Source: a virus (lineage: Duplodnaviria; Caudoviricetes). From it: DNA of 58,949 nt. Positions within the stretch are counted from its first letter, which is position 1. Every line of letters starts with the position of its first letter. Of the stretch, positions 1 through 58,949 are shown piece by piece. The position numbers and the translations under genes were made by a program. A model generated the notes under the pieces. It ran no database searches and was not told the origin of the DNA. It saw nothing but the letters and a program-made list of their open reading frames with translations. The stretch is taken from IMG/VR virus record IMGVR_UViG_3300005764_000001, positions 1-58,949 of that record. One strand, written 5' to 3'.

Positions 1-60
1 CGCCGAGCAGGGCATCGTGTCGCACCAGTACCTCACCGCCGGCACGAAGAACATCAAGGT
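1..60. repeat. Terminal 60-bp direct repeat (circular assembly overlap) with 58890-58949
   Basis: Exact sequence identity of the first and last 60 nt; the reading frame of the major tail gene continues across it. Confidence 0.97.
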
Positions 61-124
61 CACCGACGCGAACTTCCCCACCGCGACCACGACCAAGCCG
101 TTCACCGCCCCGACTCTTCCGTAA
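1..124 (+). CDS. C-terminal end of major tail protein (continues from 58051 across the join)
   Basis: Frame from base 2 reads AEQGIVSHQYLTAGTKNIKVTDANFPTATTTKPFTAPTLP, stop TAA at 122-124; end of a PKD-like domain. Confidence 0.85.
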   Translation, partial: AEQGIVSHQYLTAGTKNIKVTDANFPTATTTKPFTAPTLP

Positions 125-134
125 CGCAGCGCGT

Positions 135-186
135 CCGGTCCGGGGCGCGGGCGGTGGTGTCCCCCGCCGCCCGCCCCCCGGGCCGG
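135..186 (+). terminator. GC-rich hairpin after the major tail gene
   Basis: Imperfect inverted repeat, arms about 135-157 and 164-186, right after the stop codon. Confidence 0.55.
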
Positions 187-205
187 GCTTACCACAGGGG
201 GACGC

Positions 206-1036
206 ATGAGCGCACCGGCGCCGGCCGTCGTGGCGGCCCGCTGTAGCAACGCGCCGACCGGCCCGTGCAACTGGCCGATCGACATGGGCTGCTGCGCCAC
301 CCTCGACCTGTCCAAAGTGGACCCCGCAGTGCTGGACCGGCGCCTGCAACTGGCCGCCGAGCTGATCTGGATGTACTCCGGACGCCGGTTCGGGCTGTGC
401 GACGTCACCGTTCGCCCGTGCAACCGCCGCTGCGCCCCGCCGCGCTCCGCGCCCGGCCCGGAGCCCGCCATCATCGGCGGGCAATGGTTCAACATCGGCT
501 GCGGCTGCGGCACCTTCTCCGACTGCTCCTGCGGCCCGCTGTCGCAGGTCTGCCTGCCCGGCCCCGCCCGCAGCGTCGACTACGTGGCCATCAACGGCCA
601 GCTGCTCGAACCCGACCAGTACCGCATCGACGACTTTCGCTACCTGACGCGGACCGACGGCGGGCAGTGGCCGCCCTGCCAGCACATGGACGCCGGACCC
701 GCCGACGAAGGCGCCTTCGTCGTGGCCTACCAGCGCGGCGAGCCGGTCCCCGTCGGCGGCCAGTACGCCGCCGGGGTGCTGGCCTGCGAACTGCTCAAAG
801 ACTGCCTGGGCGACAAGAGCTGCCGGCTGCCGCGCAACATCGCGAGCCTTGACCGCCAGGGCGTGCGCATCGACTTCGTCCAGCGCACCATCGCCCAGAA
901 CCACTACCGCACCGGCATCGCCGAAGTCGACCTGTGGCTGACCGCCGTCAACCCCAAAGAACTGGCCTCGGCCGCCGACGTGTGGACGCCCGATGCCTGC
1001 GACCGCAACCGGCGCACCACGTGGAGCGGCGTATGA
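206..1036 (+). CDS. Head-to-tail adaptor
   Basis: Position after major tail gene; SGRRFGLC, LACELLKDC, CRLP, RQGV and TGIAEVDLWL..VNP motifs typical of actinophage adaptors. Confidence 0.75.
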   Translation: MSAPAPAVVAARCSNAPTGPCNWPIDMGCCATLDLSKVDPAVLDRRLQLAAELIWMYSGRRFGLCDVTVRPCNRRCAPPRSAPGPEPAIIGGQWFNIGCGCGTFSDCSCGPLSQVCLPGPARSVDYVAINGQLLEPDQYRIDDFRYLTRTDGGQWPPCQHMDAGPADEGAFVVAYQRGEPVPVGGQYAAGVLACELLKDCLGDKSCRLPRNIASLDRQGVRIDFVQRTIAQNHYRTGIAEVDLWLTAVNPKELASAADVWTPDACDRNRRTTWSGV

Positions 1037-1566
1037 CCGCCCCCGTGCCCAGCTGGTGGCCCCTCGCAACGGCATTGGCCGAATGCCTGTGCGACAAGCT
1101 GTCGCAGACCGTCGCCGGGCCGCCGGCCCGCTGCTGCCTGGTCGCCGGGGAATCGATCGCCCTGGACGACTGCTGCGCCGGAACCGCGTGGGTGCGCCTG
1201 GTCACCTACGCCGCCACCGACGCCGACAGCTTCCCCAATCCGGCGAGCGGGGCGACCGGCGACTGCTGGGGTCCCGGTCCGGTCGCCCCGCTCGCCGCCG
1301 TCACCTTCGGCATCGGCGTGGTGCGCTGCGCCCACACCGTCGACGAGGACGGCACCCCGCCCGACTGCGAAACCCTGGAAGCCGACGCCCTGGCCCAGTA
1401 CTCCGATGTGGACGCCCTGAACGCGACCGCGCTGTGCTGCGCCGGCGACGCCGTCGAAATGACGTCGCTGGGCGCCTACGACCCGTTCGGGCCGCGCGGC
1501 GCCTGCGTCGGCGGCGAAGTCCGCGTCACCTACGCCGTGGCGTTGTGCCCCTGCGGGACGCCCTGA
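1033..1566 (+). CDS. Putative tail completion/terminator protein
   Basis: ATGA overlap with upstream stop; Cys-rich; synteny in the neck module. Confidence 0.55.
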   Translation: MTAPVPSWWPLATALAECLCDKLSQTVAGPPARCCLVAGESIALDDCCAGTAWVRLVTYAATDADSFPNPASGATGDCWGPGPVAPLAAVTFGIGVVRCAHTVDEDGTPPDCETLEADALAQYSDVDALNATALCCAGDAVEMTSLGAYDPFGPRGACVGGEVRVTYAVALCPCGTP

Positions 1567-1967
1567 TGGCCGCAAGCGTCCGCCTGGTCCTGTTCGCGCC
1601 GGTGGTCCGCGAAGTCGCCGACGACCTGGGCGGCAAATTCGTCGCCGACACCGCCGACGCCGTCGCCGAGCACGCCCGCCGCATGGTGCCCACCCGCACC
1701 GGGCGGCTGCTGGCCAGCATCGACGCCCAGACCCGCGTCGAAGGCTTCCGCATCATCGGCACCGTCTCGGCCGACACCCCGTACGCCACCTACGTCCACG
1801 AGGGCACCCAGAGCCACGACATCTTCCCGATCCCGCCCACCGAAGCGCTCAACCTGGGCCCCGACGGGTTCGCCGAGAGCGTGCACCACCCCGGCACCCA
1901 GGCGGTGCCGTACCTGACGGAGCCGCTGCGCCGGGTGTGCATCCCGCGGGGCTTCATCGTCACCTGA
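1566..1967 (+). CDS. HK97 gp10-like neck protein
   Basis: PTRTGRLLASI, YATYVHEGT and HPGTQAVPYL motifs. Confidence 0.75.
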   Translation: MAASVRLVLFAPVVREVADDLGGKFVADTADAVAEHARRMVPTRTGRLLASIDAQTRVEGFRIIGTVSADTPYATYVHEGTQSHDIFPIPPTEALNLGPDGFAESVHHPGTQAVPYLTEPLRRVCIPRGFIVT

Positions 1968-1985
1968 CAAACCAAGGGGGACAAC

Positions 1986-2399
1986 GTGAAGGAGTTCACC
2001 AGCTCGGTCGCCAGCCACGCCGCCGACGGCACACCCAAGCTGCCCGAGCTGCCGTTTCTGCTCGACGGCGAGGACTACGTGATGCGCCCGCCGAAAAACA
2101 GCCAGATGGCCTACATCATGGCCGCCCAGGCATCCGGGCGCACCGACGCCGACCGGGTCGCGGCGATGCTGGACTTCCTGGAAGCGACCCTTGTCGAACC
2201 CGGCCGCGAGCGGCTGCGCACCCGGATGCTCGACAGCGACGACCCGCTGGACCTCGACGTCGTCGAGCAGATCATCGAATGGGCCATGCAGGAGTGGTCC
2301 GGGCGCCCTCCTACGTCGCCCAGCGTCTCGTCGTCGCCGTCGCCGAACGCTGGCCGTCCTTTAACGGCGATTGCCTCCGGCGGGGCCTTGACCCCCTGA
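1986..2399 (+). CDS. Tail assembly chaperone (G)
   Basis: RBS AAGGGG then GTG; acidic 137-aa ORF upstream of the tape measure gene. Confidence 0.75.
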   Translation: MKEFTSSVASHAADGTPKLPELPFLLDGEDYVMRPPKNSQMAYIMAAQASGRTDADRVAAMLDFLEATLVEPGRERLRTRMLDSDDPLDLDVVEQIIEWAMQEWSGRPPTSPSVSSSPSPNAGRPLTAIASGGALTP

Positions 2400-2632
2400 C
2401 CCTGAACGTCAACGACCTGTGCGACGTCGCCTACGCGTGGCTGACCGAACACGGCGCACCCGACGACGTGGACAAGTTCAACCAGACCCTCTACGAGCCG
2501 CCGCTGCCCGCCGCCGGCCGCGACAGCGCACCGGGCTGGTCCGATGAGGACACACTGGCGTCGTTCCTTCAGGCGATGCCGTCGATGACCGGCGCCCGCT
2601 TCGGCGCCGCCGCCGTCAGCAGTCCTGGATAG
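1986..2632 (+). CDS. Tail assembly chaperone G-T fusion via putative -1 frameshift near 2304-2314
   Basis: The -1 frame is open to 2632 with protein-like sequence (SYVAQRLV...CDVAYAWL) and has no obvious own start. Confidence 0.65.
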
Positions 2633-2714
2633 ACTGGCGGCGTCACCGCGTGGTGCGATGCGGCCCGACGCCCCGTGCGGGCATCCGCGCCCCGTGATGT
2701 CCCGGGGGAAATCA

Positions 2715-2753
2715 CAACGGCCAGGCCGGCTTAGGACACCGGCCTGGCCGTTG
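2715..2753 (+). terminator. Perfect 15-bp stem hairpin before the tape measure gene
   Basis: CAACGGCCAGGCCGG - 9 nt - CCGGCCTGGCCGTTG. Confidence 0.7.
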
Positions 2754-2756
2754 CAG

Positions 2757-2797
2757 ATTATGGGGAATCCCGTCCAGTAACCGGGATCTCCCATATT
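2757..2797. promoter_or_regulatory. 41-bp inverted-repeat site A
   Basis: ATTATGGGGAATCCCG-TCCAGTAAC-CGGGATCTCCCATATT; immediately upstream of -10 TACGAT of the tape measure gene. Confidence 0.7.
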
Positions 2798-2812
2798 CCG
2801 TACGATGCGGAT

Positions 2813-5734
2813 GTGGCCACCCTCGGCCGAGCCTTCATCGAAATCGTCGCCGACACCGCCAAATTCGGCGCGAGCATCCGCCGCGACTTGCGGCGGTCAC
2901 TGTCGTCTTTGGACAAGGAAGTCAAGGCCGCCGGCGACAAGGCCGGGCGCAGCTTCTCCAGCTCGTTCTCCTCCAGCGTCACCAAGGGCGTCAGCACCAC
3001 CGGCGCGCGGGTCTCCGACCGCGTCGCGGCCGGCATGCGCAAGAACGAGCGCAAGGTCACCGAGAGCGCGTCGCAGATCGCCAACCGGCTGGGCATCAAG
3101 TTCGAGGAAGGCGGGGAGCTGGCCGGGCTGCGCTTCGTCGACCGCGCCGCCCGCGAAGCCAAGCGGCTGGGCCTGGTCCTGCAAGTCGCCGGCAAGGACG
3201 CCCAGGGCCGGTTCATCCACGCCTTCGACCCGGCGACCGGGCTGCGCACCGTGTTCCGCGACACCGCCAAGATCGCCGCCCGGGGCGGCCGGGCGGTCGC
3301 CGACAGCTTCGGCCGCGAGCTGCGCCGCGGCATCGCCGACCTGGGCCGCATCGGCCTGGACGTCGGCAAGGGCTTCGTCAAGGCCAGCCAGCTGATCCAA
3401 AAGGGACTGTCCAAAGTCACCAACGAACTCAACCGGATCGCCCGCGGCGCGGCGTCGATCGGCACCATCGCCGCCGCCGCCCTCTCGGCGCTGCCGCACG
3501 TGCTGAGCCTGGCCGGCTCCCTGGCCGACCTGTCGGGGATCCTGGCCGCGCTGCCCGCGTTCGCGACCGCCGCCGGCATCGGCATCACCGGCCTGGTCCT
3601 GTCGCTCAAAGGCTTCTCCGACGCGCTCAAGGCGACCAGCGACAAGCAGCTGGAAAAGGCGCTGGAGGGCATGGGCGCCAAGGCCAGAGCGCTGGCGCTG
3701 CAACTGCGCGGCCTCAAGACCCAGTTCAACACCGTGCGCAAGGCCGCCCAGGAGTCGTTTGTCGGCGCGCTGGGCCCGATCACCTCGGTCACCAAGCTGC
3801 TGCCGAGCCTGCGCAAGGGCTTCGCCGGGATCGGCACCGAACTGGGCAAGATCGGCAAGCAGCTGCTCAAGTTCGCGACCAGCGGCGAAAACCTCAAGGT
3901 GCTCTCGGCCGCGTTCACCTCCACCCGCAAGTCCATGGCCGGCGCCGGAAGCGGGCTGATCCCGCTGCTGGCCGGGCTGCGCGACCTGGTCACCGTCGGG
4001 CTGCCGTTCGTCGTCAAATTCGGCGACGCGATCGGCGGGCTGGCCACCAAATTCGGCAACTTCCTGTCCGAGTCCGCCAAGAGCGGCAAGGCCACCGACT
4101 GGATCCAGACCGGCCTGGACGTGCTCACCCAGCTCGGCGACATCGCCACCAACGTCTTCGGGGTCTTCAAGTCGTTCTTCACCGCCTCGGAGGCGACCGG
4201 CGGCAACTTCCTGACCACGCTGCAAAAGGTCACCGGCGCCCTGGACGCGTTCTTCAAATCCGCGCAGGGCCAGGCCGCGCTGACCAATTTCTTCGGCACC
4301 CTGGCCACCCTCGGCGACGCGATCGGCCCGGTCATCGCCGCGATCGCCGCCCAGATCGGCAACCTCGCCCCGGTCATCTCCGACCTGATCATCACCCTGG
4401 CCCCGGCGGTCAAGGCCGTCATCGACGCCCTCGGCCCGGTCATCACCGCCCTGGAACCGGGCCTGCAAGCCCTCGGCGGCGCCGTCGCCGACACCCTGCT
4501 GGCGCTGGTCCCGGCCCTGCAACCGCTCGCCACCGCGATCTCGTCCATCGTCGTCGCGCTGGCCCCGGCGCTGCCGGCGCTCGGCGGGCTGGTCGCCGCC
4601 CTGGTCGAGCTGCTGGCCGTCAACCTCGGCCCGCTCGCGCAGATCATCGGCGTCGTCGTCAAGGCCCTGACGCCGTTCATCGACCTCATCTCCGGGCTGG
4701 TCGTACAGCTGGCCGGGCAGCTCGGCCCGGTCATCGCCCAGATCGCCAACTCGTTCGTGACCGCGTTCCTGCCGGTCATCCTCGAACTGGGCAAGGCATT
4801 CCTGCCGATCCTGCCGCAGGTCGCCGGGCTGGTCCGCTCGTTCGTCGACGGACTGGCCCCGGCGCTGCCGGCGATCGCCGCGGCGTTCCTGCGCCTGGCC
4901 GCCGCCCTGCTGCCGCTGGTCGACGAATTCGGCGGCGCCCTGATGGACACCCTGGTCGACATCATCCCGATGATGCCGGAACTGGCCGACGCCGTCGTGC
5001 AGCTGGCCCTGACGTTCGCCGACCTGGTCGACATGGTCATTCCGCTGCTGCCGGTGCTGCTGCCGATCGTCACGTCGGCGCTGCCGCTGCTCGAACTCGG
5101 CCTGCTGGCCGTCACCGCCGGGCTGCGGATCGTCAACATCATGATCCAGTCGGTGATGAACACCTTCAAGGGCATGATGACGGTGGCCACCACCCTGCGC
5201 ACGGTGGTCGTAAAGGCGTTCCTGGGCATCCAGAACTTCGTCTCCTCGGCGATCGACGTCGTGCTCAAGCGGGTGCAGGGGTTCGTCGACTTCGTCAAGG
5301 GCATCCCCGGGCGCATCGGCGACCTCGGCGCGGCGATCGGGCGGGCCATCTCCGACGGCATCGGCGCCGGCATCAATCTGGCCATCGACGCGATCAACGC
5401 CCTGATCCGGGCGTTCAACCGGCTGCCCGGCCCGGACATCCCCGAGGTGCCGCACCTGGCCCAGGGCGGCCTGTTCAACTCGGCGACCAAGGTCATGGTC
5501 GGCGAGGCGGGGCCAGAGGTCGTCATCCCGCTGACCAAGCCGCTGCGCGCGGTCCAGCTCGCCCAGGCGTCCGGGCTGACCGACATCCTGCACCGCGCCG
5601 CCGGCGACACCAGCCAGCAGCGGCCCACCCAGGTGACCATCAACGCCCCGATCACCGTCGTCACCGCCGTCACCGACCCGCGCCTGGTCGCCCAGCAGAT
5701 CACCTCCCGACTGGCCCGGATGGCGGTGGCGTAG
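2813..5734 (+). CDS. Tape measure protein
   Basis: 973 aa, amphipathic Ala/Leu-rich periodic repeats, N-terminal LGRAFIEIVADT, C-terminal AQGG...VGEAGPEVVIPL. Confidence 0.93.
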   Translation: MATLGRAFIEIVADTAKFGASIRRDLRRSLSSLDKEVKAAGDKAGRSFSSSFSSSVTKGVSTTGARVSDRVAAGMRKNERKVTESASQIANRLGIKFEEGGELAGLRFVDRAAREAKRLGLVLQVAGKDAQGRFIHAFDPATGLRTVFRDTAKIAARGGRAVADSFGRELRRGIADLGRIGLDVGKGFVKASQLIQKGLSKVTNELNRIARGAASIGTIAAAALSALPHVLSLAGSLADLSGILAALPAFATAAGIGITGLVLSLKGFSDALKATSDKQLEKALEGMGAKARALALQLRGLKTQFNTVRKAAQESFVGALGPITSVTKLLPSLRKGFAGIGTELGKIGKQLLKFATSGENLKVLSAAFTSTRKSMAGAGSGLIPLLAGLRDLVTVGLPFVVKFGDAIGGLATKFGNFLSESAKSGKATDWIQTGLDVLTQLGDIATNVFGVFKSFFTASEATGGNFLTTLQKVTGALDAFFKSAQGQAALTNFFGTLATLGDAIGPVIAAIAAQIGNLAPVISDLIITLAPAVKAVIDALGPVITALEPGLQALGGAVADTLLALVPALQPLATAISSIVVALAPALPALGGLVAALVELLAVNLGPLAQIIGVVVKALTPFIDLISGLVVQLAGQLGPVIAQIANSFVTAFLPVILELGKAFLPILPQVAGLVRSFVDGLAPALPAIAAAFLRLAAALLPLVDEFGGALMDTLVDIIPMMPELADAVVQLALTFADLVDMVIPLLPVLLPIVTSALPLLELGLLAVTAGLRIVNIMIQSVMNTFKGMMTVATTLRTVVVKAFLGIQNFVSSAIDVVLKRVQGFVDFVKGIPGRIGDLGAAIGRAISDGIGAGINLAIDAINALIRAFNRLPGPDIPEVPHLAQGGLFNSATKVMVGEAGPEVVIPLTKPLRAVQLAQASGLTDILHRAAGDTSQQRPTQVTINAPITVVTAVTDPRLVAQQITSRLARMAVA

Positions 5735-7105
5735 ATGGCATACCAGGGGTGGCTCAGCCTGGAAGGCGCGGAGCTGGTCAACAACAGCCGCACCGCCGCG
5801 TACGCGCGGGGGTTCGGCATCGCCGGGGTCGGCTGCGTCGACTGCGACGACCTGGCCGCCTCGCTGGGCGATGCCCCGTACACCAACCCGGCCGCCGACG
5901 ACGCCCCCTGGTACGACCCGGCCGAGCCGGCCTCGGCCCGCTTCGCCGGCCTGTTGGCGCTGGAATTTTCCGGGCTGTCCAACGGCACCGGCTCGCGGGC
6001 CGCCGTCGACCTGCTCACCGACGGCGCCACCCTGCAACCGCTGCGCTACGCGCGCCGCGAGGTCGTCGTGCGAGCCGTCGCGGTCGCCGCCGACGACCAG
6101 GCCCTCTCGTACGGAATCGCGTGGCTGGCCTCGGCGCTGCGCGGCAGCAAGTGCACCGGGCTGTGCGGCGCCGGGCCGATGTGCCTGTACGCATACTGCC
6201 CGTGCTGCGCCGACGACGCCCCCGACCCGTGCGGCGACAACGCGCTGCGGACCGTGTACGAAACCGGGCTGCTGGAAGGACCGACCGTCACCGACCGGTC
6301 GCTGCTGCGCAACGCCGCCCTGGCGATGGTGGAGTTTACCCTCGTGTCGGGGCTGCCGTGGCTGTACCGCGAGCCGGTGCCGATCGCGACGATCTGCGAC
6401 TGGGTGCCCGTCGACGAGGTCGACGAGTGCGTCGAATGGATCGAAAACCCGTCGCTGGGCCCGTGCGGCAACACCGTCGGACGCGGGCCGCGGCTGCGGG
6501 TGCGCGGGCCCGGCCGGGCCACCTTCGACGCCGACTCGGTCTGCGACACCGGCGAGGACTGTTTGACCGACCCGAATTCGGGCTGCCCGCCGCAGCCGGT
6601 CCCGCCCCGCCCGCCGGTCCCGCCGGATCCGTGCACGCAGGTCTGCTTCGACGCCACCACCAACGACGAGGCGCTGGTCGTCATCCCGCCCGGCGCGACC
6701 CCGCTGTGGCTGGACGCCGTGCCGCTGGTCAAGGTCACCACCGGCGCCCAGGCGATGCGCGGGCTCACCCTGACCTTCTACGCCAACCCGACCGGCGCGG
6801 CGTGCACCGACGACCTGCTGCACGACTGCGCGGCCTGCTCGGTGCTCTCGGTCCCCTACATCCCGCCCGACACCACGTTCATCGTCGACGGGCGCATCCA
6901 GTCCGCGTACGCCGAATGCCAGGCCGCCGGGCTCGGCAAAGCCCTCAACGCCAACGCATCCCTGTACGGCGCCGACGGAGGGCTGTTCACCTGGCCGGTG
7001 CTGGACTGCGGCGGCGGCCTGTGCCTGCGCGCCAACGTCCAAACAGGACACTCCCCGGACGCGTGTGTGGACGTGTCGCTGGTGCCCCGCGAGGACGCCG
7101 CATGA
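5735..7105 (+). CDS. Minor tail protein (distal tail-like)
   Basis: Directly follows TMP; YQGWLSL.G.ELVNNSRT and APWYDP..P.S..F.G motifs. Confidence 0.75.
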   Translation: MAYQGWLSLEGAELVNNSRTAAYARGFGIAGVGCVDCDDLAASLGDAPYTNPAADDAPWYDPAEPASARFAGLLALEFSGLSNGTGSRAAVDLLTDGATLQPLRYARREVVVRAVAVAADDQALSYGIAWLASALRGSKCTGLCGAGPMCLYAYCPCCADDAPDPCGDNALRTVYETGLLEGPTVTDRSLLRNAALAMVEFTLVSGLPWLYREPVPIATICDWVPVDEVDECVEWIENPSLGPCGNTVGRGPRLRVRGPGRATFDADSVCDTGEDCLTDPNSGCPPQPVPPRPPVPPDPCTQVCFDATTNDEALVVIPPGATPLWLDAVPLVKVTTGAQAMRGLTLTFYANPTGAACTDDLLHDCAACSVLSVPYIPPDTTFIVDGRIQSAYAECQAAGLGKALNANASLYGADGGLFTWPVLDCGGGLCLRANVQTGHSPDACVDVSLVPREDAA

Positions 7106-8193
7106 CGCATCAGACGCTGGGCTGCTCCAACGACTACGCGGCGGTGATCCACCACCGCGGCGGCGTGCTGCCGCTGGTGCAGCTGCGCGGGATCACCGCC
7201 CTGGTCTGGAGCCGGCGACTGGACGAAACCTCCGACGCCAGCGTCACCGTCGACAAGTCCGCCGCCGGCATAGACTGCTGCGCGCAGCTGGCCGAGATCC
7301 AGCCGTGGGGCCACGAGCTGACCATCTACCGCGACGGCGAACTGGTCTGGCAGGGCCCGGTCAACACCGTCACCGAAACCCGCACCAGCGTGCAGATCGA
7401 CGCCCTGGACGTGACCGCCTGGCTGGACGTGCGGGTCAACCGGGTCGGTTACGACTTCACCGCCGCCAACCACGTCGACTGGGTGGACATGGCGCTGTAC
7501 TTCATCAACCAGGCGTTCGGCCCCGACAACCCCAACGTGCTGGAGTACGTGCGGGCGCTGAACAAGGCCGGGGCGCCCGGCGAACGCAAAGCCGGACCGT
7601 ACACCGTCACCTGGGGCGACGAGCTGCGCGAGATCGCCAACATCGGCATGGACTACACCACCGTCGGGCGGGCGATCCTGTTGGCCGGGGACCTGCTCGC
7701 CCAGAGCGCCATCGTCGCCCCGCTGCACGACGGCGACTTCGGCACCGAACTGGAAGTAGTGCTGGCCGGTAATCTGCTGGCGACCCGCCAGGTCGTCACC
7801 GGCAACGACGGCGCGGTACCGGCGTTCGCCGGACCGTCGCCGCCCGCGCTGGCGTTCTACGGACTCGTCGAACTGCTCACCGTCGTCGACGACGCCACCA
7901 GCACCTCGACCACCCAGGCGGTCGCCAACACCCAGTACGCCCAGCAGTACCCGCAGCCAGTCGTCGTGCGCGTCCCCGACGGCGCGTCGCTACTGCCCAC
8001 CGCCCACGTCACCATCGCCCGGCTGATCGCCGGCACCCGCATCGACCTGACCCTGTCGGCGTTCTGCCGCCAGGTCCGCCAGACGATGCGCCTGGTCCGC
8101 ATGACCGCCACCTGGACCACCTCGGGCAGCGAGCAGATCCAGGTCGCCATGCAGCCGCTGGGCACGCTGGAGGTGGACGCCCTTGCCCGATAG
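7102..8193 (+). CDS. Minor tail protein (baseplate hub, Gp37-like)
   Basis: ATGA overlap; WSRRLDETS and PWGHELTIYRDGELVWQGP motifs. Confidence 0.75.
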   Translation: MTHQTLGCSNDYAAVIHHRGGVLPLVQLRGITALVWSRRLDETSDASVTVDKSAAGIDCCAQLAEIQPWGHELTIYRDGELVWQGPVNTVTETRTSVQIDALDVTAWLDVRVNRVGYDFTAANHVDWVDMALYFINQAFGPDNPNVLEYVRALNKAGAPGERKAGPYTVTWGDELREIANIGMDYTTVGRAILLAGDLLAQSAIVAPLHDGDFGTELEVVLAGNLLATRQVVTGNDGAVPAFAGPSPPALAFYGLVELLTVVDDATSTSTTQAVANTQYAQQYPQPVVVRVPDGASLLPTAHVTIARLIAGTRIDLTLSAFCRQVRQTMRLVRMTATWTTSGSEQIQVAMQPLGTLEVDALAR

Positions 8194-8389
8194 AAGCTGG
8201 ATGGTGTTCACCGAGGACCGCCGGGCCCTGGCCGAGCTGCTCCAGAAATTCGACCGGCGCATCACCCGCCTGGAACGCAAGGTCGGGCTGACGACCATCG
8301 GCGTGTTCGAAATCCGCCAGTCCCCCGACGGCGCCTCGTTGGAAGTCGTCAACACCGCCACCGGCACCCGGCACGTGATCAGCGAATGA
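8183..8389 (+). CDS. Small tail-module protein with coiled coil
   Basis: Overlaps upstream stop; LLQKFDRRITRLERK; start uncertain. Confidence 0.6.
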   Translation: MPDRSWMVFTEDRRALAELLQKFDRRITRLERKVGLTTIGVFEIRQSPDGASLEVVNTATGTRHVISE

Positions 8390-8411
8390 GATCCATACTT
8401 GCCCCTGGGAG

Positions 8412-8972
8412 GTGGCGATGGCGAGCATCTGCGTAGGGCCGGAGTTCTGCGTGGACCCCGACGGCAACCTGCGCTTGCAGACCCGCGACACCGGACTGGT
8501 CGCCCTGTCCGGCTCGTCGATGATCCAATTCGCGTCGGGGTGGAGCGCCGGCGTCAACGGCTCCTACGCGCGCCGGGCCGGAGACACGGTCTGGCTGCGC
8601 ATCGCCGCCCACCGCACCGGCGCCACGATCAGCCCGGCCGCCGCCACCCACGACATCGCCGACCAGGTCGTCGCCACCATCGTGCAGGCCGCGTTTCGCC
8701 CGCAGATCACCTGGTACGGCTCCTGGGTCTCCGGCGTCACCCACGGCGGCGGCCTGGTCTCCGGCTCCGGCTCCGCGCAGATCCTGACCTCCACCGCCGC
8801 GATCGCGCCCGGCGACGACATCATCATCTGCATGTCCTACCCGGGCTCGACCGGGTTCCAGTGGCCGGTCGCCGGCTGCTGCGGCACCACCACCTGCGCG
8901 GTCCCGGTCGGCGCGGTCGTGCTGACCAGCGACGAGGAGCCCCCGCCGCTGCCCGTCGAAATCCCCGTCTAG
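8412..8972 (+). CDS. Minor tail/fibre protein
   Basis: GGAGG RBS; RDTG motif and beta-rich C-terminal domain like the downstream fibres. Confidence 0.6.
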   Translation: MAMASICVGPEFCVDPDGNLRLQTRDTGLVALSGSSMIQFASGWSAGVNGSYARRAGDTVWLRIAAHRTGATISPAAATHDIADQVVATIVQAAFRPQITWYGSWVSGVTHGGGLVSGSGSAQILTSTAAIAPGDDIIICMSYPGSTGFQWPVAGCCGTTTCAVPVGAVVLTSDEEPPPLPVEIPV

Positions 8973-8990
8973 TCCACATAGGAGGGCAGC

Positions 8991-9680
8991 ATGTCTCGGT
9001 GCGGCTGCGGTACCGCGTGCTCCTGCCTGGTGCAGGCACAGGCGGGAACGCCGATCACGGTCATCGGCTCCGGGTCGGCGGCCAACCCCTACGTCATCGG
9101 CACCACCGGCTCCATCGGCGCCTGCACGGACGTGATGGCGTGCGTGTGCGCGGCCACCGCCAACGGCTTGACCTGCGCCGGCGGCCGGCTGGCCGCACGG
9201 CTGTCCACCGACACCGGAAACGCCGCCGGGTTCGGCACCGACGGCGGCATCTACGTCGCCGGCGGCCCCGGCACCTCGCTGGTCACCGCCAACACGTCCA
9301 CGGTGAACCTGCAAGGGCTGGGCACCATCGCCAGCCCGATGACCGCCACCGCGCGGGTGTCGGCGGCGGCCAACAACGCCGTCACCGCCAACGCCGACGG
9401 GCTGTACGTGCCCCGGGTCCAGGCCGGGGTCACCCTCATGTCGGCGGTCAGCGTCGTGTCGGTCACCAAGACCGTCACCTTCCCAGTCGCGTTTTCCGCC
9501 ACCCCGTCGATGGCCACCAACCTGACCGCCAACCCCGGCGGTTCGGCGTTCTGGTACGGCCGCGCCCTGGCCGCCACCGCGACCAGCTTCCTGATGTTCT
9601 TCGGCACCACCGGCGCGGCCGGAACGATGTCGGTCAACGTCGACTGGATCGCCACCGAGCGGACCGCACCCCCGACATAG
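8991..9680 (+). CDS. Tail fibre paralog 1
   Basis: RBS AGGAGG; CxC..AG....GSG....PYV N-terminal module; H-type-lectin-like C-terminus (VTFPVAFSATP...VDWIA). Confidence 0.7.
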   Translation: MSRCGCGTACSCLVQAQAGTPITVIGSGSAANPYVIGTTGSIGACTDVMACVCAATANGLTCAGGRLAARLSTDTGNAAGFGTDGGIYVAGGPGTSLVTANTSTVNLQGLGTIASPMTATARVSAAANNAVTANADGLYVPRVQAGVTLMSAVSVVSVTKTVTFPVAFSATPSMATNLTANPGGSAFWYGRALAATATSFLMFFGTTGAAGTMSVNVDWIATERTAPPT

Positions 9681-9690
9681 AGGAGCCCCG

Positions 9691-9879
9691 ATGACCACCC
9701 CCGCCCCGCCGCCCGGGTTCCACTACGCCACCGCAATCTGCCACAACCCCGCCTGCCCCAACGACGGCGTGCCGGTCCCGGACCTGGCCATCCCCGACGA
9801 CCCGGCCGCCTGGGGCTGGCAGGGCGTCACCTGCGGCGCCTGCGGCGCCGAGATCACCGACATCACGGCCACGCCGTGA
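9691..9879 (+). CDS. Small Cys-motif protein (possible fibre chaperone)
   Basis: RBS GAGGAG; CHNPACPN...CGACG. Confidence 0.6.
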   Translation: MTTPAPPPGFHYATAICHNPACPNDGVPVPDLAIPDDPAAWGWQGVTCGACGAEITDITATP

Positions 9880-10760
9880 GCGTCGACCCGGCCACCACCG
9901 TGACCGACGACGCCTGCCGCTGCCTGATCACGGCCGGGCGCAACATGAAGGTCACCGGCGGCGGCGTCGCGATCAACCCCTACACCCTGTCGGCGATCGT
10001 CACCCCGTCCGCCGAGCCCGGAAACCGGGCCACCGCCGGATCCGACGGGCGGCTGTACGTGCCCGCGTGGACGGTCGCCGACACCACCTCGGTCGACCTG
10101 TCCGGCAACGCCACCGCCGCCAGCCCGCTGACCGGCGTCCTGCGCCGCGACACCTCGACCGCCGGGCAGGCGTACTTCGTTACCGGCACCGGCAACTACG
10201 TGCCGAGCATCGCCACGTCGCTGGCCCAGACGGCGGCGATGTGCGACGCGGTCGCCGACTGCACCGGCACCCACCTGTCCGCCGGGCTGGCCTACACCAC
10301 CGCCACCCACCTGCTGGCCCTCAAGGTGTCCACCGACGCCGGGAACCTGGCCGCGTTCGGCCCCGACACCGGCCTGTACGCGAAGATCCCCGACACCGGC
10401 TGGATCGACAACGCGACCACCCCGTGGCTGACCTTCCAGACCGGCTTCGCCCAGTCCCCGACCCAGCCGAGCCTGGCCCGCTACATCGGACAGCAGGTGT
10501 TCATCGTCGTCGGCGTCCAGCGCACCGGCGCGAACCTGGTCCCCAACGCCGGCTGGGACATCGCCGTCGCGCCGATGTTCACCATCACCGACACCCGCTT
10601 CCAGCCCAGTGTCGCCGGACACACCGGCCGGGTCTTCAGCTCCACCCAGATCGGCGGCTACACCCTGTCGCTGGCCGGGGCGGCGAACCTGGAAACCATC
10701 AACTCCACCCTGTCGACCGGGCAGAACCTGGCCACCTCCAACACCTACCTGCGGCCCTGA
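9876..10760 (+). CDS. Tail fibre paralog 2
   Basis: Shares modules with neighbouring fibres; DTGWIDNATT C-terminal domain. Confidence 0.7.
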   Translation: MSVDPATTVTDDACRCLITAGRNMKVTGGGVAINPYTLSAIVTPSAEPGNRATAGSDGRLYVPAWTVADTTSVDLSGNATAASPLTGVLRRDTSTAGQAYFVTGTGNYVPSIATSLAQTAAMCDAVADCTGTHLSAGLAYTTATHLLALKVSTDAGNLAAFGPDTGLYAKIPDTGWIDNATTPWLTFQTGFAQSPTQPSLARYIGQQVFIVVGVQRTGANLVPNAGWDIAVAPMFTITDTRFQPSVAGHTGRVFSSTQIGGYTLSLAGAANLETINSTLSTGQNLATSNTYLRP

Positions 10761-10775
10761 CCGGCCCGGCGTGGC

Positions 10776-10819
10776 TAGCATGAACCGACAACCTCGCCGC
10801 TGGCTGCGGGCCGGGCACC
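10776..10819 (+). promoter_or_regulatory. Late-type promoter: -10 TAGCAT plus downstream GCTGGCTGCGGGCCG box
   Basis: Near-identical to 11744-11787; same spacing as at 57945 and 57892. Confidence 0.7.
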
Positions 10820-10843
10820 CGTAACGAATTTCGGGGGTGCGCC

Positions 10844-11716
10844 GTGCCCGGACGCGTCGTCTGCTGCACCAAATCCGGCCGCTGCACCTGCGCCGTGCAG
10901 GCAGGCACCAACGTCACCGTGCTCGGCACCGGCGGCGCCGAAGACCCCTACGTGGTGTCCAGCATCACCGCCGCGTCCGCCGACGCGGGCAACATCGCCC
11001 GCATGGGCAGCGACGGGCGCATCTACGTACCCGCCCCGGTGATCAACGACAGCAGCACCGTCGACTTCTCCGGCACCGCGTCGGCTACCACCCCGCTGAC
11101 CGCCGTGGTGAAGCTGGCCACCGACACCGGCAACATCATGGCCATCAACGCCGGCGGCCTGTACGCGCCCAACGTCGCCACCCAGCTCGCCCAGACCGCC
11201 AACTGCAACGCCGTCGCCGACTGCGTCGGCACGCATCTGTCCAACGGGCTGACCTACAACAGCTCCACCCGGCTGCTGTCGGCCCGCCTGTCGGGCAACA
11301 CCGGCAACATGCTCACCTTCGGCACCGACAACGGCATCATGGCCAAGCCCGTCGACACCGGCTGGATCAACAACGCCACCACCGCCTGGCTGACCTGGGC
11401 CCCGAACTGGACCACCGGGGCCGGCACCGCGACCCAGGCCCGGCGCATCAACACCGTAGTGTCGCTGGTCGTCAACGCCATGCGCAGCGGCGCGAACCTG
11501 ACCCCGACCACCCAGGACATCCCCGACGAGCTGGTCCTGACCATCACCGACAGCCGGTTCCTGCCCAGCCAGCCGTACTACGGCATGTTCCAGTCCGGGT
11601 CGCAGATGGCCGGCTACGTGCTGGCCACCAACGGGCAGCTGACCATCATGACGCTGACCACGCAGCTGGTCACCAACCAGACCCTGCAAACCACCCCGAG
11701 CTTCCCCGGCAACTGA
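10844..11716 (+). CDS. Tail fibre paralog 3
   Basis: Colinear with 9876-10760 (LAQTA..C.AVADC.GTHLS.GL.Y and DTGWI.NATT.WLT). Confidence 0.7.
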   Translation: MPGRVVCCTKSGRCTCAVQAGTNVTVLGTGGAEDPYVVSSITAASADAGNIARMGSDGRIYVPAPVINDSSTVDFSGTASATTPLTAVVKLATDTGNIMAINAGGLYAPNVATQLAQTANCNAVADCVGTHLSNGLTYNSSTRLLSARLSGNTGNMLTFGTDNGIMAKPVDTGWINNATTAWLTWAPNWTTGAGTATQARRINTVVSLVVNAMRSGANLTPTTQDIPDELVLTITDSRFLPSQPYYGMFQSGSQMAGYVLATNGQLTIMTLTTQLVTNQTLQTTPSFPGN

Positions 11717-11743
11717 CCCGCCCCCGCCGGACGCCGCCCCGGA

Positions 11744-11787
11744 TAGCATGAAGCGGCAATCTCGCCGCTGGCTGCGGGCCGGGCACC
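11744..11787 (+). promoter_or_regulatory. Late-type promoter: -10 TAGCAT plus downstream GCTGGCTGCGGGCCG box
   Basis: Repeat of 10776-10819. Confidence 0.7.
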
Positions 11788-11813
11788 CCGTCCCGTGATG
11801 CCGGTGGTGCGAC

Positions 11814-12986
11814 ATGTCCGTACGGTTCGGCTGCTGCGGTCCCCAGTCCTCGCCGAGCGCCGCCTGCGGCTGCGCCGTGATCGCCGGCGCCAACGTCACC
11901 GTCACCGGCGTCGGCACCGCCGGCAGCCCCTACGTCATCGCCGCCACCGGCGGCGGCAGCGGGCCGTCGATCTCCACCGACGCCGGAAACCAGCTCACCA
12001 ACGGCACCGACGGCGGCCTGTACGTCCCCGACGACCCGGTCGCCTCCGCCGCCACATCGACGGTCGCCCTGGCCGGGCTCGGCACCACCGCCTCGCCGCT
12101 GACCGCCACCGCGAAGCTGTCGGCCACCGCCGGAAACATCCTGACCGCCAACGCCGACGGGCTGTACGCCACCGAAGCCCCGCTCGCCTCCGCCGCAACG
12201 GCGACGGTCAACCTGGCCGGGCTCGGCACCACCGCGTCGCCGCTGACCGCCACCGCGAAGCTGTCGGCCACCGCCGGAAACGCCGTCATCGCCAACGCCG
12301 ACGGCCTGTACGTGCCTGCGTCCAAGCCGTTCGACCGGCTGGTGTTCGTCAGCCCCGGCGCCTTCACCTACACCAAGCCCGCCGGAGCGACCGAGGTGCG
12401 CATCCTGTGCCTGGGCGCGGGCGGCGCGGGCGGCAACGTGCCCACCTCGGCCGCCGGGGAGCACGCCTGCGGCGGCGGCGGCCAGGCCGGCGGCTACACC
12501 GAGGCGGTCTTCCCCGCCGCGTCGCTGGGCGCCACCGAGACGGTCACCGTCGGCACCGGCGGCGCGACCGGCGCGGCCGGGGCGACCGACGGCGCGGACG
12601 GCACCGCCAGCTCCGTCGGCGCGCTGATCAACGCGCCGGGCGGACAGGGCGGCAAGGCCGGGCTCAACTCGTCGGCGTTCACCACCAGCGCCGGGGGTGC
12701 CTTGACCGCGCTCGGCACGACCACCGTGGCGGGCATCCGCTCGGCGGGCGCCCCGGGCGGGGCCGGGTTCGGCACCGGCACAGTCGGCGCGGGCGGGCAA
12801 GGCGGCAGCAGCTTCGCCGGTGGCGGCGGCGCGTCGATGGTCGGATCCGGTGCGATCTCCAGCCGCGGCGGGGTGCCCAACGGGTCCGGCGCGGGCGGCG
12901 GCGGAGCGATCAGCGCGGCCGGCGGCGCCGGGATCGGCGCCCAGGGCGGGCGCGCCGGGCTGGTCGTCATCGACACCTACTTCTAG
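11814..12986 (+). CDS. Tail fibre paralog 4 with glycine-rich C-terminal domain
   Basis: Shared N-terminal module, 48-aa internal repeat, then FTYTKPAGA...GAGGAGG...GLVVID Gly-rich domain. Confidence 0.75.
   Translation: MSVRFGCCGPQSSPSAACGCAVIAGANVTVTGVGTAGSPYVIAATGGGSGPSISTDAGNQLTNGTDGGLYVPDDPVASAATSTVALAGLGTTASPLTATAKLSATAGNILTANADGLYATEAPLASAATATVNLAGLGTTASPLTATAKLSATAGNAVIANADGLYVPASKPFDRLVFVSPGAFTYTKPAGATEVRILCLGAGGAGGNVPTSAAGEHACGGGGQAGGYTEAVFPAASLGATETVTVGTGGATGAAGATDGADGTASSVGALINAPGGQGGKAGLNSSAFTTSAGGALTALGTTTVAGIRSAGAPGGAGFGTGTVGAGGQGGSSFAGGGGASMVGSGAISSRGGVPNGSGAGGGGAISAAGGAGIGAQGGRAGLVVIDTYF
12040..12313 (+). repeat. 144-bp-period tandem repeat inside fibre 4
   Basis: ASAAT.TV.LAGLGTTASPLTATAKLSATAGN...ANADGLY encoded twice with near-identical DNA. 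Confidence 0.9.
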
Positions 12987-12997
12987 GCCGCACGCGC

Positions 12998-14587
12998 ATG
13001 TTCATCGAACCGTCGCTGATGAGCGACTCGCAGATCGAAAGCGAGATCCGCGCCCTGTCGGCCGCCCAGGACGCCGCCCGCTACAACTGGGACCGCCACG
13101 CCCGCGCCGCGCAGCGCGAACCGGCGCAGTACCACACGTGGCTCATCATGGCCGGGCGCGGCTACGGCAAGACCCGCACCGGCGCGGAGACGCTGCGCGG
13201 CTGGGCGCGCCAGCGCCCCGGCCAGTACGCGGTGATCGCCAAGAGCCAGCGCGAAGTCCTCGCGGTGTGCTTCGAGGCGCCCCGGGCCGGGCTGCTCGCG
13301 GTGGTGCCCGACGAGGATGTCGCCGGGTTCCGGCGGGGCGCGGGCTCGGTAGCTTTGCATCTGCGCAACGGTAGCGTCATCCGGGCGTTTTCCGCCGAGT
13401 CCCCGGACGCGCTGCGCGGCTACGCGTTCGACGGGGTGTGGTGCGACGAGTTTTCCGCCTGGCAGCACCAGACCGCGCAGGCCACATTGGACATGGCGTG
13501 GTTCTGCCTGCGCGAGGCGGTCGAACCCCGGATGGTCGTCACGTTCACCCCGCGCAACCTGGCCCACGTCAAGGCCCTGGTCAAGCGCGCCGAAACCGAT
13601 CCGAAGGTGGTGTTGACCCGTGGCCGCACCAGCGAAAACGCGGCCAACCTGTCGGCGGCGGCGCTGGCCGAGCTGGACGACCGCTACGGCGGCACCCGGC
13701 TGGGCCGCCAGGAGCTGGACGGGGAGCTGCTCGGCGACGACGAGAACGCGCTGTTCAACCTCGGCTGGATCGAATCGGCCCGGGTCGACTACGCGCCGCC
13801 GCTGCGCCGGGTGGTCGTCGCCGTCGACCCCACGTCGACCGCGCACGAGCAGTCCGACGAGTGCGGCATCGTCGTGGCCGGGACCGGCCCGGACGGGCAC
13901 GACTACGTGCTCGCCGACGCGTCCGCCCGGGTCGCCGGCGCCGCCGCCGCCGCCCTGGTGTGGCGCACGTTCCTGGCCCACGACGCCGACGAGGTCGTGC
14001 TGGAAGGCACCAGCCTGTGGATGCTCGACGCCCTGCAGGACGCCTACGACCAGATCGCCGACGGCGTCGACCTGCCTTACGGCAAGGCCCCGGTCGTCAC
14101 CGTCACCGGCAAGAACCAGGCCAAACGCGTACGTGCCGAGCCGGTCGCCGCCAAGTACGAACAGCACCGGGTGCACCACGTCGGGGTGCTGGCGCAGCTG
14201 GAGCAGCAGATGTGCGACTGGTCGCCGGACTCCAAGAAATCCCCCGACCGCCTCGACGCCCTCGTGCACGCCATCGCGCGGCTGCGAACCAAAACGTCGT
14301 ATCAGGCCACGATCGCCACGACCCGCACCATCGTGCGCCGGATCGCGCCGCCGGCCGCCGCGCTACCGGCCCGCGCCCCGTGGCGGCTCGCGCAGCTGGC
14401 CGGTGGCCGACGCGGCGATGAGCACTTCGGCCTCGCCCCGGTGCACCGCCAGATACGAGCCCAGCGACAGCACCCGCGCGAGGCGGGTGGCGCAGCCCTG
14501 GTTGAGCCGGGCGGCGGCGGCACGGGCGGACCGGCTGGTGCGGAAATGCAGCCCGGTCATCCGCCACACGCTGTCTTGCCGGTGTAG
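12998..14587 (+). CDS. terL: Terminase large subunit
   Basis: Walker A AGRGYGKT, Walker B WCDE, GTRLGRQELDGE, nuclease motifs VAVDP and SPDRLDA. Confidence 0.95.
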   Translation: MFIEPSLMSDSQIESEIRALSAAQDAARYNWDRHARAAQREPAQYHTWLIMAGRGYGKTRTGAETLRGWARQRPGQYAVIAKSQREVLAVCFEAPRAGLLAVVPDEDVAGFRRGAGSVALHLRNGSVIRAFSAESPDALRGYAFDGVWCDEFSAWQHQTAQATLDMAWFCLREAVEPRMVVTFTPRNLAHVKALVKRAETDPKVVLTRGRTSENAANLSAAALAELDDRYGGTRLGRQELDGELLGDDENALFNLGWIESARVDYAPPLRRVVVAVDPTSTAHEQSDECGIVVAGTGPDGHDYVLADASARVAGAAAAALVWRTFLAHDADEVVLEGTSLWMLDALQDAYDQIADGVDLPYGKAPVVTVTGKNQAKRVRAEPVAAKYEQHRVHHVGVLAQLEQQMCDWSPDSKKSPDRLDALVHAIARLRTKTSYQATIATTRTIVRRIAPPAAALPARAPWRLAQLAGGRRGDEHFGLAPVHRQIRAQRQHPREAGGAALVEPGGGGTGGPAGAEMQPGHPPHAVLPV

Positions 14588-14806
14588 CACCACCCAGCGG
14601 CGGGCGTCGGCGATCGCCGACAGCCGCACCCCGAACGGCAGCACCTTGATGCCGTGCACCCGGGCCGCGCCGTCGGCCGCGTCCAGCTCCATGATCCGCT
14701 GCGCGGCCCACTTGGCATCACGAAAGTCGGTGAACACCAGGCCGGTCGCCCGCCATCCGTCGCTGCCGGGGTCGTACTCGTGCAGCGTCCAGTGCGAGTG
14801 CGCCAT
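14363..14806 (-). CDS. Hypothetical protein with internal duplication
   Basis: GAGG RBS; WRxTGLxF motif twice; overlaps the terL 3' end. Confidence 0.5.
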   Translation of the reverse strand: MAHSHWTLHEYDPGSDGWRATGLVFTDFRDAKWAAQRIMELDAADGAARVHGIKVLPFGVRLSAIADARRWVVLHRQDSVWRMTGLHFRTSRSARAAAARLNQGCATRLARVLSLGSYLAVHRGEAEVLIAASATGQLREPPRGAGR

Positions 14807-14893
14807 CCTCACCCCCGTCGCCGGGCTCGACCGGCCCGGCGGGCCGGGGACCCAGCAGCGCCCACAGGTGGGCGATCTGGGCGGGCGGCAGCT

Positions 14894-15109
14894 TCACAGC
14901 GACCGCCGGTGCAGCTGCTCGGTCGCCAGCGCGTCCAGATAGGCGTCCAGGTCGGCCTTGCGGAACCGCCGGTGCGCGCCCGGCGGCTTGATGGACGGCA
15001 TGCCCGCCGCCACCCAGCGCCGCAGCGTCGACTCGGTCACGCCCAGGTAGGTGCACGCCTCCGCGACCGTCATCAGGCCGCTCGTCGGTGCGTATTCCGA
15101 CGCGATCAC
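14894..15109 (-). CDS. Excisionase/MerR-like HTH DNA-binding protein
   Basis: LMTVAEACTYLGVTESTLRRWV...GAHRRFRKADLD. Confidence 0.85.
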   Translation of the reverse strand: MIASEYAPTSGLMTVAEACTYLGVTESTLRRWVAAGMPSIKPPGAHRRFRKADLDAYLDALATEQLHRRSL

Positions 15110-15485
15110 TCGATCCCCCTCGTTCGTCTCGCGGCGGCCGACAAACGTGACGATCGGCGCCGCGAGGGTTGCAACGGGTGTAAAACCCCGCGAGGAAAGG
15201 GACTTTAGCGGTTTCAGCTGCTCAGACACGCGGTCAAGAGCAAAACGGCTGGTAAAGGTGGTAGATGATTGCCTATGGCGCGCTGTCGTTCACCCGAAAG
15301 GGTGACGAACGGTGCTCTGTAACGGATGTGAACGCAAACACCTTTTAGCTGGCAACCGGCCCCATACCCCGAACGGGTGACATTAGTCATGGCGGCGGTG
15401 CCGGGCGGCGGCCCACGGCGGCCCACGACCGAATTGATGGCGGTCAATTCGTGACGGTGCGACGTCATGCCTGTTGCACTCGGGC

Positions 15486-15719
15486 ATGAACCCAGCCGAC
15501 GAACCAGCCCCGGCCACGCACACCAAGGTCACCGTCAACCTGACCGCGAAGTCCTACCGGTCTCTGAGCGTTGCCGCGCAGCTCGGCGAGCACAACCGCA
15601 CCGACGCCATCAACCGGGCCGTCCAGCTGTACGCCTGGTGGCTGCAACAGGACGCGGCCGGGGCCGAGCACATCCTGCGCCTGCCCAACGGCGACTACAA
15701 GATCGTCGAACTGCTGTGA
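15486..15719 (+). CDS. Ribbon-helix-helix-like regulator
   Basis: KVTVNLT...NRTDAINRAVQLY. Confidence 0.65.
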   Translation: MNPADEPAPATHTKVTVNLTAKSYRSLSVAAQLGEHNRTDAINRAVQLYAWWLQQDAAGAEHILRLPNGDYKIVELL

Positions 15720-15733
15720 CCACCGGAGCACCC

Positions 15734-15883
15734 ATGCCAACCCCGCCGCCCGACCCGCCCACCCGCCCCACCAAAACCGAGTGCTGGAACGAATTCTGGG
15801 ACGTCGTCGCCCGCGCCTGGGTCGACGCCCGCCGCCGCAAGGCCGCCGAACGCATCGCCCACGAAAAGGGCCGCAACCCGTAG
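15734..15883 (+). CDS. Small hypothetical protein
   Basis: GGAG RBS, 49 aa, helical basic C-terminus. Confidence 0.5.
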   Translation: MPTPPPDPPTRPTKTECWNEFWDVVARAWVDARRRKAAERIAHEKGRNP

Positions 15884-15907
15884 GCTGCGGCCCTCTCGCT
15901 GAAACCC

Positions 15908-17476
15908 TCAGACCTCCCACCGGCCCACCGGCCGCACCCGGTCCCCCATCGAGACGTCGACCGGCACCACCACCGCCCAGCCCATTACCTTCAACAACGC
16001 CTCCCGCCGATCCGCAGCCGGCAGCTCCTCCCAGCTCTCGCGCAACGACACAAACGACCCCAGCTGGTCCACCCCCGACGACAGCTGACGCGCCCGCGCC
16101 AACTCCAGCGACTCCCGCGCCGCCAGCGTCTCCGCCTCCACCGCCCGGCTCAGCGAATCAAACTCCTCAACCGTGATCCGGTCATCGGCCAGCAAACCCA
16201 CCAGCCGCCGCCGCTTGGCACCCAACCGGCCCAGCTCCCGCTGCACCGACTCGACATCGGCCGCGCTTTGCTGCATCAGCGCAAACCGCTCCGCCCGAGC
16301 AGCCGCACCATCGCCGCCCTCGACCTGCGCCTCCACCCACGCCATCACCGCCGCCATCGCCTGCCGGTCATTGACGAAGTTGCCCGGGTGCGAACCGGCG
16401 TTATTCGCCTGCCAGCAGTACCACTGCATGTACCTACGCGACTTCACGCGCACCTGGACCCACCGAGCGCGCATCTTCCGACCGCAGCCCTCCGCGCCAC
16501 ACACCAACAGCGACGACAGCTCGTACACGGCGGTACGCGCCCGAGGCGGCAACTCCGCCTGTGCCAACCGCCGCCGCCTGTACTGCTCCCAAAGATCGAC
16601 AGAGATCGCCGCCTCGTGCGAACCCTGCCGCCAGATGTCGTAACTGCTCAGCCGCTCGCCCCTCGGCTTCGTCCCCCGTTCCGCTCCCGGCACATCCGAC
16701 TTCTCGCGAAGCAGTCCGGCGGCAAACCCCGTATCCAACATCCGGCCAAGTCGCCCCCCAGTCCAAAGCGATCCGCGAGTCGTAAGCAATCCGCGCTGGT
16801 TCCACTCCACCGCCAACGACCGCAGCGACTTGCCCGCAACGTATCGCCGATAAGCGTCCTCAAACACCGGCGCTTTCTCGGGGTCCAGAACATAGCGCTT
16901 CGAGCCGTCTGGAGCCGGATAGAAATAGCCCCATCGCGCCCCCCCACCGCTCGGCAATCCGGCCTTGCGCCGCATGTTGTGTGTCTCCCGCCAGCCGTCG
17001 GCAATCTGATTGCTCTGAAACTCCGCGATCAGCAGCATCTGGTCCCGGGTGAACCTGCCGACCGATGTGCGCTCGTCGAAATCCTCGGTCGCCGCGTGCA
17101 CCACCCCGCCGGCCCGCTTAACCGCCTCCAGATACACCAGCGACTGCTGAAGATTGCGGCCCCACCGTGACCACTTCCACAACAGCACATGCGTCCAGCG
17201 GCCCTCCTGGATGCCCTCGATGACCTCGTGCACGCGGCGCTTGGTGAACGAGCGTCCGGACTTGTCGATGTCGGGGATCGTCGCCACAACCCGCATACCG
17301 TTCCGCGCGGCGTAGGACCCGATCGCATCCTCCTGGATCTCGGGCGAGATCATCTCCTCACCCCTGCCCATCACCGCGGACACGCGAATGTAGGCCAAAG
17401 CGTTTACCAGAACGGGTTCTGCGTCTGCTGCGCTGGCGCCAGCACGCGCCGTCGTCCTCGTTTGTGTACCAGTCAC
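15908..17476 (-). CDS. int: Large serine integrase
   Basis: YIRVS catalytic motif, D.SG, SRWGRN, recombinase domain WGY, Zn ribbon (CGAEGCG...YC), coiled coil; GGAGG RBS before GTG at 17476. Confidence 0.95.
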   Translation of the reverse strand: MTGTQTRTTARAGASAADAEPVLVNALAYIRVSAVMGRGEEMISPEIQEDAIGSYAARNGMRVVATIPDIDKSGRSFTKRRVHEVIEGIQEGRWTHVLLWKWSRWGRNLQQSLVYLEAVKRAGGVVHAATEDFDERTSVGRFTRDQMLLIAEFQSNQIADGWRETHNMRRKAGLPSGGGARWGYFYPAPDGSKRYVLDPEKAPVFEDAYRRYVAGKSLRSLAVEWNQRGLLTTRGSLWTGGRLGRMLDTGFAAGLLREKSDVPGAERGTKPRGERLSSYDIWRQGSHEAAISVDLWEQYRRRRLAQAELPPRARTAVYELSSLLVCGAEGCGRKMRARWVQVRVKSRRYMQWYCWQANNAGSHPGNFVNDRQAMAAVMAWVEAQVEGGDGAAARAERFALMQQSAADVESVQRELGRLGAKRRRLVGLLADDRITVEEFDSLSRAVEAETLAARESLELARARQLSSGVDQLGSFVSLRESWEELPAADRREALLKVMGWAVVVPVDVSMGDRVRPVGRWEV

Positions 17477-17501
17477 GGTGCCCTCCGGGATCCCCCACAA
17501 T
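17461..17501. promoter_or_regulatory. 41-bp inverted-repeat site E, covering the integrase RBS and start
   Basis: Right half CGGGATCCCCCACAAT matches site B at 15/16; GTG and CAC 32 nt apart; left half degenerate. Confidence 0.55.
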
Positions 17502-17502
17502 C

Positions 17503-17551
17503 GTGCGCACTTTAGCACGGTCTCCGTTCGTGAACGTGCTCAAAGTACATA
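17503..17551. mobile_element. Candidate attP
   Basis: Imperfect inverted repeat ACTTTAGCACG...CGTGCTCAAAGT, about 49 bp overall, directly upstream of int. Confidence 0.6.
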
Positions 17552-17595
17552 CGGGCGCCTGACCACCGCAAGCCCTCATGTTGCGCCGTTTGCCG

Positions 17596-17895
17596 TCAGC
17601 TGCGGTAGAGCGAGCGGCGGCGGGCCTTTTCGACGCGGCGTTTTTGTACGCGGGTGACGGCGGTGGCGTAGTGGTAGTGGGGGCACCAGCGGCAGCGGTA
17701 GCGCACGACGGGTGTGGCGTAGTTGCGGCAGCGGTGCAGCTCGTCGATCCATGCGTCGACCTCTTCGCGGGTGGCGAAGGGGATTTTGGAGCGGCATTTC
17801 GCGCGGTCGCGTTGGCAGTGCCAGCAGTCGGCGATGGGCTGGTTTCGCCGGGGGTGGTGCTTGCGGTGCCAGGTTTCCAGGCGCGCGGTGTCCAT
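17596..17895 (-). CDS. Small basic Cys/His protein
   Basis: CWHC, C.SK..F and YRCRWC..YH motifs; GAAAGG upstream. Confidence 0.65.
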   Translation of the reverse strand: MDTARLETWHRKHHPRRNQPIADCWHCQRDRAKCRSKIPFATREEVDAWIDELHRCRNYATPVVRYRCRWCPHYHYATAVTRVQKRRVEKARRRSLYRS

Positions 17896-17939
17896 TGTGG
17901 CGCCCTGCCTTTCGGTGGGCTGGCCGGTGGCGCGGGCGG

Positions 17940-18839
17940 TCAGGGGTTGGCGGTGTATTCGCGCCAGCTGATGACTACGCGGTTGGGGTCGATGGTGTTG
18001 CGCTTGTGTCCGGCGCGGCCGTGGGAGGGTCCGACGGCGACGTAGTCGATGACGGTGGTCAGTAGTTCGCGGCGGCGTTCCAGGGAGTTGTTGTCCCACC
18101 AGGTTTCCAGGCCGTCCGCGGTGGCTTCTGGGAGGGTTTGCAGGGCGGCGAGGCGCTCTCGTTCGGCGTCGGCTACGCGGGTGAGGGCGGCTTGGGCTTG
18201 GGTGAGGGCGAGCCAGCCTTCGTGGGGCAGGTGGCCGTTGAGGTAGTCGTCGGCGGCTTGGGCGACGCGGGCGGCGATGGCGGCTAGGCGGGCGTCGAAG
18301 GTGTCGGTTTGGGCGTGGGCGAGGAGTTGGGCTTGGACGTCGGGGTCGGTGATGCGGTTGAAGGCGGCGTCGCGGACGTAGGCGTTGAGGGGTTCGGAGG
18401 AGATTCGGATGCCGCCGCAGCCGCCGTTGTAGGGGCTGGGGCACATGTAGGTGGGCAGTTTGCTGTCGGAGGGTTTTGAGACCAGGGCGTGGCCGCACAG
18501 GGCGCAGCGGGAGAGGTGGCCGGTGAGCAGGTGGGCGACTTTGAAGGTCTGGTTGGTGATGCGCTGGGGGTCGTTGAAGATGGCGATCATGGCGTCGTAG
18601 GTTTCGCGGGGGACGAGTCCCTTGTCGGCGTGGATGGGGCTGCGCAGCATGCGCAGTAGGCCGGCGGGGCGCCAGTAGTAGCCCTGGGTGGTGAGGATTT
18701 GTTTGTCGTTCCATTCGGCGGTGATGGAGCGCAGTGATTCTCCGGCGACGACGCGGCGGATTGCGTCGATGATGTGGGTGGCCTCGTCTTCCACAATGGT
18801 TCGTTCTTTGGTGTCGTCGTACCCGAATCCGCGTGCCAC
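17940..18839 (-). CDS. Serine-integrase-like protein lacking the catalytic domain (recombinase + Zn ribbon + coiled coil only)
   Basis: Begins at ARGFGY; GESLRSITAEWN, LLTG...CALCG...YMC...GCG, ERRRELL..VID.V.V; no YxRxS motif in the open upstream frame. Confidence 0.85.
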   Translation of the reverse strand: MARGFGYDDTKERTIVEDEATHIIDAIRRVVAGESLRSITAEWNDKQILTTQGYYWRPAGLLRMLRSPIHADKGLVPRETYDAMIAIFNDPQRITNQTFKVAHLLTGHLSRCALCGHALVSKPSDSKLPTYMCPSPYNGGCGGIRISSEPLNAYVRDAAFNRITDPDVQAQLLAHAQTDTFDARLAAIAARVAQAADDYLNGHLPHEGWLALTQAQAALTRVADAERERLAALQTLPEATADGLETWWDNNSLERRRELLTTVIDYVAVGPSHGRAGHKRNTIDPNRVVISWREYTANP

Positions 18840-19015
18840 GTGTGCCTTCTGCCTTTGGTAGTGATCGTCGTCGTTGGCTGGGGTTTGTGGTGGTCGTGCG
18901 AGGATAGTGGCATGTTGGGTGGCGAATTGCCAGCTCATCGATGGTTCGCAATTGTCGTGGGCGGGCGAACGCGTATTTGCGAGGGGTAGGGGCAGCGTTC
19001 GGGGGTGTCGGCTGG

Positions 19016-19246
19016 CTACGTGTCGCTGAGCGGGTCTTGCTGGCGTATCGAGGTGAATGAGCGGACGTGGCGGAAGGCGGGGCAGCGTTCGTTGTGGTCG
19101 GTGCAGCGTTCGACGAGGTCGGCTACGGACAGATCGGTGACGATGTCGGTGATGTGTTCGGTGCAGTGGGCGCATCGAACGTGGTCTCCGCAGGGCAGGC
19201 CGGAGAAGGTGTCGGAGCAGCGGAACCGAAAGTAGTCCATATCCAT
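19016..19246 (-). CDS. Small Cys/His-rich hypothetical protein
   Basis: CAHC and H...C motifs; fits the leftward operon. Confidence 0.5.
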   Translation of the reverse strand: MDMDYFRFRCSDTFSGLPCGDHVRCAHCTEHITDIVTDLSVADLVERCTDHNERCPAFRHVRSFTSIRQQDPLSDT

Positions 19247-19374
19247 CTAGGTAGATATCCTCCGTGTGGGGTCCGCACCCGCCCGGGTGCCCCGATCCAG
19301 TCGCGCGATGCAGATTCGCCTTTGGATTGGTGTCACCGGGTGGGCTGCTAGGCGGGCGGGTGCGGACGTCTGTG

Positions 19375-19719
19375 CTACCAGTCGATGTCGGTCACGTAGG
19401 TGCCGTCGGCTGGTCCCGGTTCGTCGTCGTGGCAGATCAGTTCGTAGAGCAGGTCCAGGGCGGCGGCGGCGCGGGCCATGTCGCGGGTGGCCCGGTTGTG
19501 GGCGGCCAGGCCCAGGAGGAGGACTGCGGTGGTCGCGGCGGCGGCGATGACGGCCAGCGGCCCGTGCGCGGCGGCGATGTTCCAGGCGGTGGTGAACGCG
19601 ACGAGGACCGCGAGGGTGTACGCGGTGGCCTCGGTCCAGAACCAGCGCTTGCCGCTGCGGCTGGCGGACAGGTAGGCGTCGCGGGCGTTGTCGAGCATCG
19701 CGTCGGGCCGCCTGGTCAC
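19375..19719 (-). CDS. Membrane protein
   Basis: Two hydrophobic segments; overlaps upstream stop. Confidence 0.6.
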   Translation of the reverse strand: MTRRPDAMLDNARDAYLSASRSGKRWFWTEATAYTLAVLVAFTTAWNIAAAHGPLAVIAAAATTAVLLLGLAAHNRATRDMARAAAALDLLYELICHDDEPGPADGTYVTDIDW

Positions 19720-19925
19720 GGCATCGCCTCCCCGCCGGGGCGGGGCGAGGGCAGGCGCGGGCGGGGCAGGCCGGTGCGCCGGAGCCGTTCGTTGGAGACC
19801 AGCTCGTAGGTCATGTCGCAGCTGCGGCAGCCGGTGCCGCGCATGTGTTCCTGGTTGAGTTCGATGGCCAGCAGCTGCTCGTCGGTGAACCCGCGCATGG
19901 GGCTCAGATCAGCCGGTGCGCTCAT
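19716..19925 (-). CDS. Hypothetical protein
   Basis: ATGA-coupled to upstream gene; H....CxxC. Confidence 0.55.
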   Translation of the reverse strand: MSAPADLSPMRGFTDEQLLAIELNQEHMRGTGCRSCDMTYELVSNERLRRTGLPRPRLPSPRPGGEAMP

Positions 19926-21649
19926 ACCATGTCCTCCCACTGGGCGTACACCTCGACCATGCCGCCGGGGCGGCGCACGGCGCGGATGTTGAGGGTCAGC
20001 CCGACGGTGTCGGCGACGAGGTCGACGGGCAGCCGGTCGGCGGCCACCCGCAACAGCTTGGCCCAGGCGCCCTTGTGGTCGGCGCGCAGCTTGGCGGCCA
20101 GGCTGGCGAACTGGCCGAGCATCAGGGCGGCCTCGCAGGGTTCGACGGGGGCCGGTGCGGGCATCGGCGGCTCGTCAAGCTGGAGCATGTACTCGACCCC
20201 GGCGGCCTTGTCGGCGAGGAAGGCGGTGGCGCCCTCGTCGGTGTCGACGTCGCTGAACAGGGCGGGCCGCAGGGGTTCGGCCGTGGCGGGCGGGTCGAGT
20301 TCGACGGTGATCGGGCGGCGCGGTGCCGGTGCCGGTGCCGCAGCCGTGGCAGCCGGCTTGGCGGAGGGGTCGACGAGGGTGTAGCCGACCCGGCCGGCGA
20401 CCCGGGCGTGGATGAGCTTGCCCTTCTTGACCAGGGTGTCGGCGGCGAAGCGGACGTTGGCCTGGGGGTAGCCCAGCGGTGCGAGGCGCTCGCACAGGTC
20501 GGTTGCCAGCGGGGTGTCGCCGATCTTGTATTCGGTGTCCAGGATGATGGTCAGGGCGGCGCGGGCCGGGATGCCGGGCTCGATGACCGCCTTGGGACCG
20601 TCGGGGGTCTGGATCGGTGCCTGCTGGCGGCGGGCGTACCAGGCGGCGGCGACGTTGGTCCAGGTGTCGGGGTCGGTGAGGATGTAGCGGCCCCGGCCCG
20701 TGCGGATGAGGGCGTGGTCGCGGCTGTGCAGGCGGACCATGGCCTGCGACACGGCGGCGTAGGTGTTGTCGTCGGCGGTGGTGGAGCGGGCGCCGAGCAG
20801 CTGGGAGACGTCGCGGATCTCGATGGCGTCGCCGGGCTTGTACACCTCCCAGATGATCTCGATGGTGCGGTCCAGCCAGGTCGGCTGGTAGCCGGTGTCG
20901 GGCACCGGTTCGATGGCGATTGTGGTAGCGGTGCTGGTGTCCATGGTCGGGTTCTCCTGTGCGGCGGGCTGCTGCGGCTCGCGGAACACTTCCGGGGCCG
21001 GCGGGCTGGCGGGTGACAGGGGTTGCCTGGCGATGCCAGTTATCTCGCGCAGGTCGCCGTTGCGGTCGTAGACGGTGATGATGTCGTCGGTGGATTCCTG
21101 TACGACGACGGCGATGTCGTTGCGCACGACGACGCGGCGGCCGGGCTTTTTTCCCGACTGTGTCTTGAGCGGGTCGGTCAGGGTCAGATAGACCTCGTAC
21201 GGTCCGATGCCGCGCTGTTCGCAGCGGCTCAGGCTGTAGGGCGTGAAGGCGTAGCGCACGGCGGCGTCGCGGGTGCGTTCAACGATGTTGTCGGGAAGCA
21301 CGTAGTCCGAGGGGATCCACTTGCCGTCGGGGTCGGCCAGCGGGCGCTCTTCCTTGTCGGCGATCGCGGGGTCGGGCTTGCGGCGCTTGGTGGGCCGGTT
21401 GTCGCGCATGAAGTTCATGGCGCGTACGGCGTTGTGGTGGCGCAGCCTGACGTAGAGCTGGCGGGCTTCCTTGTAGTTGTCCGACGGGCCGATGGTCAGC
21501 GGTGCGCCGCCGCCGGGCGGGGTGGCCACGTACAGCTTGCCGTTGGCCTCGCCGCTCTTGGGCCGTACGGTCCAGCCCATCCCGGCGAGGTTGGTACAAA
21601 CAGTTTCGACGTCTCGTTTCGTGAGTCCCTGACTGCTGACCCCCGACAT
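19922..21649 (-). CDS. Multidomain protein: HicA-like + DUF4258-like + winged-HTH-like regions
   Basis: GGAGG RBS; L..MGWTV...P.GG..LT; FTPYSLSRCEQRGI...EV...L..P...IITVY; internal RBS AGGAG before ATG 20944. Confidence 0.55.
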   Translation of the reverse strand: MSGVSSQGLTKRDVETVCTNLAGMGWTVRPKSGEANGKLYVATPPGGGAPLTIGPSDNYKEARQLYVRLRHHNAVRAMNFMRDNRPTKRRKPDPAIADKEERPLADPDGKWIPSDYVLPDNIVERTRDAAVRYAFTPYSLSRCEQRGIGPYEVYLTLTDPLKTQSGKKPGRRVVVRNDIAVVVQESTDDIITVYDRNGDLREITGIARQPLSPASPPAPEVFREPQQPAAQENPTMDTSTATTIAIEPVPDTGYQPTWLDRTIEIIWEVYKPGDAIEIRDVSQLLGARSTTADDNTYAAVSQAMVRLHSRDHALIRTGRGRYILTDPDTWTNVAAAWYARRQQAPIQTPDGPKAVIEPGIPARAALTIILDTEYKIGDTPLATDLCERLAPLGYPQANVRFAADTLVKKGKLIHARVAGRVGYTLVDPSAKPAATAAAPAPAPRRPITVELDPPATAEPLRPALFSDVDTDEGATAFLADKAAGVEYMLQLDEPPMPAPAPVEPCEAALMLGQFASLAAKLRADHKGAWAKLLRVAADRLPVDLVADTVGLTLNIRAVRRPGGMVEVYAQWEDMV

Positions 21650-21944
21650 AGTCGTCCTCCGATTCTGTTATTTCCCAATGGCGTCAGGAGAATTCACTGG
21701 CGCGAGGGTTGAATGTCATAATGCTCGCATCAACGCGGCCTGTCATCGGCCGGTGACGAAACTTGCATGTGTCACTGCGTTGATTCACTCGACCGGGTGT
21801 ATTCCCGCACGTCCTTTAGGGTCTGAGGTTGTACTGCTACCCCATAATCAGGCTAAAGGTGGGGCCCGGCCGCGCGCGTGATCGGCTGCGCCGTTCGGGG
21901 AGGACACAACGGACGGCACGGCCGGGCCATGCAGGCAATTTAGC

Positions 21945-22295
21945 TCATTCATCGGGTGCCTTCTCGCCCCATCGGCGGGCCGCCATTGCCGACCAGTTAG
22001 CCCGGGAAAGGATGAACCAGCAGCCCAAATCGGCAATGATGAATGCCATGGTTGCCCAGTGTCCGGGGTACAGGCCGGCGAACGCGCACCAGTGCACGAA
22101 CACGGCGGGCAGGTACATCGGGCGCAGCTCCACCGACGTGGCCCGCACGTGGGCCAGCACCCGGCGGCGCCGACCGGTGCCGGGGTCGAACAGCGCCGCG
22201 AGGATGACCGACCAGGGCCAGATCTGGATGACGGCGAACGTCAGCCCCAGCACGCACTGAAGCATGAACGTGAAGTACGGCGACGGATCGGTCAC
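21945..22295 (-). CDS. Membrane protein
   Basis: Three hydrophobic segments; GGAGG RBS. Confidence 0.6.
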   Translation of the reverse strand: MTDPSPYFTFMLQCVLGLTFAVIQIWPWSVILAALFDPGTGRRRRVLAHVRATSVELRPMYLPAVFVHWCAFAGLYPGHWATMAFIIADLGCWFILSRANWSAMAARRWGEKAPDE

Positions 22296-22636
22296 GACGG
22301 CTGCCTCCCATGCGCGGCAAGGACTCGCCGGGCGAACGCCATCGCCGCGCCGATGACGGCGAAGTCCGGCTCGGCCAGCCCGGTCGACATCGCGGTGAAC
22401 CAGGCCCGCCCGTAGAGCAGCACCGGGCCGCCGCCGCCGTTGCTGCCGGTGGGCAGCACGCTGGCGGCGATGCTGGCCTGGGCGTTGAGCCCGGCGCCGT
22501 TGGCCAGGGCCTCGCTGCGCTCCCAGACGGCGATCGGCCCCCGGATCGCGCGCAGCGTCAGCAGCGGTCCGGGCACTTCGCCGATCGCCACGATGGTGTC
22601 GTGGCCGGACTCGTCGCAGGTCACCACGAAACTCAT
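22292..22636 (-). CDS. Hypothetical protein (possibly DUF3846-like)
   Basis: ATGA coupling; LNAQAS...LYGRAWF. Confidence 0.5.
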   Translation of the reverse strand: MSFVVTCDESGHDTIVAIGEVPGPLLTLRAIRGPIAVWERSEALANGAGLNAQASIAASVLPTGSNGGGGPVLLYGRAWFTAMSTGLAEPDFAVIGAAMAFARRVLAAHGRQPS

Positions 22637-23178
22637 TCCGGTCCGCCGATCGCCACGGTCAGGCCGGGGTTGTCCAGCAGCCCGCCCAGCGCCTCGATCA
22701 GGGTGCCGTCGCGCCACGCCTCGGCCAGTGCGGCGCGACCGCCGGTCGCGAACGTGGTGCGCAGATACCCGGCGACCGGCGAGGGCGCGGCGGCCCAGGC
22801 GACGATCTCGCCGGTCGGGATGTAGACGACGACGCCCTCGGGTTCGATCGACAGCCGGGCCATCAGGGTCCGGTCGAACGCGGGCCGGATCGCCGCTTCG
22901 ACCTGCTCGGGAAAGCGGTCCTGGACCCAGGCGAGTTTGCCCAGCGGCTCGGTGACATACGGGGTGCGCGGGCGGGCCCAGGTCGCCGTCGCCACGTCCA
23001 GGCTGCCCAGCCGGGCGGTGACCTGTTTGACGCCCTGGGTGGCGTGCGCGTGGCGCAGCGCCTGCGACAGCTGGGCGCGGCGGGCGGCCAGGGTCTGTTC
23101 GGCCATGTCGCGCAGCTGGGTCAGGGCGGCGACCTGGTCGGCCAGATCGCGCAGGGTGACCGGCGCGGGATCGGTCAT
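22633..23178 (-). CDS. Recombination-module protein downstream of ERF
   Basis: Coupled start; N-terminal coiled coil, WV...P..V and TGEIV motifs. Confidence 0.55.
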   Translation of the reverse strand: MTDPAPVTLRDLADQVAALTQLRDMAEQTLAARRAQLSQALRHAHATQGVKQVTARLGSLDVATATWARPRTPYVTEPLGKLAWVQDRFPEQVEAAIRPAFDRTLMARLSIEPEGVVVYIPTGEIVAWAAAPSPVAGYLRTTFATGGRAALAEAWRDGTLIEALGGLLDNPGLTVAIGGPE

Positions 23179-23867
23179 GACGGGCCGTCCTCTCCGGTCG
23201 CGGCCTCGTCGGGCAGGTTCACGGTGACGATGCCCGGCCCGTACTTGGCGACCTCGCGGTAGTAGCCCCACAGGTGGCGCAGCTCGTCCTCGGACAGCTC
23301 GGCCAGGTCGCGCCCGCCGTAGCGGGAGCCGACCTCGCGGGTCAGCTGGGCCTCGCCGATGCCGGCCTTGCCGGCCATCTCCACGACCGCCTGCACCGGC
23401 GAGGTGGCCCGGGTCGGCGGGGCCTGCTGCTCGGGGGCGCCGCGCGCGGCCCGCCCGTCGTCGTCCTCTTCGGACGGGTGGACGCCGGTCAGCGCCAGCA
23501 GCGCGTACCGGCGGCCGTAGGTCATCGCCGAGCCGAGCACCTGCGGGTCGGCCCCGGCGGGCATCGGCCACAGCGCCGTCTCGGCTTCGCCGCCGATGTG
23601 GCGCAGCGTGCACCGCAAAACGAGGCGGCCGGTGTCGTCGATGTCGGTGCGGCAGGTGTAGGCCAGCCCGTACAGGGCCAGCCGGGGCAGCACGATCGCG
23701 GCGACGTCGGCCAGGTCGGCGTAGGTGTAGCGGTACGAGCCGCCGGTGCGGGTGGCGACGCTGGCCGTCTGGTCCTTGGCGACCGCCGGGAGGGTCGCCT
23801 GGAACGCCACCAGGGCAGCGGTCAGCGTCGCGGGCACCTCCCCGCCGCTCTTCTTCGTCTCGGCCAT
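23175..23867 (-). CDS. ERF family single-strand annealing protein
   Basis: Y.YADLAD and Q..GSAMTYGRRYAL.A..G....EDDDG motifs. Confidence 0.92.
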   Translation of the reverse strand: MAETKKSGGEVPATLTAALVAFQATLPAVAKDQTASVATRTGGSYRYTYADLADVAAIVLPRLALYGLAYTCRTDIDDTGRLVLRCTLRHIGGEAETALWPMPAGADPQVLGSAMTYGRRYALLALTGVHPSEEDDDGRAARGAPEQQAPPTRATSPVQAVVEMAGKAGIGEAQLTREVGSRYGGRDLAELSEDELRHLWGYYREVAKYGPGIVTVNLPDEAATGEDGPS

Positions 23868-23895
23868 GCGCCCAGAGTGCCATCACCACCCGACG

Positions 23896-23936
23896 TTTAT
23901 GGGAGGACACGGTGACGACCGGGACTACGGCATAAG
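23896..23936. promoter_or_regulatory. 41-bp inverted-repeat site F upstream of ERF
   Basis: TTTATGGGAGGACACG-GTGACGACC-GGGACTACGGCATAAG; ATG and CAT 32 nt apart. Confidence 0.65.
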
Positions 23937-24029
23937 CCGGAAGGGTGGAAGGTGTACCGTCACCGTCGGGAGGGCGCCGCGCAGGCGTTCCATGCCTCGG
24001 CGCTTGCCGCGGTCACGTCGCCCTCCCGC

Positions 24030-24311
24030 CTATCCGTCGTAGAGGATCCGGGCGGTCCCGTCGACGTCCACGGTGGCCGACAGCACCGGCGCGGGCACCC
24101 ACGGATTCCACACCACCGCAATCGCGTGCGCGGCGGCGAACGCCAGGATCGAGGGCACCGTCCACAGCGGAGAGCCGGAGATCCGCACGGCAGGCGGCGG
24201 CAGCCGGCGGCCCCGGGGCGTGTTCGCCCGCCGCCACTGGGCCACGGTGCTGCGCGAGCGGCCGGTCATCCGGGCGATCTCGCCGAGCCCGACCAGCGGA
24301 ACGGTGTCCAT
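24030..24311 (-). CDS. AlpA-like HTH protein
   Basis: LVGLGEIARMTGRSRSTVAQWRR...LPPP.....GSPLW. Confidence 0.75.
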   Translation of the reverse strand: MDTVPLVGLGEIARMTGRSRSTVAQWRRANTPRGRRLPPPAVRISGSPLWTVPSILAFAAAHAIAVVWNPWVPAPVLSATVDVDGTARILYDG

Positions 24312-24865
24312 GTCGGCGGTGTCGGGCGCGCTCAGGGCCCGGCCGAGCCGCGCCCCCGGCGCGGACTGGCTGTGCCGGAACGGCCGGGTGCGCCGGGTGT
24401 ACACGACCACGATGACCCTCCCCCGCAGCGGCCTGCGCTGACCGTCGCGCGGCGCAGAACGGGCTGTAGCGCGATTGTGTGCACGCGCACCCCGGTACCG
24501 CAACGGGGGACCGCCGCTGCGGGGCCGGGGCGCGCCGCCGTCCGTGGTTGCCCACGGCGGGACGCGCCCGAGGATGCACGGATGCGCCCCGCCGTGGGCG
24601 GCAGACCCGCCGCCCGTTTCGGCGGGGGCTGCCCTACGCGCGGGTGTCGTCGACCCATCGGCGTAGCCCCGACCCCCCGGAGTTCCATGCGCACGCCGGG
24701 GTCGCGGCTACGGGTCGGCTGGTCTGGCAGTGCTTGCTATCCCGCACGGACACGAAACGGGCTTGCCGGGCCGAGACGACCTAGCGCACCCCTTCGCGCC
24801 GCAACGGATCGTAACCCGCCGGACACCGCCGCGAACCTTTACTGTCACCCGTACGGCGTAAACCG

Positions 24866-25342
24866 CTATCGGACGCTGTCACCCGTGCGGGTGGTGCCGG
24901 TGCCGATCTTCGCCGCCGCCCGGTAGCGGCGGTACGCGGTCGACCGCGAGCACTGCAACCGGGCCGCCAAACCGTCCGCGCCTTCGGCGTGAAACGCCGC
25001 CACCAGCTGCGCACACGCGAGCGGATCGCTGTAGTCGGCCGCCGGACGCCGCCCCGGCGGCGCGATCGCCACCCCGGCCGCGACCAGCACCAGCGTCACG
25101 TTCGCCTGCGACAGCCCGACATCGCGGGCCAGCTTGTAGATCGGCTGCCCGCCCTGGTACGCGGCCACGATCGCCAACGCGTCGCCGACCGCGACGCTGG
25201 GCACCCGCCGGTGGTGCGCGGCCAGGACCCGGTCGACATGCTCGCGCGAACAGCCGCACTGGCGGGCGATCGTCGCCCGTGGCGTCGCGACCGTGAACCT
25301 GCCCAGAATCGAGCGGTCGGAGCAGTAGCCCGTGGCCGGCAT
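24866..25342 (-). CDS. Multi-HTH DNA-binding protein
   Basis: Three HTH-like segments (IARQCGCSREHV, LARDVGLSQANV, LAARLQCSRSTAYR). Confidence 0.7.
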   Translation of the reverse strand: MPATGYCSDRSILGRFTVATPRATIARQCGCSREHVDRVLAAHHRRVPSVAVGDALAIVAAYQGGQPIYKLARDVGLSQANVTLVLVAAGVAIAPPGRRPAADYSDPLACAQLVAAFHAEGADGLAARLQCSRSTAYRRYRAAAKIGTGTTRTGDSVR

Positions 25343-25401
25343 CGGCACCCCCCGGGTCGATCGGGACCGTCGAGAATCGATGCTAAAGGAGGTGGTCGCC
25401 G

Positions 25402-26010
25402 GTGCCCAAGCCGCGCCGCAAGCCCGCCAAGACCCTGGCCGTGGGCGGCCAGCTGGTCCTGGACGGCGAGCTGGTGATGCCGGGCGCGCCATGGGACCAG
25501 ATGCCCGGCGAGTCCGACGTGGCCTATGCGCAGTTCTGCTACTACCGCGACATGGGCCGCGACCGCACCGTCGCCAAGGCCGCCGCGCACCTGCAACGAT
25601 CTGGGGGACACCTGAACAATGTGGCGCACGACTGGCGCTGGGTCACCCGGGCGCGGGCGTTCGACGCGGAGCTGGATCGGCTGTTCGCGGCCCGCGCCCT
25701 GGACGCGCGGATGCAGATGGCCGAACGCCACGCCGCGATCGCCGGGCGGGTCCTGGAAGTCGTCGCGCTGCGCCTTTCCACCCTGGACACCTCCAAACTC
25801 GCCCCGGCGGACCTGGCCCGGTGGCTGGACGTCGCGGCGAAGATGGAGCGCCTGGCGTGGGCGACCCCGACCACGCCGATCGCCGCCGACGCCGCCGACG
25901 GCGGGGTCGACATCGCCGCCCTGGACGAGCAGGGCCGCCACGACCGGCTGGCGATGCTCAAGACCGAACTGGAACGGCGGCTGGCCGACACCCGCACCGG
26001 CGTACGCTGA
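25402..26010 (+). CDS. terS: Putative terminase small subunit
   Basis: AAGGAGG RBS; PWDQMPGES..AY..F..YRDMG..RT...W..RA.AFD motif of actinophage TerS-like HTH proteins. Confidence 0.7.
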   Translation: MPKPRRKPAKTLAVGGQLVLDGELVMPGAPWDQMPGESDVAYAQFCYYRDMGRDRTVAKAAAHLQRSGGHLNNVAHDWRWVTRARAFDAELDRLFAARALDARMQMAERHAAIAGRVLEVVALRLSTLDTSKLAPADLARWLDVAAKMERLAWATPTTPIAADAADGGVDIAALDEQGRHDRLAMLKTELERRLADTRTGVR

Positions 26011-26161
26011 GCCGGTCGCCAAGACCCACCGCTCCCCTTCGCAAACGCCGTAGTCTGGGCTGCGGGTCGGCGTCACGGCGGTTCCGGCCTCGCGGGCCGC
26101 CCGTACGGCCGACAAAGGGCCGGGCACCTTCGCGGTACCCGGCCCCCTGGAAAGATCTTGA

Positions 26162-26938
26162 TCAGACCCGGCCGGCTTCCTCGTTCGCCACGATCTCGTT
26201 GACGTCGACCCCGTGGGCGCGCAGCCGGTCCATCAGCGCCTCGCGGATCTCGTCGGACACATTTACGCCCTTGTCGTCGGCCATCTGGCGCACCGCATCC
26301 CACAGATACTGCGACGCGCGCAGGGCCCGCCCGCGCATCTCCGCACGCGGATCGAGCACCGGGCGCCTCGACCAGCCCGACGGCTGATTCATCGGAGCAA
26401 CCACGATCGGCCCCCTTGAATTGACGACCGGACTGCGAAACCCGCGCCCGGCCGGGATCAGCGTATCCGCCACCGTGTTTGTGCTGGCCTTGGCAGGTTT
26501 GGCGGCGGTACCCTTCCGGCTAATCCCAGAGGGCGGTGGCTGGTCTGGCATGTCGTCGCTGCTCACCGGGTCGCCTGTGGACGGTCGGCGCGGGCCGCCC
26601 ACAGGCCGGGCCTCGCCGGTCCGCAGCTGCGGATACCGCCCCCGCACCGAGGGGTCGTCGAACACCCCGGCGTCTTGCAGCCGCTCGGTGAACTGACGTA
26701 GCGCGCGCCGCTCATGGTCGGACGACTCGAACCCGTGCATGCCGAGCGGCTCCGCCGCCGCATACAGCTCGACCAGGTCGTCGGCGCTGGCGCTGAGCCG
26801 CAGCAGCGAACCGCGCCCCTTGCGCTGGTGCTCCCCCGCCGACAACAGCCCGGCCGCCGGGGTCGCGGCCAGATAGTCGGCCAGCATCCCGGGAATCTCC
26901 ACCGCGTATGTCTGGGCAGCGGGTTTTCGCTTGGTCAC
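26162..26938 (-). CDS. Protein with C-terminal ribbon-helix-helix-like domain
   Basis: RALRASQYLWDAVRQMADDKGVNVSDEIREAL. Confidence 0.6.
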   Translation of the reverse strand: MTKRKPAAQTYAVEIPGMLADYLAATPAAGLLSAGEHQRKGRGSLLRLSASADDLVELYAAAEPLGMHGFESSDHERRALRQFTERLQDAGVFDDPSVRGRYPQLRTGEARPVGGPRRPSTGDPVSSDDMPDQPPPSGISRKGTAAKPAKASTNTVADTLIPAGRGFRSPVVNSRGPIVVAPMNQPSGWSRRPVLDPRAEMRGRALRASQYLWDAVRQMADDKGVNVSDEIREALMDRLRAHGVDVNEIVANEEAGRV

Positions 26939-27219
26939 AGCTGTTCGTCCTTGTCCTCGGGAACACAGATGTCGATCTTGCCACCGCCGGCCTGCGAGAG
27001 CGCCTCCGCCCGCTGCGCCAGCGCCTCGTAGCGCGGCAACAGCTTGCGGATCTGCTCGTCGCCGCGGGCAATGCTGCGCGCCACCCGCTCGCCGATCTCG
27101 CGGCGGGTCTCGCCCAGCTCGTACAGCTCGCCGAGGATCGCCAGCCGCTCAAGCTCGATCGCCTGGGCCCGACGCTTGGCGCGCCGGGCTTCGACCGTCT
27201 CCCCGTCCACCCTTACCAC
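26935..27219 (-). CDS. Coiled-coil hypothetical protein
   Basis: GTGA-coupled to downstream gene; start uncertain. Confidence 0.55.
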   Translation of the reverse strand: MVRVDGETVEARRAKRRAQAIELERLAILGELYELGETRREIGERVARSIARGDEQIRKLLPRYEALAQRAEALSQAGGGKIDICVPEDKDEQL

Positions 27220-27243
27220 CCTACCGCTAGCGATATACCCATT

Positions 27244-27447
27244 TCAACTGGTGCGGCGCACCTCGGCGTGCACGTACGTGCCGATACCGTCGTCCATCCC
27301 GTTCAGACTGATGAACGCCCCGTTGTCCAGCTCGAAGCCGACCACGTCGATCCGCCACGCCCGGACGCTGGCGTCCCAGAACCGCTGCTGGCGAACTGCG
27401 GTGATCGTGCGCCCGACCACGTCAGCGCTGCGCATCGGTACCCCCAC
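27244..27447 (-). CDS. Early hypothetical protein
   Basis: VGRTITAV; end of operon; start uncertain. Confidence 0.5.
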   Translation of the reverse strand: MGVPMRSADVVGRTITAVRQQRFWDASVRAWRIDVVGFELDNGAFISLNGMDDGIGTYVHAEVRRTS

Positions 27448-27847
27448 TCACGGCGTCGCCGTATTTGGCAAGAGCGGCGCGGTACGCGGGCAGCAGGTCG
27501 CGCTCCAGCCGTCCGGCGATCGTCTGCGGCCCGTCGCCGGTAGCGCAGATCAGCCAGCCGCCGTCGGCGTCGGCGTCGGCCTGCTCGGTGCCGCCAGGAA
27601 ACTGGCCGAACAGGCCCACCGACGATGCCCCCCGGCCGTGCCAGCCGAACAGGATCACCTCGGCGGCCGGGCCGCGCAGCAGCGCCGCGCGCTCGAACGG
27701 GTCGACCGTCCAGCCGTCGCCGAGGTGCGCGGCGATCTCGCGGCCCAGCGCGCACAGCGCCGCGAGTTGCCGATCCCGGGCTTCGCGGGCCGCGCGGACC
27801 TCCCGCGCGGCCTGCTCGTCGTAGGGCCGCCAATTGAAGCCGGTCAT
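27422..27847 (-). CDS. Early hypothetical protein
   Basis: GGAG RBS; AI.GRLERDLLPAY-type C-terminus. Confidence 0.6.
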   Translation of the reverse strand: MTGFNWRPYDEQAAREVRAAREARDRQLAALCALGREIAAHLGDGWTVDPFERAALLRGPAAEVILFGWHGRGASSVGLFGQFPGGTEQADADADGGWLICATGDGPQTIAGRLERDLLPAYRAALAKYGDAVSGGTDAQR

Positions 27848-27849
27848 CT

Positions 27850-28119
27850 CTAGCTCTCCAGTCCCAGGTAGTTGCGGCACCAGGCGGCTTGCCCGGGTAC
27901 GTCCAGGTCGTTGGCCTCGGCGTGCGCGTCGGCCTGCTCGTCGTCGAAGGGGATGTGGCTGAGCAGCAGGGTGACCGCCTTGTCCGGGTAGCCCGCGTGC
28001 ACGAGTACCTCGGCCAGCGCGTCGGCCTCTTTGCAGAGCAGTCCGTCGGCGGCGTACATGTCGTTGATCGTGGCGGCCAGCTTGACGAGCGCCTGGTGCA
28101 GGTTGATTGCGGTGGTCAT
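27850..28119 (-). CDS. Early hypothetical protein, paralog of 28123-28467
   Basis: Shared C.EADAL..VL..AGY...A...L..H motif. Confidence 0.7.
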   Translation of the reverse strand: MTTAINLHQALVKLAATINDMYAADGLLCKEADALAEVLVHAGYPDKAVTLLLSHIPFDDEQADAHAEANDLDVPGQAAWCRNYLGLES

Positions 28120-28122
28120 TGG

Positions 28123-28467
28123 CTAGTCCTCGATCTCCAGGAAGTCTTTCGCCCACGCGATGCGTGCGTCACTGTCCAGCGCGTCGTCGTCCTCGTCGTC
28201 CACCTCGTCGTCGATGTAGTGGGCGTCTCCGTCGATGTCGCTTTCGGCGTGGCAGATCAGCACGCTGATGGCGGCGTTGCGGTACCCGGCGACCAGCAGC
28301 ACCCGCGAGAGCGCGTCCGCCTCGTTGCAGCTCATTTCCTTGGCCGGGTACATGTTGGTGATGGAGTCGGCCAGCTGCTGCAATGCGCTGTCCAGGCGGG
28401 CCGGGATGCCGGGCAGCGGCACATCGGGCAGACCGGTTTGGATCTTGAAGTCGTACGGCGTGGTCAT
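28123..28467 (-). CDS. Acidic early hypothetical protein
   Basis: GAGG RBS; first gene after promoter 28504-28532. Confidence 0.7.
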   Translation of the reverse strand: MTTPYDFKIQTGLPDVPLPGIPARLDSALQQLADSITNMYPAKEMSCNEADALSRVLLVAGYRNAAISVLICHAESDIDGDAHYIDDEVDDEDDDALDSDARIAWAKDFLEIED

Positions 28468-28503
28468 CGCGGGTCGTTCCTCTCTCGGTGTGCTTTAGCT
28501 CTA

Positions 28504-28532
28504 ATGGTAGGTCATGCGCTAGCGGTAGTCAA
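28504..28532 (-). promoter_or_regulatory. Early sigma-A-type promoter
   Basis: TTGACT-17 nt (accgcTAGCGcatgacc)-TACCAT. Confidence 0.8.
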
Positions 28533-28538
28533 ACATCT

Positions 28539-29132
28539 TTAGAGACGGCGGGCGTGTCCGTAGAACCGGTGCCCGGTCTCCTCCATACACAATCCGGTGT
28601 GACGCTTGGGCAGCACGCACGTGCCGTACGCGCCGATGTCGCCCAGGCACATGTCGCCTAGCCGGCGAGCCCGCCCGCGTGCGTCGATCTCCACCGGGTC
28701 GCTGGGCACCGGCACCAGCATCGGGTCGGCCAGCGACCCGGGCGCATGCACCACGAACAGGCCCGAGACGGTGCCGTCGGGATAGGCCAGGCGGACCTGG
28801 TCGTGCACCGCGAGGGGCTCGCGCTCGCGGATCTCCGGGTCCGCCTGGCCTAGGGCCGCTATCGCCTCGCGGTGGGCGGCGAGCATGGACTGCTGTGCGC
28901 TCGCCATGACACTGGTCGCCTCGCGGCTCGCCTGCCCGTTCGGTTCGATCCAGCCGAATCCGTCGCGGATCGGCCGGAAGGTGTTGTCCCACATGGTGAT
29001 CGCATGCGGCGCGCCGGGCTGCTGCACGCCCCGCCCGGCCACCCGGTAGAGCGCCACGCCGATGAAGATGATCTTGTTCTTGTCGCGGGCGAACTCCCCC
29101 GGCGCGACCAGCTCAATTGACCTGGCAGTCAC
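28539..29132 (-). CDS. Early hypothetical protein
   Basis: AAAGGA RBS; C-terminal C...C.L...H.G motif. Confidence 0.6.
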   Translation of the reverse strand: MTARSIELVAPGEFARDKNKIIFIGVALYRVAGRGVQQPGAPHAITMWDNTFRPIRDGFGWIEPNGQASREATSVMASAQQSMLAAHREAIAALGQADPEIREREPLAVHDQVRLAYPDGTVSGLFVVHAPGSLADPMLVPVPSDPVEIDARGRARRLGDMCLGDIGAYGTCVLPKRHTGLCMEETGHRFYGHARRL

Positions 29133-29134
29133 GG

Positions 29135-29656
29135 CTAGTCCTTTCCGCTAGAGACGGGCGCGTAGCGCGCCTCGGTGTCGGCGATCCAGCGCTGCGCGTC
29201 GCGGGCGTCCATCACGCGCCAGCGCCGACCGGTGTTGTCCTGCCATTGCGCGGACCCTTCCGCCACATAGCGGGTGATCTTCAACGCGTTGGCGATCCGC
29301 GCCAGGTAGGCGTGGAAATCGGCCGGGTACCCGTCGCGCTCGTTCGCCGCCAACAGCCGGCGATCGATCAGCTTCAACGTCTTGGCCATCGCTTCGGCCC
29401 GGCGCAGATCGACGCAGTAGACGTCGCGGAACTCCGCACTCCAACCCCACGACCGACCGGCCTCGCGCGGGCCGGTGTACGCCGACACCCGCAGACCGTC
29501 CAGGCCCCGCTGGTAGTTGTCGCCGCGCGGCTCGTCGTTCGGCCCCAGCCACACCACACTGGCGGTGATTTCCGCCCTGGTGTCCGGCGTGAGGTAGTCC
29601 ATCTCGCGCAGCTGGAGAAATAGTGCCGCGCGCGGCTGCTCGTCATTGATCGTCAT
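29135..29656 (-). CDS. Early hypothetical protein
   Basis: L..AEAMAKTLK.I.R.L......G.P.DF..Y..R.A.AL pattern; start uncertain. Confidence 0.6.
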   Translation of the reverse strand: MTINDEQPRAALFLQLREMDYLTPDTRAEITASVVWLGPNDEPRGDNYQRGLDGLRVSAYTGPREAGRSWGWSAEFRDVYCVDLRRAEAMAKTLKLIDRRLLAANERDGYPADFHAYLARIANALKITRYVAEGSAQWQDNTGRRWRVMDARDAQRWIADTEARYAPVSSGKD

Positions 29657-29810
29657 CGTCGTCGCACCAATCGTCGTCCTCGTCAAGGTTGCTGGCCCGG
29701 CATCCCTGCGGGCACAGGTAGTCTGCGTAGCCCTCCGGCACCGGCTGATCCGAAAACGGGCACCAGTCGCCGCAGTCGTTGCTGTGCTCGGGAAACACGG
29801 CGAGTTTCAT
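29643..29810 (-). CDS. 55-aa acidic Cys-rich protein (below ORF-track cutoff)
   Basis: MKLAVFPEHSNDCGDWCPFS...CPQGCRASNLDEDDDWCDDDDDQ; ATGA-coupled, fills the gap. Confidence 0.65.
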   Translation of the reverse strand: MKLAVFPEHSNDCGDWCPFSDQPVPEGYADYLCPQGCRASNLDEDDDWCDDDDDQ

Positions 29811-30046
29811 CGGGGCTCACCCTGTCTGCGTACGTGTACCGCCTTGGCGGTCACGAACCCGTCCCACATCGGTTCGGTGTAGTGGCGTTCGCGCGCCCAG
29901 TCGGCCAGCCGTACGGCAACATCGCCGATCGCCACCTCGTCGCCGCCCCCGTACTCGTACTGCCACGCCCTGACGTCGACGTCGACGTCGATCGACACGG
30001 TGTAGCGCTGCCTCATCGGCGTCTGGTCGCTGCCGTCGGCACTCAT
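29807..30046 (-). CDS. Early hypothetical protein
   Basis: ATGA coupling; VDVDVRAWQYEYG. Confidence 0.6.
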   Translation of the reverse strand: MSADGSDQTPMRQRYTVSIDVDVDVRAWQYEYGGGDEVAIGDVAVRLADWARERHYTEPMWDGFVTAKAVHVRRQGEPR

Positions 30047-30426
30047 CGCACGCCCCCTCCGCTGGTGAGTCGGTTGTAGACGTTGCACAGGTGGTGGGCG
30101 ATCTCGGGGATCATGTCGGGTACCGGCGAGACGTCGCACAGGTAGTCCATGCCGACCGGCTGCTCCCACCAGTCGCACTGTCCGAACTCGACACCCGACA
30201 GGTTCTCGGCAGCCTGCGCAAGCGGGATAGCGTCGACGGTCGGCGTCGCGACGACCGTCACGTAGGACATCTCCCCGCGCCGCCACGCCGCGAACAACAG
30301 CGGGTTGTCGCGCTCGCTGGCGTACTCGTGCGGGGTGTAGTCGGGGTCGGTGAAGACCTCGACCTTGATGCTGACTGCGGGCGGAAAGCCGTCCGGGTGG
30401 ATGGTGCGCGAGTCGATCAGATCCAT
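30043..30426 (-). CDS. Acidic early hypothetical protein
   Basis: GAGGA RBS. Confidence 0.6.
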   Translation of the reverse strand: MDLIDSRTIHPDGFPPAVSIKVEVFTDPDYTPHEYASERDNPLLFAAWRRGEMSYVTVVATPTVDAIPLAQAAENLSGVEFGQCDWWEQPVGMDYLCDVSPVPDMIPEIAHHLCNVYNRLTSGGGVR

Positions 30427-30447
30427 TGCGTATCCTCTCAAAGCCGA

Positions 30448-30621
30448 CTAGTGAACTCGGTTGCCGTCGGGGTAGTCGCAGCGCGCGACCTCATCCGCGT
30501 GCGGGCAAAGCCAGAACCCGCAGTAGTCGCACGTTCCCGGGCAGTCGCCGGGGTGCTCGCCGTCGTGGTAGTCCTCGGTCGGGCCCAGCACGCCTGAGTC
30601 CCGCTCGTCGTCGTCGCTCAT
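30448..30621 (-). CDS. 57-aa acidic Cys-rich protein (below ORF-track cutoff)
   Basis: GGGAGA RBS; MSDDDERDSG...CPGTCDYCGFWLCPH; first gene after promoter. Confidence 0.65.
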   Translation of the reverse strand: MSDDDERDSGVLGPTEDYHDGEHPGDCPGTCDYCGFWLCPHADEVARCDYPDGNRVH

Positions 30622-30645
30622 CAGATCTCCCTGTCCGTCTGCGTT

Positions 30646-30686
30646 CCCGACACCTAAAGCCTAGGTGAAGCGCTAGCGCTAGTCAA
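30646..30686 (-). promoter_or_regulatory. Early promoter; 41-bp exact repeat of 33224-33264
   Basis: TTGACT-agcgctagcgcttcacc-TAGGCT; palindrome AGCGCTAGCGCT in the spacer. Confidence 0.85.
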
Positions 30687-30696
30687 GCCACAATCT

Positions 30697-31206
30697 TTAC
30701 CGCATTCGCGGTAGAGCACGTCGCATCTTGATCAGCAAGTTTCGATCCGTGAACTCCCACGCGTCCGCCTCCTCATACGTTGGAAGTTGCTTGAGGAGCA
30801 GTCGACGCAAGGCAGTGCAGAACGCGGCGGCCGAGCTTGCCTCCCAGCCGTCGTGCTCGCAAGACTGGTACTCGTAGCCGTCGATCGCCTTCGCCACAAC
30901 CGCGATCAAGCGTGGATCGTTGGTAACGCCCGGGACTTCGGCGAATCTGTAGCCGAGGACGTCGGTGTCGGTGAAATCGGCCGGGCCGGGCCGCTCCCCG
31001 TCCTTGTCGTCCGGGTAGCGGCCCATGACGCTGGCGAGATTCTCCGACCACAGCATGATCCCCACCTCGTGACGGTTCTCATAGTTCAACTTCTGGCGAT
31101 CGCTACCGTGATACCAACGGAATCCGCCGTAGTGCTGGGGGCTGAGCTGCTCGGCAGCCGTCACCAGAAGATCGATGTGGGTCTTATCCACGATGTATGC
31201 GCTCAT
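30697..31206 (-). CDS. Early hypothetical protein (MSAY.V...HID family)
   Basis: GAGGAG RBS; EN..SV..RY and K.I..YEYQSCEH..W..S motifs recalled from phage and plasmid early regions. Confidence 0.7.
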   Translation of the reverse strand: MSAYIVDKTHIDLLVTAAEQLSPQHYGGFRWYHGSDRQKLNYENRHEVGIMLWSENLASVMGRYPDDKDGERPGPADFTDTDVLGYRFAEVPGVTNDPRLIAVVAKAIDGYEYQSCEHDGWEASSAAAFCTALRRLLLKQLPTYEEADAWEFTDRNLLIKMRRALPRMR

Positions 31207-31257
31207 TGGTGGGGTGCTCCTCACAGGTTGCCAATTGGTTAGATAGATCGATAGACG

Positions 31258-31587
31258 TTAGGGCGCCGCCGGCTGCTCCGGTGCGATCTTGAAAAGCCAG
31301 TACGCCCACCGGTCGCCGGCTAGCGCATTGCCGCACCCCTCACACGCGTACTGGGTGAACGGGCGGTGCTCGCAGTCGCACTCCTCTACCTCGGTCCCGT
31401 GCTCGCGGCCGCAGTCGTGCTCGGCCGCAACCAGGCCCAGCGCGACCTTGAATCCGGCACCGAAGTCGACCTTCGACCACGGATCGCCTTCACAGCCGCC
31501 GTTTCCGTAGCAGCCGTCCCCGTCCCCTTCCCGGGCGAACAGGCAGCACGCACACACCCAGATAGTTCCGTAGTCGATCGTGTCCAT
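31258..31587 (-). CDS. Cys-rich early hypothetical protein
   Basis: GGAGG RBS; CxxC and F....CEGCG..L.GDR motifs. Confidence 0.65.
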   Translation of the reverse strand: MDTIDYGTIWVCACCLFAREGDGDGCYGNGGCEGDPWSKVDFGAGFKVALGLVAAEHDCGREHGTEVEECDCEHRPFTQYACEGCGNALAGDRWAYWLFKIAPEQPAAP

Positions 31588-31899
31588 CTAGCTGCCCTCC
31601 TCCAACGCCTGTACCGCCTTCTCCAGAGCGGCCAGCGAGTCCAGGTCAAACCCGGTCGCCAGCAGCCGACGCGCGAACTCCCCGCCACGAACGTCGTTGT
31701 AGAAGTACGGGTAGTCGGGTCCGGGCGCGCCCTGCGACACGCCGACCACTTCCAGGTCGAGGTCGTCGTGCTCCCGGCTGTGCAGCAGGATCGCCGCCAT
31801 CACCGCCTGATCTTGGGTTGCGGCGTCGATCACATAGTCTGTCGGCTTCTCTCCGTCGTGACGCTCGCATCCGGCGATCGTGATCAGCCAGTCGCTCAT
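31588..31899 (-). CDS. Early hypothetical protein
   Basis: ATGA coupling; G.ERHDGEKP..YV..A. Confidence 0.65.
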   Translation of the reverse strand: MSDWLITIAGCERHDGEKPTDYVIDAATQDQAVMAAILLHSREHDDLDLEVVGVSQGAPGPDYPYFYNDVRGGEFARRLLATGFDLDSLAALEKAVQALEEGS

Positions 31900-32237
31900 G
31901 CCATCCTCACCACCGTCTCGGTCGGGTCGAGCAGCGCCGTTACGTCGCCGCTCAAGGTCAGTACGTGGGTCGTACGGTCGGACACCCACGAGTAGGCACC
32001 GTCGCCGTGGTCGGAGTCCTCCTCCTCCTCCTCCTCGTCGTATGCGTCGTAGCGATCCTGCGGGTCGTTGAAGCCCAGCTCTTCCAGGGCTTGCGCAGCC
32101 GCTTGCGACTGCGCCACTGCGCCTGCCTCGCAACGGCTCGCGGCGCGGACCACGAAGACCAGGGCGTCCCCGTCGCCCTCCTCGCCCGTCCAATCGCGCA
32201 CGACTGTCCATACCGGCAGCTCTTCGGTACTAGTCAC
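31896..32237 (-). CDS. Highly acidic early protein
   Basis: GGGAG RBS; DEEEEEEDSD tract. Confidence 0.6.
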   Translation of the reverse strand: MTSTEELPVWTVVRDWTGEEGDGDALVFVVRAASRCEAGAVAQSQAAAQALEELGFNDPQDRYDAYDEEEEEEDSDHGDGAYSWVSDRTTHVLTLSGDVTALLDPTETVVRMA

Positions 32238-32303
32238 GCCCCAACTCCCTTGTCGTTGCTTTCACCTTGCTGCTGAACGTTTCCCGCTGAATCCGAGGTG
32301 TGC

Positions 32304-32567
32304 TCATCGCTCGGTCACCTCCGGGCGCAGTCCGCCGCCGCCGGGCTCGACTGTGCCGACTGCGGCCCAGCCGAGATTCAGGTAGTCCTGCGGGTGCTCG
32401 GGCGACCACTCCTCCACGATCACGGTGTAGTTCGTCTCGTCGGCCCACACGCGCGCCGCAGCGTCGCGCTCGGACTCAGTGGCGAAGTAGAGCGCGGTGC
32501 GCGTTGCGCTGTCGTCGGGGACATTGCGCAGGATGCGGTAGCGCTTGGCGGGCGGCTTGATGGCCAT
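32304..32567 (-). CDS. Early hypothetical protein
   Basis: GGGAG RBS before ATG. Confidence 0.6.
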   Translation of the reverse strand: MAIKPPAKRYRILRNVPDDSATRTALYFATESERDAAARVWADETNYTVIVEEWSPEHPQDYLNLGWAAVGTVEPGGGGLRPEVTER

Positions 32568-32580
32568 GGTGCACACTCCC

Positions 32581-32637
32581 AGAAGTTGATCTTGGTGGGT
32601 AACGCCCGCACGGGCGTTACCCGAGAAGTTGATCTTG
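32581..32637. repeat. 14-bp direct repeats flanking a 12-bp perfect hairpin
   Basis: AGAAGTTGATCTTG twice around GGGTAACGCCCG-CA-CGGGCGTTACCC. Confidence 0.8.
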
Positions 32638-32676
32638 ACAACGGATCCCGCGCGCCCCCGTACGACGCGCGGATGC

Positions 32677-33126
32677 CTAATCCGCCTCGTGGCGCTCCGC
32701 GTTGGCGACAATCCACCCGCGCAACGCGTGCAGTTCGTCGTCAGCCCGTTCGGACAGACCCGCGCCCCCGTTGCGCAGCGCGCGCATGCTCTCGTCGATG
32801 TCTTCCAGGAGCGCGTTCGCGTCGACGTAGCGTCCGGCAGCCAGCTGCCACAGAACCTCGCCACCCGCGCCAGCATCGGACCACTTGAGCGCAAGCGCGC
32901 TAGCCGCGCCGCAGCCGATGGCCTCGCCGGTCACGAAGTAGCGCGCGACGCTGGCGTTGACGCGCGACTGGTCGGCCAGCGGTGGTTCGGGCGCCCCGAT
33001 GGTGAACGTCGCGTGGTCGCCGGAAAAGACGCACTCGCTGGCCCCAGGGGCGCAGTGGCACGCCGCCTCGCAGGCCCCGCAGCCATATAGGCGGCCCGGT
33101 TCGTGCGGGAAATCCGCGTGGCGCAT
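32677..33126 (-). CDS. Early hypothetical protein
   Basis: GGAGG RBS; H.DFPHEPG.LY.C.ACE..CHC N-terminal motif. Confidence 0.65.
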   Translation of the reverse strand: MRHADFPHEPGRLYGCGACEAACHCAPGASECVFSGDHATFTIGAPEPPLADQSRVNASVARYFVTGEAIGCGAASALALKWSDAGAGGEVLWQLAAGRYVDANALLEDIDESMRALRNGGAGLSERADDELHALRGWIVANAERHEAD

Positions 33127-33223
33127 GTCCGGTCCCCTCCTCCCTGTCCCGATCCTGCCCGTCTGGGCGGTATGTCCGATTTTGGCCTTCCCGGGCGGGC
33201 GGGGCCTTGCGACCCCTCCCCTG

Positions 33224-33264
33224 CCCGACACCTAAAGCCTAGGTGAAGCGCTAGCGCTAGTCAA
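33224..33264 (-). promoter_or_regulatory. Early promoter; 41-bp exact repeat of 30646-30686
   Basis: TTGACT-17-TAGGCT. Confidence 0.85.
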
Positions 33265-33283
33265 CACCTTTTCCCCACCTTTT

Positions 33284-33637
33284 TCAGGAGCCCTCCCGGG
33301 TGAGCATCAGCACGGTGCGTGTCAGGCCCGTAGCGACGACGCCATGGGGCAGCATCGCCGGGACAGCGTCGCTGTCGTACGCCGCGCAGTACTCGGCGGG
33401 CCACCCGGGTACGGGTGCGTCCGACCACAGCGCCCACCCCTCATCGGTCCCGAGGTACATTCCCGGGGCCATCAGCGCCCACGTACCGCCCGTGTAGCCA
33501 AGGCCCCGGTAGTGCTGCTCGATCGCCTTAGCGGCCTGCACAGCCAGCTCCTCAGTCAACGGGTAGTCCTCGTGGCGCTGCGGACGCGTGACCGCGAGCC
33601 GCGAGCCAACAACCGCGTGCCGCTCGTCGTTCGCCAT
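33284..33637 (-). CDS. Early hypothetical protein
   Basis: AGGAGG RBS. Confidence 0.65.
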   Translation of the reverse strand: MANDERHAVVGSRLAVTRPQRHEDYPLTEELAVQAAKAIEQHYRGLGYTGGTWALMAPGMYLGTDEGWALWSDAPVPGWPAEYCAAYDSDAVPAMLPHGVVATGLTRTVLMLTREGS

Positions 33638-33678
33638 GGTGTCCCCTCCTCTCTAGCTCAACCAACCTACTGCCTGAA

Positions 33679-33737
33679 AGGCTACGCGCATCGCTATACA
33701 TAGTAAAGGGGTTTGAGGTGTCAACCTCAAACCCCTT
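33679..33737 (-). promoter_or_regulatory. Terminator hairpin fused to early promoter
   Basis: AAGGGGTTTGAGG/CCTCAAACCCCTT stem whose T-tail forms -35 TTTACT, then 17 nt and TAGCCT. Confidence 0.75.
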
Positions 33738-33760
33738 GGAACGCTTACAGCGCGATTGCG

Positions 33761-34762
33761 CTAGACGACTGCGAGCACCTTGTTCAGTCCCAGCACCTTG
33801 CGCAGTGCGGTCAACGCGGCGCTGTCTTCCTGGCTGGTCTTGCCGCTGATGACGTTCAGCATGTTGCGCTCAGGGCGGCTCACGTTGCGCACGGTGCCCT
33901 CATGCTGAAAGTAGGTGTCGACGGCCTGCACTACGCCAAACGCGGTACCCATCCAGGTGGACGCGCGCCGGTCGTGGCGGTACATCGCCGTGAGCCCTTC
34001 ACGCTTGGTATTCGCCAGCGTCTGGGAGCGCTTGGAGTCGTCGGCGTTCACGGGCGCGTACTCGTCCAAGAACTTGAACCACTGGTTGTCGGTCACCGTG
34101 ATGGCGCACAGCTGGGCGACTTCGGCGGCGAAGTCTTCCGCGGTCGTGTGAACCATGTTCAATGCCGCCCGCGCGTCGGCCAGCTTCACAGCGGAATTGC
34201 GGGTGTGCTTCACCTTGTACGACTGGCCATCCTCGCGAAGCGCGATGTCACGGGTGTTGTCACACACCACGAGCGTGGTAACCCGCTTGTACGTGGTCGC
34301 GGTAGAGCCGTCAAACGACGTCGTGGCCAACAGGTGCGGGCGGAACTCGACCCCTTCCGGCGTGGTCACGTTGTCCGGCACTTCGACACTGACCCAAGCG
34401 ACCGCACCCGCGCGCAGCAGACCAGCCGAACCAATTTGGAGAGTGTCGCCCAGAATGTTGGACACAGCGCCGAGCAGCCAGGTGCGGTAACTGTGCGGCT
34501 CGTATCCGTCGCTGAAAACCCCCATGCGGTGACGGTTGTCGCTGCGATGAACCGACTTCAACTCGTTTCCGCAGCCGCACGGGCAGCGCAGGACGTTCAC
34601 GGTCGGTTCCCAGCCGAACAGGCGTGACTCGACATCGGCGAACGGCACAGCGCCGACGTAGTGGTTGTCGCTGCCTGCCCGGTAGTGCCAGGCGTGCCCG
34701 CGCTTCTCGGTGAAGCCGACAAGAACGTTGCTGTTGAGCCATTCGAGCGTCTCGCGCGACAT
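33761..34762 (-). CDS. DUF932 family protein
   Basis: AWH N-terminus, SAG.L..GA..WV, LLA.TSFDGS..T and VVCDNT motifs. Confidence 0.88.
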   Translation of the reverse strand: MSRETLEWLNSNVLVGFTEKRGHAWHYRAGSDNHYVGAVPFADVESRLFGWEPTVNVLRCPCGCGNELKSVHRSDNRHRMGVFSDGYEPHSYRTWLLGAVSNILGDTLQIGSAGLLRAGAVAWVSVEVPDNVTTPEGVEFRPHLLATTSFDGSTATTYKRVTTLVVCDNTRDIALREDGQSYKVKHTRNSAVKLADARAALNMVHTTAEDFAAEVAQLCAITVTDNQWFKFLDEYAPVNADDSKRSQTLANTKREGLTAMYRHDRRASTWMGTAFGVVQAVDTYFQHEGTVRNVSRPERNMLNVISGKTSQEDSAALTALRKVLGLNKVLAVV

Positions 34763-34815
34763 GGTGTCGCTCCCTTCGGTAGGTGTCCGGCGCGGTGCCG
34801 GAAGCACACACGTAA

Positions 34816-34878
34816 AGACTACGTCAAGCGCTATACACAGTAAAGGGGTCCGCAGCCTGTTTCGGCTGCGAACCCCTT
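34816..34878 (-). promoter_or_regulatory. Terminator hairpin fused to early promoter
   Basis: AAGGGG.CGCAGCC stem; TTTACT-gtgtaTAGCGcttgacg-TAGTCT. Confidence 0.75.
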
Positions 34879-34891
34879 GGACGCGAACGCG

Positions 34892-35410
34892 CTACAACTT
34901 GACGTCGTACCCGTTCACGGTGTCGGTGTAGCACAAGTGCGTGATACCGGACTGACAGTGCGGCAACAGCAGATCCACCACATGCACGGTCGCAAACTCC
35001 CCCACCGCCAAGTCAACCCGCCGGTCGTCGACAAGCGCATCAATGCGGGTACGGACAACCGGGCGGCCCGTACCCGTTGCGCCGTAAAGCGTCCAGTGCC
35101 CCTCATCAAACAGCGCGCAGACAGTCCCACCCATCCGCTCCCCCAAGTACGGGCCGTCGGTGTCCTCGCAATCCACCACGCGATAGTCGAGCAGATCCGA
35201 GGTAACACCTAGGTACTGGGGCCAAATCGGCTCAGCGTGGCCTACAGGTGCCTTAGCGGGGTACTCCAGCGGCGAGGCAGACGGGGCAGCCGACAGCGCC
35301 GGAACCGGGGCAGCAGCAGCGGGAGCAGGATTGCGGTAGCCACCACACGCGGCCAGCGACGCGACAGCGAGCACGGCCAACGGGGCAGACAGCACAGTGC
35401 GGATACGCAC
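34892..35410 (-). CDS. Putative lipoprotein
   Basis: GGAGG RBS; hydrophobic signal with LAAC lipobox and Pro/Ala linker. Confidence 0.7.
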   Translation of the reverse strand: MRIRTVLSAPLAVLAVASLAACGGYRNPAPAAAAPVPALSAAPSASPLEYPAKAPVGHAEPIWPQYLGVTSDLLDYRVVDCEDTDGPYLGERMGGTVCALFDEGHWTLYGATGTGRPVVRTRIDALVDDRRVDLAVGEFATVHVVDLLLPHCQSGITHLCYTDTVNGYDVKL

Positions 35411-36223
35411 GGGAACCTCCGGGGTGAAAACGGGTAGACAGACCTCGTCAGTCTACCGCTATCGGTAGCTGTGCGGTAGGTCCCCACCCCCACCACAACC
35501 CGCCAAACCCAAGCAGCACAACACATACACAGCCAGCCATACACCGATAGGCAAGCCGCTTTCAAAGGCGGTCCACTCACGACCATCGCACTCAAGGGTG
35601 TGCATCCATTGTGTACATCGGGGATCCGTTGTGTCACAAGAGTTTCGGGCTCGACACCGGGTGTGGGCATTGGACGTAACGAGCCATCGGCATCCTTCCC
35701 CGTTTCATAACAGGTACTATGGTGTAGCATCGAGAGCCGCCATTCCCCGCCATAGACCGCCGTCCCTCTGTACACATAGCTCTAGCCTCGCATGTGGACA
35801 GACAGCATCGAGGTCCGTCATCATGCGCTGCGACCAGGCCTTTCTAATGTGGACTGTCCACTGGGGACGATATCTTTTTCCAAAGTAGACAGTTCCACGA
35901 GACCTTTGCTCCCCCCTCCCTGGGTTCACGCTGGGGCTGAACCTAAAGGTGAATGGCCCTCGTGTTAAAAGGTGAATGCCGGCCTCACCTTTGGGGGGTT
36001 GTGGGGGCTGCTGGCGCGCCAGCAGTGTACTGGGCGGTAGGGGTGTCGCGGTTTCCCGGGCTGAGACCACTGCCGGCGGTTGGGGGGTGGTCCGCGGGGG
36101 CCCCGACTGGTACGCACCTGTCCAACATTTCGATCCAGACCGGACGCCTTTGTACGCCTTGCGGGTGATCCGATAGCGATCCGTCACGTTCGTGGCGGCC
36201 GGCGGCGGCTAGCGTGCCTGCGC

Positions 36224-36562
36224 ATGAGTGACCTGACGTGTATTTCGTGTGGCGGACCGCCCGGCCAGGGCCTGGGCGTAACGCTCCCCCGTGCGGATAA
36301 GCCGGCGGGACCGTTCTGCTCGTATCTATGCGTGGCCGGCTTCGCCGTGGAGCGGGCCACGGCGGTACCCACCCAGTGCCGCGGCGATTGCGAGCCGGCG
36401 GCTCTGTCGGTGCAGGAGGTGGCTAAGCGCTGGCACGTGTCGCCGTGGACGGTTCGGCGACTGATCCGTGACGGCGAGCTGGTACCGCTAAAGGTGGCGC
36501 AGCGCTCGACCCGGGTGGCGCTGGATATGGTGCGCGCCTACGAGCGGGCGCACTCCACGTAG
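36224..36562 (+). CDS. Zn-finger plus excisionase-type HTH protein
   Basis: CISC...FCS..C then LSVQEVAKRWHVSPWTVRRLIRDGEL. Confidence 0.7.
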   Translation: MSDLTCISCGGPPGQGLGVTLPRADKPAGPFCSYLCVAGFAVERATAVPTQCRGDCEPAALSVQEVAKRWHVSPWTVRRLIRDGELVPLKVAQRSTRVALDMVRAYERAHST

Positions 36563-36620
36563 GCGGTTTGGGTGGGCGGCGATCGGTGGCATATTGGTAC
36601 GCACCAGGTATGATGATTGT

Positions 36621-36854
36621 ATGAAGCGTGTGACGGTGAGCCTGCCCGACGACATAGCGGACCGGCTGGAAGCGGTTGGCAACGTGTCCGCCTACGTGGC
36701 CGAGGCGCTGCGGGCGAAGATGGACGACCGGACTCTGCGGCAGGTGATGGAGGACCGCGGGCTGCGGATCACCGATTCCGGTGTGGACAGGGCGCGCGAG
36801 TACTTGCAGCGTCGCCGCACGCAGTGGCAGGACCAAAAGGCGAGTGGGCGTTGA
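36621..36854 (+). CDS. RHH antitoxin (VapB-like)
   Basis: MKRVTVSLPDD...NVSAYVAEALR; leaderless -10 TATGAT 6 nt upstream. Confidence 0.8.
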   Translation: MKRVTVSLPDDIADRLEAVGNVSAYVAEALRAKMDDRTLRQVMEDRGLRITDSGVDRAREYLQRRRTQWQDQKASGR

Positions 36855-37270
36855 CCGTCACACTGCTGATGGATGCGTCCTGCCTGGTGCAGTATGCGAC
36901 GAGTGTCGACGTGCGCTCGATCGCGCTCGGGGAGCTGGTGTCGGCGGCCGGCGAGGACCCGGAGGCGGTCGTGGGCGTTCCTGCTACGTGTCTGGCCGTG
37001 GCGTTGGACTCGGCGCAGGTTGCTCCCGACCAGATGCGCGAGCTGGTGAGCCTGTTCGTCAATCCGCATGTGCGGCTGCTGGGCGGGCCGTTGGCGGTCA
37101 CGTTCATTCAGGCTGTTGTCGCCTTGGGGGTGTCTGCGCAGGTGGCGGATCTGCTGCTGTGTGCGGCCGAGCATGAGGATGCGATGGTGTTGACGTTCGA
37201 TCCGGTGGTGGTCGGGGCGTTCGAGCCGTCGGCGCGCGGTCGGGTGCTGGACTTGGGCAGGGATTGGTAG
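36851..37270 (+). CDS. PIN-domain (VapC-like) toxin
   Basis: TTGA overlap with antitoxin; LLMDASCL N-terminus and VLTFD C-terminal motif. Confidence 0.7.
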   Translation: MTVTLLMDASCLVQYATSVDVRSIALGELVSAAGEDPEAVVGVPATCLAVALDSAQVAPDQMRELVSLFVNPHVRLLGGPLAVTFIQAVVALGVSAQVADLLLCAAEHEDAMVLTFDPVVVGAFEPSARGRVLDLGRDW

Positions 37271-37276
37271 GACGTG

Positions 37277-37309
37277 TGGCCCCGGGCCGAGACGAGCCCG
37301 CCGGGGCCA
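37277..37309. terminator. Bidirectional terminator hairpin
   Basis: TGGCCCCGG...CCGGGGCCA between convergent genes. Confidence 0.65.
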
Positions 37310-37317
37310 TACGTCGT

Positions 37318-37656
37318 TCAGGCGGGCTCGAAGTGGACGGGGATCGCCGTGGCCTCGAACAACTCGCGGTCGCCGGCCGCCAGTCGCAGCCGCAGGCGTT
37401 CGGGTGTGTCCGGGGCCGCGAATTGACCTAGATACGTGGATGACGTTTTGCCACCGGTGCGCGAGAACCGTTGGAAGTCCAGGCGTTCGCCGGTCGTGGT
37501 CTGTGCGGTCAGCTCGAAGTAGTCGGGCCCGTCGTCGCCGGGTTGCTCTTGTGGGGGTGGACCTTCGATGAGGACATATAGTCCAGCATCACTACTCGCG
37601 CAGACCACGAGGCGGAACGGGCCTGACGGCACAGCTTCATCGATCCATATCATCAT
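37318..37656 (-). CDS. Hypothetical protein
   Basis: Follows the secreted-protein gene by 9 nt. Confidence 0.6.
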   Translation of the reverse strand: MMIWIDEAVPSGPFRLVVCASSDAGLYVLIEGPPPQEQPGDDGPDYFELTAQTTTGERLDFQRFSRTGGKTSSTYLGQFAAPDTPERLRLRLAAGDRELFEATAIPVHFEPA

Positions 37657-37665
37657 GACGGGAGC

Positions 37666-38187
37666 CTAGAGGATGTCCGAGCAGCCGAGGGTTTGCGTTG
37701 GACCTTGGGCGGGGGTACCTAGATTGCCCAAGAAATCGGATGTGGCGTCGACGACTCCGTACCACCGGCCGGTGGTCCGCACGATGCACGGCAAGGTGTC
37801 GCCGCACCACAGCGAAACTCCGGGTGCCGAGCAGATCCGGTCGTCCTGGTAGACCGAGTGCTCTTTCTCGCCGGAGCCCACGATGCTGTAGAGCCAGGAG
37901 TGAATCCACAGGTTGTCGTCGGTGTAGTTGCAGATGGTCTTGAATCCGTAGTGAACGGTGCGGTTGCTGGCGGAGTATTGCGGGACGGGCGAGTCCTCGC
38001 CCTCACACCAGATGTTGTCAGTCGATGCGTCGGCGGCGGGGCCGGTGGCCTGGTAGCGCGCGTGCCCTGGCACGGTCGGCGGGCCGGCGTATGCCGTCGA
38101 TGGGCCGGACGGGGTGACGAACCATCCGAAGGTGAACAGAGCGAGAAGCGCTGCGATGGACGCACTGCGCCGCAAGGTTGTATTCAA
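37666..38187 (-). CDS. Secreted Cys-containing protein
   Basis: AGGAGG RBS, TTG start, signal peptide ending AYA, six Cys. Confidence 0.7.
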   Translation of the reverse strand: MNTTLRRSASIAALLALFTFGWFVTPSGPSTAYAGPPTVPGHARYQATGPAADASTDNIWCEGEDSPVPQYSASNRTVHYGFKTICNYTDDNLWIHSWLYSIVGSGEKEHSVYQDDRICSAPGVSLWCGDTLPCIVRTTGRWYGVVDATSDFLGNLGTPAQGPTQTLGCSDIL

Positions 38188-38446
38188 CTGGCAGTCCTCC
38201 TAGTCGGGAGGGACAGCGGCGGCCCATCCCCTGTGTGGACCGCCGCTGTCCTATGTGGTTGGACCAACACGTGGACTAACCGCCAGGCACGGGGGGGGGT
38301 ACTGGACCTGGCTGCGCATCCACGTCCATCGGCGCGCACCTCACGAATTGCGACCGGTGGCTTTGGTGGGTGACTCCCTCGCAGCGGTGCCCGCATGGCC
38401 AGTTCGGGGGCACAGCTCGTCGGATCTACGCACGATCGGATGATGC

Positions 38447-38704
38447 CTAGCCGGGGTCGCCGCCTTGGGGATCACGGCGATGCCTGCCGGAAACGCGGAC
38501 GGCAGGGGTGTACGCATCGCCTGGCCTATCCCAGTCGTTCATCATCCATTCGAGGACCCGCTCGATGAGATCCGTAGGGAACTCACTTGCCCGAGGGTAT
38601 GCGCCGGACTGCTTGACTATCGGGTCGAGAAGCGCGCCCGGCTCTCTACGTGGCGGAACCACCGCGCGCCCAATCGCGCGACCATTGCCCAATGGTTCCG
38701 TCAT
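38447..38704 (-). CDS. Small protein divergent from the XRE regulator
   Basis: AAAGGA RBS; GRAVVP motif. Confidence 0.5.
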   Translation of the reverse strand: MTEPLGNGRAIGRAVVPPRREPGALLDPIVKQSGAYPRASEFPTDLIERVLEWMMNDWDRPGDAYTPAVRVSGRHRRDPQGGDPG

Positions 38705-38880
38705 CGCTGCTGAATCCTTTCGTTGACTGCGAGGGAGTCACCCCGCGAGCGCGCACCCTCCCCGTTTCCAGGGCTCAGCTAGGTTGCCTTGCTCGCGGTA
38801 CCCAGACTTCCGCATCATCGATCGATCTGGAACCATCATCGTGTAAGCACGGTGTATGCAAAGTGCGAAGGTGTCCTCAA

Positions 38881-39822
38881 GTGCGGGAGTCTCATGCGGG
38901 TGAGCTGCTGCGCGCGGCTCGGCAATCAGCCGGACTCAGCCTGCGCGAGCTAGCTCGGCGCACCCATTTCAGCGCCATGTATCTCAGCCAGATAGAACGT
39001 GGACAGCGGACGGTCAGGCCCCATCACGTGGGCGCCTACGAGCAAGCGCTCGGCGTGGTCCTGGATCGGATAGCTTCGGTGGCCGGCCTGCCCCGCACCG
39101 TGGACGCTGCGGTGCTCGGCGACCTGGCCGCCATCCTCGCCACCACTCGTCGGGTGGAAGACCGGGCCGGCGCGAAGGCGGTACTTCCGGCGGTGGCAGG
39201 CTTCAGTCTGCTGGTGTCCACGCTGGCCGATGCCGCCCGTGGGGACGTAGCAGCGCCGGCCTTGGGCCTGGCCTCGGAGATCGCCCAATACCGGGGCTGG
39301 CTGCTGCTGGCAACCGGCGATCACAGCCGCGGCGTCAGCCAGCTCGACACGGCGATCAGCGCCGGGCAGGAATCCGGCTTCGGAGACCGGCTGGCAACCG
39401 GGTTGAGCTTCAAGGCGTACGCCCTGCTGCAAGCCGGGAGCCGGTCGGCCGGGCTGGGCCTGACCCAGGCGGCGTTGGCCGTGCCCGTGGTCCACCCCTC
39501 GATCCGCTGCTACGACATGTTTCAACTGGCCCGCATCCACGCCATCGCCGGAGCGCATCGCCAAGCGGAGCGGGCGCTGGGCCAGGCGGTGCGCGCCGCT
39601 GCCCGACTCCACGATGATCCGCCGGCCTCGGTCTACTGGTACACGCAAGGCTTCTGGGCGATGATGCAGGGCCTGATCCTTGGGCTGCTCGGCCACGGCG
39701 ATGAGGCGGTACAGATCACCCGCGCGGGGATCGAGCTGCTGCCCGCCGATCAGCGCCACGCCGAATGGGTCAGCGACTGGGACACCCGCCATCAGGTCGG
39801 GCAGTGGGACCAGATTGTTTGA
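38881..39822 (+). CDS. XRE-family HTH regulator with helical (TPR-like) C-terminus
   Basis: LRAARQSAGLSLRELARRTHFSAMYLSQIERG; start approximate. Confidence 0.85.
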   Translation: MRESHAGELLRAARQSAGLSLRELARRTHFSAMYLSQIERGQRTVRPHHVGAYEQALGVVLDRIASVAGLPRTVDAAVLGDLAAILATTRRVEDRAGAKAVLPAVAGFSLLVSTLADAARGDVAAPALGLASEIAQYRGWLLLATGDHSRGVSQLDTAISAGQESGFGDRLATGLSFKAYALLQAGSRSAGLGLTQAALAVPVVHPSIRCYDMFQLARIHAIAGAHRQAERALGQAVRAAARLHDDPPASVYWYTQGFWAMMQGLILGLLGHGDEAVQITRAGIELLPADQRHAEWVSDWDTRHQVGQWDQIV

Positions 39823-40035
39823 GCTGGCGAACACGGCTGCAACTGTTCGCCCAGGCGAGGCTGCGCCGATCCACTACGGCCTGGTCGCCGCCGCCGCGGG
39901 TAGGGCCGAAAGCCTCTAGCGCAAACGCGCTAGAGATGGGATGCATTTTGCACGCAGACGATCAGTCAGACGGCTTGGTCCGGTCGGGGGACGGCGTGTT
40001 GGGTGTCGAATAGGTGCGAACCAATGGGTACTGTA

Positions 40036-40323
40036 ATGGGCGTGGAGTGTGTGCACTGTGGTACCGCCATAGATGGCTGGCGCCATATTATGCTGCGCTC
40101 CTCGGCCTGGGACGTGGCCGTGCAGCACCGTTTCTGCACCTGGTACTGCGTCGTGAACTATGCCCTGGAGCAGGCGCTCGACGAGGCTTCAGAGATTACG
40201 GTCTCCGATATTCAAGGCGCGATGCCGGCTGATATCGCGGTGCGCATTGAGCAATATTTGGCCGACCCGCAGAATATCCGCGCGCCGCGTGTGCAGCCGA
40301 AACGGGCAGGTAACGATGGGTGA
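40036..40323 (+). CDS. Small Zn-binding hypothetical protein
   Basis: CVHCG...FCTWYC. Confidence 0.55.
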   Translation: MGVECVHCGTAIDGWRHIMLRSSAWDVAVQHRFCTWYCVVNYALEQALDEASEITVSDIQGAMPADIAVRIEQYLADPQNIRAPRVQPKRAGNDG

Positions 40324-40528
40324 GGTAACTGACCGGGTCGAAGTGGTCATCCGTGACCTTATCGACGAGCTGGAGCCCGGCGGGCGGCTGCCGTCAGAAC
40401 GGGAGCTGGCAGCCCGTACCAAAGCAGGGCGCACGACCGTTCGACTGGTTATGACGCGGCTGGTAATGCTCGGCCTGGTCTTGCCGGTGCAGGGACGCGG
40501 GACTTTCGTGGTGGGAGGTCCGCGATGA
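40316..40528 (+). CDS. GntR-family winged-HTH regulator (DNA-binding domain only)
   Basis: PGGRLPSERELA....GRTTVR...L...GLV....GRGTFV. Confidence 0.88.
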   Translation: MGEVTDRVEVVIRDLIDELEPGGRLPSERELAARTKAGRTTVRLVMTRLVMLGLVLPVQGRGTFVVGGPR

Positions 40529-40803
40529 CGAGCCAGACGGTGACGCTGTCCGATCGGCGCACGCTGGTGGCGCGCGAAGGCGCCGGGACGGTCTGCCACC
40601 TGGTCTGCTCGCGGTGTGTGCGCTCGGAGGTGTGGCGTCCGGGGTCGCCGATGCTGTGCGGGGCGCCCGACGAGGTGGGGGCGTTTTGCGCGGCGTTCTG
40701 CCGCCAGCCGGTGTGTTCAGGGTGCGCTCAGCGGTCGCGTGAACACTTCCGAACAATGCATCGAATGTGGTGGATTCTGTCCTGGCGGCGGTGGCGCCGA
40801 TGA
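40525..40803 (+). CDS. Cys-rich hypothetical protein
   Basis: ATGA coupling. Confidence 0.5.
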   Translation: MTSQTVTLSDRRTLVAREGAGTVCHLVCSRCVRSEVWRPGSPMLCGAPDEVGAFCAAFCRQPVCSGCAQRSREHFRTMHRMWWILSWRRWRR

Positions 40804-41001
40804 CCCCCAGGCCGGCAACCGGGGGGAGGGTGAGCAAGCCGCTGGTCCGGGCCGAGACGGGCGGCAGGCTGACAGCGCAGGTTTAGCAAGCGGGGCCGTG
40901 CGGTAGCCCACCGTGCAGCCCTCTGCGGGTGAATTGGGGAGGCGCGTAGTGCCGCTGTGCGGTGCGGTATGGCGGCAAGTGACTGAAAGCAGAGGTGTCC
41001 G

Positions 41002-41295
41002 ATGACAGCTGAGCCCTTGCTGGGCCATCTGAAGCCGGGAGTAAGGGTCAGGATAACGATGACGCACCGGTCGGGGGCGTCTGTGGTAATCGAAGACACC
41101 GTCGCGCAGACCCCTGCGGGCGTGGACTGCGACATTTCGTTGAGCGCTCAAGGACCGGTGTTTCTGCCGTTGCCGCAAGACGGCTGGACCACGCTGGTCG
41201 AGGTGGTCGACGGCAGCGGCTTCGACTTGTATCGAACGGATGACATACATGCCAGCGACGTCGACGGCGTGCCGTCGACTTTTCTACGCCCGTGA
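41002..41295 (+). CDS. Hypothetical protein
   Basis: GAGG RBS near 41011; real start probably ATG 41022 region. Confidence 0.45.
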   Translation: MTAEPLLGHLKPGVRVRITMTHRSGASVVIEDTVAQTPAGVDCDISLSAQGPVFLPLPQDGWTTLVEVVDGSGFDLYRTDDIHASDVDGVPSTFLRP

Positions 41296-42247
41296 TGCGG
41301 GGATAATCGGCGATTCGGAGGTGACACGCAACCAAGGGAGCAAGCAAGTGATCGAGGATCCGACGGGCCGCTGGGTGCCCGACGAGGGCGACTACGGCGT
41401 AGAAGTCGACATCGCCTACCAGACGCGACTGGACGAGCGGACCGGCCGCTTCGGCGTGCGGGTCGTATTCGGCGACCACGCGCGGGTGGAGCTGAGCACC
41501 GAGGGCGCGGTCGCGTACGCCGCGTCGGTGGCCGCCACCCACGAGGAGTCGGTGCAGATGGCGGCGATTCTGGCGCAGAATCTCGCCCTGGGCGCCGTCA
41601 TGCGCGACGCGGTCGGCATGGTGATGTCGATGCGCGAAACGCCGGACTGGCCGAGGCTGGACCACACGGCGACCGGGCCGCTGCGGTTCGAGCCGTTTCT
41701 GGCCGGCGACGGCAGCGAGCCGGCGGTCGCGGTGTTCGCCACCGGGTCGCGGCAGTTTCTGGGCCGTATGGACGGCGCCGATCTGGGTCAGCACATCCTC
41801 AGCGTGCTCACCGTCGCCGGGCGGGCGCAGCTGGACTCCGCATACCGGCAGGGCTTGATCGGAGCCGTCGGTGCCGACGTGAACACGGCGACCAACGCGG
41901 TGCGCGCCCTGGACCAGTTTCGCGACCAGATGCTGCGCGATGTCGACGCCGTGGCGCAGGTCCCCGGCGAGCTGGCGGCGGGGCGGCTGTATGCGACCGG
42001 GCACAGCGACTACGTGGCCAACCCGCCGACCGCCGATCTGGGCCGGATTCTGGCGCGGGTGCCCGACGGCGAGCATTTCTGGACCGCGCACTCGGTGTTT
42101 CGCATCGTCGACCCGTCGGGCCGCGACGGGCCGCTGGTGTTCGACCGCGAAAACCTTCTGACCGTCCACATCGGATGCCTGGTGTGCGAGCGGCAATACA
42201 CGGCTTCACTGGCAGCGCTACCCTGCGAGGGAGAACCTCCGGAATAA
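41240..42247 (+). CDS. Hypothetical protein with C-terminal CxxC
   Basis: Protein-like composition; real start probably about 41321-41348. Confidence 0.6.
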   Translation: MTYMPATSTACRRLFYARDAGIIGDSEVTRNQGSKQVIEDPTGRWVPDEGDYGVEVDIAYQTRLDERTGRFGVRVVFGDHARVELSTEGAVAYAASVAATHEESVQMAAILAQNLALGAVMRDAVGMVMSMRETPDWPRLDHTATGPLRFEPFLAGDGSEPAVAVFATGSRQFLGRMDGADLGQHILSVLTVAGRAQLDSAYRQGLIGAVGADVNTATNAVRALDQFRDQMLRDVDAVAQVPGELAAGRLYATGHSDYVANPPTADLGRILARVPDGEHFWTAHSVFRIVDPSGRDGPLVFDRENLLTVHIGCLVCERQYTASLAALPCEGEPPE

Positions 42248-42266
42248 GGGAAGCGGGGCGGCGGCG

Positions 42267-42482
42267 GTGACGCGCTACACGAGAGTGTGGACGCTCTACA
42301 TCCTCGCCGCGCTCGTCGCCGTGGTGGTGCTGCAACACATGGTCGAAAGCGCCGTACACCGGCCGATGTCGCTGCCGGCGTCGTTCGCGTTCGGGTTCGC
42401 CCTCGGGCTGTGCGCGGGGGCGGCGTTCGACCCGCTGTACCGCGCATACGAGCGGTGGGAGGCGCGCCGGCGGGCGCGCTAG
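42267..42482 (+). CDS. Two-TM membrane protein
   Basis: Two hydrophobic helices and a basic tail. Confidence 0.55.
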   Translation: MTRYTRVWTLYILAALVAVVVLQHMVESAVHRPMSLPASFAFGFALGLCAGAAFDPLYRAYERWEARRRAR

Positions 42483-42581
42483 GGTGGCGGGCAAGAGACA
42501 GTCCCATGGCTGTGCTCTCGCGTGGGCGGGGCCGTCCGGCGGCCTAGGGGGCTACGCCGCGGCGGCCCCGCCTTTGCCGGG

Positions 42582-42710
42582 CTAGCGGTCCTTGAAGATG
42601 CGCCGGGCCATGATCGCCATCGTGACGGCGAACACGATCAGAGCGGCCAGCCCGATCGGAACGCGAAGATCTATCAGTTGCCGCGCAATGTCATCCATAC
42701 TGTCCATCAT
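42582..42710 (-). CDS. 42-aa single-TM peptide
   Basis: MMDSMDDIARQLIDLRVPIGLAALIVFAVTMAIMARRIFKDR. Confidence 0.5.
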   Translation of the reverse strand: MMDSMDDIARQLIDLRVPIGLAALIVFAVTMAIMARRIFKDR

Positions 42711-42725
42711 GGACTGGCGGGGCGG

Positions 42726-42821
42726 CTAGCGGTCCCGTGTCATCCACAAGAGGATGATCGTCGTCGCGAGCAGCACCAGGGCCGCGCACAGAACGATGAC
42801 GGCGGCTACGCCGTTGGCCAT
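42726..42821 (-). CDS. 31-aa single-TM peptide
   Basis: MANGVAAVIVLCAALVLLATTIILLWMTRDR. Confidence 0.5.
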   Translation of the reverse strand: MANGVAAVIVLCAALVLLATTIILLWMTRDR

Positions 42822-42825
42822 GCGC

Positions 42826-43605
42826 TCATTGTGGCGGAGTTTCGCCGGTGACGACGTTCTGGCCGCAGTTGGGGCAGCGCACCCGCCACGCGATGCAGCC
42901 CAGCTGCTCGTACTGGCGGGCGTCGGCCGGGGAGTCGCGGTCGTCGGACATGACGATGTAGGAGTCCAGCCATTCGCCGGTCGGCAGCTGCCAGTCCATC
43001 ACCAGCCAGTACGGGCAGTCGCAGGCGTCGGCCACCTGGGCGGCCAGGCGCGCGGCGGCGGCGTTGAGGCGGCGGCGGAATTCCTCGTCATTCATCGGCT
43101 TCTCCGGACTCGGGCGGCAGGGCGCGGCCCGGCAGCAGGCCGGTTGCCTCGACCGCTTGCAGGGACTTGCGGATCAGGACCAGGGCGCCGTCGCGGTAGT
43201 CGTGCTCGACCAGCGCCTGCAACGACAGCTCGCGGCGGCCCTGCCCGACGTGGACCTCCACCGCGTAGCGGCTGGGCCCGTCGCGGCGCGGGCGGCGGTC
43301 CAGGCGCCGGATGCCCACGGCGATGCCGATCGGCACCCCGTTGATGCGGGCGTCGAAGTGCAGCATCAATCGTCGTCCCCGTCGTCGTCGGCGAGCAGAA
43401 CCGTTCGCAGCCAAGCGTTGTGCAGCGCCGCGATGTGCTCGGCGCTGTCCTTGGACAGCAGCCGGCCGACGGCCGGGTTGCCCTGCGACGGCGGCTCGGT
43501 GCCGACCGTGACGCACCAGCCGCCGATCAGGTCGTCCAGCTGCGCCGTCCACACGCTGTGCGTGGCCGCCTCAAGGCGGTTGCGGGCCTGTTCGGTGGTC
43601 ACCAT
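42826..43605 (-). CDS. Three coupled small hypothetical genes (43366-43605, 43088-43366, 42826-43095)
   Basis: Overlapping stop/start codons; leaderless -10 TATTCT before ATG 43605. Confidence 0.55.
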
Positions 43606-43810
43606 GGCTGCGAGAATAGCCGCGCACCAACGCAATCGCGCTACAGGGCACGGCGGGGGTGTCGCCGCGGGCCACGGCGGCCGGTGAACGCGTGTGGCGT
43701 GAAACGGTTGTCAGTTAACGGTTGTGGCTGGTGTACCTCCAAGTTGGACTGTCACAATCGTTGCGGGGCGCGGGAATTATGGACACGGCGGCCCAGCTGC
43801 GGCTGCGATG

Positions 43811-45292
43811 ATGGGCCGGTGGAACTGACGTCGCACTTTTCCGGATGGCGCCCGGCGCGCCGCGGGCACCGCCAGGACGGCGAGCCGGCGTTTCGCTTCC
43901 AGACCCTGTTCGCCGTCGACGCGCGCGGCGAAGCGGTGTCCGGCGAGCCCGGCGGGCGCTACGGCGGCCTGGGCACGCTGTACATGTGGGGCTGCCACGA
44001 CCCGGCCTCCGGCGCCACGTCGGTGTCGGTGCAGCTGCGCCTTTCCGACCGGCGCACCGCAGCGGCCCTGGCCGCGATGTGCGGGCCGGTCGACCTGATG
44101 ATGGTCTGCAAGATGGCCTACCTGCCGCAGGTCTGCCCCGACGGGCCGCAGCAGGCCCGCGTCAACGTGTACGGGTTCACCCCGGTCCCGCACCGGTGGT
44201 GGCTGGCGCCGTGGCGGCGCCGCACGGTGGCCGGCTCGCTCGCCCAGGGCCAGACGATGTGGTCCGGCGTTGTCGAGCCGGTCCCGCCGCGCTGCCGCGA
44301 ATGAGCCGGCGACTGTCGTGGTGGCACACGCCCAGCGGGCCGCTGCCCGACTGCGCCAGCTGCCGGGCCTGGATGTCCGAAGTGGACGAAGACCGGGAGT
44401 TGCTGGACGCCATGATCGAGCTGTGCCGCGCCTTCGGCGCCGACGTGCAGGCCGCCCGGATGCGGGCGGTGCAGTTCTACCACCGCTACGGCCACCGGGA
44501 GAACACGATGCGCGACAGCCAGCTGGACAACGTGCAATGCCCGCAGTGCGGCCTGGTCGGCGGCCTGCACGTGGACTGGAACCTGGTGGCCGCGCCGGTC
44601 GGCACGTGGAGCCTGGCCGGGCGCTCGCGCAAGGCGGTCGCCTCGTGGCGGCCGGTGCTGCTGTGCGGCGGATGCGACCTGCACCTGGTCGGCGAACGCG
44701 TCGACGAGGACGCCGACGGGCCGCCGGCGGGCGGCTATAGCGGCCCGCGGTAGCCTGCGATGTGTGGCGACGGGTCTGCGGCGGGTCGGGCACTGGCGCA
44801 ACCACCGGTGGGGCTGGGGCCAGCGGCACCTGTGGCTGTTCACCGACGGGACGCAGTGGTGGCTGTACGCGCGCCAGGGCACCGAAGCCGACCCGCGCGG
44901 GCAGTGGAAGGCGTGCTTCGACAGCGAAGCAGCCGCACGGGAGGTCATCGACGGCACCATCGCCGACTGCCAAGCCAACGGCGAGACGTGGTCGGCGTTC
45001 CAGTGATGTCGTACCGGCGCGGTTGAATCCGGCCATGCAAGCCGCGCGGGTACACCAGCCCACCGAGCAGTGCGACGCCGTGCACTGCTACGTCCACGGC
45101 GTCGACGAGCCGGGCCCGTTCGTGCTGGTGTGCGGCGAATGCCGGCACGGCTGGCCGACCGGCGGCGACCTGGTCGCCGATTTCAACAGCGAGGTCGTCG
45201 ACGTGCTCAACGCCAAGTTCGGCCAGGACAAGCCGCACACCGACGACCCCGACGACATCTGGTTCTGCCCGCTGTGCGGGCACGACCTCTAG
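43811..45292 (+). CDS. Run of small hypothetical genes (about 43811-44304, 44301-44753, 44764-45006, 45036-45292)
   Basis: Tightly packed ORFs with CxxC motifs; starts uncertain. Confidence 0.45.
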
Positions 45293-45663
45293 GCCCGCCA
45301 GCGCGATGAGCCGCGCAGCCGGTCGCGGCGCTTGCGCTTGTGCCGCACCGCGTCCATGTCTACGGCGTAGCCCCAGTCGGAGCGCCCATGCAGGACCGTC
45401 CAGGGCTTGACCTTGTCGCCGTTGTACCAGTGGTAGTGCCCCATGTCCTCGCAGCTATAGCGCGTCCAGGCCATATGGCGCGGCCAGCTGCTGGGCTTGC
45501 GGTCCGAGCGGCGGCAGTCGCGGCGCAGCCACACGTCACCGACCGGGCCCCAGATGACGCCCTTGGGCCATGGCGAGGGAGTGAACCGCTTCGGGCCGAT
45601 CGCGATACGGCGCACCGTAATCGGCGGCTCGGGACCGGAAAGCGGCCAGCGGTAGATCCTCAT
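45289..45663 (-). CDS. Basic Trp-rich hypothetical protein
   Basis: Follows 45673-45912. Confidence 0.45.
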   Translation of the reverse strand: MRIYRWPLSGPEPPITVRRIAIGPKRFTPSPWPKGVIWGPVGDVWLRRDCRRSDRKPSSWPRHMAWTRYSCEDMGHYHWYNGDKVKPWTVLHGRSDWGYAVDMDAVRHKRKRRDRLRGSSRWRA

Positions 45664-45672
45664 CGGTGGATG

Positions 45673-45912
45673 CTAGCGGCCCCGGTTGGCCTTGGACCCC
45701 GGGTACACGCCGGTGGCCTCGTGAAAGCGCAGGTTGCAGTAGCCCTTGGCGCCCGGTCCCAGATGCGGTGCGACGCGGGCGACACAGCGGCGCCAAGCGC
45801 CCGAATGCAGCTTGTAGTTGATGTGGGCGGACTTGCCGCGGCTGGTGCCCCGGTCGCTCCAATAGCGGCGGCCCTCGGTCACGATGCGGCGGCTGCCCCG
45901 GCGTGCGGCCAT
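45673..45912 (-). CDS. Small basic protein with a capsid-protease-associated-type domain
   Basis: RYW...I.Y...G.WRRCV......GYC....EATG.YPG; leaderless -10 TACACT 6 nt upstream. Confidence 0.6.
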   Translation of the reverse strand: MAARRGSRRIVTEGRRYWSDRGTSRGKSAHINYKLHSGAWRRCVARVAPHLGPGAKGYCNLRFHEATGVYPGSKANRGR

Positions 45913-46040
45913 GGGGAAAGTGTAGGTCCGGCGCGGCCGTGATCGTCGATCATCTGCCCAGGGCGGGCGCGGGAGCGGGGATTGCCGGAATTCTCGCATC
46001 CGGTGCGGCGCAACAGTTGCGCATGGTGGTGCCGGAGGTG

Positions 46041-46697
46041 CTACTTCGCGGCGGTCAGTGCGTCCACCTTGGACTCGACCTCGCGCAGCTTGCCGATGAT
46101 GTAGTCGAGCTTGACGAACAGGCTGTTGCCGTACTCGTCGCCGGCGGCCTCGCCGACGACCTCGCCGCAGCTGGTGCCGCCGTTGAACATGCCGTAGTAG
46201 GTGTTGGTGAGCATGTGGTCCTGGGTGGCGTTCAAGTCCTCGTCCTCCCCCATCGACGCGACCGACCAGGGTGCGTCGTTGTCGTCCTGCGCGGGGTCGC
46301 CGGAAAAGTGGGCGTGCTCCTCGTGCGGGCTCTCGCCGTGGTACGGCTCGGGCCGGAAATCGTTGCTGCGGCTGTACTCGGTGCGGTTGTAGATGACGTA
46401 CATCAGCCGGTCGGTGTCGGCCGGGGTGGCAAGGATCCGGTCGACGACGTCCTGCATGGTGTGCTGGGTGTTGCCCAGGTCGTCGTCGACGTCGATGGCC
46501 CGGACTTCGGCGATCGAGTCGGAGTCGGTGTATTCCGACTTGGATCCGGGGGTGTCGTCGGGGTTGTGGCCGGAGGTGTGCTCCTGGTGGGCGTCGTCGC
46601 CGATCCAGCCGTCGGAGCGGTGGTCGCGGCCCGGGAACGCGGTGTCGAAGTCCGCACGCAGACGCGCGAGCGCCTTGGTGAGGACGGGGCTGGCCAT
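46041..46697 (-). CDS. Endolysin-like Zn peptidase
   Basis: FPGRD..SDGWIGD..H...S.HNPD, VRAIDVD, YVIYNR and PH..H.H.S motifs. Confidence 0.75.
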   Translation of the reverse strand: MASPVLTKALARLRADFDTAFPGRDHRSDGWIGDDAHQEHTSGHNPDDTPGSKSEYTDSDSIAEVRAIDVDDDLGNTQHTMQDVVDRILATPADTDRLMYVIYNRTEYSRSNDFRPEPYHGESPHEEHAHFSGDPAQDDNDAPWSVASMGEDEDLNATQDHMLTNTYYGMFNGGTSCGEVVGEAAGDEYGNSLFVKLDYIIGKLREVESKVDALTAAK

Positions 46698-46718
46698 GGT
46701 GGTGCCCCCTATCTGTGG

Positions 46719-47081
46719 TCAGGTTTTGCGTCGTCCGCCCTTTTGGGGGCGGGGGCTCGGGATGGCGTACTCGGTGCAGATGGTGCGCACGGAGTTCTCC
46801 GACAGGTTCAGCTCCACCGACACCGTCAGCAGCGACTCGCCCCGGGCGCGGCGCTCGGCGATGTCGGCGGCCAACTGGTCGCGTTCGGGGGTGCCCTTGC
46901 GCGGCAGCCGGTTGGGCGGCTCCTCGGTGCCGTACGCGGGCGCGCTGTACAGCTGCGCGCCGCGGGCCGCCGACAGCTCGTCGCGGCCCGAGCGCACGCC
47001 TTGGGCGGCGCGGGTCTGGTTGCGCCGGGCCGGTTCGCGGTGGCGCGCCTTGGCCGGGCGCCAGTTGTGCGGCTCAGCCAT
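46719..47081 (-). CDS. HTH DNA-binding protein
   Basis: GESLLTVSVELNLSENSVRTI. Confidence 0.65.
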   Translation of the reverse strand: MAEPHNWRPAKARHREPARRNQTRAAQGVRSGRDELSAARGAQLYSAPAYGTEEPPNRLPRKGTPERDQLAADIAERRARGESLLTVSVELNLSENSVRTICTEYAIPSPRPQKGGRRKT

Positions 47082-47928
47082 CGGCGGCCACCGCCCGCAC
47101 GTCCTCGGCGGGCCAGTTGATCGGGGCGACGCCGGGCTTTCCGGCCGCGTGCGGGTGCACGACCGGCACGGTCAGATAGACCCGCCGGCCGTAGGCGGCG
47201 TCGTCGTCGTAGCGGGGCCCGTCGACGGCGATCATCTGCACCCAGCCGCCGACGGCGGTCTTGACTTCGACGAGGTCGCCGCGGCGTACGTCGGGGCGCT
47301 GTCCGTAGAACGGCTCGTGGTGCGCTTGGGGGTCCGGCACGGTTGCTCCTCTATCCGATGTGGTCGGTGGCGGCGTGGTCGTGGAAGATCGCCACGACGG
47401 TGATGCCGGCGAACCCGGCGGCGACGGTGTAAAAGGCGGTCGTGACGCCCTGGTCGCGGTAGCGGGCGATGGTGTCCTCGGCCAGCCGGGCGGTGGCCTT
47501 CTCGTCGATGACGCCGTTGACAAGGGCCGCGCCGATGCACAGGTGCACCCGGTCGCCGGCATGCAGAATCGCGCTCATGCCGGGTCGTCCATCATCACGG
47601 TCTCCTCGTCGGCCCAGGCGTGCAGCACCAGGTCGATGCGCCGGCGGGTCCAGCACGGCCACGGGCCCCGGCATTCGCTACAGCCGCCGCCGTCCTCGCT
47701 GTGGGCCAGGCGTACCGATTCCAGGAAGGCGGTCAGCCGCTCGGCCTTGTCCATCGCACCGGCGGCGATGGTCAGCGCCTGGCGGGCCCGGTCCGACGTC
47801 GCCCGCGCGGACGCTTCGGCGGCTTCCAGCAGGTTGCGCAGCATGGCGACCAGGTCGTCGCGGTCGCTTTCGGGGTCGGGCAGGCAGTCGCACGGCTCGC
47901 CGGGCCCGTGGTACAGGTAGTGCGGCAT
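47074..47928 (-). CDS. Three small hypothetical genes (47575-47928, about 47351-47578, about 47074-47340)
   Basis: Coupled starts; H....C.EC..PWPC.T motif in the first. Confidence 0.5.
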
Positions 47929-47932
47929 GGGG

Positions 47933-48382
47933 TCAGTCCTCTCCGGCGGGTGAGCGCATCTGCCGGGCCCGGTCCAGGGCCCGCTGGTGGTATTCGGGCA
48001 GCGGGTTCTGCGCCGGTTCGCGCTGGGCGGCCCAGCGGGCGGCGGCGCGGGCGATCAGGGCCCGCACCCGCTCGCGCGGGTCGGGGTGGTTGTGGGCGCG
48101 GCGGTGGTGCACTTCGGCGCGGGCGGCGATTTCGGCGCGGCGGGCCTCGCGGTCGCGGGCCTCGGCACGGGCGCGGGCGATGACGCGCACCCCGGCGACG
48201 ATGTGCGCCGGGGTCACCCGGGCCGGGTCGGAGCGCACATGCGCACGCAGCGCCCGGTCGGCGTCGCCGTAGGCCACGTCGGACAGGAACACCTGCCAGG
48301 CAAGGACCGTGGCGTCGGTGACGACCCGCCCGTCGATCGCGGAAATGGCGCCGAGCAGCCGCGCGGTCTCCTCCCGGTTCAT
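47933..48382 (-). CDS. Putative helicase loader/inhibitor-like protein
   Basis: E.ARLL..I.A.D.R......AW...L.......A..A...H...PAHI; coupled to the initiator gene. Confidence 0.7.
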   Translation of the reverse strand: MNREETARLLGAISAIDGRVVTDATVLAWQVFLSDVAYGDADRALRAHVRSDPARVTPAHIVAGVRVIARARAEARDREARRAEIAARAEVHHRRAHNHPDPRERVRALIARAAARWAAQREPAQNPLPEYHQRALDRARQMRSPAGED

Positions 48383-49374
48383 CGGACACCTCCGATGCCG
48401 CGGTCGGCGTCGTCGGCGGCGCGCATGCGGTCGACGAGTTCCAAAAGGTCTTCCTGGCGGCGCTGTGCGGGGTTGCGCCGCGGCGGCAGCGGCTCGTCGG
48501 ACCAGCACTCGCCGTTGAGCCACGTGCCGGGCAGCTTGGTGAAGGCCGGCTCGCGGTTGGGGTCGTCGCGGTAGCGGACCGCCGCGGCGCACAGCGTGTC
48601 CAGCGGCGCCTTGGTGACGGCTTTGGCGAACGCGCGGCGGGCTTCGGCCTTGGACGCCTTGCGCGGATACAGCGCGTACCACTGCTCGAACCCGGCTACA
48701 TCGGGCGGGCGGCGGCGCGCCGGGGCCGCTGGTCCGCCATCGGCGGACGAGAGTTCTTCCGGGGTTGCTCTTACTCTTCCTCTTACTCTTAGGGCGTTAC
48801 TAACGCGTGTGTCACGCGTGACATCGCGGACGGCCAGGTCGGTGCCGGTGCTGGCGACATCGCACCCATCATCGGCGAAGACCCGGCCGGCATCGCACCC
48901 ATCATCGGCGGTGCCGCTGTGCGCATCGCACCCATCATCGGACCGACCGAACGATGATGGGTGCGATGCCGACGGTGGCGGGCTGTCACGCGTGACAGGC
49001 GCGTTAGTCACGCGGGTGTCACGCGTTGCGGCCCGGTGGCGGCGCTGGCGGGCGGTGTTGGCCTCGCGCAGCTCGTCGCGCCGCGCGGTGGACAGCTGGT
49101 TGTCCAGGTAGTCGTGGACCAGCCAGCCGCCGTCGGCGTTCTCCCACAGCCGGGTCCGCACCAGCTCGTCGGCCAGGTCGCGGTAGGACACCGTGACCCC
49201 GCCGGCGGGCACCAGGTCGGTCAGCAGCTCCAGCTCCCCGGCGGCGACGAAACCGTCGGTGCAGTACTCGAACGCCCAGCCGATGCTCGCGATGTAGAGG
49301 CGGAACGCGGAATCGGAAAGCTTGCGCATCTTGCGGTGCAGGCAGATGTCGGGGGCGATTTTCACGAAGAGCAC
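48379..49374 (-). CDS. Replication initiator protein
   Basis: H.K...LS..A..L...TDG...LW....GW.VHDYL N-domain; FEQWY..YPRK..K..A and TWLN..CW.DE C-domain; internal iterons. Confidence 0.85.
   Translation of the reverse strand: MLFVKIAPDICLHRKMRKLSDSAFRLYIASIGWAFEYCTDGFVAAGELELLTDLVPAGGVTVSYRDLADELVRTRLWENADGGWLVHDYLDNQLSTARRDELREANTARQRRHRAATRDTRVTNAPVTRDSPPPSASHPSSFGRSDDGCDAHSGTADDGCDAGRVFADDGCDVASTGTDLAVRDVTRDTRVSNALRVRGRVRATPEELSSADGGPAAPARRRPPDVAGFEQWYALYPRKASKAEARRAFAKAVTKAPLDTLCAAAVRYRDDPNREPAFTKLPGTWLNGECWSDEPLPPRRNPAQRRQEDLLELVDRMRAADDADRGIGGVR
48810..48997. repeat. Iteron cluster (putative origin)
   Basis: CATCGCACCCATCATCGG at 48858, 48891 and 48924, inverted copy at 48952-48968, flanked by TGTCACGCGTGACA palindromes. 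Confidence 0.85.
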
Positions 49375-49412
49375 GTCGGGCCTCCCGGGGGTTAGGAGCA
49401 GGGCAGACAGGG

Positions 49413-49953
49413 TCAGCCGCCCAGGCACGTGCAGCGGGCGCCGACGATCGGGATCACGTCGGCGCCGGCCTCGTCCAGCCGCCCGGCGGGCATGATGTCG
49501 ACCAGCTCGGCGTCGTCGTAGCCGAGCACCGGCCGCCCGTACATGCGCATGACCTTGTTCGCCGCCGAGATCAGCGCGGCGGTCGCCAGCTCGTGGGGCC
49601 CGGCCGGGAACAGCGTCATGTTCCCGGCCGTCTCCGTGATCTCCACATTGGAATTGCCGTCGTCGACGGTGATGGTGACGGTGATCATTCTTAGTCGTCC
49701 TGCTTCCAGGCGGTGGTGTGCTGGTTGCAAAGGCGCAGCGTCCCGGCGGCGCTGGCGCGGCGAAACCGCGCCCTTCGCGGCAGCGGGCCGACGCCCTTGT
49801 GCTCGTGCAGCCACAGCACGCATTCGTCGCACTGCGGCGGGTCCTTGACGGTGATCCGGGTGTAGGTGGCTGTTCCGCGGTGGTGCTGGGTGCCGGTCGG
49901 GCGGCCCAGCGGCGGCGGGTGTACCGGGTCAAACATCGCCAGCTGTCCCCTCA
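49413..49953 (-). CDS. Two small hypothetical genes (about 49691-49953, 49413-49688)
   Basis: Packed ORFs; CDEC...LC..H motif in the first. Confidence 0.5.
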
Positions 49954-50128
49954 TCGGCGATCTCCTCGAACTGTGCGCAGGCGCAGCGGCCGTCGGCGGC
50001 CGTCCACGTGATGCAGCTGCCTCGGTGGCGCATCGCGGCGCGTCCGACCATGTCGTGAACCGCCTCGAAATGCCCGCACCGGCACCGGCGCGCACCTGGC
50101 CGGAGGTCGTGCGGTGCCGGTGCGGTGC

Positions 50129-50290
50129 TCACTTGGGCACGGATGCCGTGCGGACGATGCCGCGCCCGCCGAAGGCGGAATTGTTGTAGGCCATGGCTTC
50201 GGCGAGCGTGGCGAAGTCCATGGTGGAGCTGTCGGTCGGTGAGGAAAGCCGGAAGACCGTCTTCTTGTTTTGCCCGCATCCGCATCCGAT
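50129..50290 (-). CDS. Small (M)GCGCG protein with apparent ATC start
   Basis: GGAGG RBS then ATC GGA TGC GGA TGC GGG; 53-aa open frame directly after the protease. Confidence 0.6.
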   Translation of the reverse strand: MGCGCGQNKKTVFRLSSPTDSSTMDFATLAEAMAYNNSAFGGRGIVRTASVPK

Positions 50291-50328
50291 GGCTACTGCC
50301 CTCCCCGGGTGTGTGGTGGGTGGTGGCG

Positions 50329-52206
50329 CTAGACGCCGCCGTGCACGAGTGCGTCCAGCTCGGCGACCTGGCTGGCCCGGTCGCGGCCGATCGACGCGGC
50401 GATGACGTCGACGGCGGCGGCCCGCAGGGCGGCCAGCTCTCCGGGAATGGTAGATCCCGGTGAGTCACCGGGATCCCCCATAATGGAGTTTCCGGCAGCG
50501 GGTCCCCCGAACGTGGTGGGGTAGGCGGCGGTGAACGCGGCCACGATCGCCACCTCCCGCCCGCCGGCCACATGGGCCTGCACGACGTAGCCGGGGTGCG
50601 CGACCGGGGTCAGCGCGATCAGCTCCAGCCCGGAGCCGGGCCGCGCCTCGCGCCAGTCCCCCGACGGCGGATAGGCCAGGAACCCGTAGATCTGCTCGTC
50701 GGTCGCGGTCGGGGTCAGCACGCCGTGGAACCACCCGCCGTGCTCGTCCTCGCCGACGTCGACCAGCGCGACCGCCGAGCCGACCTGGTCGTAGTGGGCG
50801 GTCGCCTGCTCTTTGCTGGCGGCCAGGTCGGCGTGCCCGCCGCCGTAGGAGTACACCCCGACGCGGCGGCTGGCCCCATCGGCGGTGACCACCGTCGACG
50901 TGCGGAATTCGCAGTAGTCGCACTTCGAGCGCGGCGGGGTCAGGCACAGCCCGGCGGCGACGAAGCTGCGGTGGCACGACTCCCAGTCGGCGAAGTGGCC
51001 GAACACCTCGCCGGAGGCGAGCACAGTCGGCGGGGTCGGGCCGGAAAGGTGCGGGTCGCCGAAGAACGACGCCGAGGGCTGCAACGGGCGGTCGAACTGG
51101 CTGTAGGGCACCGCAGCGGCGGTGCGGGCCCGCTGCGCCTTGCCCTGCAACGTCTCCAGCTTCGACGCGATGGCCTTGCGGTCGGCGTCCGACAGGCCCT
51201 TGACGCCGCCGCGCGCCCCGGCGAGGGCGCCCGCGACAGCGGTCAGCGCCGCCGGGACGGCGGTCAGCGTGCCGTTGATGACGTCGGCGAACGGCAGCTT
51301 GTAGGCCGCCAGGGTGGCCGGGTCGGCGGAGTCGTCGCGGTACAGGAACGCCTGGGCGAGCTTGCCCGGGTCCACGGCGCCGGAGCTGTCGGTGGCCCAG
51401 GCGAGGACCCGCGACGCCGCGCCGGGCCCGTCCCAGGCCCGCGAAGCCGGGGCCAGCGGCAGCGACATGTTGCCGACGGCGGCGGCGGTCATCCCGGCCG
51501 GGGCCGTGTCGGCGCCCTCGGCGGGCGGCGCGGCGTCGTCGGGGGCCTGCACGGAGCGCAGCCGGCCGTCCAGCTCCATGACGGCGCTCTTGAGGGCCTC
51601 GACGTCGGCGTTGGACAGCCCGGCCAGGCCGCCGCCGTCCAGGTCGTCCAGGGCCTGCGCGACCGCTTCGGGGACGATCTGAAGCTCGCCGTTGACGACG
51701 TCGGCGATCGGGTAGTCGTACGAGGCGATGTCGGCCGGGTCGGCGGAGTCGTCGCGGTACAGGAACGCCGCGCCGATCTTCGCCGGGTCGCCGCCGGCCC
51801 AGGCGGCGATGTGCTCGCGGGCCGCCCCGGCGTCGAACGGGCGGTCGGCGGGCTCGGCGATCGGCAGCGCGGTGTCGGCCGGGACCGACGCGGTCAGCGC
51901 GGGCAGGATCAGCCCGGCGACCCGGGCCGCGGTGATCTGCGCCGGGCCGGCCTCGGTGACGACGATCGACGTGGTGGCGTAGTTCAGCGCCAGCCCGTCG
52001 GTCGGGTCGTCGGTGAACATCTGCCCGGCCGCCCGCAACACGCCATCCACATAGGACAGGGAGAGGGCGCGGCCGACGACCCGCCCGTCGCGGGTGTGCA
52101 CCGGCATCGGGGTCATCAGCGCGGTGACGGACGCCGCGGCGGTCAGCACGTTGCCGAGCCGGTCGGCGACCCCGGCGCGGGCGATGTCGGCGGTGAACTC
52201 ACGCAT
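50329..52206 (-). CDS. Capsid maturation protease-like protein
   Basis: Follows portal; G.VFGH.A.W..CH, HYD, VGED..G.W..G, SGDWR, LEL.A...V..PG motifs; duplicated AFLYRDDSADP domain. Confidence 0.8.
   Translation of the reverse strand: MREFTADIARAGVADRLGNVLTAAASVTALMTPMPVHTRDGRVVGRALSLSYVDGVLRAAGQMFTDDPTDGLALNYATTSIVVTEAGPAQITAARVAGLILPALTASVPADTALPIAEPADRPFDAGAAREHIAAWAGGDPAKIGAAFLYRDDSADPADIASYDYPIADVVNGELQIVPEAVAQALDDLDGGGLAGLSNADVEALKSAVMELDGRLRSVQAPDDAAPPAEGADTAPAGMTAAAVGNMSLPLAPASRAWDGPGAASRVLAWATDSSGAVDPGKLAQAFLYRDDSADPATLAAYKLPFADVINGTLTAVPAALTAVAGALAGARGGVKGLSDADRKAIASKLETLQGKAQRARTAAAVPYSQFDRPLQPSASFFGDPHLSGPTPPTVLASGEVFGHFADWESCHRSFVAAGLCLTPPRSKCDYCEFRTSTVVTADGASRRVGVYSYGGGHADLAASKEQATAHYDQVGSAVALVDVGEDEHGGWFHGVLTPTATDEQIYGFLAYPPSGDWREARPGSGLELIALTPVAHPGYVVQAHVAGGREVAIVAAFTAAYPTTFGGPAAGNSIMGDPGDSPGSTIPGELAALRAAAVDVIAASIGRDRASQVAELDALVHGGV
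50444..50484. promoter_or_regulatory. 41-bp inverted-repeat site B inside the protease 3' end
   Basis: GGAATGGTAGATCCCG-GTGAGTCAC-CGGGATCCCCCATAAT. Confidence 0.7.
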
Positions 52207-54040
52207 GGGTCGGCACCTTTCCGGATGCGAACTCGGGCCGGTCCAGCACCGCCGCCAGCGCCGCCCGGGAATGGACGGCACCCGCGCACAGCAGGCCGGC
52301 GGCGTAGGTGTGCAGAACCTCGTGCAAAAGGTCGGCGTCCACGGCCAGCCCGTCGGCGACCTGGCCGACGGACTCGAACGTGCCGTCGAGCAGCCGGGCC
52401 GCCGACGTCGGCGTGCAGGCGTACCCGGCGGCGGTGTGGTACGCGTACGGCGGCAGCGGGTCCAGCTTGTAGCGGGCCCGCCCGACCAGCCGCTTGCCGG
52501 CCGTTTCCAGGGCCTGCAACGTCAGCGCCTCGGCGGCGGCCAGAAGGCTTCCGGCGGCCGGCAGCGCCGGGGCGGCGCGGGTGTCGGTCGGCGGCAGCGC
52601 CCGGTCGCGGGCCGGGGCCGAGCGGTCGATGCCGCGGGCCTGGCTGGACTGGCCCTGCGCGGGGGCGATCGACACCCCGCCGGGGCTGTCGGGGGCCAGG
52701 TCGAACGCTGCCAGGAGCTGGTTGATGATGGCCGGGGCGGCGGTCGGGACCTTGCCGGCGACCTCCAGCAGCGCGTTCTGGATCTTCTCGGCCGGGGTCG
52801 GGGCGTCGTCTTCGGTGAACCCGTTCGCACGGCGCAGCGCCGTACCGGACAGCTCGTTGCGGTCGAAGACCGCCTGGGCGTCGCTGGCGCGGTCGGGGCG
52901 CTGGATCAGCGCCGAAATGTCGTACCAGACGACGAACTTGCGGAAGTCTTCGACCGCCTGGGTCTGCAACGCGGGCCAGAGGTACTGCTCGGTGAACGCG
53001 GCGCAGACCAGCTCCAGCAGCGGAATGATCTGGGTGGTGACCAGGGACTCCTGCATCTGCCAGGACGACAGGTGGTTGGACGCCCCGACGCCGGTCAGCT
53101 GTTCGGGGCTGATGTCCAGGCCCATCGCCAGGCGTTTGATGGCCCGGTCGCGCAGGTCCAGGATCGTCTCGGAGACCGGCGTGGACAGGGCCAAAAGGCG
53201 CGGCTTGTCGAGCATCTCGGCGGGCGCGCGTACGACGATCGGCACGATCGCGGCGACGCTGTCGCGGTCGGCGATCGCGGTCATCATCGCCTCGGTCAGC
53301 GCGGTCATGAACTTGTCCGCGCCGGAGTCGTCGCCGGGCCCGTCGGCGTCCTCGCCGGACGCGATGGAGAACGACATCTCTTTGGGCAGCAGCAGGATGC
53401 CGGCGGTGGCCAGCCGCGAGTCGATCTGGGCGGTGACGGTCTGGTCGCAGCGCACGATCTCGCGCATCGGCACCCGTACGGCGCGGCTGGGGCTGGTCGC
53501 CTCCGAGCGCCGGCGCGGGTGCGGGTCCCACACCTTGATGACCAGCGACGTCTGCGGGTCCAGGGTGAACGCGTCGCCGTTGCCGTGGTCGACGGTCACG
53601 GTGCCGTTCATGACGGTGACCTCGTCGACGCTGGCCACGTCCCAGATCTCGCCGCCGTCGACGAGCTGGGCGTAGATGTAGCACTCGCCGGGGATCAGCA
53701 GCTGGAGGACGGCGTCGTGGATCAGCGGGGTCTGCATGACCGGGCCGCCCAGGAATGTCGCGGAGCGGGCCACGGTGGCGTTGTCGAGCACCGGGCGGCC
53801 GGAGTCGTCGATCTCGGTCACGAACAGAAACGCGCGTGAGGCTTGCGCGGCCAGCCAGTCGGTGACGAACCGGTACTCCGGCACGCAGTCGTAGAACTCC
53901 CAACTTTCGGCCTGCCAGGTGGTCGAGCCGCTGGTGCGCAGCCGCTGCCAGGTCGCGGCGGACACGGTCGCGGCGGCGGCGTGCAGGGTGGCCGTCGGCC
54001 CGGCGCCGGGCGGCTTGGTCTTGGTCCACATGCGCGCCAC
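52199..54040 (-). CDS. Portal protein
   Basis: AGGAG RBS; WQ.E.W..YD.VPE.RF, VW.PHP, SRLA.AGIL.LP.E, R..AI.RLA.GLD..PE.L.G motifs. Confidence 0.85.
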   Translation of the reverse strand: MARMWTKTKPPGAGPTATLHAAAATVSAATWQRLRTSGSTTWQAESWEFYDCVPEYRFVTDWLAAQASRAFLFVTEIDDSGRPVLDNATVARSATFLGGPVMQTPLIHDAVLQLLIPGECYIYAQLVDGGEIWDVASVDEVTVMNGTVTVDHGNGDAFTLDPQTSLVIKVWDPHPRRRSEATSPSRAVRVPMREIVRCDQTVTAQIDSRLATAGILLLPKEMSFSIASGEDADGPGDDSGADKFMTALTEAMMTAIADRDSVAAIVPIVVRAPAEMLDKPRLLALSTPVSETILDLRDRAIKRLAMGLDISPEQLTGVGASNHLSSWQMQESLVTTQIIPLLELVCAAFTEQYLWPALQTQAVEDFRKFVVWYDISALIQRPDRASDAQAVFDRNELSGTALRRANGFTEDDAPTPAEKIQNALLEVAGKVPTAAPAIINQLLAAFDLAPDSPGGVSIAPAQGQSSQARGIDRSAPARDRALPPTDTRAAPALPAAGSLLAAAEALTLQALETAGKRLVGRARYKLDPLPPYAYHTAAGYACTPTSAARLLDGTFESVGQVADGLAVDADLLHEVLHTYAAGLLCAGAVHSRAALAAVLDRPEFASGKVPTHA

Positions 54041-54048
54041 GGCGGCTC

Positions 54049-54372
54049 CTACCCTTGCGGTTCGTCCGAAGCGGGCTCCAGGCCGGTGGTGGCGGCCACA
54101 CCGGTCACATAGGACGCCGCCAGGGCCAGCGCGGCGGCGTCGAACCACAGCCGGCCGTGCCAGGCGTACCAGGCGCCGGCTGCGCCGGCGCCGATCCACA
54201 ACGACAGGCACCAGGCGCACACGGCCAGGTAGCGGGGCAGCGACTCGTCGTGCGATGTGTTGCGCCACACCAGTTGCCGCAGGGGTCGGGTGATCCGGTC
54301 GGCGCGCAGCAGGATAGTCAGCCGGGCGACCGCGAGGGCGACAAGCAGAATTTCGAGCCAGACCGGCATCAC
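54049..54372 (-). CDS. DUF1360-like membrane protein
   Basis: LAVARLT.L...D.IT.PLR...C.WC.S.W; leaderless -10 TATGCT. Confidence 0.75.
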   Translation of the reverse strand: MMPVWLEILLVALAVARLTILLRADRITRPLRQLVWRNTSHDESLPRYLAVCAWCLSLWIGAGAAGAWYAWHGRLWFDAAALALAASYVTGVAATTGLEPASDEPQG

Positions 54373-54411
54373 AATGGGAGCATACGGTGACTCACCGGGA
54401 TTGGGCATAAA
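54371..54411. promoter_or_regulatory. 41-bp inverted-repeat site C overlapping the portal-operon promoter
   Basis: ACAATGGGAGCATACG-GTGACTCAC-CGGGATTGGGCATAAA. Confidence 0.7.
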
Positions 54412-54412
54412 C

Positions 54413-54445
54413 GTGTGGCCCGGTAGCGGGCGCACCGGGCCACAC
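54413..54445 (-). terminator. 12-bp perfect hairpin ending the capsid operon
   Basis: GTGTGGCCCGGT-9 nt-ACCGGGCCACAC. Confidence 0.75.
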
Positions 54446-54459
54446 CTGTCGCCGCCGGG

Positions 54460-55161
54460 TCAGGACACGACTACCGGCCCGGAAAGCGGCGAGCATTCGG
54501 CGGTGTCCATCCGGCAGGCGCGCGGGGTGAACGAGCCAGCGACCGTAAAGGTATGCACCGCCGTGTCGGCGCCGGGCCCGTAGGTCAGCGCGGTGACCGC
54601 CGTCCCGTCGCCCCAGTCGATCTCGAACGGCACGCCGGCCAGCACCGCCGCCCCGGCCGGGGCGATGCGCACGGTCACCGCCAGCGGCGCCGCCCCGGCG
54701 ACCGGGGTTGTCGCGGCGAGGGTGAACGTCGGCACCGTCACGGTGACCGCCCCGGCGCACGCCGATCCGGAGAACGTGGTGCCGTGCGCGGAAACGGCGT
54801 AGCTGCCCGACAGGCCGTAGGTGTGCGACACCGGCGCGTTGAGCAGCACACCGTCCACACTGGAACCGTCGCCCCAGTCGATGGTGTAGCCCGACGTCAG
54901 GCCGGTGGTCACCGTCGCGGTCGCCGACGCCGCGTTCGGGGTGTTGGTCACCGTCAGCGCGCACGGCGGAACCGGGCAGGTGACCGTCTGGGAGGCGGTG
55001 CCGCCGGCGACCGTGTCGGTGATGGTGATCGTGTGCGCGCCGGGGTCGGCGTAGGTGTGGGTGGCCGTGCCGGTCGCCGAGCCGGACCCGGCCGCGCTGC
55101 CGTCGCCCCAGTCGATGCTGACCGGGTTCGCGGCGCTCCATGTGATCGATGCGGTGGGCAC
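54460..55161 (-). CDS. Triple PKD-domain virion (decoration-like) protein
   Basis: IDWGDG motif three times, each with HTY/HTF. Confidence 0.8.
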   Translation of the reverse strand: MPTASITWSAANPVSIDWGDGSAAGSGSATGTATHTYADPGAHTITITDTVAGGTASQTVTCPVPPCALTVTNTPNAASATATVTTGLTSGYTIDWGDGSSVDGVLLNAPVSHTYGLSGSYAVSAHGTTFSGSACAGAVTVTVPTFTLAATTPVAGAAPLAVTVRIAPAGAAVLAGVPFEIDWGDGTAVTALTYGPGADTAVHTFTVAGSFTPRACRMDTAECSPLSGPVVVS

Positions 55162-55170
55162 GGGCCTCTC

Positions 55171-56043
55171 CTAGGTGCAGTCGGCGGCGGTCAGCGCCGG
55201 GCCCTCGGCCGGCAGGGTGTGGCCGCAGGTGCAGCAGTCGGTGAGGGTGACCCGGGCGGCGTACACGCCGGGGCAGTCGAGAAGGGTGGCGACCGACTGC
55301 TCGTAGACGTGGAACGATTCGTTGCCGGTGACGTCGTTCGCCCCGGCCTCGCTGACCGGTCCGATGTAGACGTCGACGGCACCGGTGGCGTAGAGCCAGA
55401 ACACGCATTCGGTCGACGTCTGCCCGTTCGGGCCGTCGGCGGAGTAGCCGGCCCCGAACGCCCACGCGTTGCCCAGCACGGTGACCGGCGCGGTCATGTC
55501 GCCGCAGCCGCAGACGAGGCGGTCGCGGGCCGCGAACGCCGCCGCGTAGCGGGGGGCGTGGATGACCGCCTGCCCGTCGTAGACGTCGCCCAGCGCCTGC
55601 TCCAGCGCCGCCACCGCGCCGGCGATCCCGGTCGCGCCGCTGCCGTAGGGCGGCGACACGTCGACGGCGGCGGCCTGCATGTGGGCGAACAGCTGCGACT
55701 CGATGCACCGCCACCGGCCGCCGGCGAGCTTGGCGCGGGCCCGCTCGGCGGCGGTGGCGGGGTCCAGGACATCCGTGCACGCCGCCGCGTACACGGTGAA
55801 CGGGTCCCCGGTCAGGATCTGCGGACAGCACGAGGACGGGTGCTTGCCGCCGGGCGGCGCCACGCCGCCCGAACACGGCGCGGGCCAGGTGCAGCTGGCC
55901 GTCGCGCACGCGTCGGTCTCGGCGGTCAGCCCGGCCAGGCCCAGGCGCCGCGAGGCGCCCTCGTGCACGGCGGCGGCCTGCGCCAGCCCGCCGCGCAGCG
56001 TCCGGCGTACCGGCGCGGTGACCTCGATACGCGGCTGTGCCAC
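55171..56043 (-). CDS. Major capsid pentamer-like protein
   Basis: AGGAGG RBS; PF.VY, A.LE......Y.G...IH.PR, GAGY and W.YATG.V motifs; follows MCP. Confidence 0.7.
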   Translation of the reverse strand: MAQPRIEVTAPVRRTLRGGLAQAAAVHEGASRRLGLAGLTAETDACATASCTWPAPCSGGVAPPGGKHPSSCCPQILTGDPFTVYAAACTDVLDPATAAERARAKLAGGRWRCIESQLFAHMQAAAVDVSPPYGSGATGIAGAVAALEQALGDVYDGQAVIHAPRYAAAFAARDRLVCGCGDMTAPVTVLGNAWAFGAGYSADGPNGQTSTECVFWLYATGAVDVYIGPVSEAGANDVTGNESFHVYEQSVATLLDCPGVYAARVTLTDCCTCGHTLPAEGPALTAADCT

Positions 56044-56077
56044 GTCAACCTCCTACCGGCTCGCCGCTACCCGCTAC

Positions 56078-57820
56078 CTACGGTGCGCAGGCGAACTGAA
56101 CCGGGGCCGAGGTGGCGCCGGAGGGGCAGATGTCGAGCGTGTAGATGTAGGTCGGGAAGCAGCGGTGCAGCAGGATCTGGCACTGCTCGGTGAACATCGA
56201 CGTGTACTCGTTCTGCTCCAGGCTGGTCGAGTCGTATACGGCGTCCAGGCTGATGATGTTGCGCGAGCCCAGCGACCAGGTCCCCGGCGCGTAGATGACG
56301 AACTTGAGGCTGTCGGGCCACACCGTCGCCGGGGTCGTCCCGCCCAGCCCGCCGGCCGTGCCGGCGAACGCGTCCTGCCAGCCGCGCAGCCACTGCACGC
56401 GCACGTTCAGGTCGCCGAACCGGCTGGTCAGCTGCGCCTGGGTGACCCCCGACGGGGTGCAGCAGCCGGTGCGGCGCATCTGGTCGATCGACGCCATCTC
56501 CGGCAGCCACGCGGGCAGCAGCACTTCCAGCTCCTGGGTGGCGCTGGCCTGGGCGCGGGCCCGGTAGTCGGCCGCCGCCAGCGCGACCGCGGAGTACACC
56601 CCGGACGTGACGGTGGTGTCCAGGTCCAGGTCCGAGCCGGGGGCCAGGTTGACCGGCGTGGCCGCGGCGGCGATCTTCGCGATGATGTCGCGGTTGAGGA
56701 CCAGCTGGTGCAGCGCCAGGGCGTCGGTCATCACCCGCTGGACCAGCTCGGGCCACGCGGTGTCGTTGATCAGGTCGCCGCGTACGCAGATGCCGTTGCA
56801 CTCCTGGGTGAAGTCGGTGAACGTCGGGCACGGCATGGTGAAGCAGTTCTTCGGCGTGCCGGCGATCGAGTCCGCCTCGGTCCAGGTGAAGCCGATGTTG
56901 TCGGCGACCGGGATCAAGTTGAACGCGTCCGGGTACTGCACGGCGTTGCGCCGGTAGGTGAACCGGGGCCCGTCCCACAGCCCGCCGGTGCCGTTGATCA
57001 GGCTGCCGCACAGGTCCCAGAACTGCTCCGGCGGCGGGCACCAGGCGCCCGCCGCGACCAGCGACCCGCCGACCCGGTTGAGGCTGGTGGCGGCGTCGAT
57101 GACCTCGGCGTCGTTGCGCCCGTCGGCGATCGGCAGGTTCTGCGGGTCGGGCAGGGTGATGCGGGCGACGCCCTGCTTGAGGTGCAGCTGGGCGAACCCG
57201 GACGTGCCGCGCAGGCGCTGCTGGCGCGGGAAGCCGTTCCACCGCTTGGCCAGGACGTCGGCCAGCTCCGGCAGCCCGCGCAGGGTCTGGCCGTTGGCGT
57301 AGTCGGGCACGTCGGCGGCGGCGGTCACCACGGCCGGGCGTCCGCCGACCGACAGGATCGTGTCGCGGTTGGCGGTCGGCGCGGGCACCGGCGGGCGGGG
57401 CGCGGCGGCGGCGGCCCGGGTGAGCGCGGCCCCGGCGGCCATCACCGGACGGCGCGCGGCCTCGGTGGGTGCGGCGGCGGCCGGTTCGGCGACGGGGTCG
57501 GCCGGGGCCGGCTCGTCGGTGGCGGGCTCGTCGGCGCCCTCCTCGGCGCCGGGCTCGCCGTCGGGGGCGGCCTGGGCGTGCACCTCGGCGTCCATCGCGG
57601 CCAGCTCCGCGGCGTCGGCGGCCGACTGGGCGTCGATGGCGGCGGTCCGCTCGCGGGCGGTGCGGATGAACGTGGCCAGGGCGCGCAGCTGCGTCAGGCC
57701 CTCGGCGTTGAGGTTTTCGTCGTCGCGCAGGGCGTCGAACGCCTCGACCGCGCTGGCTTCGGCGGCGACCAGCTGCTCGCGGGTGTAGCCGTCGATCGAC
57801 TCGGGGATCACAAAGGACAC
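56078..57820 (-). CDS. Major capsid (hexamer) protein with N-terminal scaffold
   Basis: AGGAG RBS then GTG at 57820; coiled-coil and Ala/Pro N-region, LVAAGAWC.P.E...DL, YDST.L..N.Y...FTEQ. Confidence 0.88.
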   Translation of the reverse strand: MSFVIPESIDGYTREQLVAAEASAVEAFDALRDDENLNAEGLTQLRALATFIRTARERTAAIDAQSAADAAELAAMDAEVHAQAAPDGEPGAEEGADEPATDEPAPADPVAEPAAAAPTEAARRPVMAAGAALTRAAAAAPRPPVPAPTANRDTILSVGGRPAVVTAAADVPDYANGQTLRGLPELADVLAKRWNGFPRQQRLRGTSGFAQLHLKQGVARITLPDPQNLPIADGRNDAEVIDAATSLNRVGGSLVAAGAWCPPPEQFWDLCGSLINGTGGLWDGPRFTYRRNAVQYPDAFNLIPVADNIGFTWTEADSIAGTPKNCFTMPCPTFTDFTQECNGICVRGDLINDTAWPELVQRVMTDALALHQLVLNRDIIAKIAAAATPVNLAPGSDLDLDTTVTSGVYSAVALAAADYRARAQASATQELEVLLPAWLPEMASIDQMRRTGCCTPSGVTQAQLTSRFGDLNVRVQWLRGWQDAFAGTAGGLGGTTPATVWPDSLKFVIYAPGTWSLGSRNIISLDAVYDSTSLEQNEYTSMFTEQCQILLHRCFPTYIYTLDICPSGATSAPVQFACAP

Positions 57821-57853
57821 CGTGGGCTCCTGTGCGGGAGATCGGGCCCCGAT

Positions 57854-57892
57854 CGGCCCGCAGCCAGCATCGGTGTATCGCCGACCAGCGTA
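57854..57892 (-). promoter_or_regulatory. Capsid promoter: -10 TACGCT plus downstream GCTGGCTGCGGGCCG box
   Basis: Box starts 18 nt after the -10 on the minus strand. Confidence 0.7.
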
Positions 57893-57896
57893 GACC

Positions 57897-57937
57897 ACAA
57901 TGGGAGGACGCAGTGAGTCACCGCGTCTACCCATAGT
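57897..57937. promoter_or_regulatory. 41-bp inverted-repeat site D between the divergent capsid and tail promoters
   Basis: ACAATGGGAGGACGCA-GTGAGTCAC-CGCGTCTACCCATAGT. Confidence 0.72.
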
Positions 57938-57944
57938 CGTGCGT

Positions 57945-58018
57945 TAGTCTGAGCGCGACCGATCGCCGCTGGCTGTGGGCCGGGCGTTCGCAGATCTGCC
58001 GCTGGTTGCGGGCCGGGC
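57945..58018 (+). promoter_or_regulatory. Major tail promoter: -10 TAGTCT plus two GCTGGYTGYGGGCCG boxes
   Basis: Boxes at 57964-57985 and 57997-58018. Confidence 0.72.
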
Positions 58019-58050
58019 ATAGGCCATCCCTATGCGTGGAGGTCTCCCCC

Positions 58051-58949
58051 ATGGCATCGACCTGCTGGGCCCCGGTACGCGGCAAGGTCGTCCGCTTGAC
58101 CAAGGTGGACGGCTGCGGCAACCCGGTGATGTGCCCGGACGGCACCACCCCGATTTTCGGCGTCTCCGACGGCGTCGTGTCGGTTCAGATCGAACCGGAA
58201 GTCGATGAGGGTGAGGACATCACTGCCACGAATTTTAATGGCGATTCGTGCGTGGATATCCCGGCGTGTCCGCATATCCGGTGGCTGAACCTGACCATCG
58301 ACTTCTGCCGCATCGACCCGGAGCTGTTCGCGCTGGCGACCTCCGTGCCCGTGGTGCGCAACCCCGACGGCACCGCGTCGGGCTTCCGGGTGGGGCAGAA
58401 CATCTCCTGCGACGAGGGCTTCGCGCTGGAGATCTGGACCGGCTCGGGCGGCGGCAACCGGTGCTCGGGCACCAGCACCGCGACCCAGTACGGCTATCTG
58501 CTGATCCCCTGGGTGCAGGCCGGCATCCTGGGCAGCTACACCATCGAGAACGGCGCGGTGACGTTCGAGATCACCGCCAAGGGCGTCGCGGGCGGCAACT
58601 GGGGCGTCGGCCCGTACGACGTGTACCAGGACGCCACCGGCGCGGTGAAGTCCAAGCTCGTCGACCCGATCGGGCCGACCGACCTCCAGCACATCGACGT
58701 CACCACGATGCCGCCGCCGTCGCCGACCTGCGGCCTGAACTGCGCCGTGACCCAGCCCAACCCGACGGTCACCGTGGTGTCCTCGCCGACCGACGCGACC
58801 GGCATGACCGCCCGGGTGACCTACGACAACGCGCCCAACGGCGCGGTGACGGTCGACTGGGGCGACGGCACGCCGCTGGCCACGTTCACCGCCGAGCAGG
58901 GCATCGTGTCGCACCAGTACCTCACCGCCGGCACGAAGAACATCAAGGT
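58051..58949 (+). CDS. Major tail protein with C-terminal PKD domain (continues to base 124)
   Basis: GGAGG RBS; MASTCWAPVRGKVVRLTKVDGCG.P...FC..DP...FALEIW...YGYLLIPWV...VDWGDG; missing from the ORF track because it lacks a stop in the linear window. Confidence 0.88.
   Translation, partial: MASTCWAPVRGKVVRLTKVDGCGNPVMCPDGTTPIFGVSDGVVSVQIEPEVDEGEDITATNFNGDSCVDIPACPHIRWLNLTIDFCRIDPELFALATSVPVVRNPDGTASGFRVGQNISCDEGFALEIWTGSGGGNRCSGTSTATQYGYLLIPWVQAGILGSYTIENGAVTFEITAKGVAGGNWGVGPYDVYQDATGAVKSKLVDPIGPTDLQHIDVTTMPPPSPTCGLNCAVTQPNPTVTVVSSPTDATGMTARVTYDNAPNGAVTVDWGDGTPLATFTAEQGIVSHQYLTAGTKNIK

Follow-up and report, generated by a model that had tools for sequence, protein, structure and literature searches.

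The window analysed here, 58,949 nucleotides in length, is a complete 58.9-kb virus record of 70% GC from an uncultured soil phage (IMGVR_UViG_3300005764_000001), and the sequencing runs listed as containing its sequence are four soil DNA runs from two studies, with no RNA run among them. A preliminary description of this genome, whose gene labels are largely right, had reported six 41-bp inverted repeats of fixed geometry near the integrase, recombination and structural genes. All six 41-mers stand where they were placed, and in each of them ATG and CAT (GTG and CAC at 17461) start 32 nt apart. The sites, which carry no strand, and the promoters associated with them are the following:

2757-2797, site 1: good dyad (arms 13/16), preceded directly by a hairpin (2714-2754) and followed after 3 nt by the -10 box of the tape-measure gene (TMP)
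2801-2815, plus strand, predicted leaderless TMP promoter: TACGAT (-10), 6 nt, GTG at 2813; centre of site 1 at about -36
17461-17501, site 2: family match in the right arm only (17485-17501), 63 nt upstream of the likely int start (17398)
23896-23936, site 3: directional member (arms 6/16), 29 nt upstream of the ERF start (23867, minus strand)
50444-50484, site 4: best consensus match, with a perfect 23-bp palindrome, in the 3' part of a protease-like gene (50329-52206, minus strand)
54371-54411, site 5: spans the entire core promoter of the p107-portal-protease operon (minus strand; TATGCT at 54384-54379, 6 nt, GTG at 54372), with its centre at about -19
57897-57937, site 6: good dyad (arms 12/16), flanked by the capsid and tail promoters, which point away from each other
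57887-57892, minus strand, TACGCT: -10 box of the major capsid gene, separated by 4 nt from site 6, whose centre lies at about -37
57945-57950, plus strand, TAGTCT: -10 box of the major tail gene, separated by 7 nt from site 6, whose centre lies at about -40

The ATG-N29-CAT pattern occurs 17 times in the genome against 6.03 expected, five of the sites being among the matches, and a repeat search grouped sites 3 to 6 unprompted as one direct family (D14) and sites 1 and 4 as a pair (I18). Each site was scored by a leave-one-out, symmetrised matrix, with 100 shuffled genomes as controls. Sites 1, 3, 4, 5 and 6 reached 37.8, 19.1, 42.5, 40.5 and 29.4 bits, respectively, while the best genome position outside the family scored between 1.5 and 13.3 over these five tests. 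The significance expected of the motif against shuffled sequence was borne out for these five sites (0/100 shuffled genomes get there) but not for site 2, whose score as a whole, -1.3, was equalled or beaten in 92/100 shuffles. The five strong sites are thus a real, non-random family. The right half of site 2 alone scored 12.6 (rank 12 of 117,858 positions), a value that 60/100 shuffles reach; its right arm is identical to that of site 4 at 16/17 positions, and this 17-mer, with at most two mismatches, occurs four times against 0.00 expected. Since the whole site fails against shuffles and the right arm alone resembles the family, site 2 near int is a doubtful half-site at best. Across the whole genome, neither further full sites nor convincing lone half-sites were found elsewhere. 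Five of the six sites lie outside called genes, which at a coding fraction of 0.82 (from a crude caller) corresponds to a binomial P of ~0.001. The one inside a gene, site 4, falls in a linker of the protease-like protein whose length is variable among relatives.

As inverted repeats, sites 1, 4 and 6 live up to their description (arms pairing at 13/16, 11/16 and 12/16 positions), whereas sites 2, 3 and 5 do not (7/16, 6/16 and 5/16). The dyad axis runs through base 21, the G or C of GTGA-S-TCAC, and the symmetry is odd. Each half-site is made up of two conserved blocks, TCACCGGGAT on the inner and CCCATAAT on the outer side, with about one helical turn between them. The core GGTGASTCACC by itself is without significance in this genome, with 3 matches against 1.45 expected and at least 3 in 13/100 shuffles. 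Despite their poorly pairing arms, sites 3 and 5 retain the blocks ATGGGAG, GGTGAsTCACCGGGA and CATAA; the degenerate arm is in both cases the promoter-proximal one, and at site 5 this arm contains the -10 box. Folded as RNA, sites 1, 4 and 6 reach -18 to -24.5 kcal/mol (z -4.7 to -5.9), while sites 3 and 5 (z 0.0 to -1.5) and likewise site 2 are no better than shuffles. Because sites 3 and 5 keep their blocks with weak arms and shuffle-like folds, the conserved feature is the sequence and not the pairing. At site 6, the inner arms read GACGC/GCGTC instead of the ATCCCG/CGGGAT of sites 1 and 4, both sides having changed together, as if pairing, and not a single half-site sequence, had been selected.

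None of the six sites is followed by a T-run or was called terminator-like, and Rfam gave no match at gathering score in the whole window. Seven-codon mini-ORFs (GTG...TAA/TAG) are present on the plus strand of sites 3 to 6, with a GGGAG(G) stretch ahead of three of them. A consequence of the fixed geometry and antisense to the local genes, they are regarded as a by-product.

Four conserved promoters are located at sites 1, 5 and 6, two of them apparently leaderless (TMP at 2813 and p107 at 54372). Transcription starts were predicted, as for leaderless genes, from a -10 box followed by 6-7 nt and a start codon. Relative to such starts, the dyad occupies about -57 to -16 at the tape-measure, capsid and tail promoters and about -40 to +1 at p107/portal. 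The good -10 boxes beside or inside sites 1, 5 and 6 are paired with non-canonical -35 candidates only, and canonical sigma-70-type promoters (-35 and -10 boxes 16-18 nt apart) number 0 in 50200-58100 and 0 in 2300-2900. No recognisable -10 box was found near sites 2, 3 and 4, and the next start codon from site 4 is 151 nt away. Two other late promoters (10776 and 11744) and four early ones are free of sites, and no site adjoins the likely immunity genes at 38-40 kb.

None of 50,697 phage records matched in a near-identity search with 19 kb of the window, and an exact search of IMG/VR for the core plus arm gave two chance matches in unrelated contexts. Related loci sought by the portal as a single protein yielded none; those compared here came from alignment-based searches. 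In 132 such loci (2,038,313 bases), the 41-mer matrix did not detect the motif, the two scores above 12 bits (16.2 and 12.5) being not site-like, and most palindromes that a scan brought up in the related phages G2 and G3 were terminator-like hairpins, none of them forming a family equivalent to the dyads. Since no close relative with the same motif was found, the sites have no evolutionary footprint. The TMP layout TACGAT-N6/7-GTG is common to G2 and G3, and the p107 layout TATGCT-N6/7-GTG is also found in G2, G3 and numerous prophages of Micromonosporaceae. The capsid -10 box and 5' leader align across seven phages, the box with TACGCT, TATGCT, TAAGCT or TAGGCT in six relatives, while upstream of the -10 box there is no alignment. 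The tail -10 box has its counterpart, TAATCT, at the same place in G2 and G3.

At the places of the dyads, these relatives have single, phage-specific units of 15-17 nt. G2 contains A(A/T)AGGTGCGGGGAAAGT eight times, in four cases at or close to the positions of sites 1, 5, 6 and, roughly, 4, and G3 has three copies of GGGGGGAGAAAGT. Like the dyads, the G2 motif is found between the divergent capsid and tail genes and ahead of both p107/portal and the tape-measure gene, by the same conserved -10 boxes, from which it is 4-16 nt away in either orientation. It differs in sequence and in being a single asymmetric unit, not an inverted pair. Clustering by exact k-mers and blastn-short was noisy, recovering the G2 family and only part of the 41-bp family. 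The arm ATTATGGGGGAT weakly resembles ATAGGTGCGGGGAA, a similarity that serves as a lead only.

Most likely, these sites bind one phage-specific regulator. That the five strong sites, perhaps with the int half-site, are operators through which one phage-encoded DNA-binding protein exerts repression is the interpretation we favor, albeit with somewhat less than even confidence. One phage protein would bind the dyads overlapping the core promoters and, once bound, would keep RNA polymerase off, either for timing or in lysogeny; upon its removal, the structural, ERF and perhaps int genes would be transcribed. That a protein binds, which one it is and whether it represses or activates are, like the transcription starts, inferred. 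The operator family statistics combined with the conserved neighbouring -10 boxes and start codons argue for operators, as does the perfect palindrome of site 4, kept within a gene in a variable linker. The sites 2 to 4 without a recognisable -10 box, the immunity region without a site, the missing -35 boxes of the late promoters and the joint change of both inner arms at site 6 speak against this interpretation. One sequence-specific factor at several operon starts, as previously proposed, is consistent with where the sites are found: at the promoters of TMP, of the portal operon and of the capsid and tail genes, and ahead of ERF and int. The proposed extension to a master regulon is too strong, given the late promoters at 10776 and 11744 and the four early promoters that have no site. 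Promoter-overlapping operators of one regulator, as the sites would be, are an ordinary kind of phage control element.

Less probably, a late activator of the phage binds the dyad and replaces the missing -35 element at the tape-measure, capsid and tail promoters, while perhaps repressing the portal promoter, whose -10 box lies within the site. The late promoters by the sites have a good -10 box and no canonical -35, while the early ones have the consensus TTGACT-N17-TAGGCT, a contrast expected of activator-dependent late promoters. Four of the six sites are at structural operons, dyad centres at -36 to -40 overlap the -35 region, and the phage-specific motifs of relatives lie in the same area. 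However, the centres vary (-19, -36, -37 and -40) and the end of the site is only 3-7 nt from the -10 box, against which known activators of the -41.5 type sit less tightly. Actinobacterial promoters are often without a conserved -35 box anyway, and the late-type promoters at 10776 and 11744 have no site. In addition, the analogous G2 motif occurs in both orientations at variable spacing, for which occlusion of the promoter would be a better fit than activation.

Whichever the sign of control, the phage encodes several proteins that might bind the sites:

17940-18839, minus strand, 299-aa serine-recombinase-like protein without catalytic domain (Recombinase and zinc-ribbon domains only): candidate binder
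15908-17398, minus strand, large serine integrase (Resolvase, Recombinase and Zn_ribbon_recom domains)
40316-40528, plus strand, small GntR-type winged-helix protein: alternative candidate binder
38650-39822, plus strand, XRE-type HTH protein with a long C-terminal part: alternative candidate regulator
24866-25348, minus strand, 160-aa protein with several weak HTH matches: alternative candidate binder

The 299-aa protein retains a Zn_ribbon_recom domain with four cysteines. Its derivation as a decayed copy of the int gene of this phage was rejected, as it belongs to a conserved stand-alone family, with members in 3/5 related virus records (G2, G3 and G4) and in 5/5 Micromonosporaceae genomes carrying a related prophage. 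Among its 150 best library representatives, 32 have 261-330 aa, and 28 of these 32 begin with M. By these sequence comparisons, the short, catalytic-domain-less form is a real, lineage-conserved family. Although phmmer found no match of the 299-aa protein among PDB sequences, a profile of 22 short proteins matched the C-terminal construct of the A118 integrase crystallised on an attP half-site (4kis, E 2e-16) almost end to end (profile 2-287, chain 24-311). In the portion of the literature covered by our search, no paper on recombinase-like regulators without catalytic domain was found. The other DNA-binding candidates encoded are at least seven (GntR, XRE, two HTH_17, RHH-like, multi-HTH and Int itself), those beyond the list above lying at 14894-15109, 15474-15719, 24030-24410 and 36332-36562, and Pfam scans of 20 further proteins revealed no sigma factor and no additional regulator.

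The preliminary description had singled out the 299-aa protein as the best candidate. Its Recombinase and zinc-ribbon domains would then read each half-site as an integrase reads an att half-site, which we regard as unlikely; such binding is compatible with either sign of control. In its favor, the protein keeps its DNA-binding domains, its family is real and matches 4kis, its gene is ~440 nt from site 2, and each phage carrying a family member has a dispersed motif of half-site size (15-20 nt). On the other hand, the relatives with a family member have no 41-bp dyads, and G005, rated 100% complete, lacks the protein and nevertheless has the same p107 promoter layout. Moreover, the dyad axis is one base, unlike in att sites; a serine recombinase without its catalytic domain is missing the known dimer interface; and other candidate binders are encoded. 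The single 15-17-nt motifs of relatives would neither prove nor refute this assignment. They might be one-subunit sites, in which case the dyads would be inverted pairs of a lineage-specific half-site of ~17-20 nt, read by a protein of the 299-aa type kept as a regulator of structural promoters; to this model, too, we give only a small chance.

Quite improbable is that no extra factor is involved and that the dyad is a compact two-way promoter module, whose TCACCG-like core halves would be back-to-back -35 boxes serving -10 boxes immediately beyond the site. Consistent with such a module are TAACCG-N17-TACGAT at site 1, TCACTG-N18-TACGCT at site 6 leftward and, in related prophages, TATCCG- or TAACCG-like hexamers 17 nt before TATGCT. 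Yet at site 6 rightward the two elements are 21 nt apart, site 5 is arranged differently, and sites 2 to 4 have no -10 box at the right distance. Genes start on both sides only at site 6, so the symmetry would be pointless at sites 1, 3, 4 and 5, and the strongly conserved outer CCCATAAT would lie in the promoter spacer, which is normally free to vary.

Action through folded nucleic acid rather than sequence, whether as a DNA cruciform or as a hairpin in RNA that serves as terminator or processing site, appears very unlikely. It would account for the strong folds of sites 1, 4 and 6, for the pairing kept at site 6 with other inner-arm letters, and for the position of site 1 after a terminator-like hairpin and of site 4 at the 3' end of a gene. 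But sites 2, 3 and 5 fold like shuffles and keep their sequence blocks, T-runs are missing, and sites 1, 5 and 6 are upstream of the predicted transcript starts.

Least of all are the sites likely to be att-like or invertase-like recombination sites for the serine integrase: although they are ~41 bp long and imperfectly symmetric, although of three phages compared only this one has both a serine integrase and dyads, and although a block inversion relative to G2 and G3 has one breakpoint at site 5, their odd symmetry leaves no room for a central dinucleotide, they number six, no site lies at the second breakpoint (~1545-1566), and the member adjoining int, site 2, is the weakest. No attP of this phage was identified, because the integrase relatives are too distant: the best homologues are 42-48% identical (matches in 8/301 family genomes), and no sequence resembling site 2 is present in their flanks. 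A MITE-like insertion was likewise rejected, as the flanks show no target-site duplications; the linker containing site 4 is ~16 residues longer than in L003 and L005, in a segment that varies in all relatives.

Late-gene control in actinomycete phages is poorly understood, and this genome offers a small, clean set of parts open to testing, with five strong putative operators, four promoters that are conserved and only a few candidate binders. Should a stand-alone recombinase DNA-binding module prove to bind the operators, this would be the first function for a widespread uncharacterised family, and the 299-aa protein an example of a recombinase turned regulator. Should the binder be an ordinary HTH repressor, the sites would be one more operator family.

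Among known systems, the att sites of large serine integrases resemble the dyads in being 40-50 bp long and imperfectly symmetric and in having two recognition blocks in each half-site, and a protein with suitable domains is encoded near the dyads. Serine-recombinase sites have a 2-bp crossover at their centre of symmetry and att sites occur once per phage, whereas here six copies, at promoters, have a single-base axis. The att likeness that had been claimed is consequently limited to size (41 bp, within 40-50), as the axis through base 21 leaves no 2-bp crossover. In MerR-type promoters, a dyad lies inside an over-long 19-bp spacer. Site 5 is similar, with TATGCC 19 nt from the TATGCT -10 box and the dyad core in the spacer, but the dyad is ~3 nt off-centre, the other sites are placed otherwise, and no full MerR-family regulator was found in the genome, only short HTH_17 proteins. 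The box of BldD, a host developmental repressor, has the consensus 5'-TNAC(N)5GTNA-3' (PMC4151990). Against this box, the half-sites of the dyads are in the opposite order and 1 nt apart (GTGA-S-TCAC), and it was rejected.

Parallels are also found among temperate actinobacteriophages. The stoperators of mycobacteriophage L5 and cluster A phages are asymmetric, 13-14 bp long, tied to the direction of transcription and present in two dozen copies or more. Like the sites proposed here, they are repressor sites dispersed through early and late operons, although they fit the single motifs of G2 and G3 better than the dyads of this phage. In the Streptomyces phage phiC31, conserved inverted repeats (CIRs) are bound by the c repressor. 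These are likewise palindromic operators at many promoters genome-wide in a temperate actinomycete phage; they are ~17 bp long, more numerous and have a known repressor, whereas the present sites are 41 bp long, with two blocks per half-site, and number five to six. The arrangement that characterizes CIRs and stoperators, one motif at many promoters or intergenic regions, is found in this genome in five robust copies, with three sites and four promoters at conserved -10 boxes.

Six 41-nt elements, preliminarily described as one family of inverted repeats of attachment-site size, all lie at the coordinates claimed and have the claimed ATG/CAT geometry:

2757-2797: site 1, at the tape-measure gene
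17461-17501: site 2, at the integrase gene (int)
23896-23936: site 3, at the ERF recombinase gene
50444-50484: site 4, inside the protease-like gene
54371-54411: site 5, at the p107/portal operon
57897-57937: site 6, in the capsid/tail divergent region

Significance against shuffled sequence was obtained for five of them. With a symmetrised matrix and leave-one-out scoring, sites 1, 3, 4, 5 and 6 score 19-42 bits (best unrelated position, at most 13.3), and these scores were reached in none of 100 shuffled genomes. The family was recovered by two independent tools, this matrix and a repeat search, the latter grouping sites 3-6 into a direct family and pairing site 1 with site 4 in inverted orientation. 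In the whole genome, sites 1, 4, 5 and 6 are one another's best matches, and a genome-wide search revealed no site beyond these. Site 2, by contrast, fails as a whole: its score of -1.3 was equalled by 92 of 100 shuffles. Its right arm alone has a matrix score reached in 60 of 100 shuffles, which is not significant, and shares 16 of 17 positions with an arm of site 4 (17-mer class, chance expectation 0.00); site 2 is possibly a half-site. The term inverted repeat applies to sites 1, 4 and 6, but the arms of sites 3 and 5 pair poorly, although on one strand both sites retain the family's letters in unchanged order. Sites 3-6 each hold a plus-strand frame of seven codons, from GTG to TAA or TAG (23912-23935, 50460-50483, 54387-54410, 57913-57936), in three cases with a GGGAG(G) stretch 5-6 nt ahead of the GTG. 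Such frames run antisense to the genes around them and result from the fixed geometry, so that they probably have no meaning.

The record is that of a complete virus (58,949 bases, 70% GC) with direct terminal repeats, its first 60 bases being identical to its last 60. A DNA-level search against 50,697 annotated phage records returned no close match, and identity of the capsid protein with its counterparts in Gordonia phages and other actinobacteriophages does not exceed 33%. Judged by the portal protein, the closest relatives include three IMG/VR phages of 46-63 kb (G1 and G2, loci L003/L004, and G3, L005; 51-55% identity). As the portal relatives include Micromonospora and Actinoplanes prophages (40-43% identity), the host is probably an actinomycete of that family. 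The gene map is as follows:

from 58036, plus strand: major tail protein, start of a plus-strand block running across the record ends to 14587
2813-5734, plus: tape-measure protein
within the same block, plus: further tail genes
12998-14587, plus: large terminase
56078-57820, minus: major capsid protein
between capsid and p107 in gene order, minus: two genes without assigned role
54049-54372, minus: p107, first gene of the portal operon
52199-54040, minus: portal
50329-52206, minus: protease-like protein
after the protease-like gene, minus: replication genes, then numerous small genes
28492-28532, 30646-30686, 33224-33264 and 34804-34844, minus: early promoters
23175-23867, minus: ERF recombinase
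17940-18839, minus: recombinase-like protein without catalytic domain
15908-17398, minus: large serine integrase

Compared with G2 and G3, a block comprising capsid to p233 and tail to W1033 is flipped relative to its neighbours (junctions at about 1545-1566 and 54372-54460); here the capsid block leads into p107-portal-protease and the tail block into the tape-measure block. A second repeat family comprises the four early promoters (two of them 100% identical), which have the sequence TTGACT-N17-TAGGCT (or TACCAT / TAGTCT) and a palindromic spacer, AGCGCTAGCGCT, which may be another operator. A stretch of lower GC (35000-42500, 61-68%) with plus-strand genes encodes an XRE-type regulator with a long C-terminal part, a small GntR-type protein and an HTH_17 protein, as well as an RHH protein whose gene precedes that of a 139-aa protein, a pair which may be toxin-antitoxin-like. 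Within the replication-initiator gene (48379-49428), four copies of ACCCATCATC at 48864-48962, three direct (33 nt apart) and one inverted, are probably origin iterons. On the 3' side of the protease gene, a small minus-strand gene (50129-50293) is homologous to a 55-aa G2 gene (...GCGCGQNKKTVFRL...GGRGIVRTASVPK); at the homologous start, no ATG, GTG or TTG is present and ATC is found, preceded by a GGAGGG stretch. A strong hairpin (about 50060-50125) follows this gene.

Several sites adjoin promoters that can be traced in relatives. The tape-measure start (2813) reads TACGAT-N6-GTG here; G2 and G3 have TACGAT-N7-GTG, and their first codons are homologous to those here. Site 1 ends 3 nt before this -10 box. 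The p107 start (54372) reads TATGCT-N6-GTG, with a TATGCT-N6/7-GTG counterpart in G2, G3 and many (untallied) Micromonosporaceae prophages; this -10 box falls within site 5, in its left arm, which accounts for that arm's departure from the consensus. The capsid gene has a -10 box (TACGCT) and a long 5' leader stretch which can be aligned across seven phages, whereas the sequence upstream of the box cannot, and site 6 occupies that place here. On the tail-gene side of site 6, TAGTCT corresponds to TAATCT in G2 and G3. If transcripts start 6-7 nt past the -10 boxes, as we infer, the dyads are centred at about -36, -37, -40 and -19. No comparable -10 box is evident adjoining sites 2, 3 and 4. Site 4 is in frame within the protease-like gene, in a linker differing in length and sequence in every relative, and the protein tail beyond it (IAASIGRDR...VHG) is conserved.

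A 14-nt element, GCTGGCTG(C/T)GGGCC, occurs five times versus 0.29 expected, each time in the sense orientation of the gene that follows:

57855-57868 (minus), 57968-57981, 58001-58014, 10799-10812 and 11767-11780 (plus): copies of the element

Four copies lie 17-18 nt past a -10-like box (TACGCT, TAGTCT, TAGCAT, TAGCAT), and the tail-gene leader holds the fifth (58001, one mismatch) as its second copy. The element is nearly invariant ahead of the capsid gene in most related loci, while the proteins are just 35-50% identical, and it precedes a hairpin that shows compensatory changes. No match was obtained in Rfam, and the element may be a signal of late messages, in RNA or DNA, close to the promoter.

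The 41-mer was found in no other sequence, either in IMG/VR or in related loci. G2 contains eight copies of an asymmetric 17-nt motif, A(A/T)AGGTGCGGGGAAAGT (L137-L140: 3139, 20469, 25183, 27997, 35068, 35761, 44813, 47784), in both orientations and 4-16 nt from a -10 box, located in the capsid-tail gap, behind the protease block, and ahead of p107, the tape-measure gene and the two terminase genes. A similar motif is present in three copies in G3. A Micromonospora prophage (G6, L156-L158) carries several copies of TGTACGGCCGCA(A/G)TG, which in its p107 promoter takes up the -35 and spacer region. In the present phage, the motif unit is an inverted pair. Across the lineage, -10 boxes and starts are inherited, and the promoter's upstream half is overlapped by a motif specific to each phage, the pattern expected from a phage-specific DNA-binding regulator.

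The five sites, site 2 not counted, form a real and statistically solid cis-element family, best read as the operator set of one such regulator, acting at structural, ERF and possibly int promoters. We favour a mechanism in which the bound regulator would occlude promoters, because the predicted footprint spans -57 to -16, or -40 to +1; spacing relative to the -10 box is variable, both in this phage and in G2; the G2 motif occurs in both orientations; and degeneracy at sites 3 and 5 affects the arm nearer the promoter. Positive control, in which the regulator would activate the same promoters, is the main alternative: the early promoters are textbook TTGACT-N17-TAGGCT, whereas no canonical -35 box was found at the site-bearing late ones, as in activator-dependent promoters. 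Recombination at the sites is unlikely given that they have odd symmetry, number six and include only a weak one next to int; of the two inversion breakpoints, one coincides with site 5 and none of the sites lies at the other. A purely structural role through folding is also unlikely, since half of the sites do not fold.

As the binder of these operators, the preliminary description proposed the 299-aa recombinase-like protein, which aligns with the integrase from residue 138 onward only; no catalytic-domain remnant was found upstream of its gene. A local pseudogene is ruled out, since the short form recurs in G2, G3 and G4 (adjoined in G3 by a tyrosine-type integrase), in 5/5 Micromonosporaceae genomes with a related prophage (open frames of 325-365 aa) and in 32 of the best 150 library representatives (261-330 aa; among proteins P0035-P0182), 28 of these 32 beginning with M at a conserved (R)PYGY motif. 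Such stand-alone proteins, composed of a Recombinase domain, a zinc ribbon and a coiled coil without catalytic domain, constitute a family that is widespread and that this phage lineage has conserved; a literature search retrieved no described function for it. A profile built from 22 short-form proteins matches the C-terminal construct of A118 integrase (PDB 4kis) over nearly its whole length, so that the 299-aa protein could plausibly read a 20-nt half-site. That it is present across a lineage whose phages each have a dispersed motif of their own is suggestive. It is one of at least eight candidate binders in the genome, and a relative rated complete (G005) is devoid of the short form yet keeps the promoter layout; binding by a recombinase-derived regulator is a minority reading.
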